A DNA stretch of 64,000 nt from a virus. Its lineage: Duplodnaviria > Caudoviricetes. Made by a program: the position numbers and the translations under genes. Positions 1 to 64,000 of this stretch are shown one piece after another. How positions within the stretch are numbered: position 1 is the first letter of the stretch; the number at the start of each line of letters is the position of its first letter. The notes beneath the pieces were generated by a model. It did not search any database. It was not told the origin of the DNA and saw only the letters and a program-made list of their open reading frames with translations. The stretch lies in IMG/VR virus record IMGVR_UViG_3300049595_005065; one strand, given 5' to 3'.

Positions 1-7
1 GGTTTTC

Positions 8-316
8 ATGAGCCTGAACTTGACCATCCAGACGCTCAAGCACGTGCCCCTGCTGGACGTGTGCGCCGAGCTGCCAGAAGAACTTTTTGAATTTGTCATG
101 GAGCGCCTGCACGATAGCGACTTGTCCTGGGGCAGCAACGCTAACACGTTTGCGTACAAGAGCCACCTGCGCTATGTAATTGAAGCTGCCTGGGTGGACT
201 GGCGAAGCGACGATGACAAGGATCCTGATATGCTCGTCGCCCACAGCGCCTTTCGAGACGCGCTGGCCGCCCTGGACGCGCTTCCCAACGACGTGTTTAT
301 TTCTCTGGGAGGCTGA
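8..316 (+). CDS. hypothetical phage protein
   Basis: 102-aa ORF at the head of a tightly packed + strand run; no motif recognised. Confidence 0.65.
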   Translation: MSLNLTIQTLKHVPLLDVCAELPEELFEFVMERLHDSDLSWGSNANTFAYKSHLRYVIEAAWVDWRSDDDKDPDMLVAHSAFRDALAALDALPNDVFISLGG

Positions 317-317
317 C

Positions 318-644
318 GTGGAAACCGTTGAGCACGACAATTATCAGGTCTCTGAACGCGTCGTGCTCGTCAAGGGCGACGTGTTCCGGGCTAGCGGCGG
401 GCCGTACTACGTCATGCGTGACGAAACCGGCAAGAAGGTAAAATCGTCTATGGCGGCCAAGGGGCCGTTCAAGTTTCAACGATACTGCGCTCGCGGCCGC
501 AAAAAATGGATTGAGGCGATCAGTATCAAGGAAGGCGGGTTCGTCGTGCTGCCGCTGACCAAGTGGCGCACGCTCGACCTGCCGAACTTCGTCAACAGAC
601 CGTACAAGATCCTCGGTAAGAAACGCCCACCCAAAAAGAGGTGA
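318..644 (+). CDS. basic hypothetical protein
   Basis: GTG start at 318 after GGAGG (308-312), in frame with ORF 180..644. Confidence 0.7.
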   Translation: METVEHDNYQVSERVVLVKGDVFRASGGPYYVMRDETGKKVKSSMAAKGPFKFQRYCARGRKKWIEAISIKEGGFVVLPLTKWRTLDLPNFVNRPYKILGKKRPPKKR

Positions 645-647
645 CGC

Positions 648-812
648 ATGTCTCGCACACGCAAGCGCCCCTACACAGGCTCGAAACGATTCGACACCAG
701 CTGCCGCTGCCACGGCAGCTGCGGTTATTGCCGCAACAACCGGCTGCACAGCACGCAACAGCGGCGCAGCGCAGCCGACGAGCAGCTTCGCGACTACCGC
801 CGCGCGGGCTGA
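648..812 (+). CDS. 54-aa Cys/His-rich basic protein (possible zinc-binding)
   Basis: Not in the ORF track (<60 aa); translated by hand as MSRTRKRPYTGSKRFDTSCRCHGSCGYCRNNRLH...; fills the gap exactly. Confidence 0.7.
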   Translation: MSRTRKRPYTGSKRFDTSCRCHGSCGYCRNNRLHSTQQRRSAADEQLRDYRRAG

Positions 813-813
813 A

Positions 814-842
814 GTTAACGCGCCTCCGTGCGATAAACTAAT
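814..842 (+). promoter_or_regulatory. putative phage promoter GTTAACGCGCCT-N8-TAAACTAAT
   Basis: Same box, spacing and -10-like element recur at 16306-16334; followed by GGAGG RBS and ATG. Confidence 0.6.
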
Positions 843-861
843 TATCGTACGGAGGTGTGCT

Positions 862-1314
862 ATGAACTTTGAGATTCGCATCAAAGATATCAATCGGTTG
901 GCGCTCACGGACGTGACGGCCATCATGAGCCGCCTGTCCTGGCCGGACTCTGGTAGCGACAGTTCGATTCAAAAAGAGCTGATTAAACGCTACGTTCACC
1001 CAACACCGGGGCCACACCCGCCCATGTGGTTGGCGATGGTCTGGCAAAACGGTTTTTTCGTCAGCTGGGTCGGCACCCGGATGTGGCCCGAGAAGTTCAA
1101 GGGCAACCCCGTGATGGCGCAGACGGTCGAGTGCTTCACCGATCCTGAGTGCCGCCGCCACGGGCTTGCCCGGCTGGGGCTTCAAGCGCTGATCTCCGCA
1201 GGCCTGTTACATCGCGATAGGATCGTCTCGGTCTACGCCCCAGAGGTCGTCAAGATGGCCCAGCAGTGTGGCTGCAAGACAGTTATCCTCTGCCACCCCG
1301 AGGAGGAAACATGA
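862..1314 (+). CDS. GNAT-family acetyltransferase-like protein
   Basis: Acetyl-CoA motif A-like VECFTDPECRRHGLARLGL; GGAGG RBS. Confidence 0.6.
   Translation: MNFEIRIKDINRLALTDVTAIMSRLSWPDSGSDSSIQKELIKRYVHPTPGPHPPMWLAMVWQNGFFVSWVGTRMWPEKFKGNPVMAQTVECFTDPECRRHGLARLGLQALISAGLLHRDRIVSVYAPEVVKMAQQCGCKTVILCHPEEET
883..894. repeat. dispersed palindrome site, near-match AAAGATATCAAT
   Basis: 1 mismatch to AWAGATATCTWT; encodes KDIN. Confidence 0.7.
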
Positions 1315-1529
1315 AGCGTTACCACGAAGAACAGCACATCGTTGCGCGGCGAGAGCGGCAGTACGTCTCTGCGCACGAGCACTCCCCGCGCACTCCCGGC
1401 CGGTTCCGCAAGACGCACATCGGTTGCAACCGAGCGTCCTGCCAGCTGTGCCACCCCGAGAAATTTCCCCGAAGAATTCCCACCCGCAAGGAGCAGCAAG
1501 CTCTGCGCGACCTTAACCCGGAGGAATAA
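1311..1529 (+). CDS. small Cys-containing hypothetical protein
   Basis: ATG 1311 after GAGGAGG; GRFRKTHIGCNRASCQLCH. Confidence 0.7.
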   Translation: MKRYHEEQHIVARRERQYVSAHEHSPRTPGRFRKTHIGCNRASCQLCHPEKFPRRIPTRKEQQALRDLNPEE

Positions 1530-2242
1530 TGGGCTCGCACTTTTCGAGCACCACGTTTGACGGCAAACTCAATAGCACAGAATTGCGGCGCCAGTACGAC
1601 GCCTATATCACCGAGCTCCTGCACGAGCGCGGCACCGACGCCTACAACGGCACTTTGACGACCACCAGCGGTTTGATCATCGAAGACCGTGTTTTTGACA
1701 CGGAACAGGCGGCCAGCGATTACGTGGCCAGCAACACGCAAAAGTGGCAAGAAGCGCGAGCCGTAAAGTTTCGCGACGTTCGCACTGAAGACGACAAGCA
1801 GCCGACCTACAACGGGCAGCCGTTGCGTTTTGGCATCGGATTGCTTGCAGGCGGCGTGACCCTGCGCAGCGTCACGGTGGCGTATGTCGACCGCGCGCGG
1901 CACCTCATTCCGGCCGATCAGCTTCCCGCGGCGCACAAGGCCAAGGCCGTTGCGCTGTACACGGACTACTCTGATAAGTCTGCGGCATACACCCGGCTGC
2001 GCGGACAAATTGACCAGCTCGTCACGGAAAAGATCCAGAACGTCAAGGCCGAGCTGCCGACCACCGCCGACTACGCCGAACTTAAGCGGTTGCTGAAGCA
2101 GCGCAAGCGCGCCTATCTCGCTATGGAGAAGGCCTGCACAAAGATGCAGGAGTTTGATATCAAACAGGCGGCCAAGATTTACAGCACCAAGCAGGTCGAC
2201 CACGGAATCAAATGGTTCGTGGGCGGCTGGGCTGCCGAGTGA
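1529..2242 (+). CDS. hypothetical protein
   Basis: 237-aa ORF coupled by TAATG overlap. Confidence 0.75.
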   Translation: MGSHFSSTTFDGKLNSTELRRQYDAYITELLHERGTDAYNGTLTTTSGLIIEDRVFDTEQAASDYVASNTQKWQEARAVKFRDVRTEDDKQPTYNGQPLRFGIGLLAGGVTLRSVTVAYVDRARHLIPADQLPAAHKAKAVALYTDYSDKSAAYTRLRGQIDQLVTEKIQNVKAELPTTADYAELKRLLKQRKRAYLAMEKACTKMQEFDIKQAAKIYSTKQVDHGIKWFVGGWAAE

Positions 2243-2270
2243 CCCTAACCACACACAGAAGGAGAACCTC

Positions 2271-2582
2271 ATGGACCCCGTGAAGCAAATTCAGGACTGC
2301 GGCCTCGCCCTGGCGGACGCCGTGAAGCGCGAGATGGACCTCGAGAACCGGCGGCATACTGTCAAGCTGGGCGCGATCGACCGTATCATGAAGTCGGGCG
2401 ACAACCCGCTCACCGGCAAGGCCCACAGCTACAGCTCGGCCGAGGCGCTGGTCACGACCGACCAGCAGTACGCCGAGTACCTGGATGAGATCGCCAACGC
2501 CGTGCGCGTGAAGATCATTGCCAAGGCCCAGTACGACGCGGCCCTCGCGGCGGCCCGGCTCGTGGCTGAGGTGGCGGCGTGA
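2271..2582 (+). CDS. hypothetical helical protein
   Basis: ATG 2271 after AGGAG; in frame with ORF 2154..2582. Confidence 0.75.
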   Translation: MDPVKQIQDCGLALADAVKREMDLENRRHTVKLGAIDRIMKSGDNPLTGKAHSYSSAEALVTTDQQYAEYLDEIANAVRVKIIAKAQYDAALAAARLVAEVAA

Positions 2583-2926
2583 CGACCGAAACCAAGCCAG
2601 CTGCCGTCGGATTGCAGGCCGTCAAAGACGCCGTCAAGAATTTTGAGCAGGTGCAGAAAAAGTACCGCGAATACGGCGCGACCGACACCGAGCCAGACGC
2701 TATTTTCCAGGGCATCCTCTGGAAGGTGATCAACGACGAGGACACCAACATCCCGATGTCCGGCGCTGGTTGGGAGCTGTATGCCAGCAGCATGGACTGC
2801 ACCGAGGCGGCCGACGCGCTGCATCTGGCTGCGCTGGGCGCCGTGCAGGCGATTTTTGCCTGCCGGATGGCCGATCGGCGCGAACTGCGGAAGTATCTCA
2901 GGGACGTGTGCTGGAGGTACAACTAA
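2579..2926 (+). CDS. hypothetical protein
   Basis: GTGA overlap with upstream stop. Confidence 0.7.
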   Translation: MTTETKPAAVGLQAVKDAVKNFEQVQKKYREYGATDTEPDAIFQGILWKVINDEDTNIPMSGAGWELYASSMDCTEAADALHLAALGAVQAIFACRMADRRELRKYLRDVCWRYN

Positions 2927-2928
2927 CC

Positions 2929-3306
2929 ATGAACATCGCCATCGCCGAGCGCTGGGTCGAGGCCTTGCGCTCGGGTAAGTACACTCAGGGCAAGAACCTG
3001 CTCAAGCAAAAATACGAGTCTGGTCAGATCGCATATTGCTGCTTGGGCGTGCTCTGCGAACTGTATATGCACGACCACCCTGACAACCCGTTTCAGCCCG
3101 CGCTGCAGCTTGAAATGCCAAAAGCAGATTCAGACAACGGTGATCGGTACGTGTTTGGCTCTGATTGCGAGATCCCGCCAGCGGCAATTCAGAAGTGGGC
3201 GGGCATCTACAGGCCTTCCTGCGTAGAGCTGGCCGAATTTAACGACAGCGGCGAAAGCTTTGACGAGCTGGCCGACCGAATCAGCGAATACGCCGAGCGC
3301 CTCTAA
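2929..3306 (+). CDS. phage hypothetical protein (WVEALRSGKYTQG...CCLGVLC type)
   Basis: ATG 2929 in frame with ORF 2770..3306; pattern recalled from phage proteins. Confidence 0.75.
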   Translation: MNIAIAERWVEALRSGKYTQGKNLLKQKYESGQIAYCCLGVLCELYMHDHPDNPFQPALQLEMPKADSDNGDRYVFGSDCEIPPAAIQKWAGIYRPSCVELAEFNDSGESFDELADRISEYAERL

Positions 3307-3761
3307 TGCCCCGCGTCTCAAACAAAAAAGCACGGGAGTACGTGAAGCGCCAGCAGCCGTTTCGCGGCTCGAATATCTTCGCCCGCGATTTGCGCAACGG
3401 CGCGTATTGCGTCTGGTCCTACACAGAAGACTGGCCGCTCTATCTGCGCTGGCGCGGTAACTGGTTCGGCAACGACGGCTGGTATTCGCGGACAACGTAT
3501 CGGCACAAAACGCTGCTGTGTCCCAGCGACAAGGTCAACTGGCTGCCGCGCTCAGTGCTGCAGATGTTCGTGGCATATTGCAACGCAAATGGCTACCAAC
3601 ACCAAAGCTCGCCGCTGAATTACGTGCTCCAGGTTGCCGGGCTCGCCCCGGAAACTACGTCGCCGCCGAGCGAGCTGGAGATCCCCGAGATCACGACGCA
3701 CCCGGCCCGTACCGCAGTGGACTGGGGCGCGGTTCACCGGCGTCGGCTGATGCCGGTCTGA
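3306..3761 (+). CDS. hypothetical protein
   Basis: TAATG coupling; 151 aa; ends convergent with terminase. Confidence 0.7.
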   Translation: MPRVSNKKAREYVKRQQPFRGSNIFARDLRNGAYCVWSYTEDWPLYLRWRGNWFGNDGWYSRTTYRHKTLLCPSDKVNWLPRSVLQMFVAYCNANGYQHQSSPLNYVLQVAGLAPETTSPPSELEIPEITTHPARTAVDWGAVHRRRLMPV

Positions 3762-3778
3762 ATAGATATCTATTCAGA
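3757..3778. repeat. perfect 22-bp palindrome TCTGAATAGATATCTATTCAGA containing the dispersed 12-mer
   Basis: Read directly; spans the junction of two convergent genes. Confidence 0.95.
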
Positions 3779-5699
3779 ACCCGCCGAAGAACCTGTCGCC
3801 CAGGTCATCATCGGCCCAGTTGTCCGGGTTCTCGGCGGCTACAGTCTGAGCACTGAGCCGACCGAGCCCGGCGATCTCGGCGAAGTTCGGCAGGGCCTGG
3901 TTGATATGCCAGAGCGCGTTCGTGCCGAAGTTCACGCTCTGGGCGAAGTCGTCCGAGAGCAGCACGTTCCGGGTGATCGTGTAGATGTCCCCGGATGACC
4001 GCGACTCGGTCTTGTTCTCGATGAGAGACAGGAAGTCGGCGATCAGTCCCGGGTTATCCTGCGCGATCCAGTCGTACTGAAAGAACCTGACCTGCTTGAG
4101 CTTGATCGCCTGACAGGTGTACAGGAGCGAACGCGTCTTGTCGAGCGAGTAATGCGCGCGGTGGTTGAACGCCGTGGGTGGCTTGTAAACCATTAGGTCC
4201 TGCGCCGCCGAGCGGCACAACCGAATCGCCATGACCCGGTCCAGGTTGAAACCCGCCTGGACCATCACTGTTTCGCGCACGGTTCCGGCGCCGGTGTAAT
4301 CGTGCGTGACAAAGTCGCACCGAAACATCTGCGAGTACTTCATGCACTCGACAGCTTCGGCCAGGTGTTCGCCGCCCAACATGAGCCGCTTGCCCCAGAG
4401 CACGTCGATCACGCCGTCGTGGCGGAAGCCCAAAATCGAGATCACCGTAAAGGAAACGCCCTCTTCGCCGCCGCCGCCCCAGTCGATTGCCAGGATCCGA
4501 TGCTTGTATTCGTCAAGATCTTTGAGGCACTCGGGCTCAGGCTCGCGCTTGTTCTCCCAAGGGAGCAGGCAGGCATTGCGCAGGTCGGTCTCTGTGACGA
4601 GCTTCTGCCCGGCGTCAATCGATTCGCCGAGCACCTCGTTGTAGAACTGCGCCTGCGTGTAGTTAAAACCTTCGCGCTTTTGAAGCAACGTCGCCCACTT
4701 GTCGGGATCGGCGTAGTGGAGCGGCAGTAGCAACTGCGGCACGTGATAACCCGCGAAGTTCCATCGGCGATCCGGATGCCGATGCACCCAGCGGCCGTGC
4801 CTCGGATTAATCGGCTTTTGGCACTTGGCGCAAACCGTGGCGGGAGCCTTCTCGCTGATGTCGTCCCGGTATGGGCCGATCATTGCGTCGAGGTCGTGCT
4901 CACGAGACGGGATGTTCCAGTGCCGACAGTGCGTGCATGGAATGAACCACTCGGCCGCCGAGCTGCGCTGGTACAGACCCTCGAGCGGGTTGTCCAGCGT
5001 CTTCGGAGTGCCAGTGAAATGGCTCATCGCAAAACGGGAATACGACATCGTCTCCTGGATAATCGGAATGTGGTCGGGGTCCATGTCCTGGACTTCGTCG
5101 ATGCACATCCGGTCGCTGGACACACCGCGCACCCGGTCCGCGTCGAGCATCGCGTAGCTGAACAGCATCATGCTCTTGTTCTTGAACGAACGTTGAAGCA
5201 CGTTGTTGTCGGTTTCGCTGCCGCACCACTGCGCCTTGATCGGGCTCTGCTCAATGAAGCTCCGCACGTAGTTGTTTGAGAAGCGGCGGATCTGCTCAAA
5301 GAGCGGCGTGACGTACAGCGTTTTGAAGAACGGAATCGAGTTGGCTACCACCACACCATGCGCCGCCAACGAGGTGGATTTTGAAAGCTGGCGCCCCGTC
5401 TTCCAGACCTGGCTCTTTGGCATCAGCACCCTGAACAGGGGCGCAAAGGGAAAGTGGTCGTGGATCGAGTACGGCTTGCCGTTCAGGTTCAGCACCAACG
5501 GTAGGATTGGCTCCAGAGACGGAAACGCACGCTGCTCGGCCAGCGCCTTGAGCACCTGCGTCCGCTCATTTGCAGACTTCTGGTCGGTCACGTTAATACC
5601 GGCCAGTTCTTCAAGCAGCGCCCGAACCCCGGTACCGGGAACTTTGTGCGCTGCAATATCTAGCGGGTTCACCGCCCGCGTATCTATCGATGGTGACAT
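3774..5699 (-). CDS. terL: terminase large subunit, lambda GpA-like
   Basis: Walker A-like KTGRQLSKST, Walker B MCIDEVQDM, coupling motif FTGTP, Zn-binding WFIPCTHC and CAKC, nuclease LAIDWG; ATG at 5699 (track start 5708 is TTG). Confidence 0.9.
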   Translation of the reverse strand: MSPSIDTRAVNPLDIAAHKVPGTGVRALLEELAGINVTDQKSANERTQVLKALAEQRAFPSLEPILPLVLNLNGKPYSIHDHFPFAPLFRVLMPKSQVWKTGRQLSKSTSLAAHGVVVANSIPFFKTLYVTPLFEQIRRFSNNYVRSFIEQSPIKAQWCGSETDNNVLQRSFKNKSMMLFSYAMLDADRVRGVSSDRMCIDEVQDMDPDHIPIIQETMSYSRFAMSHFTGTPKTLDNPLEGLYQRSSAAEWFIPCTHCRHWNIPSREHDLDAMIGPYRDDISEKAPATVCAKCQKPINPRHGRWVHRHPDRRWNFAGYHVPQLLLPLHYADPDKWATLLQKREGFNYTQAQFYNEVLGESIDAGQKLVTETDLRNACLLPWENKREPEPECLKDLDEYKHRILAIDWGGGGEEGVSFTVISILGFRHDGVIDVLWGKRLMLGGEHLAEAVECMKYSQMFRCDFVTHDYTGAGTVRETVMVQAGFNLDRVMAIRLCRSAAQDLMVYKPPTAFNHRAHYSLDKTRSLLYTCQAIKLKQVRFFQYDWIAQDNPGLIADFLSLIENKTESRSSGDIYTITRNVLLSDDFAQSVNFGTNALWHINQALPNFAEIAGLGRLSAQTVAAENPDNWADDDLGDRFFGGF

Positions 5700-5935
5700 A
5701 TGTCTCAATATCAGAACGGCGGTCGTTATCGCCAGTCAAAAAACGAGGGCGAACTGCAGTGGCTCGAAGACGGAATTCATATCCTGTTTTTCGTCGTCGG
5801 GGGTTCTGTGTCAACTTTGTTGCGTTGTTTGACGACGTTTCTTTTTGGCGCTCGCTAAAAAGAGGCTGTAACAGCCGCTGCGCCTGGATGAGTATACTCA
5901 AGGGTGACTTGTCCGGGTCTTTTGGAGAACAAAGC

Positions 5936-6163
5936 ATGGCAAACATTGGGCACAGTGCAAAGCTGTATCAGGAGCGGCGACAACCGCAAATTCGGCCAAC
6001 GCTGCGCGGGCCTGGCCCGCAGATTTACTTGCCTGATAATGCGGCAAACCACCTCAAGTTAGAAGCGCCGCTACCGCTTCCCACACTGCTTCGCGATGAG
6101 CCTTGCAACCCGGCCGACACCAAGACGCAGGTGTGGCCACATGGAGATGAATACGCACCGTGA
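5936..6163 (+). CDS. hypothetical protein
   Basis: ATG 5936 after GGAG; stop overlaps next start (GTGA). Confidence 0.5.
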   Translation: MANIGHSAKLYQERRQPQIRPTLRGPGPQIYLPDNAANHLKLEAPLPLPTLLRDEPCNPADTKTQVWPHGDEYAP

Positions 6164-6348
6164 GTAACTCGACGGAATTTGTTGGTTCTTTTCTTTTTAT
6201 TGGTGGCGGATTATTGGCCGTCAGTACGCTCGGCTGGCTTTGCGGCATTCACACGTTTGTTGACTTTCTTGCCGCTGGTTTTGCGGTTTATATGCTGTTG
6301 CGGCTAACAAACGCTTTGGATGCCCAAAGCGCGCGACACCGGAGGTAA
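6160..6348 (+). CDS. small two-TM membrane protein
   Basis: Two hydrophobic segments in 62 aa. Confidence 0.65.
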   Translation: MSNSTEFVGSFLFIGGGLLAVSTLGWLCGIHTFVDFLAAGFAVYMLLRLTNALDAQSARHRR

Positions 6349-6350
6349 CC

Positions 6351-6764
6351 ATGCCCGCGCTGTTCGATTTTTGCGCGGTGGTCTTGGCAACGGGAGCAAT
6401 TATCGAATGCTGGCACAAAGGTTCGATCTTTGCTGATTTGCGCGCCCGGGCTCAGGCGCTCCAAGACGTGACCGACCCAGACACGATCAAAGGCAAACTG
6501 CTGGAGCTGCTGATGTGCCCGTTTTGCAAGAGCTACCACGCGCCGTTTTGGTTGCTCGGTGTGCTCTTGCTGTCCGACTGGACGGGCGCTACGATCGGCC
6601 TTTTGGCGCGCCTTGTGATCTACTCGCTCGCGGCGACGCGGGCTTCAAATTTGTTGGACGGTTTTTTGCCGCCCCGTATGCGTTACGACCCGCCTTTTGA
6701 AGGAGAAACCTATGTCCCAGTCCGAGAATCCGTCGGAGATTCAGCCCGAACGCCTGCCGTTTGA
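6351..6764 (+). CDS. membrane protein, DUF1360-like
   Basis: GGAGG RBS; hydrophobic helices around LLMCPFCKSY (CxxC). Confidence 0.6.
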   Translation: MPALFDFCAVVLATGAIIECWHKGSIFADLRARAQALQDVTDPDTIKGKLLELLMCPFCKSYHAPFWLLGVLLLSDWTGATIGLLARLVIYSLAATRASNLLDGFLPPRMRYDPPFEGETYVPVRESVGDSARTPAV

Positions 6765-7095
6765 CGTCGAGCTGTACAAGCGCGCCGAAGAGTTTTGCAA
6801 CGCCGCGCTGACTGCCGTGCCCGAGCTGCACGGCATCGCTATTGTCCCGCTTTGGAACGGCCCCATGACGGAAGCACCACCCGGCATGGTCCGCTTGCGC
6901 AACCCGCAGCCGCCCTACCTCCCGAGCCTGATGCAGCTGCTCAAGCGCATGGCTGCGTTTAACGTCGAAGTTCATCGCGACCTGGTAAATCAGCTCCAGA
7001 TGTACGACCGTTACGCCGCTGAGCTGGCTCAGCAGATCAAGGCGCGACAGGACGAGCTCGCTGCTGCGCAGCAGGCAGGTTCAACCAATGCCTGA
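6712..7095 (+). CDS. hypothetical coiled-coil protein
   Basis: ATG 6712 after AAGGAG. Confidence 0.7.
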   Translation: MSQSENPSEIQPERLPFDVELYKRAEEFCNAALTAVPELHGIAIVPLWNGPMTEAPPGMVRLRNPQPPYLPSLMQLLKRMAAFNVEVHRDLVNQLQMYDRYAAELAQQIKARQDELAAAQQAGSTNA

Positions 7096-7390
7096 TCCAA
7101 ACCAATTGACTACCGAAATCAGCGTCGGCGCCGACAATGAGACGCTCGTCGATTTCCTGGAAAACCAATACGGGAAACTCGAGGCAGGCGAGGCCCGCGC
7201 CGCGTTGGAGGATCAGTATTCAACCGTCTGGAATGAAGACGAGTTGCAGGCTGCGTTTTCGGTGCACGAGATCGTGCCGCCGTACGTTTACGTCGTTCAC
7301 AAAGAAAGCGGCCAGACCGGCACGCTGATTTACGTGGACAGCCCGCGGTTCTACTTCCTGTTCAACCCCGAGATCAAAAATGGCGAGTGA
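7088..7390 (+). CDS. hypothetical protein of a planctomycete-type family
   Basis: LEDQYSTVWNEDEL...GTLIYVDSPRFYF pattern recalled from Planctomycetota proteins. Confidence 0.7.
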   Translation: MPDPNQLTTEISVGADNETLVDFLENQYGKLEAGEARAALEDQYSTVWNEDELQAAFSVHEIVPPYVYVVHKESGQTGTLIYVDSPRFYFLFNPEIKNGE

Positions 7391-7838
7391 AGGACGGCAC
7401 CACTTCGACACCGGCGCAGTTCGTTCGGCGGACGTCGACGAGGAGCGCTGGGATCTGATCAGCCCGATCGGCTTGCGGGCCCTGGCCCGGACCTATGCCG
7501 AGGGCGCCCGGAAGTTCGGCGCGAACAACTGGGAGAACGGCATGCCCGTCACGGACCTGCTCAACCATGCGCTCGCTCACGTCTACAAGTTCTTGGCGGG
7601 CGACCGTGCGGAAGACCACCTTCCCCACGCTGCTTGGAACATCCTGGGCGCCATCCACTCGCTGGAGCAGTGGCCGGAACTGAATGAGGGCTTGCTGCGT
7701 GGGCCAGGCTGTACTTGCCCGCCCGCCGCCGCGGAGCTCTCGGCTAACGGTGAAAAGATATCTTTGGGCCCGGATGAGGTCAGGCAGCGGCTGGAGCAGC
7801 TTTCAAAGAAGCAGCCCAGCTACACCAGCTCAACCTGA
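7380..7838 (+). CDS. dATP/dGTP diphosphohydrolase (DUF5664 / dGTP_diPhyd_N-like)
   Basis: RWDLISP...EGARKFGANNWENGM...HAL.H....GD..EDHL.HAAWN signature. Confidence 0.85.
   Translation: MASEGRHHFDTGAVRSADVDEERWDLISPIGLRALARTYAEGARKFGANNWENGMPVTDLLNHALAHVYKFLAGDRAEDHLPHAAWNILGAIHSLEQWPELNEGLLRGPGCTCPPAAAELSANGEKISLGPDEVRQRLEQLSKKQPSYTSST
7754..7765. repeat. dispersed palindrome site AAAGATATCTTT
   Basis: Exact; inside CDS, reads E-K-I-S-L. Confidence 0.9.
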
Positions 7839-8750
7839 TCATTCGAGGTTGCCCTCCGCGTCAGCGCCCTTGAACTTCGAATCAGGCGTCAAGCGCGGAA
7901 TCTTGTCGCATGGCATATCGGTCCGCACGATTCGCGGATCGATATACTTCCGCGTCACCGAGGAGTTCGAGTGGTCCAGCAGCCGCGTCGCGTCGCCGCC
8001 TGCCTGCTCAAAGTAGGTTGCGACGGTGCGCCGGATGCGGTGGAACTTGCTGCGCTGGTCCCGCGGCAGCCCGGCCTGTTTGAGGATGTAGTTCAGCTTG
8101 TAGTAGATGTGCGTCGACCACTGCGGCCACTCGAAGACCAGCGCTCGCTGGGGCCGCCCCTCGGTGAGCTGACGGATCGTCGCCGTCGTGTCGGGCGCCA
8201 GCTCGAACAGCAGATCGCGCATCTTGTTCTTGCGCAGCTCGGCGGGGATGACCAGCACACCACGGTTCAAGTCGAGGTTGCGAACCCGCACACCCATCAG
8301 CGCGCCGATGCGTTCGCCCGTGTCCCAGATGGCCAGGATCAGTCCGCGCCACCAGAGGCTCGCCGGATAGTCGCCGACCTTGTAATTGAGCGCTGCGACG
8401 GCAGCCATGATGCGGGACATCTCTTCGATGGTCCACGCCTGCGGAACGCGCTCGGGAACCCGAATAGGCGGTAGAGTCGGAAAATCCGCTGTCTTGTGCC
8501 TTCTCGCCGCAAGGTTCCACAGCGCAGCGATCTGCGACCTATCCTTGGCTACCGTCCCCTGGCTTGCGCCCCTGGCAAGTCTTGCGCGCAGGAACTTCCC
8601 CACCGCGATGTCGGTGAGGTCGTCAAACGTGGGCGTGTGCCCAAGAAACTCACGGAAGCGATCGAGGGTTTGACGGTACAGCTCTGCGGTCCGCGGCGAC
8701 ACGTTGCGCAGCGGAACGTACACATCGTTCAACCAGTCGTAAAGGTCCAT
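7839..8750 (-). CDS. int: tyrosine recombinase / integrase
   Basis: Catalytic set R (DTGERIG), K (KNK), HxxR (FHRIRRT), H (LLDHS), Y (TRKY); SAM-like N-terminus. Confidence 0.92.
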   Translation of the reverse strand: MDLYDWLNDVYVPLRNVSPRTAELYRQTLDRFREFLGHTPTFDDLTDIAVGKFLRARLARGASQGTVAKDRSQIAALWNLAARRHKTADFPTLPPIRVPERVPQAWTIEEMSRIMAAVAALNYKVGDYPASLWWRGLILAIWDTGERIGALMGVRVRNLDLNRGVLVIPAELRKNKMRDLLFELAPDTTATIRQLTEGRPQRALVFEWPQWSTHIYYKLNYILKQAGLPRDQRSKFHRIRRTVATYFEQAGGDATRLLDHSNSSVTRKYIDPRIVRTDMPCDKIPRLTPDSKFKGADAEGNLE

Positions 8751-9061
8751 GAAAATACCCGGGTTTACAGCGGCGCATGTTCACGGCATCAGCTCCTGTG
8801 CGCTGGTGGGTGCAGTATGGCACTGCGATCCGAGTAGGGTTTCTGCCTACCCCACACATTGCACAAGTATCGGCAGCCAAAACCGTGAAGTTTCGACAGC
8901 CATCCGTGTCGGCACCCAGCCTGGGTTATCCGGAGTAGGCCGCGTAAACGACCGACTCACCATCATGGATACAACCGGAACATCCGGCCAAAAAAGTTTT
9001 TGATCTGAGGTGAAAGCTTCAACTTTCTCTCAAGATCGGAAGATTGTCCTCTCCGTTCGAA

Positions 9062-9173
9062 CCGCCCACAAGGGTGGAAGAGTCGGATATTCCCTTATCC
9101 GTTCCACCCAGAAGAGGCGGAAAACGGGCCTTTCCTGGCCCGGCGCGACCGGTACGCGCGCTTTCAAGCGCGC
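9062..9173. other. three consecutive hairpins between int and the HTH gene
   Basis: Nested stems CCGCC/GGCGG, GGGTGGAA/TTCCACCC, CGGATA/TATCCG (9062-9120); CGGGCC/GGCCCG (9125-9142); GCGCGC/GCGCGC (9156-9173). Confidence 0.6.
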
Positions 9174-9206
9174 AATTCTAGCTCTCCGTTTCTAACGTTC
9201 AATCCC

Positions 9207-9464
9207 ATGCCGAAGAAAAACTCTGCAGCGGGAGTGGGGCTGAAGATCCAGGGCACGTTCGTGTCCACGGCGCAGGCAGCCGAGATGCTCGGCTACTCGC
9301 ACCGGAGCGGCACCGTCAATCGCCTCATCGAAGAGGGGCTCATCGAAGCGGAGCACGGCCCAGGCCGGAGCTTGCTGGTGTACGTCGATTCCGTGCACGC
9401 CTATCGCGAGCACCACCTCAAGAATCGCCACGGGCCGGGTCGCCCGCGGGGCCTGCAGCTCTAA
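9207..9464 (+). CDS. HTH_17 / excisionase-like DNA-binding protein
   Basis: VSTAQAAEMLG...VNRLIEEGLIEA; divergent from the recombinase. Confidence 0.75.
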   Translation: MPKKNSAAGVGLKIQGTFVSTAQAAEMLGYSHRSGTVNRLIEEGLIEAEHGPGRSLLVYVDSVHAYREHHLKNRHGPGRPRGLQL

Positions 9465-9504
9465 CGCAGGCCGCTTTTCACAGCATTAAGTGAAACATTT
9501 TCCT

Positions 9505-9537
9505 GGCGCCCCTTCTTTGAGGGCGCCCTTGTTTCTT
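9505..9537 (+). terminator. probable intrinsic terminator
   Basis: GGCGCCC/GGGCGCC stem then CTTGTTTCTT, downstream of the HTH gene. Confidence 0.55.
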
Positions 9538-9643
9538 GCGTTTCACAGATTACTGTGGAACCAGATTTGACGCTGCGCACTGGAGTGCGCGGTTATCCCT
9601 CAAGCCAACCATGAAGGTTCTTTCTCGTACGCGGAGTTTTTCC

Positions 9644-10048
9644 ATGCCCTTCAAGACCTACCGGCCCAGCAAGGCCGACGCCGCCCGTGCCGTTGCCGCC
9701 CAGCTCAAGGCCGAAGGCAAGCCCGTGCGCCCGAAGACGGTGCTCGAGATCCTCGCCAAGCGCGGCATCGTGATGGACCCCGGCCAGTGCTCGGTGATCA
9801 CCGGCGAGTTCCGCAAGCGCCGCAAGCGCACCTGGACGCGCCGGGCCCCGAAGGTCCGGGCAGTGTCCAGCAACGGCCGCGCGACCCAGTCCAACGGCAA
9901 CGGCGCGCCCGGCGGCTGCACCCCTGCCAAGGTCTACAATCACCTCGTGCTCGCCGCGCAGTTCGCCAAGAGCTGCGGCGATATCCACAAGGCCCGACAG
10001 GCGCTGGCCGACCTGGCCACGATCGTCGATCCGTTCGTCAAGTCCTGA
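9644..10048 (+). CDS. planctomycete-type HTH protein with basic linker (paralog 1)
   Basis: SKADAARAV...VRPKTVLEILAKRGI...QCSV; C-terminal LAAQFAKSCGDIHKARQAL. Confidence 0.75.
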   Translation: MPFKTYRPSKADAARAVAAQLKAEGKPVRPKTVLEILAKRGIVMDPGQCSVITGEFRKRRKRTWTRRAPKVRAVSSNGRATQSNGNGAPGGCTPAKVYNHLVLAAQFAKSCGDIHKARQALADLATIVDPFVKS

Positions 10049-10092
10049 TCTGATTTCACACATCACCGTAAAATACCCCCAGAGGATCCCCT

Positions 10093-10830
10093 ATGTCCGA
10101 CACCGAAGTCGACCCCATCTGGGACGCCACCGAGCCGTTTGCCGAGCAGACGCGCCCGGAACCCAAGTCATCCAGGAAGAAGAAGTCCGGCACGGAGGCC
10201 GAGATCGACCTGCCCGAAACCGACGAGCTGCCCGAGCCGGTGGAACCCGGCGAGCTGATCGATGGTTCAGAGGACGATCTTTCCGCGCTTGAGGAGTTGT
10301 CGAAAGACGCTCCGCTCGAGGTCGCTGTTGACCTCGAAGAACGTGCCCGCGGCAACGCTGAGAAAGCGGCTGTCCGCAAGAGGAGTGAACCCATGTCCGA
10401 AGAGAAGACCAAGACCAAGGCCGAGTGGATTCGCGACGAGATCGCTCAGCGCAAGGCCGACGGCGCCGAGACCATCCGCCCCCGCGACATTATCGCGGCG
10501 CTGGCGGAGAAGGGCGTTACGGTCACCGCCCCGCAGGTCAGCGTGACGCTGCGCGACTTTGACAAGCCGAAGACGGACAAGCCCGCTAAGACCATCAAGT
10601 CGGGCAAGCTGGCTGCGGCGACCAAGGCCGTAGAAAAGGCCAAGGCGCGGGAGCCCAAGCGTGCCACGGCCAAGGTTAGCGCCGTTGCGGCAAAGCCCGC
10701 GCCCGCGGCCAACAGGCCGTCTTACGAGGCGCTGGAAGCCGCGGCAGACTTCGTGAAGGGGAGCGGCGGCCTGGATACGGCCCGCCAGCTTCTCGACGCC
10801 TACGCGAAGCTGTTCAACCCGGCTGGTTGA
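10093..10830 (+). CDS. planctomycete-type HTH protein with acidic N-terminus and K/A-rich linker (paralog 2)
   Basis: TKAEWIRDE...IRPRDIIAALAEKGVTVTAPQVSV; C-terminal AAADFVKGSGGLDTARQLL. Confidence 0.8.
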   Translation: MSDTEVDPIWDATEPFAEQTRPEPKSSRKKKSGTEAEIDLPETDELPEPVEPGELIDGSEDDLSALEELSKDAPLEVAVDLEERARGNAEKAAVRKRSEPMSEEKTKTKAEWIRDEIAQRKADGAETIRPRDIIAALAEKGVTVTAPQVSVTLRDFDKPKTDKPAKTIKSGKLAAATKAVEKAKAREPKRATAKVSAVAAKPAPAANRPSYEALEAAADFVKGSGGLDTARQLLDAYAKLFNPAG

Positions 10831-10846
10831 CCAAGCCTTCCTGTCG

Positions 10847-10909
10847 CCTGCGGAGCCGGTGTCCGGCGCGTGTCACCACACGTCTGCCCCACCCGGCCCG
10901 GCTCCGCAG
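10847..10909. other. long intergenic stem-loop
   Basis: Perfect 13-bp IR CCTGCGGAGCCGG (10847-10859) / CCGGCTCCGCAGG (10897-10909) enclosing CGTGT-CACC-ACACG. Confidence 0.75.
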
Positions 10910-11020
10910 GTCCCTTGATGCGGGCACTCTGCCCACTCGCGCGGCTTATCTGGCCGCGCTGCCCACGGAGGTTCTATGCCTACAGCATGCCCCCTGCGCC
11001 CACAACGCGCTTATACGCCG

Positions 11021-11257
11021 ATGATCATGGCCGAGGGGACCATCAAACGCATTCATGTAAACCAGCACATTATCAAAGCCAACGTCTCCAACCAAACCGA
11101 CGACCACGCGGTCACTGTCCAGTGGAAGGGCAAAAGCTACATCGGCCGCGACGTTGTCATTCGAGGCGCGAGCCAGGTGAAGCAGCGCATGCAGGTGCCT
11201 CTTTCCTGTGGCGCCCGCATCTGGATAGAGACCGTTGCAGAAGTGGAGATTTTATGA
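11021..11257 (+). CDS. phage hypothetical protein (IHVNQH...PLSCGARIWIET type)
   Basis: Pattern recalled from phage proteins; ATG 11021 or 11027. Confidence 0.75.
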   Translation: MIMAEGTIKRIHVNQHIIKANVSNQTDDHAVTVQWKGKSYIGRDVVIRGASQVKQRMQVPLSCGARIWIETVAEVEIL

Positions 11258-11565
11258 GCCGTTATCACGAAACTCAGCGCGACGAGGACCTCGGCAGTTT
11301 GACCAACGCGCTGCAGTACCTCGACCAGATTCGCGCGACTTTTGGCGACGTGCTCGCTATTCCCGAAGTGGTCACTATCCAGGACGTCATGGCCATCGCC
11401 CTGGACACGACTAAGGGACCCCAACTCATCGGCGACGTCTGCAGCCGCGACGAGATTGTCTATATCCTTCGGGCCTTCGCCGACAACCCCTGCGGCGACC
11501 CGGCCCTGATTGCGCAGTACGCGCTCAACGACTATCGCGAAACCCAACTCACCAACAAGGAGTGA
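11254..11565 (+). CDS. hypothetical protein
   Basis: ATG 11254 after GGAG; ATGA overlap. Confidence 0.7.
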   Translation: MSRYHETQRDEDLGSLTNALQYLDQIRATFGDVLAIPEVVTIQDVMAIALDTTKGPQLIGDVCSRDEIVYILRAFADNPCGDPALIAQYALNDYRETQLTNKE

Positions 11566-11568
11566 CCC

Positions 11569-11931
11569 ATGTCACACATCGTGCAGATCAAGACGGAAGT
11601 GAAGGATGAAATGGCGGTTCGCGCCGCCTGCCTGCGCCTGAAGTGGGAGCAGCCCACGTTCGGCAAGTTCCGCGTGTTCGGCGTCGATCGCGAGGGCCTT
11701 GGGGTTAAGATCCCCAGCTGGCAGTTTCCGGCGGTCGTCAACCTGTCGACCGGCGCGCTCGACTACGACAACTACAACGGCAACTGGGGCGAGCAGCGGC
11801 TGCTCGACCAGTTCCTCCAGGCTTACACGGTCGAGAAGGCCAAGCTGGAGGCGGCCAAGATGGGCTATAGCGCGTTCGAGGAGACGCTCCCCGACGGTTC
11901 GATCAAACTCTCTGTCACTGTGGAGGCCTGA
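11569..11931 (+). CDS. DUF1257 (Ycf35-like) protein
   Basis: MSHIVQIKTEVKD...DYDNYNGNWG...QAYTVEK...LPDGSIKL. Confidence 0.85.
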   Translation: MSHIVQIKTEVKDEMAVRAACLRLKWEQPTFGKFRVFGVDREGLGVKIPSWQFPAVVNLSTGALDYDNYNGNWGEQRLLDQFLQAYTVEKAKLEAAKMGYSAFEETLPDGSIKLSVTVEA

Positions 11932-11936
11932 CCAAC

Positions 11937-12125
11937 ATGAAGACCATCGAAATCATTGTTTCCCCCAAGGGCGAAACTAAGCTCGAAACCAAGGGCTTTG
12001 CCGGAGCGGGCTGCCAGGAGGCCACGCGGGCCCTCGAGGCAGCGCTCGGCGCGAAGACCGGAGAATCGCTGACCGGTGAGTATTACACCGAGGTCAACAC
12101 CAACCACCTCGACGTCCAGAACTAA
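11937..12125 (+). CDS. DUF2997 protein
   Basis: IEIIVSPKGETKLETKGFAGAGCQEATRALEAALG. Confidence 0.85.
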   Translation: MKTIEIIVSPKGETKLETKGFAGAGCQEATRALEAALGAKTGESLTGEYYTEVNTNHLDVQN

Positions 12126-12134
12126 GGAGGAACG

Positions 12135-13628
12135 ATGAGTCTTTCCCAGCAGATCAAGGAACTCGTGTGCGCGGGCTTCAGCGGCATCTGGGTCGACACC
12201 CAGGAGTCGGACGACGCCGTGGCCACCGTCAAGAAGCTCTGCGAGGAGCGCGACTGGGGCTTCGAGGTCTGGGACCTCGACCGGCAGCTCTGCGTCCACA
12301 ACGCCACGCCCGCGCCCGGCCCCGTCCAGGCGCTCCGCTGGCTCGACACGCCGGACGCCCGCGCCAAGAGCACGCAGCTCCTGCTGCTCAAGAATTTCCA
12401 CAAGTACCTGCCCAACCCGGAGGTGATGCAGGTCCTCCAGAACCGCGTCATCACCGGCAAGGCGATCGGTCAGCACGTGATCGTGCTCAGCCCGGTGCTC
12501 CAGCTCCAGCCGGAGATCGAGAAGCTCTTCACGATCGTCCACCACGAGCTGCCGGACCGCGCGCAGCTCACGACGATTGCCAACGAGCTGTTCACCGGCG
12601 AGGGCAACACCTTCGAGAAGCCCGCCGAGGAGGTGATCAGCGCCGTGGTCGACGCCGCCAGCGGCATGACCCGCCTGGAGGCCGAGAACGCCTTCGCGCT
12701 CTCGCTCGTCCGCCACAACACGCTCAACCCGGACGTGATCTGGAACCTCAAGGCGCAGACCCTGGAGAAGGCGGGCACGCTCGCCCTCTACCGGGGCGAC
12801 GCCAGCTTCGACGGTTTGGGCGGCCTGGCCAACCTCAAGACCTTCTGCATGCGGGCCATGAAGCGCCAGGGCGCGCCGGATCCCGAGAAGCGTCCCCGCG
12901 GCGTGCTCCTGCTTTCGCCCCCGGGTTGCGGCAAGTCGCAGTTCGCCAAGGCGCTGGGCAACGAGGTCGGGCGGCCCACGGTCGTCCTCGACTTCGGCTC
13001 GCTCATGGGCAAGTTCGTCGGCGAGTCGGAGGGTAACATCCGCCGCGCGCTGGCTCTGGTCGACGCGATGGCCCCCTGCATCCTGTTCGCCGACGAGATC
13101 GAGAAGGGTCTCTCCGGCGTGGGCAGCTCGGGGCAGACCGACTCCGGCGTGACGGCCCGCCTGTTTGGCACGTTCCTCACGTGGCTCAACGACCACAAGT
13201 CGGACGTGTTTTTCATCGGCACCTGCAACGACGCCAGCAAGCTTCCGCCCGAGTTCACTCGCGCCGAGCGCTTCGACGGCTGCTTCTTCGTGGACCTGCC
13301 CAACGCCGAGGCCCGCAACTACATCTGGGGTCTGTACCTGGAAAAGTTCGGCCTCGACAAGACGCAGCCCCGGCCGGATGACAGCAACTGGACGGGCGCC
13401 GAGATCAAGTCGTGTTGCCGCCTGGCGGCGCTGCTGGACGTCTCGCTCATGGAGGCCGCCCAGAACGTGGTGCCAGTCGCGGTGACCAACGCCGAGTCGA
13501 TCGCCAACCTGCGCACCTGGGCCGACGGCCGCTGCCTGTCGGCCGACAACAAGGGCTACTTCAAGAAGGCCGCCGTGAAGGCGGCCGAGGCCGCCACCCG
13601 TCGCCGGGTTTCCCCCAGCGCCAACTGA
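12135..13628 (+). CDS. AAA+ ATPase, Ycf46-like
   Basis: Walker A SPPGCGKS, Walker B FADEIEK, sensor-1 GTCN, Arg finger RAERFD. Confidence 0.92.
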   Translation: MSLSQQIKELVCAGFSGIWVDTQESDDAVATVKKLCEERDWGFEVWDLDRQLCVHNATPAPGPVQALRWLDTPDARAKSTQLLLLKNFHKYLPNPEVMQVLQNRVITGKAIGQHVIVLSPVLQLQPEIEKLFTIVHHELPDRAQLTTIANELFTGEGNTFEKPAEEVISAVVDAASGMTRLEAENAFALSLVRHNTLNPDVIWNLKAQTLEKAGTLALYRGDASFDGLGGLANLKTFCMRAMKRQGAPDPEKRPRGVLLLSPPGCGKSQFAKALGNEVGRPTVVLDFGSLMGKFVGESEGNIRRALALVDAMAPCILFADEIEKGLSGVGSSGQTDSGVTARLFGTFLTWLNDHKSDVFFIGTCNDASKLPPEFTRAERFDGCFFVDLPNAEARNYIWGLYLEKFGLDKTQPRPDDSNWTGAEIKSCCRLAALLDVSLMEAAQNVVPVAVTNAESIANLRTWADGRCLSADNKGYFKKAAVKAAEAATRRRVSPSAN

Positions 13629-13639
13629 TAGATATCTAT
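13628..13639. repeat. dispersed palindrome site ATAGATATCTAT
   Basis: Exact; begins on the last base of the AAA stop codon. Confidence 0.95.
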
Positions 13640-13652
13640 TGAGTTCCCACGG

Positions 13653-13675
13653 GCGTGACTGTGTAGTCGCGCTTT
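13653..13675 (+). terminator. gene-end hairpin with T-GTGT-A loop (1 of 4)
   Basis: GCGTGACT-GTGT-AGTCGCGC then TTT. Confidence 0.65.
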
Positions 13676-13691
13676 CCCCTTGGAGAAATCC

Positions 13692-14651
13692 ATGAGCACA
13701 ACGCTTGAAGCCCCGCCGGAAGTACCGGCGGGCGAAGGCGCCCCGGTCGCCGAGGCTGCGCAGGAGATGCGCGCTTCAATGGGCGCCGTAGAGCTGAGCT
13801 TCACCTGGCTCGGCACCCAGCGCAAGCTGGCCGATAGCCAGACCCGCCAGGCCGCCGACACCTTCCACGCCGACGCCAAGAGCGTGCGGGCAAGCAAGGT
13901 CCTGATCGACGCCAAGCACCCGGCATACCGGGCTGCCACCGTGATTCGCAGCCAGGCCCGCGGTTTCCTCCGCGGCATCAGCCTGCCCTATCCCCAGGAA
14001 GGCATCCGCCTGATCAAGTACGACGACATCGCGCGCTTTGAGGCGCAGATGACGGAGTTCCGCGAGCGGCTCGACAACGCCGTCGCGACGCTCCAAGAGC
14101 ACTACGACGCGATCAAGGCCGACGCCCGCGAGCGGCTGGGCGACCTCTACAACGCGGCCGACTACCCGGCTAGCCTTGAGGGCGTCTTTAGCCTCACCTG
14201 GGACTATCCCAGCATCGAGCCGCCGGAGTACCTGCTCCACTACAACCCGAGCCTATACCGGCAGCAGCAGGCCCGCGTCCAGGAGCGCTTCGAGCAGGCC
14301 GTGGTCCTGGCCGAGAACGCCTTTGGCGAAAGGCTCCAGGAGCTGATCGAACACCTGCTCGAACGGCTGCGGGGCGTGGAGACGGGCGAGACCAAAAAGT
14401 TCTCCAACTCAACAGTGGAAAACTTCGCCGAGTTCGCCGCCGAGTTCCGCCGGATGAACATCCGCGGCAACACCCAGCTGGAGAACCTGATCAATCAGGC
14501 GCAGTCGATCGTGGCGGGCGTGGACTCCAAGGCCATCCGCGCCAACGGGGACCTCCGCCAGACGCTGTCGACCCAGATGGGCGAGGTGCGCGACGCGCTC
14601 GATACGATCCTGGCCAACCAGCCTCGGCGCCGCGTCATGCGGATGGACTGA
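13692..14651 (+). CDS. DUF3150-like protein
   Basis: ATG 13692 after GGAG; position after AAA gene; LGDLYNAADYP...F...WDYP pattern. Confidence 0.8.
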   Translation: MSTTLEAPPEVPAGEGAPVAEAAQEMRASMGAVELSFTWLGTQRKLADSQTRQAADTFHADAKSVRASKVLIDAKHPAYRAATVIRSQARGFLRGISLPYPQEGIRLIKYDDIARFEAQMTEFRERLDNAVATLQEHYDAIKADARERLGDLYNAADYPASLEGVFSLTWDYPSIEPPEYLLHYNPSLYRQQQARVQERFEQAVVLAENAFGERLQELIEHLLERLRGVETGETKKFSNSTVENFAEFAAEFRRMNIRGNTQLENLINQAQSIVAGVDSKAIRANGDLRQTLSTQMGEVRDALDTILANQPRRRVMRMD

Positions 14652-15687
14652 TGGATTTGGCCGCCAAGATCCTCGACCCGATGGTGCCCGACCTTGCGAA
14701 TCCTCCCCAGGTTCGCAAGCGTCGGGCGCCCAAGCATGATTTCAAGGACGGCAAGGGGCGCGTATTTGCCCACCGCCACGACAACGGCGGCGGCTGGGTC
14801 GCCGACACGGCCTGGGTGGCTCCGACCGTAAAGGTCACCCGCAATGCCCAGGTTTTTGACTTTGCACGCGTCCATGACAACTGCGAGATTACCGGCCAGG
14901 GTCGCGTCTTTGGACGAGCGCGGCTGTTTGACGCCGTAACGCTCTCGCAGCGCGCGGCGGTGCATGGCTACGCCACGGTGCGTAACAGCGTCTTTATCAA
15001 AGACGACGGTCAAATCTTCGGCAGCGCGCACGTGTGTGGCGACACCCGTATGACGAACAACGTGAATATCTACGACCATGCCGTGGTCATCAACTCGAAC
15101 CTCTGCGGGCCGCTGCGAAAAGGATTGTGCAGCGTCATTCGCGGCGCCGCCCGGGTACTCAACTCGCGGCTGTGGAGCTGGAATCAGGTGTACGACGCGG
15201 CGATGTTGGAAAACGCCCAGATCCAGGACTGTTTGGTCTCGTATAGCGCCCGCATTATCAACTCCGCGGTATCAACCAACATCTCCTACTACCTCCGGGC
15301 GTACGTTGAAGGGCGCCTGGAAACGTTGCCAGACGGTCATTTGCCGTACACGCCCAGCGCGCTGGTCAACGTGAACGGCACGATCGTCAACTCTCACATC
15401 AGCACAACGCGATGGACTGTCAACGACCGCGCGCAGTTTGTGGGTTGCACGTTGGTGAGTTACAACTCCGGCAACGCAAGTGTCGATGTTACGTTGCTGA
15501 ACTCGCTGAACGCGTTTGATCGCGCCATGGTGGGCGTCACGGCACGGTCGGCGGAAGAGATCAACAACGCCGTAAACCGAATCATGAACCCGGCGGCGGC
15601 TGCGGCCGCGGTGCCGATCCCGGCAATTGCCGCCCGCGGAGAGGCCAATTTCGAAGCCGTGCGGCAGCGCCGCATCATGCGGATGGA
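14627..15687 (+). repeat. 21-bp direct repeat pair flanking the beta-helix gene
   Basis: GCGCCGCGTCATGCGGATGGA (14627-14647) and GCGCCGCATCATGCGGATGGA (15667-15687), 20/21 identical. Confidence 0.85.
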
Positions 15688-15697
15688 GGAATCATGA
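14651..15697 (+). CDS. hexapeptide-repeat (left-handed beta-helix-like) protein
   Basis: Repeating A.V.G.A.V.D/N units (AQVFDFARVHDNCEITGQGRVFGRARLFD). Confidence 0.7.
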   Translation: MDLAAKILDPMVPDLANPPQVRKRRAPKHDFKDGKGRVFAHRHDNGGGWVADTAWVAPTVKVTRNAQVFDFARVHDNCEITGQGRVFGRARLFDAVTLSQRAAVHGYATVRNSVFIKDDGQIFGSAHVCGDTRMTNNVNIYDHAVVINSNLCGPLRKGLCSVIRGAARVLNSRLWSWNQVYDAAMLENAQIQDCLVSYSARIINSAVSTNISYYLRAYVEGRLETLPDGHLPYTPSALVNVNGTIVNSHISTTRWTVNDRAQFVGCTLVSYNSGNASVDVTLLNSLNAFDRAMVGVTARSAEEINNAVNRIMNPAAAAAAVPIPAIAARGEANFEAVRQRRIMRMEES

Positions 15698-15966
15698 ACC
15701 TATACATCCGACCGGACGGCACGCTGCAGGCGATCTACGGCGAGGACGTTGACCTGGGCGCGTTGGGCGCCGTGAACGTCCGCCGCGCGTCGCATGTCGA
15801 GCCCGCGGCCAACGGACCGGGCTGGACTGCCGACCTCACCCCGGTGGGCGGTCCAGTCCTGGGGCCGTTCCAGAAACGCAGCGAGGCCCTGGCGGCCGAG
15901 ATCGCGTGGCTGGACACACGCCTGGCCAACGGGCCGGTTGCGGTCAGCGGAGGCGCGAGTGAGTAG
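15694..15966 (+). CDS. planctomycete-type small protein recalled as the neighbour of DUF3150
   Basis: IRPDGT...YGE.VDLGALG...RRASHVEP...W.ADL.PVGGPVLGPF..RSEAL.AE..WL. Confidence 0.8.
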   Translation: MNLYIRPDGTLQAIYGEDVDLGALGAVNVRRASHVEPAANGPGWTADLTPVGGPVLGPFQKRSEALAAEIAWLDTRLANGPVAVSGGASE

Positions 15967-16300
15967 CTGCGTCCCGTGGAACTTCGCCGACAACGACGGC
16001 CTGAATCCGACGAGCGTGCCGGGCGATTTTGATTTCAACGTCTGGTACGAACTCGAATACCTACCGCCCGGCCAGGCCATCTACGACACACCCGGCTTTG
16101 AGATCGTCGGCGTCACCTGCCCCTACGTGCAATTCGACGGCGAACCGCGCCGCAGGCGCCCGTTTGCCGTGGAACACGAGCAGCTGTGCGACTGGTTTTC
16201 CAGCTATCTCGACAGCCATCCTGACGAGTATGAAGCTATTAAAAACCAGGCGTTTGAGTACAGTTTTGTCGAGCCAGACTGCGACGACCATGAAGACTAA
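15959..16300 (+). CDS. acidic hypothetical protein
   Basis: GTG 15959 after GGAGG; in frame with ORF 15794..16300. Confidence 0.65.
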   Translation: MSSCVPWNFADNDGLNPTSVPGDFDFNVWYELEYLPPGQAIYDTPGFEIVGVTCPYVQFDGEPRRRRPFAVEHEQLCDWFSSYLDSHPDEYEAIKNQAFEYSFVEPDCDDHED

Positions 16301-16305
16301 TAACT

Positions 16306-16334
16306 GTTAACGCGCCTGCAACCAGTAGACTAAT
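16306..16334 (+). promoter_or_regulatory. putative phage promoter GTTAACGCGCCT-N8-TAGACTAAT
   Basis: Second copy of the 814-842 motif, same spacing; GGAGG and ATG follow. Confidence 0.6.
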
Positions 16335-16357
16335 AACGTACCTCTGGAGGGGGCGTT

Positions 16358-17068
16358 ATGTTAACACGCGTGCTACTGGCTGTGTGGTTGACGTTTGTTT
16401 GTCTCTCTGTTCCGGCCAACGAGCCGGAATTTGTGTTTTTGGAGCCGATGTGGGAGGAAGACGCGCAATTGCCGCGGAGCCTGCGCTGCATCGAGGCGCG
16501 GCTTGAGCGACAGCACGACTTGCGCGTCGAAGACCAAATCACCTGGGCACACGAAGGCACGCACTACATCGACGCGCGCCTCAGTCGCTCTCCGGTGAGG
16601 GCCTTCTATTGCCTCCGCGGCAGGGTTGCGCGATTTCGCAATCCTCGGATATCTATAACCCAAGTCGCGCTGGCCACGCCGCCTGCGCTGCGAGGAAGAA
16701 TCTACAACACGTATCTGACCAACTCGGACAAGTTGCGTGTGTGGGACGATGACCCGCTCTACATCGTTCACGAATGGAACGCCTACACCAACGGCTCTCA
16801 GGTCCGCAAAGAACTGGGCTGGGACCGGCGTGGTGAGACTTTGGCGTATATGGCGGAAATGGGGGTTTACGTCTCTGTCTTGATTTCCTTGACAGAAGTG
16901 AAAGACCCCACTTATGATCTCGGACCTCTCGTCACGTTCGTTCGATGGAACGCGCGGCGAGGAAAAGAGATCGCGGGCGACCAATGGAATGGTCTCCCCG
17001 CGTTCGTTGCGGCCGCTGAGCATACGTTTGCTCCGGCCTTGGATCTGATGTTTCTTGAAAAGGAGTAA
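16358..17068 (+). CDS. secreted hypothetical protein
   Basis: N-terminal signal-peptide-like segment; WAHEGTH motif. Confidence 0.7.
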   Translation: MLTRVLLAVWLTFVCLSVPANEPEFVFLEPMWEEDAQLPRSLRCIEARLERQHDLRVEDQITWAHEGTHYIDARLSRSPVRAFYCLRGRVARFRNPRISITQVALATPPALRGRIYNTYLTNSDKLRVWDDDPLYIVHEWNAYTNGSQVRKELGWDRRGETLAYMAEMGVYVSVLISLTEVKDPTYDLGPLVTFVRWNARRGKEIAGDQWNGLPAFVAAAEHTFAPALDLMFLEKE

Positions 17069-17072
17069 TCCC

Positions 17073-17471
17073 ATGAAGTCCGTTTTCTTCACCCTCTGCG
17101 CGCTCGTCTGCGGTTCGGTCCTCGCCGGGGAGTACCCCAGCGTCGTCAACCACAATCAGGCCCCGGCTCCGGCCGTGGCTGCGCCTGCTCCCGCCCCGGC
17201 ACCCGCCGCTGCGCCGTGCGTCAACTGCCCGGCCAACGAAGTGCTCGTGGTTGAGAGCCAGCCCGCGCGACAGATCGTGATCGTCGATGGCGCGCCGCGG
17301 CGGTGCGTCAACGGCCGCTGCAGCTCGAGCTCCAGCAGCGTGTGCACTGGCCCGAACTGCCAGAAGTACGCGATCACCGAGAACAACACCGAGACGGTGC
17401 GCAAGCGCTGGGTCGGTGGCGGCTACGTGATCCGCAACAACGGCCGCACGGTCGTCAAGCCGGTTCGCTGA
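17073..17471 (+). CDS. secreted Cys-rich low-complexity protein
   Basis: ATG 17073 after AAGGAG; signal peptide, AP-rich linker, paired cysteines. Confidence 0.75.
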   Translation: MKSVFFTLCALVCGSVLAGEYPSVVNHNQAPAPAVAAPAPAPAPAAAPCVNCPANEVLVVESQPARQIVIVDGAPRRCVNGRCSSSSSSVCTGPNCQKYAITENNTETVRKRWVGGGYVIRNNGRTVVKPVR

Positions 17472-17498
17472 TCCGGTCGATCTGACAATCTCCTTGCC

Positions 17499-17540
17499 AC
17501 GGAGGGCGCATGGGTGTGTACCTGTGCGCCCTCCGTCTTT
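17499..17540 (+). terminator. gene-end hairpin with T-GTGT-A loop (2 of 4)
   Basis: 17-bp stem ACGGAGGGCGCATGGGT / ACCTGTGCGCCCTCCGT, then CTTTT. Confidence 0.8.
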
Positions 17541-17564
17541 TCACCCCCAACTTCACGAGGCAAC

Positions 17565-17804
17565 ATGCCCACGTTTCGCATCAACGTGTCCGAACAGCAC
17601 CACAAGGAATTCGTCGTCAACTGCGATGACCGGCGAAAGGCCGAGGAGCTGGCCGCCAGCATCCTGACTGACGGAGAAATCATGTCGGCCCTGACGACAA
17701 AGCCGATTCTTCGCACGCACGACTCCAAGACGACAGACTGCCAGATCAGCGAAGAGCCGGAAGGCTACTACGACAACGCGGCTGAATCCGCGCTGAGCGG
17801 TTGA
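17565..17804 (+). CDS. hypothetical protein
   Basis: ATG 17565 after GAGG. Confidence 0.65.
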   Translation: MPTFRINVSEQHHKEFVVNCDDRRKAEELAASILTDGEIMSALTTKPILRTHDSKTTDCQISEEPEGYYDNAAESALSG

Positions 17805-17826
17805 TTCCCCCAAACCACAGGACCAC

Positions 17827-19374
17827 ATGTCACGACTGACCAAGCGCCAGAAGACGATCATCTCCGATGTCGTGAGCCGCTGGGCTCACACTATCAACGG
17901 CACCGAGCCCGAAACCGTCGAGCGGGTGCAGGCCATTCTGGATCCGGTTTATCTCAGAGAGAAAATCACCCGCCAGGTCAAAGTCAAGAAAAAGAGTAAG
18001 AACGACACGCGCTGGCGCGGCTGGCGAAACGTCACAAAGCGCCTGTCGGCACCCAAGATTCACGTCGTTCACTCGCCGATCGCCTTCCGGATTGCTGCGG
18101 GCGTGCTTCGCGGGCAACTTTCCAAGACCCGCGCCAAGGAGATCTGCCGGGCTTTCGGCATCACCGACACGTTCGTCAACGATTTGAAGCGCGACACACT
18201 GTTCCGCACCCGCCAGGACCCGCACTGGTACCGGAACTGCTCAGCGCTGACCCAAGCCTGGGACGAGACCATGCGCAACCCAATCCGTGGCGCCGTGGCG
18301 GCTCTGTTCGACGAAGACGAGGAGGGCGGCACCCAAAACGAAGCTCTAGCGCGCCGCGCAAGAGCCCGCCGAATCAGGCGGCTGGGCCGTGACGCAGATT
18401 CCCAGCAGGAAAAGTACCGCGGCGTTTTTGCCGAACTGTTTGGTGACCGCGTGCCAGCGTCGCACAACAAAGAGGCGCGTGACCTGGAAAACCACAATTT
18501 ATGGCAAGTGACGCGGCAAAGAGGCGGCAGTCGGTTGGGCGAAAGTACAGAAAACCTTTGGCTGGGTAACTTTTGGCAAAACGAAGACGGCAACAAGGCC
18601 TCGAGGGAACTGCTTGACATTCCGCACAGCAGTGGCGCCCGATCGGCGATGCACGTTCGCCTGGAGATCGCCGGATTAGACGACAGCTGGACAACAACCG
18701 CCATCGACGCCGAGGTCCTCTGCGCCGGGCTGCAGTTTGGCGCGCACGCTCAGACCTGGCGAAACGACCTGATGCACGCGGCGTCGGTCGTGATGACGTT
18801 CCACACGCAGGCTTTAGTGCTCCTGGGTCGCCCAACGCTTCACCGCAACCGCGACGGCGAGCTGCACAACGACGAAGGCCCGGCCGTGCTCTATGCCGAC
18901 GGCACCAAGCAGTACTACCTCGACGGCCACGCTCTGGGCGCACTCGGCGAAAAGATCGTCGAGAAGCCCGAGACCCTCACGCTTGCCGACATCAACAGCG
19001 AGCGCAACGAGGAGGTCAAGCGGCTGGCGATCGAGGCCTATGGTTGGTCGCGGTATCTCGAGGCGGTCGGAGCCGTGGTGCTCGACCGCCGCCAGAACGA
19101 CGTTGACAACACGGTCGAGGCGCTGGTCAGAATTGCGGAAAATGTTCCATCGTCGCGTTGGGACAGCTTTGATCGCCGCATGATTGAGGCTAACACCACG
19201 ATCTACAAGCACAAGCTGGTATTGGCTTGTCGCTCAACAGCTCGGCAGTATTTCCTGTCCGTGCCCGATTTCATTCAAACCTGCGCGGCGGGCCAGCAGT
19301 GGCTCCACGCAGGCGCTGCCACGGATGTCGTGGACGTGTTGAACCATCCCGTGCGCCTGATTGGCGCGTCCTGA
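17827..19374 (+). CDS. DUF6745-like domain protein
   Basis: GELHNDEGPAVLYADGTKQYYLDG...I.SERNEEVKRLAIE.YGW.RYL. Confidence 0.7.
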   Translation: MSRLTKRQKTIISDVVSRWAHTINGTEPETVERVQAILDPVYLREKITRQVKVKKKSKNDTRWRGWRNVTKRLSAPKIHVVHSPIAFRIAAGVLRGQLSKTRAKEICRAFGITDTFVNDLKRDTLFRTRQDPHWYRNCSALTQAWDETMRNPIRGAVAALFDEDEEGGTQNEALARRARARRIRRLGRDADSQQEKYRGVFAELFGDRVPASHNKEARDLENHNLWQVTRQRGGSRLGESTENLWLGNFWQNEDGNKASRELLDIPHSSGARSAMHVRLEIAGLDDSWTTTAIDAEVLCAGLQFGAHAQTWRNDLMHAASVVMTFHTQALVLLGRPTLHRNRDGELHNDEGPAVLYADGTKQYYLDGHALGALGEKIVEKPETLTLADINSERNEEVKRLAIEAYGWSRYLEAVGAVVLDRRQNDVDNTVEALVRIAENVPSSRWDSFDRRMIEANTTIYKHKLVLACRSTARQYFLSVPDFIQTCAAGQQWLHAGAATDVVDVLNHPVRLIGAS

Positions 19375-19394
19375 ACACAAACCAAGGAACTACC

Positions 19395-19961
19395 ATGAGC
19401 ACTGCTACTCTCAAAAAGAGCCACGTTTCCCAGACCCTCAGCCAAATCGCCGAGGCGGTCGAGGCCGTCAAGAACGACGGCTTGCAGATCTTTAGCGAGG
19501 CCGCCAGCGTCGGCGACAGCCTCCGCCAGGGCGACGTCGTCCTGCAGTTCATCGGCAGCGACCCTGTCGAGATCCCGCCCCATATCTACCAAAAGCTTGA
19601 TACCCCGGTCCTTCAGCTTGCCCCCGGCAACACGAAGGGCAGCCGCCACATCCTCTCTAGCGCCGAAGGCGTCGAGATGTGGGAGCCGGTCCCCACGGAC
19701 GAGGCGTGCGCCAAGTACGTCTACGAGAAGCACGGCAAGAAGTTCCCCAGCGGTACCGCACGCTGGAATCTCGATTTCAGCGAGGAACGAGGAGCGCTCG
19801 AGACCGCCATGGCGATGGCCGGGCCGTTCTTCCGCCTCTCCCAGCCGACCGTGCTGACTCACCCCGAGCACGGTGACTGGCAGCTCCCCTGCGGCACTTA
19901 CCGCGTGATCTTCCAGCGGACGCTCGACGAGCAGGAGCGGATCCAGCGGGTCCTCGACTGA
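19395..19961 (+). CDS. partner of DUF6745-like proteins (RQGD...HPEH...LP.G.Y.V..QR type)
   Basis: ATG 19395 after AAGGA; motifs RQGDV and LTHPEHGDWQLPCGTYRVIFQR. Confidence 0.75.
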   Translation: MSTATLKKSHVSQTLSQIAEAVEAVKNDGLQIFSEAASVGDSLRQGDVVLQFIGSDPVEIPPHIYQKLDTPVLQLAPGNTKGSRHILSSAEGVEMWEPVPTDEACAKYVYEKHGKKFPSGTARWNLDFSEERGALETAMAMAGPFFRLSQPTVLTHPEHGDWQLPCGTYRVIFQRTLDEQERIQRVLD

Positions 19962-19972
19962 TAGATATCTTT
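19961..19972. repeat. dispersed palindrome site ATAGATATCTTT
   Basis: Exact; begins on the last base of a stop codon. Confidence 0.95.
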
Positions 19973-20003
19973 GGGCGGGGTCCGTGTGTACGGGCCCCTG
20001 CTC
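19973..20003 (+). terminator. gene-end hairpin with T-GTGT-A loop (3 of 4)
   Basis: GGGCGGGGTCCGT-GTGT-ACGGGCCCCTGCTC; no U-tract. Confidence 0.65.
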
Positions 20004-20009
20004 ACCCCC

Positions 20010-20117
20010 ATGAACATCTCGTTCTCCATCGACCGCTGGGACGTTCTGGCATTTGTCGTGGGCAGCCTGCTCGCGACGCTATTTCACAATTGGTTCCACC
20101 GAAACTACGGGAGATAG
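20010..20117 (+). CDS. 35-aa single-TM protein
   Basis: Translated by hand: MNISFSIDRWDVLAFVVGSLLATLFHNWFHRNYGR; fills the gap. Confidence 0.45.
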   Translation: MNISFSIDRWDVLAFVVGSLLATLFHNWFHRNYGR

Positions 20118-20119
20118 CA

Positions 20120-20641
20120 GTGGGAATCGACGTTTACTTGCAGTGGAAGGGACAGACCGAAGAGGAGACGCAGGCCCAGTACACCGGCTTCTCGATCGAC
20201 GCCGGACACACCGGTTATCTGCGGGAGGCCTATCACGGCGGCCCGTATGCGACGCACATTCTCGTGCGCGAGGCGTTTGAGAGCGAGAACCAGAAGGCGC
20301 AGATCCCCGCCGCCGTGATGCGCGAGCGGCTCACCAGCGTCACCGAGCCCGCCCGGGGCTGCGACGGCGGCAGCAAGGCTGCCGAATTGATCTACGAAAT
20401 GATGCGAGCTGCGCGGGGAGACGCCATCCAGTGCGACGGCGCTGCGCAGCCGTTCGCCACGCACCGCACCGACCCGCAGACGGTCGAGGAGTGCATCCGC
20501 ACGCGGTGCGCCCTGGTCTATCGCGATATGCCGCCCGAAGAGGTGGAAGAGTACGTCAAGAGTTTCCGGGACTTCGTCGCGTTGGCGGAGCAGAAGGAAG
20601 CCCAGACCGGCGAGCCCTGCACGGTCTACGCAAGCTACTAG
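20120..20641 (+). CDS. hypothetical protein (GYLREAYHG type)
   Basis: GTG 20120 after GGGAG. Confidence 0.75.
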   Translation: MGIDVYLQWKGQTEEETQAQYTGFSIDAGHTGYLREAYHGGPYATHILVREAFESENQKAQIPAAVMRERLTSVTEPARGCDGGSKAAELIYEMMRAARGDAIQCDGAAQPFATHRTDPQTVEECIRTRCALVYRDMPPEEVEEYVKSFRDFVALAEQKEAQTGEPCTVYASY

Positions 20642-20649
20642 GAGGCTTT

Positions 20650-20961
20650 ATGCCGCTGATGGATTTGCATGTCCAGGTCAAGAGCAACCTGGAACAGACC
20701 ACGTTCGATATTCATAATTTCAACCCGACGGTGCGCGCGTCTGACCGTTCGCCGGTCGGCCCGCGATACGACTACGTCGTGCTGTCCCAGGGCAAGTATG
20801 ACGCCCCGACCCATGTGCGGCTGTTCATCAACCGCGAGGAAGTGCTGGCGCTCTACGACCAGCTCACGCCAATCGTTGAGCAGTGGCGCGCCGACGCCCA
20901 GCCGGTTGTGGTGATCCCCTCTGCGGCAGCCGCTGACGCTCCGGAGGTGGCGCTGCTGTGA
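20650..20961 (+). CDS. hypothetical protein
   Basis: ATG 20650 after GGAGG. Confidence 0.7.
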   Translation: MPLMDLHVQVKSNLEQTTFDIHNFNPTVRASDRSPVGPRYDYVVLSQGKYDAPTHVRLFINREEVLALYDQLTPIVEQWRADAQPVVVIPSAAAADAPEVALL

Positions 20962-21386
20962 GGGACTCAGGGGCAGATGATTTCTTCGCCAACTACCTCC
21001 GGCTAGCCGAGGAGCGAAAACAGGCGGCTGCGGCCCAGCTCAAGGCCGCCTGCGCTCCGCTGGCGTCGGTCGGAATCAAGCAGATCACCTGGTCGTACGA
21101 CGGCTCGGGCGACTCGGGCGACATGGAAGGGCGTTACATCACAAACGTCCACGGCCAGTGCTCGGAAAAAGACTACGCCGCCGCCATCAAGGGACTCGAC
21201 CAGGAACTTCAAAAACAGCTCACCCTGGAGGAGCTTGAAAAAGCCGTCTGGGAACTGCTCCCGGACGGCTTCGAGGTCAACGACGGCGGCTACGGTGAGG
21301 TGATTCTCGACACAGCCGCTCGGGCAATTAGCGTGCAGCACAACGCGCGCATTACGGAGACAGAGTATTCGGAAACGGAGTACTGA
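20958..21386 (+). CDS. DUF6878-like protein
   Basis: YDGSGDSG and FEVNDGGYGEV motifs. Confidence 0.75.
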   Translation: MRDSGADDFFANYLRLAEERKQAAAAQLKAACAPLASVGIKQITWSYDGSGDSGDMEGRYITNVHGQCSEKDYAAAIKGLDQELQKQLTLEELEKAVWELLPDGFEVNDGGYGEVILDTAARAISVQHNARITETEYSETEY

Positions 21387-21769
21387 TGGCGCACCCGTAC
21401 CATCACGCCGTCAGTTCTGCCCGGAAGTTCGGCGGCTTGCCCGAGGACTACATAAAGTTTCACGACTTTCTTGATGGTTCCAAGGCCCACGTCGCCGACT
21501 TCCGGCACCGCGCCCTCCGCCACCACACGGAGGGCATTTTCATGATGGAGCAGATATTTGGCTCCACGATGACCAATTCCGACGGCCGCGTCGTGCCGGT
21601 GCGCTACATCGGCGAGCAGCACGTCAAAGAAGACCTGGGACGCATTCCCACGGTTGCCGACTGGCTGCTTCACATCGAGCCCCAGCGCTGGATGCTTGGC
21701 CGCGGCAAAGACCTCGCCAAGGAGCTTGAGCTTGAAGAAGCCGAAAAGAACCCGAGTGTCGCTCAGTGA
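21386..21769 (+). CDS. DUF6915-like protein
   Basis: MAHPYHHAVSSARKFGG...HRALRHHTEG...VPVRYIGEQHVKED. Confidence 0.8.
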   Translation: MAHPYHHAVSSARKFGGLPEDYIKFHDFLDGSKAHVADFRHRALRHHTEGIFMMEQIFGSTMTNSDGRVVPVRYIGEQHVKEDLGRIPTVADWLLHIEPQRWMLGRGKDLAKELELEEAEKNPSVAQ

Positions 21770-22025
21770 AGACGACCTCAAAGATATCAATCCCGATTCG
21801 CAGCTTCACAAACGAGTAGTCGAAGAGCTCGCGAGCATTGAAGCCGGGCGCCCGTACGTCAAGTACGCCGAGGACCGGCTGCAGCGTGACGGCGACCTAG
21901 AGATCGACGACGACGCCGTGGTCAGCCTGGGCTTCGACGACGGCGCCTACATCATGTGCTGGAAGTGGATCGACCACGACACCATGCGCGCCGAAGGTTA
22001 CCTGGAGCCCGACAATGACGATTGA
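21756..22025 (+). CDS. acidic hypothetical protein
   Basis: GTG 21756 in frame with ORF 21654..22025. Confidence 0.6.
   Translation: MSLSEDDLKDINPDSQLHKRVVEELASIEAGRPYVKYAEDRLQRDGDLEIDDDAVVSLGFDDGAYIMCWKWIDHDTMRAEGYLEPDNDD
21780..21791. repeat. dispersed palindrome site, near-match AAAGATATCAAT
   Basis: 1 mismatch; identical to the 883 site. Confidence 0.7.
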
Positions 22026-22224
22026 AGAAGCGATCGAGAATCTCGAAGCCGCCAGGCAGCGCGGCGTGAAGAGCGTCATCCTGGCTTACTGGGAAGCCGA
22101 TCAGTTTCAGCGCGAAGACAACGAGGAGTGGGAGCACGCCGCCGAGCTTGTTGAGCGCAAAATGGACTGGTCTGGCACACACGATGACCTGGCCATGACG
22201 CTAGACCTTTACACAAACGAGTAA
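22015..22224 (+). CDS. hypothetical protein
   Basis: Overlapping start; coupled run of small ORFs. Confidence 0.65.
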   Translation: MTIEEAIENLEAARQRGVKSVILAYWEADQFQREDNEEWEHAAELVERKMDWSGTHDDLAMTLDLYTNE

Positions 22225-22227
22225 CAA

Positions 22228-22440
22228 ATGCCTGCACCGCCGATTGACCATTTTTCAGACGAGCTGGTCACGCTCCTGGAGTTCGTCCGGGTCGCCGTGA
22301 AGGGTTTCCCCAAGACGACCGACAAGATCCTGACCCACATGGACCTGTCCGACGAGGCCTTCATGGAGGCTGTCAACGCGCTCGCCGCCGAGGTCAGCTT
22401 CGACTTCGACGAGGAGCCGGACGACGTGGAGGACGAATGA
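22228..22440 (+). CDS. acidic hypothetical protein
   Basis: Coupled run of small ORFs. Confidence 0.65.
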   Translation: MPAPPIDHFSDELVTLLEFVRVAVKGFPKTTDKILTHMDLSDEAFMEAVNALAAEVSFDFDEEPDDVEDE

Positions 22441-22676
22441 GCGACAAATCCAAGAAAACCAGCAAGAAGCAGCACACGATCCAGGAGCTGCTCAGCATGC
22501 GCGACCGCCTGGACGACCTGCTAGCCGAGCTGTGCCCGCCTTGCCCCGAGTGCTGTCCGCCCGACTGGCCCGGCGAACCGGGCGAGATCGTGGATCACGG
22601 CAAAGGCGAAATCAGCATCTGCGAGCACTGCTGGGGCCGAGGTTACATGGAACCCGACGAGGGCGACGATGGCTAA
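22437..22676 (+). CDS. small Cys-rich (zinc-finger-like) protein
   Basis: CPPCPECC and CEHCWGRG. Confidence 0.65.
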   Translation: MSDKSKKTSKKQHTIQELLSMRDRLDDLLAELCPPCPECCPPDWPGEPGEIVDHGKGEISICEHCWGRGYMEPDEGDDG

Positions 22677-22863
22677 GAAACCTGTCGACCTTGCAAAGCA
22701 GCTCCGGGACTGCCAAAAGCGCCTCAGCGACGCCCTGGACGTGCTGGAGAACATCAAGTACGCGGCCGACAACGGCGACTGGGACATCCTGGACGCCGCG
22801 GCGATCGGCGCTGAGCGCGAGCTGAAGCGCAATGGCCGCAACACCAAAGATGAGGACAAGTAA
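22669..22863 (+). CDS. hypothetical protein
   Basis: Coupled run of small ORFs. Confidence 0.65.
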   Translation: MAKKPVDLAKQLRDCQKRLSDALDVLENIKYAADNGDWDILDAAAIGAERELKRNGRNTKDEDK

Positions 22864-23246
22864 TGGCCCGTAGCGGCAAACGCAGTTTTGAAGTTTATCG
22901 ATTTCCGACCACAACCCCCGACAAGTTCATCGAGGTCAAGGTCGCTTATTGCGAGGGCGGCGCCAATAACTTCAGTGGCGTCACAAACTCTCGCGCTTAT
23001 TACATGCACGTTACGCCGATTACCGTGGAGCGGCTTGTTGGCGGCGTCGAAACCAAATCGTACAAGCTGTTTCACGGCTGCAAATCGCTAATTGAAGAAG
23101 TCAAACGCTATAGCGAAAAGCGGATTCTTGCGCTGGTCAACCAGGTTGGGCGGGATTGCGAAACCAGGGCGCCAAAAGTCATGCGGCTGGTTAACTTCGT
23201 GCTCAACGAAGAAGACCTGACCCTAGCCGAAACGGTGGCGGCGTAA
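22863..23246 (+). CDS. hypothetical protein
   Basis: TAATG coupling; lower GC than neighbours. Confidence 0.7.
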   Translation: MARSGKRSFEVYRFPTTTPDKFIEVKVAYCEGGANNFSGVTNSRAYYMHVTPITVERLVGGVETKSYKLFHGCKSLIEEVKRYSEKRILALVNQVGRDCETRAPKVMRLVNFVLNEEDLTLAETVAA

Positions 23247-23248
23247 TT

Positions 23249-23425
23249 ATGCCTCAACTGCGAATTGAAGCCGAGTACGGCTATGACGGAGAGATCAATT
23301 ACCACGTTATTGAGTTTGACGACGAACACGAAGAGGAAGTCGTGGCGGTCGTGTACGGCCGCGAGGACATCGCCGAAGCGTTGGTTAACGCCGTTCAAGC
23401 CTTTGAAGTACTGGGAAAAATGTAA
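23249..23425 (+). CDS. 58-aa acidic protein
   Basis: Translated by hand (MPQLRIEAEYGYDGEINYHVIEF...); TAATG coupling to next gene. Confidence 0.6.
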   Translation: MPQLRIEAEYGYDGEINYHVIEFDDEHEEEVVAVVYGREDIAEALVNAVQAFEVLGKM

Positions 23426-23760
23426 TGAATCAATCGTATCGCAACATTTGTAGGGCGTTTTGGGCTGATCATATTGACGACGACCCTGTGTCGGATGACG
23501 TGCTTGACGCAATGAGCGACGCACTAGACGCCACAGCGCAAGATTGCGCGGCATTTTTTCTTGCTCACGGTACGCATCCTTGGCTTGTCAGCGAAGAACC
23601 AGACGAAAGGCTTATTGCGGTCGCGCCAAAACTTCTGGAAGCCGCAAAGCTGCTCGTGGTGCTCGAAGACAACGAGGTACACGACGCAGATACACGATGG
23701 AAAACAGCTCGTAAGCTATTGCGCAAAGCCATTGCGCAAGCAGAAGGAAAAACCACATGA
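23425..23760 (+). CDS. hypothetical protein
   Basis: RLIAVAPKLLEAAK pattern common in small phage ORFs. Confidence 0.7.
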   Translation: MNQSYRNICRAFWADHIDDDPVSDDVLDAMSDALDATAQDCAAFFLAHGTHPWLVSEEPDERLIAVAPKLLEAAKLLVVLEDNEVHDADTRWKTARKLLRKAIAQAEGKTT

Positions 23761-24215
23761 CTGCAAGACTTGCCTACATCATGCGCCATGACGCGGAATT
23801 CGATCCCGCCCACATGCGCGAGATCATCTATGACCTGTATGCCGGGTCGTTCGAGAACGATTGCGGCAGCACCGACGAGATCGTGGACGTCCTGAGCACG
23901 GCGATTTTCAAGTACCGCTGCGCCACCGAGGACGACCTGGACACCGAGAAGGAATTCATCAAGGACGGCCACGCCGCGGAGCAGTACTTCTGCGACTGCA
24001 TGCGGAAGATCCTGGCGGCCAACGGTTGGCACCCCGACGGCCTGGAAGACTACGCCGTCTGGCCGGACAACCTCTCGGTCGAGACGACCTGGGAAAAGGA
24101 AGTCCTGCGCGAACTGGCGCAAATCCAGGCGGGCCACGACCTGGTGGTCCGGGACCAGCTCAAGAAGCTGTGGGAAGAAGAGAAAGCCAAGGAGGGCGCC
24201 GCCAAGGCGGAATAG
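23757..24215 (+). CDS. hypothetical protein
   Basis: ATGA coupling. Confidence 0.75.
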   Translation: MTARLAYIMRHDAEFDPAHMREIIYDLYAGSFENDCGSTDEIVDVLSTAIFKYRCATEDDLDTEKEFIKDGHAAEQYFCDCMRKILAANGWHPDGLEDYAVWPDNLSVETTWEKEVLRELAQIQAGHDLVVRDQLKKLWEEEKAKEGAAKAE

Positions 24216-24223
24216 ATATCTAT
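24212..24223. repeat. dispersed palindrome site ATAGATATCTAT
   Basis: Exact; contains the upstream TAG and overlaps the downstream ATG. Confidence 0.95.
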
Positions 24224-24545
24224 GGAAGCACGCGTTTTCACCAAGGGCATCCTGAAGAGCGTCAACACCATGGCGCAGGTTCAGGGCTATAACCGGGTCA
24301 CCGACGAGAAGTTCCTCGACCGGCTGCCCGACGGGTTCTACACGCCCAAGTACACCCTGCTGCACGAGCACAAGGCAGGCAAGCCCTGCGAGCCGCACGT
24401 CCGCTGCGTGTTCGACCACGAGGGGGACTATTTCTTTATCGACGTCGAAATGGGCTGCTGGGAGAAGCTCCCAACGGCCAGCGGTTTCGCCGATATGATC
24501 GCGCATGTTCACAGCCGTCGGGCCATGGGAGACACCAGCGTATGA
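24222..24545 (+). CDS. hypothetical protein
   Basis: 107-aa ORF in coupled run. Confidence 0.7.
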   Translation: MEARVFTKGILKSVNTMAQVQGYNRVTDEKFLDRLPDGFYTPKYTLLHEHKAGKPCEPHVRCVFDHEGDYFFIDVEMGCWEKLPTASGFADMIAHVHSRRAMGDTSV

Positions 24546-24976
24546 GCGTCGAACTGATCAAGGCCCGGCAGCAGGAACTGGCTGCTGCCGAGGCTGCCCG
24601 CCGCAAGGCCATCCAGGACCGCGCCGACGCGGCCAGGGAGGCGTTTGAGCGCACGGGCATTCCCGAGGCCTGGAAGCAGCTCGCGGACGTCAAGGTGCCG
24701 CACTGGCGCGGAGACGGCAGTCGGCAGAACGTCGACAGCAAGAATCTGGTGCCGCTGGCCGAGCACGCCAAGAAGTTCACCGATACGGCGCTGATCCTGT
24801 ACGATTGGGACGGCGAGACGCGAATGGGCTGGGCCGTCGAGACCACGGACAAGGGCGCCGTGATCTTCGTGCGGCGTGAGCGCACCTGCACCACGTCGAC
24901 CTGGCACACGCCCGAAGAACTGCAGAAGGATTTCGTCGACTACATGGCGAAGTTCCTGCCGCCGCTGGAAAACTAG
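24542..24976 (+). CDS. hypothetical protein
   Basis: ATGA coupling. Confidence 0.75.
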   Translation: MSVELIKARQQELAAAEAARRKAIQDRADAAREAFERTGIPEAWKQLADVKVPHWRGDGSRQNVDSKNLVPLAEHAKKFTDTALILYDWDGETRMGWAVETTDKGAVIFVRRERTCTTSTWHTPEELQKDFVDYMAKFLPPLEN

Positions 24977-24985
24977 GAGGGACGA

Positions 24986-25261
24986 ATGACCGACTGCGAA
25001 CTTACCAATCTTCGCGCAGAGAACAAATTATTGGCGGCAGAATTAGAAAAGCACCGCGAAGCTATCTGCCGCCTCGCTGACCAAGACGCAACGCTGTCGG
25101 TGTGCAACGGCAACGTGACGGTGACGATGGATGGCACGCTGACCGACGAGGAGCGGGAGGCGCTGGATGACGCGGCACATGCTGTTGCGCAAATTTATGT
25201 TGGACCCAAAGGCGTAGGCATTGCCGCCACGCTCCGCTCGCTGCTGGAGAGAACCAAATGA
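24986..25261 (+). CDS. hypothetical protein with TLTDEEREA module
   Basis: GGAGG RBS; shares a 28-bp repeat with the next gene. Confidence 0.7.
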   Translation: MTDCELTNLRAENKLLAAELEKHREAICRLADQDATLSVCNGNVTVTMDGTLTDEEREALDDAAHAVAQIYVGPKGVGIAATLRSLLERTK

Positions 25262-25488
25262 GAATCGACCCTGACGTAATTGAGGCATCCCGGCCCGATG
25301 ATCGCGAGATAGCGTTACTCGCGGCGGAAGTGCGGCGCCTACAGGCCGTAATTAACAGCGAAGAACCCACGCTCACCGACGAGGAGCGGGAGGCGATTGA
25401 GTTGGCGACGCAGGAAGCAGGAGGTGCCAACCTGCTCGCCGCCAGGCTCCGCGCGCTGCTTCAACGACTAGAAAAAGCCAATGGCTAA
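25258..25488 (+). CDS. hypothetical protein with TLTDEEREA module
   Basis: ATGA coupling; 27/28-bp repeat at 25368-25395 vs 25135-25162. Confidence 0.7.
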   Translation: MRIDPDVIEASRPDDREIALLAAEVRRLQAVINSEEPTLTDEEREAIELATQEAGGANLLAARLRALLQRLEKANG

Positions 25489-25666
25489 CACGCGTGTTTG
25501 CACGCTCTCGCTCACCGTTCGGTACGATCCAGCGCTCACGGACCCCGAAGGGCTGTGCGGCGCCCTCGATCAGCTGCTGGAGACCGCGATGAGCACGCCG
25601 GGCATCATGGAAGAATACGGAGATCCAAGTATCAGTGGTTTTAACGTTGTGGAGTTCAACGAATGA
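25481..25666 (+). CDS. hypothetical protein
   Basis: Coupled ORF. Confidence 0.65.
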   Translation: MANTRVCTLSLTVRYDPALTDPEGLCGALDQLLETAMSTPGIMEEYGDPSISGFNVVEFNE

Positions 25667-25863
25667 CTGTGGTTACGCTTAATCTTGAAAAGCGCGGCGC
25701 CAAAGTGCTGCGCGAGGTCCTTTCCTACGCCCTGTCGAACCTGGACGACCTGAACGAGGCGCTCGACAGCGACGTGCAGGAGGACGAGGTCAACTTCATG
25801 CTCAACGTGCTGAACAGCCTCGAGCTGGACGCGCCAAACACAGAAGACGAGCCGACCGAATGA
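25663..25863 (+). CDS. acidic hypothetical protein
   Basis: Coupled ORF. Confidence 0.65.
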   Translation: MTVVTLNLEKRGAKVLREVLSYALSNLDDLNEALDSDVQEDEVNFMLNVLNSLELDAPNTEDEPTE

Positions 25864-26792
25864 TTCTGCTTACCGGCGCCGCGGGCTTTATCGGCTCAAA
25901 CGTCCTCAAGGCGCTCAACGCCCAGGGCCGCGACGACATCATCTGCGTTGACGACCTGACCGACGGGCGCAAGATGCAACACCTCGCCGGGAAGAAGTTT
26001 TACTATTACTGTGATTATCGCGACCTGGGAAAAGGTAAAACGCGCGAGGCCAAGCTTAGCGCGATTATTCACCAGGGTGCAAACTCGGACACCACCGAGT
26101 CAAACGGCCGTAACATCATGCTGGCCAATTACAGTTTTTCGGTGGATTTGTTCGACCTGGCGGCTGCCGCGGCCTGTCCGCTGATCTACGCTTCAAGCGC
26201 GGCGATCTACGGCCCGGGCAAGCCCCGGTGCGTCGAGTCGCACGAGCACGAGCACGAGCACCCGACCACGCCGTACGCCATCTCGAAGTGGGCGTTTGAC
26301 GAATACGTCCGCGGTCGATTGACGCAGGCGGCTAACAGGGTGGTCGGCCTGCGGTATTTCAACGTCTACGGCCCGGGCGAGGCGCACAAGGGCCGGATGG
26401 CCAGCGTAGCGCACCACCTGTTCGAGCAAGCCAAGCTGAACGGCGACTGCGTGCTCTTCGAGGGAAGCAAAGATATCTTTCGTGATTTTGTCTACATCGA
26501 CGACGTTGTACAGGTCGTCTTGTGGGCACTGAACGAAGCACCCTCGGGGATTTACAATGTCGGCACCGGCCAGGCTCGGTCGTTTCACGACGTGTTCGAG
26601 TGCGTGGCGCGGCAAACGAAGTATCCCGGCGCATGCCGCTGGGTTCCGTTTCCCGAGGAGCTGCGCGCCCAGTATCAGTTTCACACGCAGGCTGACCTTA
26701 CTCGCCTGCGCGCGGCCGGTTACGCCGAAGCGTTTCGGTCGCTGGAAGAGGGCATGACGGCGTACTGGCGCAACATCCAGTACGCAGCATGA
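25860..26792 (+). CDS. hldD: ADP-L-glycero-D-manno-heptose 6-epimerase
   Basis: TGAAGFIGSN, HQGANSDTTE, YASSAAIYG, YAISK, LRYFNVYGPGE.HKGRMASV, RDFVYIDD, YQFHTQADLTRLR. Confidence 0.92.
   Translation: MILLTGAAGFIGSNVLKALNAQGRDDIICVDDLTDGRKMQHLAGKKFYYYCDYRDLGKGKTREAKLSAIIHQGANSDTTESNGRNIMLANYSFSVDLFDLAAAAACPLIYASSAAIYGPGKPRCVESHEHEHEHPTTPYAISKWAFDEYVRGRLTQAANRVVGLRYFNVYGPGEAHKGRMASVAHHLFEQAKLNGDCVLFEGSKDIFRDFVYIDDVVQVVLWALNEAPSGIYNVGTGQARSFHDVFECVARQTKYPGACRWVPFPEELRAQYQFHTQADLTRLRAAGYAEAFRSLEEGMTAYWRNIQYAA
26469..26480. repeat. dispersed palindrome site AAAGATATCTTT
   Basis: Exact; encodes KDIF in hldD. Confidence 0.9.
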
Positions 26793-26941
26793 GTTACCGC
26801 GCGACTTTACCCAATGTTTTGCAAACGTATTTCGTTTGCGTGTTACAGAGGCAACTAATGAAAGTTAGACGACTTGGTTTGTGTCCTGACCCCGCGCAAC
26901 TTGCGGCAAAGCAAAACACAACCATTCCCAAGGAAACGCCT

Positions 26942-27226
26942 GTGAAGACAAGAATTACCCGTACCAAGCAGGTAGCGCGCAAGGCTAGCGTGACGCTTGA
27001 AGACGGTTTTGTGATTATCAAACTTCCGTTTGTAACGGAAGGCAAGCCCAGCTCGACCGGTAAGACCAATATTCACGGCGCCACCCACGGCCCGCGGCGC
27101 GTGCTGCAAGAAACCGCCAACGGCATGGAGCCCGTGATCATTAACAATGGCTATCTTAAGGCCATTGCGTCTGTTTTTGCGGCACCAGACAGCCTTGACA
27201 ACAGCCAGAACGATTCCACCAACTGA
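26942..27226 (+). CDS. hypothetical protein (KPSSTGKT type)
   Basis: GTG 26942 after AAGGA; in frame with ORF 26789..27226. Confidence 0.6.
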   Translation: MKTRITRTKQVARKASVTLEDGFVIIKLPFVTEGKPSSTGKTNIHGATHGPRRVLQETANGMEPVIINNGYLKAIASVFAAPDSLDNSQNDSTN

Positions 27227-27237
27227 CAGGAGGATTT

Positions 27238-28353
27238 ATGTCCAACACGGAACAGAGACGAGATCGCAACTTCCACCGCAGCGCGCCGACGAACGAGATC
27301 GCAGAGCAGCTGCTGATCGGCCTGCCTCGTGATACGTCGCTCAGAACGCTGCCTCATGTCCTGCCCGGCTGTTCGCTTGACGCAAACGGGCGCGCAATTC
27401 CCGAAGAGGAACGGCAGCCGCAGGTCTGGGAAGACGGCGTCTACATCGCGGTGTGCAACCGGGTCGCGCGCGAATTGCAGAAGTACAACACCTGCAATCG
27501 CAATCGCCGCGAAAACAACGTCACGCGACTTGTCGACGCGATGATGACCAACGCGTGGATGTACAACGGAAAGTCGAGCACGCTGGCCTGCTCGAACACG
27601 GCAATCCTCGACAGCCAGCATTTCCTCGAGGCAGCCGTGCGCTACTTCGAGGGGCCGGAGACCGAGCACGTCAAGCGACCGTTCTTGATGCGCGTCGAGA
27701 TGGGGCTGCCGCCAGAAACCTTCGCAACCTACGACAATGGCGCCAAGCGCACTGTCGCAGACACGCTGGTTGTCGGCGCGGCAACGGGATCGGTCGACTA
27801 CGGCGACGTTTCGGACACGTTGCTGGCGTCGTCGCAGAGGCTGCTGTTGCAGTATCTCAACAACGTCCATGATGACCTCAAGCCGACGGATCTCGAGTAC
27901 CTGCCCAACGAACGGGCCGGTCTCGTGAACAGCCGCGCTTGCGATATCCTCCGGGCATATCCAAACCTGGTGTCGTCCGCAGCGTTCATCACCACCCTTC
28001 GTGGCCTGCAGGCTTTTGTGAAGGGCCACGTTGCGGTGGTCGCGCACATGCTGATCTCGGAGATCCAGTCGACCAACGCCGCAAACAACTTCCTTCGCGG
28101 CCTGGCCACCGGTGTTAACCTCGAGGAAGGCAGCCCGGTGCTCGCATTGCGCAGCGTCTACATGAAGTCGCGCTCGCGAAAGCGTCGGATGGAAGGTCCC
28201 GAGGCGCTTGCGTTTTTCATCCGCGCCTGGAACTTTTTCGCAGAAGGAAAGACCATCTCGGCTGGTCGTCTGCGTGGGTTCGATCCGGAAAACAAGATCC
28301 CCGTGCCGCAGAGACTGTCTCGAGCGCGTCGAACTGAGGCTGTCGAGAGCTGA
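27238..28353 (+). CDS. ParB-like N-terminal domain protein (divergent)
   Basis: NRNRR...V..L...M....W...G...ILDSQHFL.A (cf. LDGQHRL) and YDNGAKRTVAD; AGGAGG RBS. Confidence 0.55.
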   Translation: MSNTEQRRDRNFHRSAPTNEIAEQLLIGLPRDTSLRTLPHVLPGCSLDANGRAIPEEERQPQVWEDGVYIAVCNRVARELQKYNTCNRNRRENNVTRLVDAMMTNAWMYNGKSSTLACSNTAILDSQHFLEAAVRYFEGPETEHVKRPFLMRVEMGLPPETFATYDNGAKRTVADTLVVGAATGSVDYGDVSDTLLASSQRLLLQYLNNVHDDLKPTDLEYLPNERAGLVNSRACDILRAYPNLVSSAAFITTLRGLQAFVKGHVAVVAHMLISEIQSTNAANNFLRGLATGVNLEEGSPVLALRSVYMKSRSRKRRMEGPEALAFFIRAWNFFAEGKTISAGRLRGFDPENKIPVPQRLSRARRTEAVES

Positions 28354-28361
28354 TCTTTCTA

Positions 28362-28417
28362 GATTGGGAGATTGGGAGGGATGGCAGGGCTGTGTAGCCC
28401 TGCCTCCCAACCAAATC
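28362..28417 (+). terminator. gene-end hairpin with T-GTGT-A loop (4 of 4)
   Basis: GGCAGGGCT-GTGT-AGCCCTGCC extended by TTGGGA/TCCCAA and GATTGG/CCAAATC. Confidence 0.75.
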
Positions 28418-28429
28418 CTCTACTCCCTT

Positions 28430-28582
28430 ATGGCCACCGAAGGTGGCCATCTAGGTCAGGGCAAATCGGACAGCTTTTTTTCTTAGCTGTCAACGTAAGT
28501 GCTCTGTTTGCAAAGACTTAAGTAGGCTGCGCGCAGCGTTTTTCGCAGCGCACTCTCAAAAAACTGCGCGTAAGTCTTTGCA
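28430..28582. other. structured AT-rich intergenic region (hairpins 2 and 3)
   Basis: ATGGCCACC-GAA-GGTGGCCAT (28430-28450); TGCAAAGACTTA/TAAGTCTTTGCA (28509-28520, 28571-28582) enclosing CGCGCAG/CTGCGCG and T5/A6. Confidence 0.7.
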
Positions 28583-28616
28583 GTTCTTCAAGTTATGTCT
28601 CGTTTTGAGGAGCCGA

Positions 28617-29432
28617 ATGGCTGAGAGTCCGCGCTCACCACCCCGAAAGATATCTATTCGCCCGATCCGCCAGGCTGCTGTCGAGCCTGAAACCCGCGGC
28701 GTCGTGCTCTATCGCGGCGAAAGCCCCTTCTTGCCCGACGGCGATCGCTCGTACGCCGTGATCCTGACGTTCCAGTCTGACAACCGGAAGACCGGCGACA
28801 TGGCGCAGATCTGGCTCATCCCCGAGAACGAGTCACCGCTCATGGCGCGCCAGCTCGGTCTGCACCAGATCGTCTGCGGCGACTGTCCCGTCGTAGCTCT
28901 GTGCTACGTGAACCTCGCACACCGCCCCAGGACGCTCTACGAGGCCTACAAGCGCGGAGAGTACCCAGACGCCGGTCCAGCGCTCTACGAGCCCGTGGTG
29001 GCCTTCAAGGGCGTCCGGTTCGGCGCCTACGGCGACCCGGTCCTGATTCCGCTGCCGATGGTCGAGCGGCTGGTCGCCCTGGCGGGTCGGCGCTTCACCG
29101 GGTACACCCACCAGTGGCGCCGCCCGGAGTACCAGGTCTACCGGCCCTACTTCATGGCGAGCTGCGAGACCCTTGAGGACGCGCAGCTGGCCGAGAGCAT
29201 GGGCTGGCGCTGGTACATGGTCACGCTTGACGAGACCGTGCCCGGCGCCGTGCTGTGCCCCCACCAGAACGAACAGAACAAGTACGAGGTGAAGTGCAAC
29301 ACCTGCTGGGCCTGCAATGGCGCCAGCCGCCCTGTCGGTGCACGGCAGCGCGCCAACATCATCGCGCGGCCAACAGGCCACAACCACAGCGCCACACGTT
29401 GGCGCAAACACATGGAGAAACAAACTGCATGA
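28617..29432 (+). CDS. Cys-rich GP88/DUF7227-like phage protein
   Basis: SDNRKTGDM.Q.W, CGDCP...CYV, VRFGAYGDP, FTGYTHQW, MASCET, CPHQ...CNTCWAC. Confidence 0.65.
   Translation: MAESPRSPPRKISIRPIRQAAVEPETRGVVLYRGESPFLPDGDRSYAVILTFQSDNRKTGDMAQIWLIPENESPLMARQLGLHQIVCGDCPVVALCYVNLAHRPRTLYEAYKRGEYPDAGPALYEPVVAFKGVRFGAYGDPVLIPLPMVERLVALAGRRFTGYTHQWRRPEYQVYRPYFMASCETLEDAQLAESMGWRWYMVTLDETVPGAVLCPHQNEQNKYEVKCNTCWACNGASRPVGARQRANIIARPTGHNHSATRWRKHMEKQTA
28646..28657. repeat. dispersed palindrome site AAAGATATCTAT
   Basis: Exact; reads R-K-I-S-I. Confidence 0.9.
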
Positions 29433-29683
29433 TCATTAACTGCGTCGTTGCCTGCCGTAACGCGGAAGGCGTGTCTGATTTCTATTTCTGCAAGGTCGAT
29501 CTTCCGGAAGAAGAGTACGACATCGGCACGCATTACGAGCTGGCCGAAGACGCCGCTTTGAGCGAGGGTTACGAGGGGCCGATGGTTACGTTCGATGAAA
29601 ACGACGGCCCGGACTGGCTGTTTGAGCGTTTTGTCTGGGACTCTGCCGACATAGTTGCAGAAGGGGACGAGGAGGACGACTGA
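29429..29683 (+). CDS. acidic hypothetical protein
   Basis: ATG 29429 (ATGA coupling). Confidence 0.7.
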   Translation: MIINCVVACRNAEGVSDFYFCKVDLPEEEYDIGTHYELAEDAALSEGYEGPMVTFDENDGPDWLFERFVWDSADIVAEGDEEDD

Positions 29684-29871
29684 TGGCGCTGCGCAAGGAA
29701 GAACAGGCCCGCCTCGACGCGGAGCGCGACCGCCTCCCCGAGGAGGCCAAGCAGATGCGCCGAAATTTCGCTCTGATGATGCTGGAAAAGCTTGACGCGC
29801 AGATTCGGCGCGGTAGGATCACCAACTCTCCACGGAAGGATTCTCGCCATGGCTTGTCAGCCGGAAGCTGA
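29683..29871 (+). CDS. hypothetical protein
   Basis: TGATG coupling. Confidence 0.55.
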   Translation: MALRKEEQARLDAERDRLPEEAKQMRRNFALMMLEKLDAQIRRGRITNSPRKDSRHGLSAGS

Positions 29872-30121
29872 CCCCTTCTACGATCTGCGGCTCACGAACC
29901 CCGAGGCCCTGCTGGCCGACGGATTCGAGGCCGCCTATCTCGGCTTCACGATCAATCACCACCACGCGATGGTCGCCACGTACGACTACGACAAGTGCGT
30001 AACCGTGCTCGTAGAGCGCGACGGCATGACCGACGAGGAAGCCGAAGAGTTTCTGTCCTTCAACACGTTGGACGCCTACGTCGGCGAGAACGGTCCGTTG
30101 TTTATCAAGAGGCCCTCATGA
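29849..30121 (+). CDS. phage hypothetical protein (ADGF...EEA.EF..FN...AYVGE..P type)
   Basis: ATG 29849 after AAGGA. Confidence 0.75.
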   Translation: MACQPEADPFYDLRLTNPEALLADGFEAAYLGFTINHHHAMVATYDYDKCVTVLVERDGMTDEEAEEFLSFNTLDAYVGENGPLFIKRPS

Positions 30122-30684
30122 CCATCCGCAAGCGGTTTGACGTCCCCCGGCGCAATGACCGGTGTCCCTGCGGCAGCGGCAAGAAGTTCAAGAAGTGCTG
30201 CACGCCCAGTGCGCCGCATCAGTCAAACGGCCACCACAGCCGCGCCGTGGGCTATATCGACGACGGCGAGGATGCCGTGCGTTGGGTGATTACCAACGCG
30301 CGGGGCACGAGCTTCTTCTCGGACAAAGACAACAAAATCTTGGTGTTCACCGACAAGGCCGTGGCGTTCGCCATTGCGCATATGTCGGAGTTCTCCAGCC
30401 AGGAGCCGGGCGAGATCAACGTCGCTGCGGTCGGCGAAAGCAAATTCAAGCATCTATGTGAAATACTGCCCTACGTGGAGGTCTCGGACGTCGAGACTGG
30501 CGTGGAACTGGTCCTGCAGCGGATTGAGGCCCGGCAGGCAGAACTAAACACTCAAGAAGGAACGGAAGATGGCAACCAAGAAGAAAACCAAGCGGGCGGC
30601 GGCCAAGACGGCAGCGCCCCCGAAGAAGCGCCTGACCAAGGCCCAGAAGCTGGCGGAGGCGCGGCGGGAGATAGCCCGGCGTAA
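30118..30684 (+). CDS. SEC-C motif protein
   Basis: RNDRCPCGSGKKFKKCC at N-terminus; ATG 30118. Confidence 0.8.
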   Translation: MTIRKRFDVPRRNDRCPCGSGKKFKKCCTPSAPHQSNGHHSRAVGYIDDGEDAVRWVITNARGTSFFSDKDNKILVFTDKAVAFAIAHMSEFSSQEPGEINVAAVGESKFKHLCEILPYVEVSDVETGVELVLQRIEARQAELNTQEGTEDGNQEENQAGGGQDGSAPEEAPDQGPEAGGGAAGDSPA

Positions 30685-31246
30685 CAAGATCTACGCCGAG
30701 GCTTCCGCGGCCGAGAAGCGCGTGCTGATCGCCAAAGACGTAATCGCTCAGCTCAAAGACAATCGAATCGTCGCCGAGTCGGGCACCTGGACGCGCATCG
30801 ACCTCAAGCGCGGCGCCAAGGATGTTGTGTACGGAGAGCAGGACGCGTTTCAGAAGACGTTCCTGACCACGCCGGAAATGTCGTGCAACTGCTGCGCGGT
30901 CGGTTCGCTGTTTATCGGCTGCACGCTCTACGCCAACAAGCTCACCAACGACGATGTTGACGACAACTGGCAGCTGGGCGACGACATTATTACCCGAAAG
31001 CGGTTCGCCAACGGCTTCAACAAGCTCTTCTCAGCGAAGCAGCTGGGCCTGATCGAGACGGCATTCGAAGGCTGCACGGAGTTCTTCACGGACGACGATG
31101 CCGTGGGCTACATGGCTCCGCCGGTGTCCGACGAAGAGCTGAATAGCGCTCTTATTGGCTACTACAACAAGTTCGCGTCGCCCAAGGCGCGGCTGGTCGC
31201 GATTATGGAAAACATCATCGCAAACGAAGGGGCGTTCAAGCCGTGA
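30569..31246 (+). CDS. hypothetical protein with K/A-rich N-terminus
   Basis: GGAAG upstream; CNCCAVG motif; overlaps the low-complexity tail of the SEC-C gene. Confidence 0.75.
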   Translation: MATKKKTKRAAAKTAAPPKKRLTKAQKLAEARREIARRNKIYAEASAAEKRVLIAKDVIAQLKDNRIVAESGTWTRIDLKRGAKDVVYGEQDAFQKTFLTTPEMSCNCCAVGSLFIGCTLYANKLTNDDVDDNWQLGDDIITRKRFANGFNKLFSAKQLGLIETAFEGCTEFFTDDDAVGYMAPPVSDEELNSALIGYYNKFASPKARLVAIMENIIANEGAFKP

Positions 31247-31509
31247 GCAAGAACCAAAACAACAACAGTTGGAGCGGCGTCGCGATTGTCTTGTTCGTCA
31301 TCGCGCTGGTGCTGACGTTTGTGCAGTCGCTTTTTGACAAGTCGCCCAGCAGTAGCTCGAGCTACACTCCGCCGCGTGACAACTCGTTTGAGCGGCGGTA
31401 CGTCGAGGAGCGATTCAAGCAGGAGGGCTACAGCCGCAGCGAGTCCGCCCAGGCGGCCGACGCGATCCTGAAGTTCCAGCAGGCGCAGGAAGCGCGGCGC
31501 AACCGGTAA
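31243..31509 (+). CDS. single-TM membrane protein
   Basis: Hydrophobic GVAIVLFVIALVLTFV. Confidence 0.7.
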   Translation: MSKNQNNNSWSGVAIVLFVIALVLTFVQSLFDKSPSSSSSYTPPRDNSFERRYVEERFKQEGYSRSESAQAADAILKFQQAQEARRNR

Positions 31510-31523
31510 CAGTCACAGGTGAT

Positions 31524-31596
31524 TGCCCAGTAGCTCAGTTGGTAGAGCTGGCGACTGTTAATCGCCCTGTCCCAGGTTCGAGTCCTGGCTGGGCAG
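31524..31596 (+). tRNA. trnN: tRNA-Asn(GTT)
   Basis: Full cloverleaf: TGCCCAG/CTGGGCA, GCTC/GAGC, GGCGA-CTGTTAA-TCGCC, CCAGG-TTCGAGT-CCTGG; no encoded CCA. Confidence 0.95.
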
Positions 31597-31615
31597 TTCA
31601 CCTGGCTAACAGATG

Positions 31616-31686
31616 AGCCCAGTAGCTCAGTGGCAGAGTCCGATATTGTATGTCGGAGGACCCAGGTTCGATTCCTGGCTGGGCGC
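31616..31686 (+). tRNA. tRNA-Thr(TGT)-like, non-canonical
   Basis: Acceptor and T stems match tRNA-Asn; anticodon arm CCGAT-ATTGTAT-GTCGG; one nt short at the D/anticodon junction, A:G at pair 1, A at position 32. Confidence 0.65.
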
Positions 31687-31704
31687 ACCTTGTTTACCCC
31701 AAGG

Positions 31705-31716
31705 AAAGATATCTAT
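31705..31716. repeat. dispersed palindrome site AAAGATATCTAT
   Basis: Exact; lies between the AAGGA RBS and the ATG at 31715. Confidence 0.95.
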
Positions 31717-32137
31717 GAGTCCTGAACTTGAAGAAAAACTGGTCACGGATTTCTCGGAGCTGTTTCACCGCATCCGGACTCACCCCACAACAAATACGCG
31801 TTACTACGGCTGCGAAACGGGCGACGGCTGGTTTCAGCTTGTCTACCAGCTGTGCGACACAATCTCCAGCTACGTGAAGCACGAGAAGGAGCAGGGCCGA
31901 GACGTCGCGGTTAAGGTTTTGCAGGTCAAGGAGAAGTTCGGCGGCCTGCGGTTCTACATCGAGGGTGGCGACGATTTTGTGCGCGGCGCCATCGAGCTGG
32001 CCGAGAACCTTTCCACGCATATCTGTGAAACCACCGGGCGCCCGGGTCAGCTTTGCCGCAAGCCCAGTGGTTGGTTCGTAACGCTTTGCTCCGAAGAGGC
32101 CGAGAAGATTCAAGCCGTGCCGTACAAATCTATTTAG
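31715..32137 (+). CDS. phage hypothetical protein (GDGW...QVKEKFGGLRFY type)
   Basis: ATG 31715 in frame with ORF 31613..32137. Confidence 0.8.
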   Translation: MSPELEEKLVTDFSELFHRIRTHPTTNTRYYGCETGDGWFQLVYQLCDTISSYVKHEKEQGRDVAVKVLQVKEKFGGLRFYIEGGDDFVRGAIELAENLSTHICETTGRPGQLCRKPSGWFVTLCSEEAEKIQAVPYKSI

Positions 32138-32163
32138 TTTTTTATTTGTGACAGGGAGGTTTC

Positions 32164-33198
32164 GTGTTTGGTATTGAACAGGACCGTATGAAAGATTGGA
32201 GAATCGCCAGCGTGAGCACACGCACTGCGCAGCGATTCTCCATTCGGTACGTCCTTTATCCGGCGTCGGTGTTACGGCGCCACAGCAAAGAAATGCGCTT
32301 CGAGTGCATCGTGCGCATGGTCCATCGTGTTCACGGTCTCTGGTTTCGCCGCGTCAAGGACCTGATCACCAACCGCATGTGGCAGCCTGGCGACCTGCAC
32401 GCAACCCGGAGCTCGCAACTGTTCACGTTTCGGCGGGTCATGAACTGCCGCCCGTCCAGCGTGTACTTTCGGTTCGGCAACACCGGACGGCTGCGCCCCT
32501 GCAAGCAGCACCGCGTGTGTCCGTTCTGCTGGGGCCGCGTCGCGGCACTCCTGTACCGGCGTTTCAAGCGGCGGATCACCAGCGCGCGCAAGACGCACGA
32601 CAAGCTGGTGCTGACGTGTCGCGTGGTCACGTATCCCGTGCGCGTCAAGAACTTCAACAACGCGCAGGGCCTCAGCCCGGAAGAAATGCTCGCCCAGGCG
32701 CGCCGTCTTCGAGACCTCTTCACCAAGCAGCGCGCGGATTACCGGCAGCTGGTGAAACAACTCCAGCGCAAAACCGTTGGTTCAGCCTGGCGGGTACTGG
32801 TCAATCCGCAGGAGGACGGCTGGAACATTGAGGTCCGCCAGCTGTTTCTGGCCCGGCCCCGCGCACAGCTCCCGAGGATCAAATGGCGCGGCGCCAAGAC
32901 GACGCTGCTGGAGTCCGTCAAGTTTTCCGACGACGAGCGGATCTACGCCCTGCTGGGCGCGTTCATGACGTATCCTGCGGGCCTGCTGACCGCGTATGCC
33001 GAGCTGACGGCCGTCTATCTGCAGGCCAGCTACGGACTGCGGCTGGCAAGCGGCACGGGCGTGTTTCGCACCTGCGGCGATGGACTGTGCAAGGCGTTCA
33101 AGAAGGACAAGCTCCATGGCGAAGCGACCACAACTCCGGAAGCAAAGAAAGAAGGCAGTGATGTCCTCGACTTTGCTGAGGATCCAGTACCTGTGTGA
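32164..33198 (+). CDS. basic hypothetical protein with Cys cluster
   Basis: GGGAGG RBS then GTG; PCKQHRVCPFCW. Confidence 0.7.
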   Translation: MFGIEQDRMKDWRIASVSTRTAQRFSIRYVLYPASVLRRHSKEMRFECIVRMVHRVHGLWFRRVKDLITNRMWQPGDLHATRSSQLFTFRRVMNCRPSSVYFRFGNTGRLRPCKQHRVCPFCWGRVAALLYRRFKRRITSARKTHDKLVLTCRVVTYPVRVKNFNNAQGLSPEEMLAQARRLRDLFTKQRADYRQLVKQLQRKTVGSAWRVLVNPQEDGWNIEVRQLFLARPRAQLPRIKWRGAKTTLLESVKFSDDERIYALLGAFMTYPAGLLTAYAELTAVYLQASYGLRLASGTGVFRTCGDGLCKAFKKDKLHGEATTTPEAKKEGSDVLDFAEDPVPV

Positions 33199-34255
33199 GC
33201 GGCATTTCGGCGGCAACATCGGCGCCTTTGCGCGGGCCGTCAAGATCCACCGCGAAACAGCGTCCGATATCCTGCGCGGCAAGACCACGCCCCAGATGCT
33301 GGTCCTGATCAAGCTGATTCGTTCCCGCCTGGTGAACGCCGAGTGGCTGCTCTGCGGCACGGGGCCCATCAGTCCGGACGAGCCCGGAGACGCGCTGCCA
33401 CACTTTGCGCTGGCCAGTGAGATCAACAGCTCGCACGCGTTTCTCGACAGCGCAGCGGTGCAGTTTGTGATTCCGCGACCCGTCCAGGCGCCCCGCGCGC
33501 CTGGTTCCGGCAAACTGACCAACGACGCCCTGCTGCAGGCGCGCCTCATCCACCAGGCGAGAAGCCACCACAAGCCCGTCGTGCTGTTTCTTGGCCGCGA
33601 GGCCGTTGAACAGAATGTCGGGCCTGTCGTGGTTCAACTGCTGCGCAAGGGTTACGTCACCGGCGTGGCGCTCAGCAGTGCCGCGGCCGCCCTGGACTTT
33701 GAGCAGGCGATTTTTGGCGGGCACCTGCCGGACAGCTCGCGGCGCGCCGAGATGGCGGAGCTGAACCGCGCCGCCGTGCGGGGCGCGCAGTCTGGCCTGG
33801 GCTACGGCGAAGCGCTGGGCCGCTGGAGTTACCCGGCCAGCGCACAGCGCGACCAGAGCGTGATTGCGGTAGCGTACGAACTGAACGTGCCCGCCACGAT
33901 TCATCTGGCGCTCGGAGACACTCCGGCGCATTTCTTTCCGGCCAACAACGCCGCCGAACTGGGCGCGGCGCTGGGGGCCGTGAGTTACGTGGACACGCTG
34001 ATCTTTGCCGAGGAGGTCCGGCAGATGGCGGGCACGCCCAGCGGCGTGTTCCTGGCCGCCGACACCGGCGGGCACAGCGCGCAACTGTTTGCCAACGTAC
34101 TGGAGGCCGTGCATAGCGATAAAGAAACCCACATCAACGACTCGACATTGTCCGTGATCGGCAGGGAGTACCGGCATACGCTCCCTGCGCTACTGACCGC
34201 ATGTGATGCCGTTTACGACGGGAGTGCAGATGACAACAGATTGCGTCGGAAGTGA
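33161..34255 (+). CDS. XRE/CI-type HTH fused to a deoxyhypusine-synthase-like (GSU2086-like) domain
   Basis: N-terminus GNIGAFARAVKIHRETASDILRGK...VNAEWLLCGTGP; C-terminus KPVVLFLG...LLRKGYVTGVA...GLGYGEALG...AYELNVPATIH. Confidence 0.6.
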   Translation: MSSTLLRIQYLCERHFGGNIGAFARAVKIHRETASDILRGKTTPQMLVLIKLIRSRLVNAEWLLCGTGPISPDEPGDALPHFALASEINSSHAFLDSAAVQFVIPRPVQAPRAPGSGKLTNDALLQARLIHQARSHHKPVVLFLGREAVEQNVGPVVVQLLRKGYVTGVALSSAAAALDFEQAIFGGHLPDSSRRAEMAELNRAAVRGAQSGLGYGEALGRWSYPASAQRDQSVIAVAYELNVPATIHLALGDTPAHFFPANNAAELGAALGAVSYVDTLIFAEEVRQMAGTPSGVFLAADTGGHSAQLFANVLEAVHSDKETHINDSTLSVIGREYRHTLPALLTACDAVYDGSADDNRLRRK

Positions 34256-35357
34256 CGTACTAGACGATTTCCTGAAGGTGGCAGCGCCCGCGTCAAAGGA
34301 CAGCCACCGATTGATGCTTGCCGCCGCGCTGCTGGAGGTTCTCCGGCTAGCGGGCAGCGAGTCAAAGACCCCGGGTATCGCCCGGGCCAAAATGGTCACG
34401 GCGGCAGAGCAGCTGGCCGCTTATGACTTTTCGGGGCTCACGTTCTCGATTACCCGCGCCACGCGCAGCGACACCATCAAAGATATCTTTGACCAGGTCG
34501 GCACGCCCCCGGAACAGCGCGACCGCGTGATCCTTGAAGCCCTGCGCCAGTTCGTGAACGTGGTGCAGCTCGAGCCCGAGGTCTCCAGCCAGGAGCTGTT
34601 CAACCAGCTCGTGGCCGAAGCGGCCATAGGCTTCAACGCCCCGCCGCTCCCAGCGCCACCTCCCACGCCGCCGGTTCGCGTGGCAAAGAAAGCGCCGGAG
34701 CTGTCGCAGTCCAAGAACCTCTCCGGCGTGTTCCAGGCGGCCAAGTTCTCGCCCGAGGGTAGCCCCGCCGTGGAGCTGCTCAACTGGCAAAGCGAGTATC
34801 CGGACGCCAAGGGCCTGGGTCCGCAGCTTGCGGCGCTCGCGCTGGCTGAGACAGGCGGCGAGATGAAGATCCTCACGGAGACCGGCGAGTTCGTCTGGCT
34901 GCCCAAGGAAACGTTCCTGCTCGCCAAGGCGGCACCCGAGGAGTACGCCATGGTGCCTCCAGCGCTGTTGGCCAGCGCCCGCATTGCCGCGCCGTGGAAC
35001 TGGACCGCCGATGGTGACATGGAGGCGCGATATGACGCGCGCTTTGGCCGTTTTACGCAGCCTGTTCTGTTTGCCAGCTACGGCCCCGACTTTGTGGGCG
35101 CGCTGCAAGACGTCTTCGATCGACCTGGTAATTACCCGCCGGGGAGCGCTGTCGCAGTCACGCTCAACGTTGACGGAACTCCATATTCCGTTACGCTGGA
35201 CGCCCGTGTTTCCAAAACAGGTCCTTACGTGACGGCAAAGCTGCTGGACGCCAGCGAGAACATCGTGATGCGGCTTGACACGCCCCGCCAGTTCTCGCCG
35301 CGGGGCGTATATTTGTTTCCACTGCCGGAAACGGCTGTCGCGCTACTGGTGTTTTAA
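34230..35357 (+). CDS. hypothetical protein
   Basis: ATG 34230 after GGGAG; TAATG coupling to hldE. Confidence 0.7.
   Translation: MTTDCVGSDVLDDFLKVAAPASKDSHRLMLAAALLEVLRLAGSESKTPGIARAKMVTAAEQLAAYDFSGLTFSITRATRSDTIKDIFDQVGTPPEQRDRVILEALRQFVNVVQLEPEVSSQELFNQLVAEAAIGFNAPPLPAPPPTPPVRVAKKAPELSQSKNLSGVFQAAKFSPEGSPAVELLNWQSEYPDAKGLGPQLAALALAETGGEMKILTETGEFVWLPKETFLLAKAAPEEYAMVPPALLASARIAAPWNWTADGDMEARYDARFGRFTQPVLFASYGPDFVGALQDVFDRPGNYPPGSAVAVTLNVDGTPYSVTLDARVSKTGPYVTAKLLDASENIVMRLDTPRQFSPRGVYLFPLPETAVALLVF
34477..34492. repeat. dispersed palindrome site, extended to 16 bp (TCAAAGATATCTTTGA)
   Basis: Exact core 34479-34490; encodes KDIF. Confidence 0.9.
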
Positions 35358-53600: not shown

Positions 53601-53833
53601 CGATCATGCTCATCGTTCCGATTGAGCACGCCGAGCGGGTCTACAAGGAGGTCGTGCCCAAGTGCATGATCGACGACGTGCCGTTCTGGCCGCGGCGCCT
53701 GGATGGGACGCTCATTCCAGTCAAGGAGCCGTACCACTTCGGCGCTGACCGGGAAGTGTTCGTCAGCTGGGGCGAGAAGCTAAAGCCTGACGCAGCAAAG
53801 ACTTTGGGCTTGAGTTGGTTGTGCGAAGACTGA
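50696..53833 (+). CDS. polA: family A DNA polymerase with N-terminal UDG family 4-like domain and 3'-5' exonuclease
   Basis: UDG-like VMIVSKIPG..E...GRVG, ELRLVRPDYILCLG, MNPAFILRKP; ExoI DCE, ExoIII YASYD; motif A DLTGAEL, B RVAAKNVNFGIPYG, C IHD. Confidence 0.93.
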   Translation: MTAVMTFHHLMSQAFDDPDSAALAEALYPFLDMTGPGMPQPGPNFIEHANLLGDSIDPAQVKKKKLEPGEHLLYLYRRALYDATFSMPIRVKSGQKVSQFVPGHIWGKAAEKAYGPKPARVMIVSKIPGRDEMADGCVMTGRVGQPFIDVLEDLSVPPEEYLTWYTTFACKFGSPTPDSSTVPAVWLKDCAPLLAQELRLVRPDYILCLGQEAAKAVLNTPGNVSNLSGRVMTIKVPDRLGEREIKVMTAMNPAFILRKPEAYEDFRGQVRRFVDLIHDRMQDTETVDHADIYTEEALIEMVDEMIADPDPNANIIAVDCEWHGDYPTEAGAYLRTIQVSNRDKWARTIVLRYDNGAEAFRPNLDAARVQLNRLLKSTPDRKVRVGGHFLRADLPWLLDFGVDCREEYAPAPSPDIRTAGGWDTSLLYHACNETAKFGLDDCSMRFTTAPTYWVELDKWKKAYQKRKKIKASEMEGYGVIPCSVLHPYASYDADVTRRIMMKFYGTDGTDGLIAKDIFGNDCWLPYWTAHQASLAFLEMEQTGLVIDRPRADELTTLFMNTQDRLLAEIRADLNWPTFNPKSQPQLAVALFGRQFLNRYANTVTVPDDVRPLDLTPVKTTGKRPTLWKELNYKTRRESAVPSTDKESLGILGHTNATAAKIRDYKFISQVLVSVLRKPNTNEEGDFETNEDGHYTYEKGLIGAMHSDGKVRTHLFQTKETGRASSSRPPLQNLSSRREDDYRRILGESYRHPVRSILRVPEGCVGIETDLTGAELAVLAWLSQDQNFIEHVRRNLLPEDHPDHYDIHSRQAVKAFALSGVEPTKTGMKNAGKKGLRVAAKNVNFGIPYGRGPEAIARQCKEEGVEVTAEECQLMIDAYFESYPRTKDFLAECRERSQMPGWLVGPYGRYRRFMPTTDRAVIGEQQRQAQNFPIQGGVADAVSLALNNFYQYRQAHPEIQYDIALQIHDAIMLIVPIEHAERVYKEVVPKCMIDDVPFWPRRLDGTLIPVKEPYHFGADREVFVSWGEKLKPDAAKTLGLSWLCED
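52235..52252. repeat. dispersed palindrome site, extended to 18 bp (GCCAAAGATATCTTTGGC)
   Basis: Exact core 52238-52249; encodes KDIF. Confidence 0.9.
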
Positions 53834-53837
53834 ACGC

Positions 53838-53865
53838 TGGACTTTCTCCGGCGACACGCTAGACT
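53838..53865 (+). promoter_or_regulatory. possible sigma70-like promoter TGGACT-16-TAGACT
   Basis: In the 100-bp gap before the putative SSB gene. Confidence 0.35.
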
Positions 53866-53935
53866 CGGCTTCACCAGTAAACCGCAATTTCACGCGGTCA
53901 TTTGAAATTAGTTTTTTCCCTAAAGGAGAGCAGAT

Positions 53936-55360
53936 ATGCCTCGTTATGCAGCTCAGAATCTTGCCGCCATCGACCCCGAGTACCGCAAGGCCAACGGGAT
54001 CGGTTCGGGCGGCGGTGGCGATCCCACCAAGCGCCGTTACGCCTACGGCAAGCAGAACAACGTCCTGGTCGCCCAGGGCGCGGAGCTGTTTGCCAACGGC
54101 TTCACCATTCGGCTTCTGCCGATCTATGACGAGTCGGCCAAGGACGACGCGGGCAACCGCCAGTTCGTCAACTTCCGCGAGGGCCGCGACAACGCGGCCT
54201 TCGGCGACTGGGGCCGCCTCTACACCTGCGCCAACTGGGTGGGCAACCCGGGCGTGTGTTTCATCATTCACGACGGCAACCCCGACGTGAACATGTATGA
54301 CTCGCCCTACTACGTCCTCCGGAACATCGCCTACAAGAACCAAGACACGCCGGGCATCGGTCGGCTCTACGCCGAGCTGCTGTCGAAGAACTTCGTCCCT
54401 AAGAGCCACGTCGGCTCGCTCCGCAAGCCGGAGAAGACGCTGTTCGTGTCGGCCTCGGCGGTCGGCCTGGACGAAATGGGGCGCCCGGCGCTCCTGACGT
54501 TCGGCGACGATGAGAAGAAGAACGCCCGGATCATCGGCCTGAAGACCTCGGCCGCCCAGGCGCTCTACTCGGCGCTCGCCGTGCGCGACGAGCAGACGGG
54601 CGAGTATCTCTCGGGCGACATGCTCAGCTTCGGCCCCGCCAAGCTGATCACGTTCGTCAACGAGGGTTTCACCAACGGGCACAACGCCAAGAACGCGACG
54701 GCGCTCTCGGTGCAGGGACTCACGGGCGTCCAGGCGCCCAAGTACGCCCAGCAGCAGGCGCCGGTCATCGTGGGTAGCGCCGCGCAGCCCAGCTCGATGA
54801 CGCACCGCGTGGTGATCCACGACAGCTACAACGGCCACCCCGTCTCGCTCGAGCCCTACGCCGAGCAGATCGTGGCCGAGACGCAGTCGTGGGACGAGTA
54901 CATGTTCCTCCCGACCTACGAGGAGCAGGCGGAGATGCTCGTGAAGGCCTTCCCCAAGGAGGCCCTGCAATTCGCCTGGCAGGAGCACCCGGAGTACCTC
55001 CGGACCCTGCCGCGCGGCACGACGACCGTCGAGGTCGGCGGTCGCGACGTCGAGGACCTGGAGGAGCCCGCAGCCCCTGCGCCGCGTGCTTCCGCCCAGC
55101 CTTTCTCGCCGCCGGTGAACCAGACCAAGGCCACCGGCGTGGCTCACGCGGTCGCCGCGGCGCACGACGTGCCGTTCGACGTGCCGTTCGACGTGCCGGG
55201 CGAGCTGTCCGCCGATGAAGCGGCCGGAGTCGACGGAATGTTCGCGGCCGCGACCGACAGCGCCCCGGCTGTTCAGCCGACGGCTACGCCGCGTCCGGCC
55301 TCCAACGTGGCCGACATCGTGGCCAAGGCCCGCGCCGCTGCGGCGTCGCGCGGCCGCTGA
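53936..55360 (+). CDS. putative single-stranded DNA-binding protein
   Basis: Between polymerase and RecA-like gene; acidic Ala/Pro-rich tail with DVPF-DVPF-DVP. Confidence 0.5.
   Translation: MPRYAAQNLAAIDPEYRKANGIGSGGGGDPTKRRYAYGKQNNVLVAQGAELFANGFTIRLLPIYDESAKDDAGNRQFVNFREGRDNAAFGDWGRLYTCANWVGNPGVCFIIHDGNPDVNMYDSPYYVLRNIAYKNQDTPGIGRLYAELLSKNFVPKSHVGSLRKPEKTLFVSASAVGLDEMGRPALLTFGDDEKKNARIIGLKTSAAQALYSALAVRDEQTGEYLSGDMLSFGPAKLITFVNEGFTNGHNAKNATALSVQGLTGVQAPKYAQQQAPVIVGSAAQPSSMTHRVVIHDSYNGHPVSLEPYAEQIVAETQSWDEYMFLPTYEEQAEMLVKAFPKEALQFAWQEHPEYLRTLPRGTTTVEVGGRDVEDLEEPAAPAPRASAQPFSPPVNQTKATGVAHAVAAAHDVPFDVPFDVPGELSADEAAGVDGMFAAATDSAPAVQPTATPRPASNVADIVAKARAAAASRGR
55166..55198 (+). repeat. 12-bp tandem repeat GACGTGCCGTTC x2.75 (DVPF)
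   Basis: Read directly. Confidence 0.9.
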
Positions 55361-55372
55361 TCGCTCGTCTGT

Positions 55373-55409
55373 ACGGCGTTGGGGTACGTACCCTGTCGCC
55401 GTTCTATTT
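55373..55409 (+). terminator. probable terminator hairpin with T-ACGT-A loop
   Basis: ACGGCG..GGGGT-ACGT-ACCCT..CGCCGT then TCTATTT. Confidence 0.55.
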
Positions 55410-55460
55410 ACACCGTTTCGCCGCAGTGCTGCGTAGCCAGCGGCGTCTTTTGAGGGAGTT

Positions 55461-56837
55461 ATGGCAAAACGTAAGAAGGCGACGGAAGAAGAAGGAGTCG
55501 TGAGCCTCCAGACACGCAACGGGGAACACCCGGTGATCACGGAGGTCCTGAAGGCGAATGCCGAGGATCAGGATCCGCTTATCGGCCTGCCGTTGCCATC
55601 GTTGGCTGCGCGGTACTTGCTGCAGGCCAACATATTTCCGCTGTCCCGGTTCACGCAGCTCCGCGGCGAGTTTTCCGCGGGCAAGTCGGCCATGCTCATG
55701 GAGATCATGCGCTGGTTTAACGTGTACGGCGGCGGTGCCATCCTCATCGACACGGAGAATAAAAACTCCGAGACGATGCTCGACGGCATCATGGGCCACA
55801 ACGAGGACTACAAGCGGCGCACGTTCTGCGTGAAGGCCCAGAGCGTCGAGGACTGGCAGAAGAAGTACATGGGCTTCTGCCAGAAGATTCACGCCCAAAG
55901 CGACAACGCCGACCGGGCTTTCCCGGTTTGCATCGGCATCGACTCGATCTCGGCTGTCGAGGTCGACCGCCGCGTCGACAAGGTGGCCGAGGAGGGGCAC
56001 GCGGCGGCAGGGCATCCGTACCTGGCCCGCAATCTGTCGGACTTCATGCGCACCGCGCTGGTGCCCACGCTGCGGCACTACCCGATCGCGTTCGTGGCGA
56101 CCAACCACCTCAAGGAGGAGATCAACTCCATGGGGTTCGGTCCGCCCAAGAAGTACGCGCCCGGCGGCGCCAGCCTGGACTACTACCCAACCTTGATCCT
56201 GGACATGCAGCGCATTTCGCGCAGCACGCTCCAGGTCGGCCGGGCCGAGGGCCAGGCGGTGCGGATCACGGCCACTAAGAACAACCTGGGCGCCCCGGGC
56301 CGCAAGGTGGTGGTCAATCTCATGTGGTACAACGAGATCGTGTCTTGCAAAGACAAGTTCGGCAACGACTCGTTCAAGAATCAGCAGTTCCACTACTGGG
56401 ACTGGCACACCGCTTCGATCCGGCTCCTCATGGAGCTGCAGGACGAGAACAACAAGAAGCTCCCGGCGGGCATGGACCCCAAGCTTCCGGCCCTGCTGCG
56501 CCAGGTGTGCGATCTCGAGTACAAGCACGGCACCAAGAACGCCGACGTGCCGCTGGTCTTCTCGAAGGCCCTGGGCGTCTCCAAGCAGGAGGCCCTTAGT
56601 GAGGTCGAGATTGCCATGGTGCTCGAGAAGAACACCAAGGTCATGGGCGTGCTTCACGGCCTGCTGGGCGTGAACGACTACCTGGTGTGCGACCCCGCGG
56701 TGCGTTACCGCGAGCAGGTTCAGGCCGAGCTGGCCAAGCAAAACATTGTCGACGAGCCGGAGCTTCGCGCGGGCGAGTGTCGCGTGATGGCTGACGTGCT
56801 TCCGGCAGATTTTGATCCACTGGGCCAGGTGAGTTGA
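55461..56837 (+). CDS. recA: RecA/UvsX-like recombinase
   Basis: Walker A GEFSAGKS, LIDTEN, Walker B IGIDSISA, ATNH, PGG.SL.YY. Confidence 0.85.
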   Translation: MAKRKKATEEEGVVSLQTRNGEHPVITEVLKANAEDQDPLIGLPLPSLAARYLLQANIFPLSRFTQLRGEFSAGKSAMLMEIMRWFNVYGGGAILIDTENKNSETMLDGIMGHNEDYKRRTFCVKAQSVEDWQKKYMGFCQKIHAQSDNADRAFPVCIGIDSISAVEVDRRVDKVAEEGHAAAGHPYLARNLSDFMRTALVPTLRHYPIAFVATNHLKEEINSMGFGPPKKYAPGGASLDYYPTLILDMQRISRSTLQVGRAEGQAVRITATKNNLGAPGRKVVVNLMWYNEIVSCKDKFGNDSFKNQQFHYWDWHTASIRLLMELQDENNKKLPAGMDPKLPALLRQVCDLEYKHGTKNADVPLVFSKALGVSKQEALSEVEIAMVLEKNTKVMGVLHGLLGVNDYLVCDPAVRYREQVQAELAKQNIVDEPELRAGECRVMADVLPADFDPLGQVS

Positions 56838-57379
56838 TGGATCGTGAAGATTTTTTTAACAACCTACGCAATGAAGACACCGTCCAAGACGAGCTCCTCC
56901 GCGCCCAGCGGCAGCTTGGCTACGAAGAGCGCGTCATCAAGCGGGTCTTCGCAGAGTGTGGCATCAAGATTACTGGCTGGGGTCTTATGGCAAACCTATG
57001 CCGCCACGAGACCGGCAAAGACAAGCTGAACTTTGACTGGTTCAACACGGCGTTTCGCCGGTTCCCCGCCAGGCTATGCGGGCGGCGCATACCGCGGCTC
57101 CACGAGCTGACGCTCCACGACCTCTGCAAGCCGCTCGGGCAGAACCGCCTGGCCAAGTCGGTCGCCCGAGCGCTGGCCAAGGACGCGGTCGAAGGCGAGG
57201 ACAACAAGTACGTCTTCGTGTTTCCCGTGATTCGCACGTCGTTCTGCGCCCACAACCTGGATTACGCCGTGCCGGGCATGTCCCTGTCGCTGCGCGATCC
57301 GGACGGGAAGCTTATGCTGGCGGTCGGTCCCACGAAGTCTCTTTTCCAGACGATTGGAAAAGACTGGTTTGAGCTCTAG
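56837..57379 (+). CDS. hypothetical protein
   Basis: TGATG coupling. Confidence 0.75.
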   Translation: MDREDFFNNLRNEDTVQDELLRAQRQLGYEERVIKRVFAECGIKITGWGLMANLCRHETGKDKLNFDWFNTAFRRFPARLCGRRIPRLHELTLHDLCKPLGQNRLAKSVARALAKDAVEGEDNKYVFVFPVIRTSFCAHNLDYAVPGMSLSLRDPDGKLMLAVGPTKSLFQTIGKDWFEL

Positions 57380-57385
57380 GAGCAG

Positions 57386-58561
57386 GTGGCACGGATGTCT
57401 GGCGCGCCGACCCGATCCCGCTCGATCTTCGCCCCCGTCACCGCGCTGGCCTTCAACGGCCGCCAGTACGAGGACCTCAAGCAGTTTCTGACACAGCGCA
57501 GCGAGCAGACGCTCGTGGTGCCGATCTCCGACGTGGAGCAGCTTCTGCTTGCCGCGGACGGGCGGCTTGCCGAGAACGGCTACCGCTTCAACATCCTGGG
57601 CTTTCAGGCGCTGGCCAACGGCCTGGGGAGCGGACTGAGCAGTCTGTTCACCGAGCTAATCGGATACCACCAGACGCGCCACGTTCAGGAGTTTGAGCCA
57701 AATCTCCAGGCTGCCGTGAGCATCTTCAACACGGTGGTTCGGGCCCGCATCGAGACCGTCCGTGAGCGCACGCTGCTGGTGGACCAGCAGGCGCGCGTCG
57801 TGGAGGGTTTCCTGGGCTTGAACCACCGGATGCTCGACAACAGCAGCTTCCTGGAGAGCATCCAGACCGAGATGCAGGCCAAACAACCGCAGGCCCGCTT
57901 CCACCGGGCCGAGCTGCTCGGGCGCGAGCTGCGCGTCTTCTACATCGACCCGGCGACCCAGCGCAAAGATATCTATTCGGACTCCCGGCACTCGATCGCC
58001 GCCGGGTGGGCGTTCAGCAACAGCGAGGACCGCCAGAAGGCCGTCACCGCCGGGCTGTGCCTGTTCACCCGCTTTGGCGTGGCCTTGGAACGACCCAAGG
58101 CGAGCTTCCGCATGTCTCACGTCGGCGCCGACCTGGCGGGACGTGCCGCCATCCTGCTCTCTCGCGCCGCCGCCCGCGAGCTGGACGTGCCGACGGTGCT
58201 CTCGCAACTTGGTCGGCTCCAGACGACGCCCATGGGCTTCGTGGACGACACCGAGAAGTTCGACCGCACCGTGACCGAGTGGGTCCAGCAGCTGACCCGC
58301 CTGGGCGTGCTCCGCGATGACGCCAAGTCGATCGTGCGCAACGCTGCGATGGTCGGAGCGGATTTGACCGCCCGCGATCCGGTCGAGGTGTTCACGCGCA
58401 GTGGTTTGGGCGCGCGAACGGCGTACGACCTGATGTGCTCTCTGCTGCGGTACGCAAGTAACGAACCTTCCAAGTCCAAGGAGCGCCTGCAAATGGTGGC
58501 CATGGACATGGTGACCCCCAGACAAAGGAAGCGCAAAACTCAAAATGACCGACAACCCTAA
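57386..58561 (+). CDS. DUF932-like protein (divergent)
   Basis: GFLG.NH..LDN..FL and GWAFSNSE...AV..GL.L resemble DUF932. Confidence 0.45.
   Translation: MARMSGAPTRSRSIFAPVTALAFNGRQYEDLKQFLTQRSEQTLVVPISDVEQLLLAADGRLAENGYRFNILGFQALANGLGSGLSSLFTELIGYHQTRHVQEFEPNLQAAVSIFNTVVRARIETVRERTLLVDQQARVVEGFLGLNHRMLDNSSFLESIQTEMQAKQPQARFHRAELLGRELRVFYIDPATQRKDIYSDSRHSIAAGWAFSNSEDRQKAVTAGLCLFTRFGVALERPKASFRMSHVGADLAGRAAILLSRAAARELDVPTVLSQLGRLQTTPMGFVDDTEKFDRTVTEWVQQLTRLGVLRDDAKSIVRNAAMVGADLTARDPVEVFTRSGLGARTAYDLMCSLLRYASNEPSKSKERLQMVAMDMVTPRQRKRKTQNDRQP
57965..57976. repeat. dispersed palindrome site AAAGATATCTAT
   Basis: Exact; encodes KDIY. Confidence 0.9.
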
Positions 58562-58567
58562 TTTGCC

Positions 58568-58595
58568 TTGACGCTATTTCGTCAGGGCGTACAAC
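58568..58595 (+). promoter_or_regulatory. possible sigma70-like promoter TTGACG-16-TACAAC
   Basis: In the gap before 58626; GGAGG follows. Confidence 0.35.
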
Positions 58596-58625
58596 ACGTG
58601 ATCCATTTACCCATTGGAGGAATCC

Positions 58626-59552
58626 ATGACTCGCCGATCCAACGCGATGGTGGCTATTCAGACCGCGGCCGTGAAGGCTGAAACCGAAGGACCGCAGCTG
58701 AACGCGCGCCTGCAGGCCGTTGTGCGCGAAATCGACACGCTTTTTGGTGACGCACAGACCGCTAGCCTGACGGCTTTCTGGGAGATCGGCCGCCATATCC
58801 ACGACGTCGCCACCGACCCAGATACGTACCTGACCGAGGAGCAGAAGACGGCCCACGTCGACCCGACCTCGCTCCTGATCGCTGCTTTTGCGCCGGTCTA
58901 CACGGCCGAGCAGCTGCGCAGCGCTGAGGCGTTCTTTGAGAAGTATCCGTCGGAGCGCGAGCTGAACCGGCTGCTCGACCTGCGTTCCCCGGACAACCCG
59001 AAGTGGCGTATCACCACCTCGCACGTCCAGCTCCTCACGCAGATCCCCGACGACGACCAGCGCACGGCCCTGGAGGAAAAGTGCGCCGAGGAGGCCCTCC
59101 CGGCCAAGACCCTGGCGAACGAACTCCAGGAGATCCGGGGCAAGAAGCCCGGCGGCGGCCGCAAGCACCAGGCGCCCAAGGGCATCAAGAACCAGCTGTA
59201 CGACCTGCTGCAGCATCTGCGGCGCCTTGTGGGCCGTTCGGAGTCGCTCTGGCTGGGCGACGAGAACATCTACGACGACTACATGAACACCTCGCCCACG
59301 AAGCGCGCTGGCGTGCCCGAGGAGCATTTTCAGGAGCTGGGCGAGCTGCTCACCAAGGTTTCCGACGTCATCGGCGACCACATCGCCATGTACAACAAGG
59401 TGGCCGAGGCGCTCGAAGACTCGGGCGAGCAGGACGAAGAAGTGACGGAGGACGAGGATACGGAGGATTCGGAGAGCGAGATCGAGTCGGCTGCCCGTCG
59501 CGCCGCCTCGGCTGCCGCCGCCGCTCGGCGGAAGTCCAACATCACCCGTTAA
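58626..59552 (+). CDS. DUF1016_N (YhcG N-terminal)-like putative DNA-binding protein
   Basis: FWEIGRHI and ITTSHVQLL......R..LE..C....L....L; acidic then basic tail. Confidence 0.45.
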   Translation: MTRRSNAMVAIQTAAVKAETEGPQLNARLQAVVREIDTLFGDAQTASLTAFWEIGRHIHDVATDPDTYLTEEQKTAHVDPTSLLIAAFAPVYTAEQLRSAEAFFEKYPSERELNRLLDLRSPDNPKWRITTSHVQLLTQIPDDDQRTALEEKCAEEALPAKTLANELQEIRGKKPGGGRKHQAPKGIKNQLYDLLQHLRRLVGRSESLWLGDENIYDDYMNTSPTKRAGVPEEHFQELGELLTKVSDVIGDHIAMYNKVAEALEDSGEQDEEVTEDEDTEDSESEIESAARRAASAAAAARRKSNITR

Positions 59553-59563
59553 GAAAGTTCCGC

Positions 59564-60112
59564 ATGTTCTTTGTTCGTGAAATCCCCGTGGTCATCGAAC
59601 CGGGCGTTGCTGTGTTGGAAGCTGAAATCACTGTCAGCGGTCCCAAGACGGGCGAACGGAAGATGGCGGCGCATTTCTTTCGCGTCCCTCTCGACGAGAA
59701 GGTCGCGCCGAAACTTCCCCTGGTTCCGACGACGGAGCACCCGCATGTCTTCTCGTTGCACGAGGACATCGACAAGTCGCCCGCCCTGCTGGTCTACGAC
59801 CTGCTCGGGCGCCTTTCATTGCTTTATACCCGCGACCAAAATCGCCGGTCCTGGGAGCGGCACGCGGTCATTGACGAGCACGCAGGCAAGAGCATCACCC
59901 AGTTTTCGGTGCGCTTCTGCTTCAGCGCCGTGAAGGACCGCAACAAGTTCGTATCGTTACTCGACGGCATGATCCAGCAGATCCGCAACGGCGAGACAGT
60001 CTCCAAGGCAGACATGACGTCCGCCCTGACGCTCCTGTCTCGATCGAGGGTCGCGCCGGTGATCCTGCCGGTGGCTGTCGCCAAGAGCAAACTGAAAAAC
60101 GTGCAGCTGTAA
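59564..60112 (+). CDS. hypothetical protein
   Basis: ATG 59564 in frame with ORF 59003..60112. Confidence 0.7.
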   Translation: MFFVREIPVVIEPGVAVLEAEITVSGPKTGERKMAAHFFRVPLDEKVAPKLPLVPTTEHPHVFSLHEDIDKSPALLVYDLLGRLSLLYTRDQNRRSWERHAVIDEHAGKSITQFSVRFCFSAVKDRNKFVSLLDGMIQQIRNGETVSKADMTSALTLLSRSRVAPVILPVAVAKSKLKNVQL

Positions 60113-60143
60113 GGGCTGCGCGTAGTTTCCAGGGACGGAAACA

Positions 60144-60908
60144 ATGGCGTGTGACACTCCGGAACTTTGCGTCTGCGTCCTGTTCTACGGGGAGGACGAG
60201 GTGGCTTTGCCGCTGGCCCAGCGCGTGCTCAACGCGCCGCTGCGGCAGCTGGCCAAGCAGAACGTTGAGTTTCGGTTCGGTTTCAACGCTGTAGGCGAGA
60301 AGACCAGGGCGTACGTGCGCGAGGCCGTTGAGACCGATTTTCACAGACATCTGTGGATCGAGCCCGAGGGCAACATTTTCAAGTACCCGATCATGAGAAG
60401 GATGCTCCATGAGCAGCCGCTCCGCGCCCCGCTCACGATGTGGTTCGACGATGACTCCTGTCTCGCTTCGGACTGCGACGTGGCCGCGTGGTGGCCAAGG
60501 GTCAAGAATCTGCTCGACACGTACGCCATGGTCGGATCGCTCTACAAACAACGACTGCTGGGCGACCAGCCGATCTGGATCAAAAACCAGTGGTGGTACA
60601 ACCAGAAGCCCATACCGCCCTACGTCAAGTTCATCACGGGCGGCTGGTGGACCATCCGCTCGGAGATCCTGCTGCGGTACGACTGGCCGACGCCAGAGCT
60701 GCGGCACCGCGGCGGCGACGTGATGCTGGGCGCCCTGTGCGCGCAGCAGGACATACCGATTACACACTTCCGGGATAAGGTCTGGATCAACGCCAATGCC
60801 GAAGGGGTCGAAAGCAAAGCGCCGCGCCGAGGCTGCAATGAAACGCCCATCGGCATCCGCCGCGGTTCCGGCCCCACTGCCACGAGAAACACTCTTGGCC
60901 CAGGGTAA
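60144..60908 (+). CDS. putative GT-A fold glycosyltransferase
   Basis: MWFDDDS (DxD), FITGGWW.IR, GGDVMLG. Confidence 0.55.
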   Translation: MACDTPELCVCVLFYGEDEVALPLAQRVLNAPLRQLAKQNVEFRFGFNAVGEKTRAYVREAVETDFHRHLWIEPEGNIFKYPIMRRMLHEQPLRAPLTMWFDDDSCLASDCDVAAWWPRVKNLLDTYAMVGSLYKQRLLGDQPIWIKNQWWYNQKPIPPYVKFITGGWWTIRSEILLRYDWPTPELRHRGGDVMLGALCAQQDIPITHFRDKVWINANAEGVESKAPRRGCNETPIGIRRGSGPTATRNTLGPG

Positions 60909-60984
60909 GTGCTGCGGACGCGGCTGTACCAACTGTCCCTATGATCCGCCGCACGTTCGCGGCAGTACGAAAGTCCAACCATGA
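60838..60984 (+). CDS. DUF5522-like small Cys protein overlapping the GT 3' end
   Basis: LLAQGKCCGRGCTNCPY; GAGG before ATG 60838; ATGA coupling to next gene. Confidence 0.65.
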   Translation: MKRPSASAAVPAPLPRETLLAQGKCCGRGCTNCPYDPPHVRGSTKVQP

Positions 60985-61379
60985 AACTGACGACCGACAC
61001 CGTCGACATCGACACATCCCGCGCGCGGTGGCCCAAGGACCAGCCGTTCCGGCCCGCCCTGATCAAGAGCCGCAAGCAGGACAAGCGCAAGTGGGTGGTG
61101 CTGTCCGAGCCGCTCCTGCCCGGACAGGAGCCGCAGTGGGCCTACACGGAGCACGACGAGTACATTCGTATTCCCGTGTTTCCCTACATGCTCAGCCCGC
61201 GGGGCGACCAGGCGTTGGCGTTCATGCTCCAACTCGGGCTCTCCTGCGCCGCCCACCTGCCGCAGCCCATCTCGGAACTGTACATCGTGACCGGCGTTCC
61301 GGTTCAGCTTCTCTACGGACCTGACAACGAGTGCACCGGGATGCGCTGCTGGGTTGGGTTCGCCATCATCACGGAGTAA
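60981..61379 (+). CDS. hypothetical protein
   Basis: ATGA coupling. Confidence 0.7.
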   Translation: MKLTTDTVDIDTSRARWPKDQPFRPALIKSRKQDKRKWVVLSEPLLPGQEPQWAYTEHDEYIRIPVFPYMLSPRGDQALAFMLQLGLSCAAHLPQPISELYIVTGVPVQLLYGPDNECTGMRCWVGFAIITE

Positions 61380-61381
61380 CC

Positions 61382-61807
61382 ATGGCAACGATTCCTGTAA
61401 CCATTAATTCCTGTAACGTACCGACGGCGCAGCCTGAGACCGAGCCGACCGATCCGGCGGGCATCATCGCGACGGCAGGCAAGAAGATCGCCGCGGCCTA
61501 CCGGCGCTACGACGAGTTGCGCGTGCTGACGGCGCAGCTCAACGGCCTGCAGAACGAAGACCCGATTCCCGAGGCGGTTCAGATTCGCGAGGTCACGATC
61601 GACTTCACCGTGAATGGGCAAGCCAAGACGGCCTCCCTCCGCAGCATTCACAAGGTTGGCGACCTGGCCGACCTGCTGGGTCGCGAGACCGAAGCGCTCA
61701 TCAAGCTCATCCTGGAGCAAGCGACGGCCGCGCAGGCGAACGCCACGGCGGTTGTCGAGGCCTGCCTCCGGTCCAGCGCCGCCATTAAACCCCCGCAAAT
61801 CGTATGA
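61382..61807 (+). CDS. hypothetical protein
   Basis: ATG 61382 after GGAG. Confidence 0.7.
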   Translation: MATIPVTINSCNVPTAQPETEPTDPAGIIATAGKKIAAAYRRYDELRVLTAQLNGLQNEDPIPEAVQIREVTIDFTVNGQAKTASLRSIHKVGDLADLLGRETEALIKLILEQATAAQANATAVVEACLRSSAAIKPPQIV

Positions 61808-62637
61808 AAGTCAAAGGCTTCAGTTTCAGCCGCGTCAAAGAACGGCGCGACCGGATTTTTGCCCACGCCCTGCGGCCGTACATCGCGGCGCGGATCGTGG
61901 GCGAAACCGTGAAGGACATCTGCAAGGACATCGCCAAGGAGCTGCCGCAGACCGCCTCGCGTGACGCCCTTTTTGAGTCAATCCGGGTCATGGCGGGCAC
62001 GCTTCTCACGCAGCGCGACGCCCGTGAGCTGGCCTGGCGCCTGGCAGGAAACGTCGACCGGCTCCAGGCGGGCCAGCGGGTTCTCCCCTGGACGCGGCAG
62101 ATCGAGGACGAGATCGTCCCCGTGCGCATCGAGCGGATCTACGCCGAAAAGCGCCGCGACAGCCACGGCTACACGCTGCACTGCCGCGCTCTGGCCGGGA
62201 CACCCTGCCCGATGGTTTTCCCGCAGTTCTTCAGCACCCGCAGCTGTCGGGCGATCTCGCGTACGCTGGGCTTCTCGGCAAGCTGGGGCACGTACCCCAT
62301 GCACACGCCGCTCCACTTCATGGGGCTGATGTTCTTCGCCCACATCGAGGCAGACAAGAGCGGCGAGACGCCGTACTTCAAGACAGTCAGCAACACCAGC
62401 GGCCTGGTTGCGCAGAACCGTCCCAAGATCGAAGTCCGCTGCCGGGTGAAGCCGTGCCCACGGGGATACCGACATGCCTGCGACAAGTGCTGGCTTGGAC
62501 AGGACGAATGCCCGGCGGCGATCTACCCGCGGAGTTTAATTCAACGGGAGTGCGCTCAGTGCGCTACGATGGGTTTTTTCGAGCCCGACGACGATGGAAC
62601 CGTTTGCCTGAATTGCCGAGGCTCGCACCATCAATGA
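61804..62637 (+). CDS. hypothetical protein with C-terminal Cys clusters
   Basis: CRVKPCP...CDKC...C...CAQC...CLNC. Confidence 0.75.
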   Translation: MKVKGFSFSRVKERRDRIFAHALRPYIAARIVGETVKDICKDIAKELPQTASRDALFESIRVMAGTLLTQRDARELAWRLAGNVDRLQAGQRVLPWTRQIEDEIVPVRIERIYAEKRRDSHGYTLHCRALAGTPCPMVFPQFFSTRSCRAISRTLGFSASWGTYPMHTPLHFMGLMFFAHIEADKSGETPYFKTVSNTSGLVAQNRPKIEVRCRVKPCPRGYRHACDKCWLGQDECPAAIYPRSLIQRECAQCATMGFFEPDDDGTVCLNCRGSHHQ

Positions 62638-62652
62638 TTTGCGAGGCGCGCC

Positions 62653-63333
62653 ATGGGACGGATCCTTTACTGCACGGCGGTCTACAACCGCTGGGACACT
62701 TTTCAGGTCCTGCTAGAAAGTTTTCTCGCGCTTACGGCGCAGCCTGGTAACGAAACCGACCGGCTGCAGATTTACGATTGGGACGGTTCGGGCAAAGATA
62801 TCTATTCAAATTCGCCGCCCGGGGTTCACTACTACGCAGCGCATGAGTACGGCCACATCAACCGGGCCCACGCGCGCAACCAGTCCGTGCGGCTGGCGCA
62901 ACCGATGCTGGACGACCTGGTGTTTTTTGTGGACTGTGATATGGTGCTGCCAGCAGACTTCTCCGAGCGCGTGCGCACCCATGTCAAGCCTGGCCAGGCC
63001 TACTTCCCAATTTGTTACTCGCTCTACGAGGGCGCGCCGCAGGTGGTCACCGAGGACGGGCGGCCCTATCGCCGCGCGCCAGGTTCCACGGCAAACGGCT
63101 GGTGGCGGGAAAGCGGCCGGGGAAATTGCGGTTTTGTGGCGGACGACTTCTTCAAGCTGGGCGGCTGGGACGGCCAGCGGTGGGGCGCGCGGTACGGTCG
63201 CGAAGACGACGATGTGTACTGGCGCGCGCATCAAAGCATGACGATTTACCGGGAGCGTGTCCCCGGCTTCTTCCACCAGTGGCACCCCAAGCCGCCGGAA
63301 GAACAAAATCCTTCCACGAAGGGAAAATCATGA
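62653..63333 (+). CDS. glycosyltransferase (GT2/GT7-like, galactosyltransferase C-terminal domain)
   Basis: NRAHARN, FFVDCDM (DxD), F.KLGGWD...WG...EDDD. Confidence 0.8.
   Translation: MGRILYCTAVYNRWDTFQVLLESFLALTAQPGNETDRLQIYDWDGSGKDIYSNSPPGVHYYAAHEYGHINRAHARNQSVRLAQPMLDDLVFFVDCDMVLPADFSERVRTHVKPGQAYFPICYSLYEGAPQVVTEDGRPYRRAPGSTANGWWRESGRGNCGFVADDFFKLGGWDGQRWGARYGREDDDVYWRAHQSMTIYRERVPGFFHQWHPKPPEEQNPSTKGKS
62794..62805. repeat. dispersed palindrome site AAAGATATCTAT
   Basis: Exact; encodes KDIY. Confidence 0.9.
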
Positions 63334-63974
63334 CGATTGGTTACAAAAAGAAAGACAGTAACGGCCCGCTGTATCACCCGGAGCGGGATTACGCCTACAT
63401 CACGCCGACCCTGATGAAGACAGCGATCGAGAACCTCGAGGCGCCGTCGACAGAGTTTCGCCAGTGGAAAGAAAACAACGAGATTTCCGAGGCTGAAATC
63501 ATCGCCGTCGCCGAGGCCCTTGCTGACGCGCAGCGTGATTTCGTCAACGGCGCAGACCCGGTTGATTCACTGGAAAAAGCGCTCGCCCGCCACGGCTGGT
63601 TTAAAGTGCGCCTGACTGTGCGGCTTTATTTGTTGGCAATGATCGGCGAGGTCATGATCGGCGCCTGGTTCAAGGCCGTGCGCGAGGTCACCGAGGTCGG
63701 CGAGGAAAGCCCGGCCCAGAACGAGATGTGCCGCTTTGCGGGTGCCGTACGGGAGTTTGCTGCGCGGGCAGGCGCTCCCGTTATCGATTCCAACGTCACC
63801 GCCCAGCACCTGCTCTTCCAAAACGACCTGCTCCGCGCCCGCATGGCGGTGCTTCACGAGGAGACCAGGCGCTGGCGCGATCGCGCGCTCAACGCCGAGG
63901 AGCAGATCAGCAGGCTGCAGCGCGACCGTTTTCGGCCGTGGTGGAAGAAGCTCATGGGCATCAGGGAGGCATAA
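63330..63974 (+). CDS. hypothetical protein with C-terminal coiled coil
   Basis: ATG 63330 (ATGA coupling); ends RPWWKKLMG. Confidence 0.75.
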   Translation: MTIGYKKKDSNGPLYHPERDYAYITPTLMKTAIENLEAPSTEFRQWKENNEISEAEIIAVAEALADAQRDFVNGADPVDSLEKALARHGWFKVRLTVRLYLLAMIGEVMIGAWFKAVREVTEVGEESPAQNEMCRFAGAVREFAARAGAPVIDSNVTAQHLLFQNDLLRARMAVLHEETRRWRDRALNAEEQISRLQRDRFRPWWKKLMGIREA

Positions 63975-64000
63975 GTGGCCAAGTACAGGATGTACAAGGA

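Follow-up and report, generated by a model that had tools for sequence, protein, structure and literature searches.

The stretch of DNA analysed here (the window, 64,000 nucleotides) is one part of the genome of an uncultured freshwater (lake) jumbo phage of about 200-208 kb. The GC content of the window is 61.8%, compared with an earlier estimate of ~63%. The window contains 19 sites related to a 12-bp palindrome: 14 exact copies of AWAGATATCTWT and five near-copies, three of which deviate at one position and two of which are looser. All of them were found at the coordinates given in the original prediction. The sites, to which no strand is assigned, are the following.

883..894: one-mismatch copy AAAGATATCAAT, in CDS 862-1314, frame 0, K-D-I-N
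2153..2164: loose copy TTTGATATCAAA of the type seen in the sister clade, within CDS 1529-2242
3762..3773: exact copy ATAGATATCTAT, between the convergent genes 3306-3761 (+) and 3774-5672 (-, large terminase)
7754..7765: exact copy AAAGATATCTTT, in CDS 7380-7838, frame 2, K-I-S-L
13628..13639: exact copy ATAGATATCTAT, its first base being the final base of the TGA stop of the AAA-ATPase gene 12135-13628
19961..19972: exact copy ATAGATATCTTT, beginning with the final base of the TGA stop of gene 19395-19961
21780..21791: one-mismatch copy AAAGATATCAAT, in CDS 21732-22025, L-K-D-I-N
24212..24223: exact copy ATAGATATCTAT, on the TAG stop of 23757-24215 and the AT of the ATG of gene 24222-24545
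26469..26480: exact copy AAAGATATCTTT, in the epimerase/dehydratase-like gene 25860-26792, frame 0, K-D-I-F
28646..28657: exact copy AAAGATATCTAT, near the start of CDS 28617-29432, frame 2
31705..31716: exact copy AAAGATATCTAT, filling the spacer from an AAGGA ribosome site to the ATG at 31715
34479..34490: exact copy AAAGATATCTTT, in CDS 34314-35357, frame 0, K-D-I-F
40214..40225: exact copy AAAGATATCTAT, in the Rad50/SbcC-like gene 39690-41846, frame 2, K-I-S-I
44886..44897: one-mismatch hybrid copy ATTGATATCTAT, overlapping the stop of 44477-44890 and the start at 44896
47482..47493: exact copy AAAGATATCTAT, in CDS 46887-47621, frame 1, E-R-Y-L-W
50310..50321: loose copy TTTGATATCTAA, at the 3' end of the primase-like gene 49315-50331
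52238..52249: exact copy AAAGATATCTTT, in the UDG-PolA fusion gene 50708-53833, frame 0, A-K-D-I-F-G
57965..57976: exact copy AAAGATATCTAT, in CDS 57395-58561, frame 0, K-D-I-Y
62794..62805: exact copy AAAGATATCTAT, in the glycosyltransferase-like gene 62653-63333, frame 0, K-D-I-Y

The motif is much more frequent than chance predicts, and its definition is sharp. Not one exact copy appeared in 100 dinucleotide-preserving shuffles of the window (mean 0.00 versus 14 observed). The window has 14 exact, 3 one-mismatch and 0 two-mismatch copies, and G001, a complete relative of 204 kb, has 39, 10 and 7. GATATC occurs 24 times in the window versus 4.9 times in shuffles. Only five of these are without full A/T flanks, fewer than the 8.0 that a zero-order model predicts for GATATC overall; as had been proposed, bare GATATC is thus not enriched.

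Full palindrome arrays are present in G001 (39 exact copies and 49 of the relaxed form WWWGATATCWWW) and G002, which share the window-type motif, and in G003, which carries the dialect of a sister clade. A third clade uses an asymmetric motif, GATAWCWAAA, on both strands; its carriers are G004, G007, G009, and G010. Other relatives have zero motif copies despite the same core genes and promoters, with G005, G008, G017, and G019 serving as motif-free genomes in our comparisons. Since related clades without the array keep the core genes and the promoter type, its function is dispensable or replaceable.

As a codon-aware null, we used a synonymous-codon shuffle that preserved each protein and the codon usage of each gene and left junction copies unshuffled. 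It yielded a mean of 4.6 and a maximum of 7 copies versus 14 observed; the survivors were roughly the five unshuffled junction copies, and the in-gene copies vanished. Codon and amino-acid content therefore do not explain the in-gene copies, which bears out the claim that selection acts on the DNA. The sites are written by the rare codons AGA, CTA, ATA, or TCT or by amino-acid replacements, and relatives encode the same or another peptide at these places in GC-rich codons. K-I-S-I at 40214 uses ATA and TCT, and G004 has K-L-S-I as AAG CTG AGC ATT; E-R-Y-L-W at 47482 is spelled GAA AGA TAT CTA TGG, and GAG CGT TAT CTT/TTA TGG in G003 and G004. At the 883 place, the array-rich G001, G002, and G003 use GAT ATC AAT; the same K-D-I-N is encoded by GAC ATC AAC in G009 and G004 (sparser asymmetric motif only) and in motif-free G008, and by GAC ATC AAT in motif-free G005. 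G008 also has AAA GAC ATC AAA at the codons equivalent to 21780. At 52238, relatives read ACDQYG, ARDQHG, ARSNTG, or ASDANG in place of AKDIFG, indicating that amino acids were changed to write the site.

The positions of the sites are conserved in related phages. At 14 orthologous places in the window and G001 the motif is 99% identical and the flanks 62-70%. The copy at 3762, extended to a 20-bp palindrome by two TGA stops, has counterparts at 108180 in G001 and at 17382 in G003, the latter in the other dialect. The copy at 13628, followed by a conserved hairpin with the loop TGTGTA, is kept in G001 (116415) and G002 (117945), and the place at 19961, followed by a GC-rich hairpin with the loop GTGTGTA, is occupied in G001 and G002 and reads ATTGATATCAAA in G003. 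The 24212 junction carries a copy in G002 and TTTGATATCAAT in G003 (36427), and has decayed to ATAAATATCTAT in G001. G002 (135405) repeats the arrangement of ribosome site, palindrome, and ATG seen at 31705, and the hybrid copy at 44886 is the same in G001 (143071). The 57965 place reads AATGATATCATT in G003, AATGATATCTAT in G010, ACTGATATCTAT in G004 and G009, and ACAGACGTCTAC in motif-free G008; that of 62794 is AATGATATCAAT (N-D-I-N) in G003. The loose copy at 2153 is not conserved in G001, G002, or G003, and the copy at 7754 lies 75-85 nt ahead of a strain-specific integrase module.

The dialect shift between clades is concerted. Many shared places are retained in the sister clade with positions 3 and 10 switched symmetrically, to CTCATTGATATCAATGAG; at five aligned shared places in G003, GATATC is kept at 100% and both positions are switched, symmetrically, at every one. 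An intergenic site beyond the window shows the same change within identical flanks (AAAGATATCTTT in G001 and G002 versus TTTGATATCAAA in G003). The G003 consensus extends to an 18-bp palindrome.

With about one palindrome per 3-5 kb, the sites are spaced more regularly than at random: the coefficient of variation is 0.47 in the window, 0.59 in G001, 0.60 in G002, and 0.66 in G003, and 0.01%-0.5% of random placements were equally even (p<=0.005). As originally described, six copies sit at gene junctions and the rest in coding sequences in all three frames. By our own gene calls, 6 of 19 window sites are at junctions or intergenic (9.7% expected, p=0.008), as are 17 of 49 in G001 and 17 of 40 in G003, a 3-5 fold enrichment across these genomes (p from 0.008 to 3e-9). 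The 13 in-gene sites (eight in frame 0, four in frame 2, one in frame 1) show no preference for gene ends. We found no conserved flanks within ±40 bp of the palindrome, no fixed distance to any promoter-like element, and no orientation; GATAWCWAAA splits 17:17 between the strands in G009 and 12:14 in G007, even though one strand holds nearly all genes. W positions do not covary in G001 (20 paired versus 19 unpaired, Fisher p of at least 0.34). The lack of orientation, conserved flanks, and W covariation argues against a promoter, a stoperator, or a hairpin. The palindrome would be read as duplex, not as a stem.

None of the binders named in the original prediction withstood the comparative test. 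The 'ParB-like' protein (27238-28353) has no Pfam match even at E<=1 and is absent from G001, G002, and G003, all of which have full arrays; ParB_N domains were not found in G001, G003, or G009. The HTH_17 protein (9207) is confined to this strain, as is the neighbouring integrase (7839-8750), and the short HTH paralog (9644) is restricted to the window's clade and missing from array-bearing G003. The long HTH paralog (10093) is a core gene whose putative recognition helix, SPAQVSQLLKK, is alike with and without the asymmetric motif: it is near-identical in G004, G009, and G010, which carry GATAWCWAAA, and in motif-free G005, G008, G017, and G019, the difference being an M in place of L in G008. 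Motif-free genomes also encode the 'XRE-DHS' protein (33116) and the DUF1016_N-like protein (58626). Across 14 relatives, no phage gene or domain had a distribution matching that of the motif, and searches for HU/IHF, Dam, N6/N4 methylase, and type II topoisomerase domains found none.

On these sequence patterns, we give roughly even odds (about 0.5) to the reading that the lattice consists of docking sites for a dimeric DNA-binding factor, from phage or host, with genome-wide action. The palindromes would be places where a single sequence-specific factor with two-fold symmetry, in its simplest form a protein dimer, docks on double-stranded DNA with high affinity. This factor would read the invariant GATATC core and, specifically, the next base out on each side (A...T in the window's clade, T...A in the sister clade); the outer A/T pairs would be read without distinction of A:T from T:A, as in minor-groove or shape readout. 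Such sites probably mark or organise the whole chromosome, not gene by gene, with one in each stretch of about 3-5 kb, and serve compaction, looping, anchoring, or protection. The binder might be encoded by the phage, as a fast-evolving protein, or by the host. The earlier proposal of a dimeric phage protein binding the whole genome thus keeps its core, as a dimer is the most economical match to symmetry and genome-wide spread, and loses its named binders. Of the proposed roles, prophage silencing and plasmid-type segregation lose ground, since complete array-bearing relatives lack integrase and ParB. Against the docking-site reading stand the failure to find a binder among the phage genes and the related clades that do without the array; moreover, 12 bp is short for a classical helix-turn-helix dimer, and the third of sites at junctions would also fit a regulatory role.

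An operator or 'stoperator'-type array, through which a phage repressor or activator switches many transcription units at once as at P1 C1, phiC31 CIR, and L5 gp71 sites, is unlikely but the best of the alternatives. Besides the junction enrichment, it is favoured by several sites that fill the spacer between ribosome site and ATG and by three that abut the -35 of a GCTAAA-N17-GCATAT promoter, centred near -44 (185400 in G001; 102978 and 163987 in G003). This promoter is separate from the palindrome, oriented, bipartite, and conserved family-wide, but the window holds no copy of it versus 19 palindrome sites, and clades lacking the motif retain both this type of promoter and the gene order. 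Of the sites, two thirds are intragenic and show no gene-end preference; orientation and a fixed distance to promoter-like elements are lacking, no regulator gene tracks the motif, and the absence of integrase from complete array-bearing genomes makes prophage silencing unlikely. Cluster A stoperators and the P1 and phiC31 operators likewise place tens of short sites over a phage genome, some in transcribed regions, bound by one phage protein. However, L5 and P1 sites are asymmetric, and stoperators and dispersed operators are oriented with transcription and serve prophage repression in temperate phages with a known repressor gene, whereas the sites described here are symmetric and orientation-free.

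Less probable still is a Chi-like 'self' tag, at which a nuclease-helicase or defence system, of host or phage, would be stopped or redirected, letting phage DNA survive; either a palindrome or an asymmetric word present on both strands would work from either direction. Like Chi, the sites occur about once per 4-5 kb, are written into genes against coding preference, and would act genome-wide with a reader not encoded beside them. Their even spacing, the near-equal strand split of the asymmetric dialect, the clade-specific presence or absence of dialects (expected if hosts differ), the lack of a cognate phage gene, and the phage's reliance on its own RecA-like, Rad50-like, and Mre11-like genes also fit. 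Known Chi sites, however, are G-rich, asymmetric, strand-biased host-genome features of 5-8 nt, unlike a 12-bp A/T-rich palindrome so far seen in phage genomes only: scans of 185,579 species genomes gave scattered single chance copies only, both for an 18-mer and, among the matches listed, for a 14-mer.

We assign a slightly smaller chance to a substrate of a symmetric enzyme, be it a type II topoisomerase (gyrase or topo IV of the host, with a 4-base staggered cut at G|ATAT|C), a nuclease of the restriction kind, or an enzyme that modifies DNA at specific sites. The invariant 6-bp core, exact dyad, and central ATAT between G and C would suit it, as would even spacing for supercoil relief in a genome transcribed almost wholly one way. 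Sugar-nucleotide enzymes, which G001 and G003 encode and G004 (the sole relative compared) lacks, hint at some modification chemistry. Yet GyrA/ParC, Toprim, Dam-type, and N6/N4 methylase domains are absent from G001, G003, and G009, none of the nuclease genes tracks the motif, and restriction sites tend to be avoided rather than enriched. Nor would sister phages be expected to differ at positions 3 and 10 if a host topoisomerase set the preference. A promoter for a phage RNA polymerase, or a hairpin signal in mRNA or replicating single-strand DNA, is very improbable: although the family encodes an RNA polymerase beta-like subunit, the window has no other repeated candidate promoter, and the palindrome tips a 10-bp stem in one conserved non-coding region, the perfect dyad lacks a directional flank, the asymmetric dialect occurs on both strands, the W positions do not covary, the stem would have only 4 A/T-rich pairs in the window's clade, in-gene hairpins or cleavage sites would damage mRNAs, and the oriented family-wide promoter exists separately.

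For docking sites of a dimeric factor, the RK2 KorA/KorB operators and the parS/ParB, Noc, and SlmA sets offer a likeness, being dimer-bound palindromes of 12-16 bp at many places on one replicon with global effects. The sites reported here differ in their unrelated sequence, the absence of a ParB_N domain, and their even spread, neither clustered nor excluded from one region. Cluster O mycobacteriophages carry a 17-bp dyad repeat, TGTTCGGNNNCCGAACA, in more than 30 copies genome-wide (14 of 34 intergenic), with invariant inverted arms, G/C-rich flanks, places conserved among relatives, and no clear orientation; the authors considered a role in transcription improbable, suggested that a dimer binds the repeat, and did not report even spacing, dialects, or codon-level rewriting (Cresawn et al., 2015, PMC4351075). 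Both repeats lie inside and between genes across the genome, conserved in place and without clear orientation. The Cluster O repeat has another sequence and a 3-bp spacer and belongs to 70-kb Mycobacterium siphoviruses, whereas the ~200-kb freshwater phage carries a contiguous, A/T-rich palindrome of 12 bp, which occurs in three dialects across clades.

All 14 exact copies of the 12-bp palindrome AWAGATATCTWT predicted from the sequence lie in the window at the predicted coordinates, and none occurred in 100 dinucleotide shuffles. The three one-mismatch and two looser copies of the original prediction are likewise real, and bare GATATC is, as claimed, not enriched: without A/T flanks its count is at expectation, whereas the A/T-flanked site is enriched more than 100-fold. 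The boundary of the motif is sharp: the window has 14 exact copies, 3 with one mismatch and 0 with two, and the corresponding counts for the complete relative G001 are 39, 10 and 7. Chance would rank these counts the other way round. Genome-wide, within the window's clade, G001 (203,910 bp) carries 39 exact copies and 49 WWWGATATCWWW sites, and G002 (154 kb) 26 and 40, respectively. As an observation, the array is real and strong.

The window comes from a freshwater phage that has not been cultured and whose genome is about 208 kb: window proteins are encoded letter for letter on a lake-metagenome contig from JGI (208,236 bp). Window DNA is present in several lake-water runs; the data sets listed as containing it were Logan contigs of lake metagenomes only, and none was RNA. 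Deposited phages gave no nucleotide match. For the large terminase, identity to the Salmonella phage Arash protein is 29.5%, and SPO1-like phages are more distant. Arash, a cultured relative, has a single WWWGATATCWWW and lacks any palindrome array of this kind. Self-trained gene calling yielded 91 genes, of which 89 share a strand, and we recognised a large terminase, an AAA ATPase, Mre11-like and Rad50-like proteins, SF2 and DnaB-like helicases, a primase-like protein, a UDG-PolA fusion, a RecA-like protein and sugar-nucleotide enzymes. Dozens of relatives, 150-230 kb long, are present in IMG/VR, and fourteen of them, complete or nearly so, were retrieved. An RNA polymerase beta-like protein is encoded in all five whole genomes tested (G001, G003, G006, G008, G009), array-bearing or array-free.

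Selection acts on the DNA word. Synonymous codon shuffling within genes removed essentially all in-gene copies and left only the unshuffled copies at junctions. At site 47482, the peptide E-R-Y-L-W is written GAA AGA TAT CTA TGG in the window versus GAG CGT TAT CTT/TTA TGG in G003, from the sister clade, and G004. At site 883 (K-D-I-N), the array-rich G001, G002 and G003 use GAT ATC AAT; G009 and G004, whose only motif is the sparser asymmetric one, share GAC ATC AAC with motif-free G008, and motif-free G005 has GAC ATC AAT. At site 52238, in the DNA polymerase, the amino acids themselves are changed, with AKDIFG standing against ACDQYG, ARDQHG, ARSNTG or ASDANG. The codon-level comparison thus shows the DNA word prevailing over codon choice and protein sequence alike. 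Position is conserved as well: at 14 orthologous places in the window and G001, the 12 motif positions are 99% identical, and the 30-nt flanks show 62-70% identity. Copies within genes favour frame 0 (AAA GAT ATC TWT), which is the cheapest coding of the word, and intergenic, unconstrained copies favour ATAGATATCTAT.

The sites are also spaced more evenly than random. The coefficient of variation of the gaps is 0.47 in the window, 0.59 in G001, 0.60 in G002 and 0.66 in G003, an evenness reached by only 0.01-0.5% of random placements. Gene junctions and intergenic stretches account for about a third of the sites, 3-5 times expectation, and this excess may reflect the lower cost of writing the word there. 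Several junction copies provide a stop codon (TGA-TAG) or occupy the spacer between ribosome site and ATG. We rejected the idea that the sites are recombination or module boundaries, since synteny breakpoints are not closer to them overall (p=0.16-0.32). Contact with a site at three of 32 breakpoints has p=0.0006 if placement is taken as uniform and p=0.05 if gene boundaries are drawn at random, and we regard it as anecdotal.

GC-rich hairpins directly follow two junction palindromes:
13640-13685, hairpin after palindrome 13628
19973-20005, hairpin after palindrome 19961
Their loop (TGTGTA or GTGTGTA) is conserved, and comparison of the window with G001 and G002 shows covariation in the stems; the hairpins form a second, candidate RNA-level element.

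The form of the site differs between clades. G003 has 40 WWWGATATCWWW sites, 31 of them with TGATATCA replacing the AGATATCT core of the window clade, and its consensus is the 18-bp palindrome CTCATTGATATCAATGAG. By hand comparison, about nine of the 19 window places are also occupied in G003. At the five that were aligned, GATATC is unchanged and positions 3 and 10 are switched in every case, with a flank identity of only about 45%. At site 62794, K-D-I-Y (AAAGATATCTAT) in the window stands against N-D-I-N (AATGATATCAAT) in G003, and an intergenic site beyond the window with identical flanks reads AAAGATATCTTT in G001 and G002 versus TTTGATATCAAA in G003. A third clade (G004, G007, G009, G010, G011, G012, G013, G027) uses a third dialect, the asymmetric GATAWCWAAA (GATATCAAAA), at 14-34 copies per record (22-34 in records at least 77% complete), on both strands (17:17 in G009) and together with 4-21 mixed palindromes. 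Eight motif-free relatives (G005, G006, G008, G025, G017, G019, G020, G023) showed no enrichment of any dialect word, and no substitute dispersed motif was detected in them. Judging from this clade distribution, the ancestral site was apparently centred on GATATC, its A/T flanks still loose; this word would have been sharpened differently in two clades and is absent in others. The specificity swaps at the same places in sister clades offer ready-made positive and negative probes for the binder. The core AGATATCT may resemble the MetJ box AGACGTCT, as GATATCAAAA may the half-site of Hin hix.

Distinct from the palindrome, a promoter-like element is also conserved across the family, the bipartite GCTAAA-N17-GCATAT, which is intergenic, lies 50-130 nt ahead of genes and is oriented with them. 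Examples of it, and of intrinsic terminators consisting of a GC hairpin followed by TTTCCTTTTGCTATCAG, are:
G001 52842, 96370, 165226, 176307, 185437, 186950, 187361, 191594, gene-strand orientation, GCTAAA-N17-GCATAT
G003 5566, 80940, 95823, 103014, 164023, GCTAAA-N17-GCATAT
G001 186058, 187270, 188025, 192006, intrinsic terminator
G003 102936, 103249, 165363, intrinsic terminator
Carrying whole genomes, motif-bearing and motif-free alike, have 5-11 copies of the promoter-like element; G006 has none, and the window has none versus 19 palindromes. It probably serves one temporal class of genes. The terminators, whose hairpin and TTTCCTTTTGCTATCAG tail are conserved, are grouped in a short promoter-rich region of the genome.

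We interpret the array as a lattice of putative docking sites for a two-fold symmetric DNA-binding factor that would act on the whole genome (probability roughly 0.5). Several known classes of such sites do not fit. A parS/ParB or Noc-type set was rejected, as PF02195 (ParB_N) had no match in G001, G003, G009, G008 or G006; the window protein proposed as ParB-like (27238-28353) has no Pfam match at E<=1 and is absent in G001-G003. Neither the clustering of parS nor the regional exclusion of Noc, SlmA and matS is seen, since 39-49 sites extend across the whole 204 kb more evenly than random. An HU domain is missing from the motif-bearing genomes. Among published systems, the 17-bp dyad repeat of Cluster O mycobacteriophages comes closest; its function, too, is not established (PMC4351075). 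Like that repeat, the array comprises more than 30 near-invariant dyad copies genome-wide, found in genes and between them and conserved in place among relatives; the likeness is one of kind and not of homology because the sequences are unrelated. Only a few phages are known to carry dispersed dyad repeats, for which no purpose is known to have been demonstrated. The present case makes the question tractable through its measurable even spacing, the precedence of the DNA word over codon and protein, and its natural specificity swaps.

That the sites are instead the operators of a global regulator seems unlikely to us. The sole hint of local regulatory use comes from three copies, in G001 and G003, that sit directly against the -35 element of the conserved promoter. 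A stoperator set needs an asymmetric site oriented with transcription; here the dyad is perfect and its flanks carry no direction, and the asymmetric dialect of the related clade is about equally frequent on both strands. Nor does a conventional set of stoperators or prophage operators agree with the lack of a PF00589 match in the complete G001, G003, G009, G008 and G006. A Chi-like tag, by which the phage would mark its DNA as self, we consider improbable, and a substrate for an enzyme slightly more so. An EcoRV-type restriction-modification target would be expected to be avoided or neutral in phage DNA and not enriched to this degree, and no Dam-type or N6/N4 methylase was found in motif-bearing genomes; a phage topoisomerase site was rejected as GyrA/ParC and Toprim domains are missing from those genomes. 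The promoter and hairpin readings are, even jointly, very improbable: nothing is conserved within 40 bp either side as a phage RNA polymerase promoter would require, the asymmetric dialect is indifferent to gene strand, and the oriented GCTAAA-N17-GCATAT exists separately, also in motif-free genomes, while for an RNA or ssDNA hairpin the W positions 2 and 11 are paired and unpaired at chance level (7:7 in the window, 20:19 in G001) and the window-clade stem would be four weak pairs.

Each of the window proteins originally named as candidate binders fails a comparative test. Phyletic profiling compared G001 proteins with four motif-bearing and eight motif-free genomes. Three small proteins (window 2579-2926, 23757-24215 and 60981-61379) first seemed specific and were then found in motif-free G017 and G019 as well. 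Domain-level profiling of G001 protein segments returned an acidic tail only, and no G001 protein or segment tracks the array across motif-bearing versus motif-free genomes. Among the proposed binders, Pfam and PHROGs gave only HTH_17 and DUF1016_N, both below cut-offs. Since the candidates fail and no gene tracks the array, the reader should be one of three kinds: a small, fast-evolving protein beyond these searches, a core protein with drifting specificity, or a host protein. A host reader would explain clade-specific dialects and losses with phage gene content unchanged.

The following window genes were examined in this context:
7839-8750, minus strand, tyrosine integrase
9207-9464, HTH_17 excisionase-like gene, separated from the integrase by a 457-bp gap
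9644-10048, 134-aa protein, paralog of the C-terminal half of the next
10093-10830, 245-aa protein, a core gene family-wide
The integration-type module (7839-9464) starts 75-85 nt past palindrome 7754 and occurs in this strain only, being absent in G001, G002, G003 and other relatives; it is perhaps a mobile or lysogeny module that the strain acquired recently. Each paralog combines an HTH-like domain of three helices with a basic linker and, at the C-terminus, a helical hairpin. The predicted structure of the 134-aa protein (pLDDT 77) shows the same order, with the three-helix domain at the N-terminus; Foldseek against PDB gave no match at E<=0.001 and weak likeness to winged-helix domains. 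Atlas leads for the paralogs were transposase/resolvase-type HTH and KfrA_N, with neighbours mostly from Planctomycetota, which for the 245-aa protein gives a weak hint of the host.

In host-genome scans, the G003 18-mer CTCATTGATATCAATGAG had many copies near contig ends of Anaerococcus genomes. These are probably an insertion-sequence end or similar repeat, and we judged them unrelated to the phage array. In GC-rich genomes, the 18-mer appeared as single chance codings of L-I-D-I-N-E, and the 14-mer CAAAGATATCTTTG gave scattered single matches in species genomes among the matches listed. The species-genome scans with the 18-mer, and with the 14-mer among the matches listed, thus gave scattered chance copies only.

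Beyond the docking lattice itself, we propose quite tentatively, and consider doubtful in its full form, that the array is a novel whole-chromosome device of a lytic jumbo phage and not an operator set. Its even symmetric tags, with a reader that no phage gene tracks and that is possibly a host protein or of unknown fold, would divide the 200-kb genome into units of about 4-5 kb or mark 'self' against a processive nuclease or defence; the tag would co-evolve by clade (A...T, T...A, asymmetric) and be lost without its partner. If the reader is a host factor or genome organiser, the array would make clear how the genome of a very large lytic phage is structured or protected in the cell, and it would caution annotators that certain patches of conserved rare codons in phage genes are signals in the DNA and not features of the protein.

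One array site lies in a non-coding region of about 300 nt (G001 L057:11900-12320, with homologous stretches in G002, G003, G004 and G009) that is 79-88% conserved and ends in a terminator-like T run. In G001, G002 and G003, this region contains a 31-nt insert with the palindrome at its tip, each in its own dialect; G004 and G009 have the region without the insert. It is a candidate phage non-coding RNA, and Rfam gave no match. Elsewhere in G001, ARAGORN predicted a tmRNA (L049:3131-3661, tag GAPLALAA) adjoining tRNA-Lys and tRNA-Thr genes. The window also encodes:
7380-7838, 25860-26792, 35357-36880 and 62653-63333, a dGTP-diphosphohydrolase-N-like domain protein and sugar-nucleotide enzymes
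The sugar enzymes are an epimerase/dehydratase, an HldE-like kinase and nucleotidyltransferase, and a CHGN-type glycosyltransferase. They are unmatched in G004, the only other relative compared, and common to G001 and G003, and the set may serve DNA or virion glycosylation.
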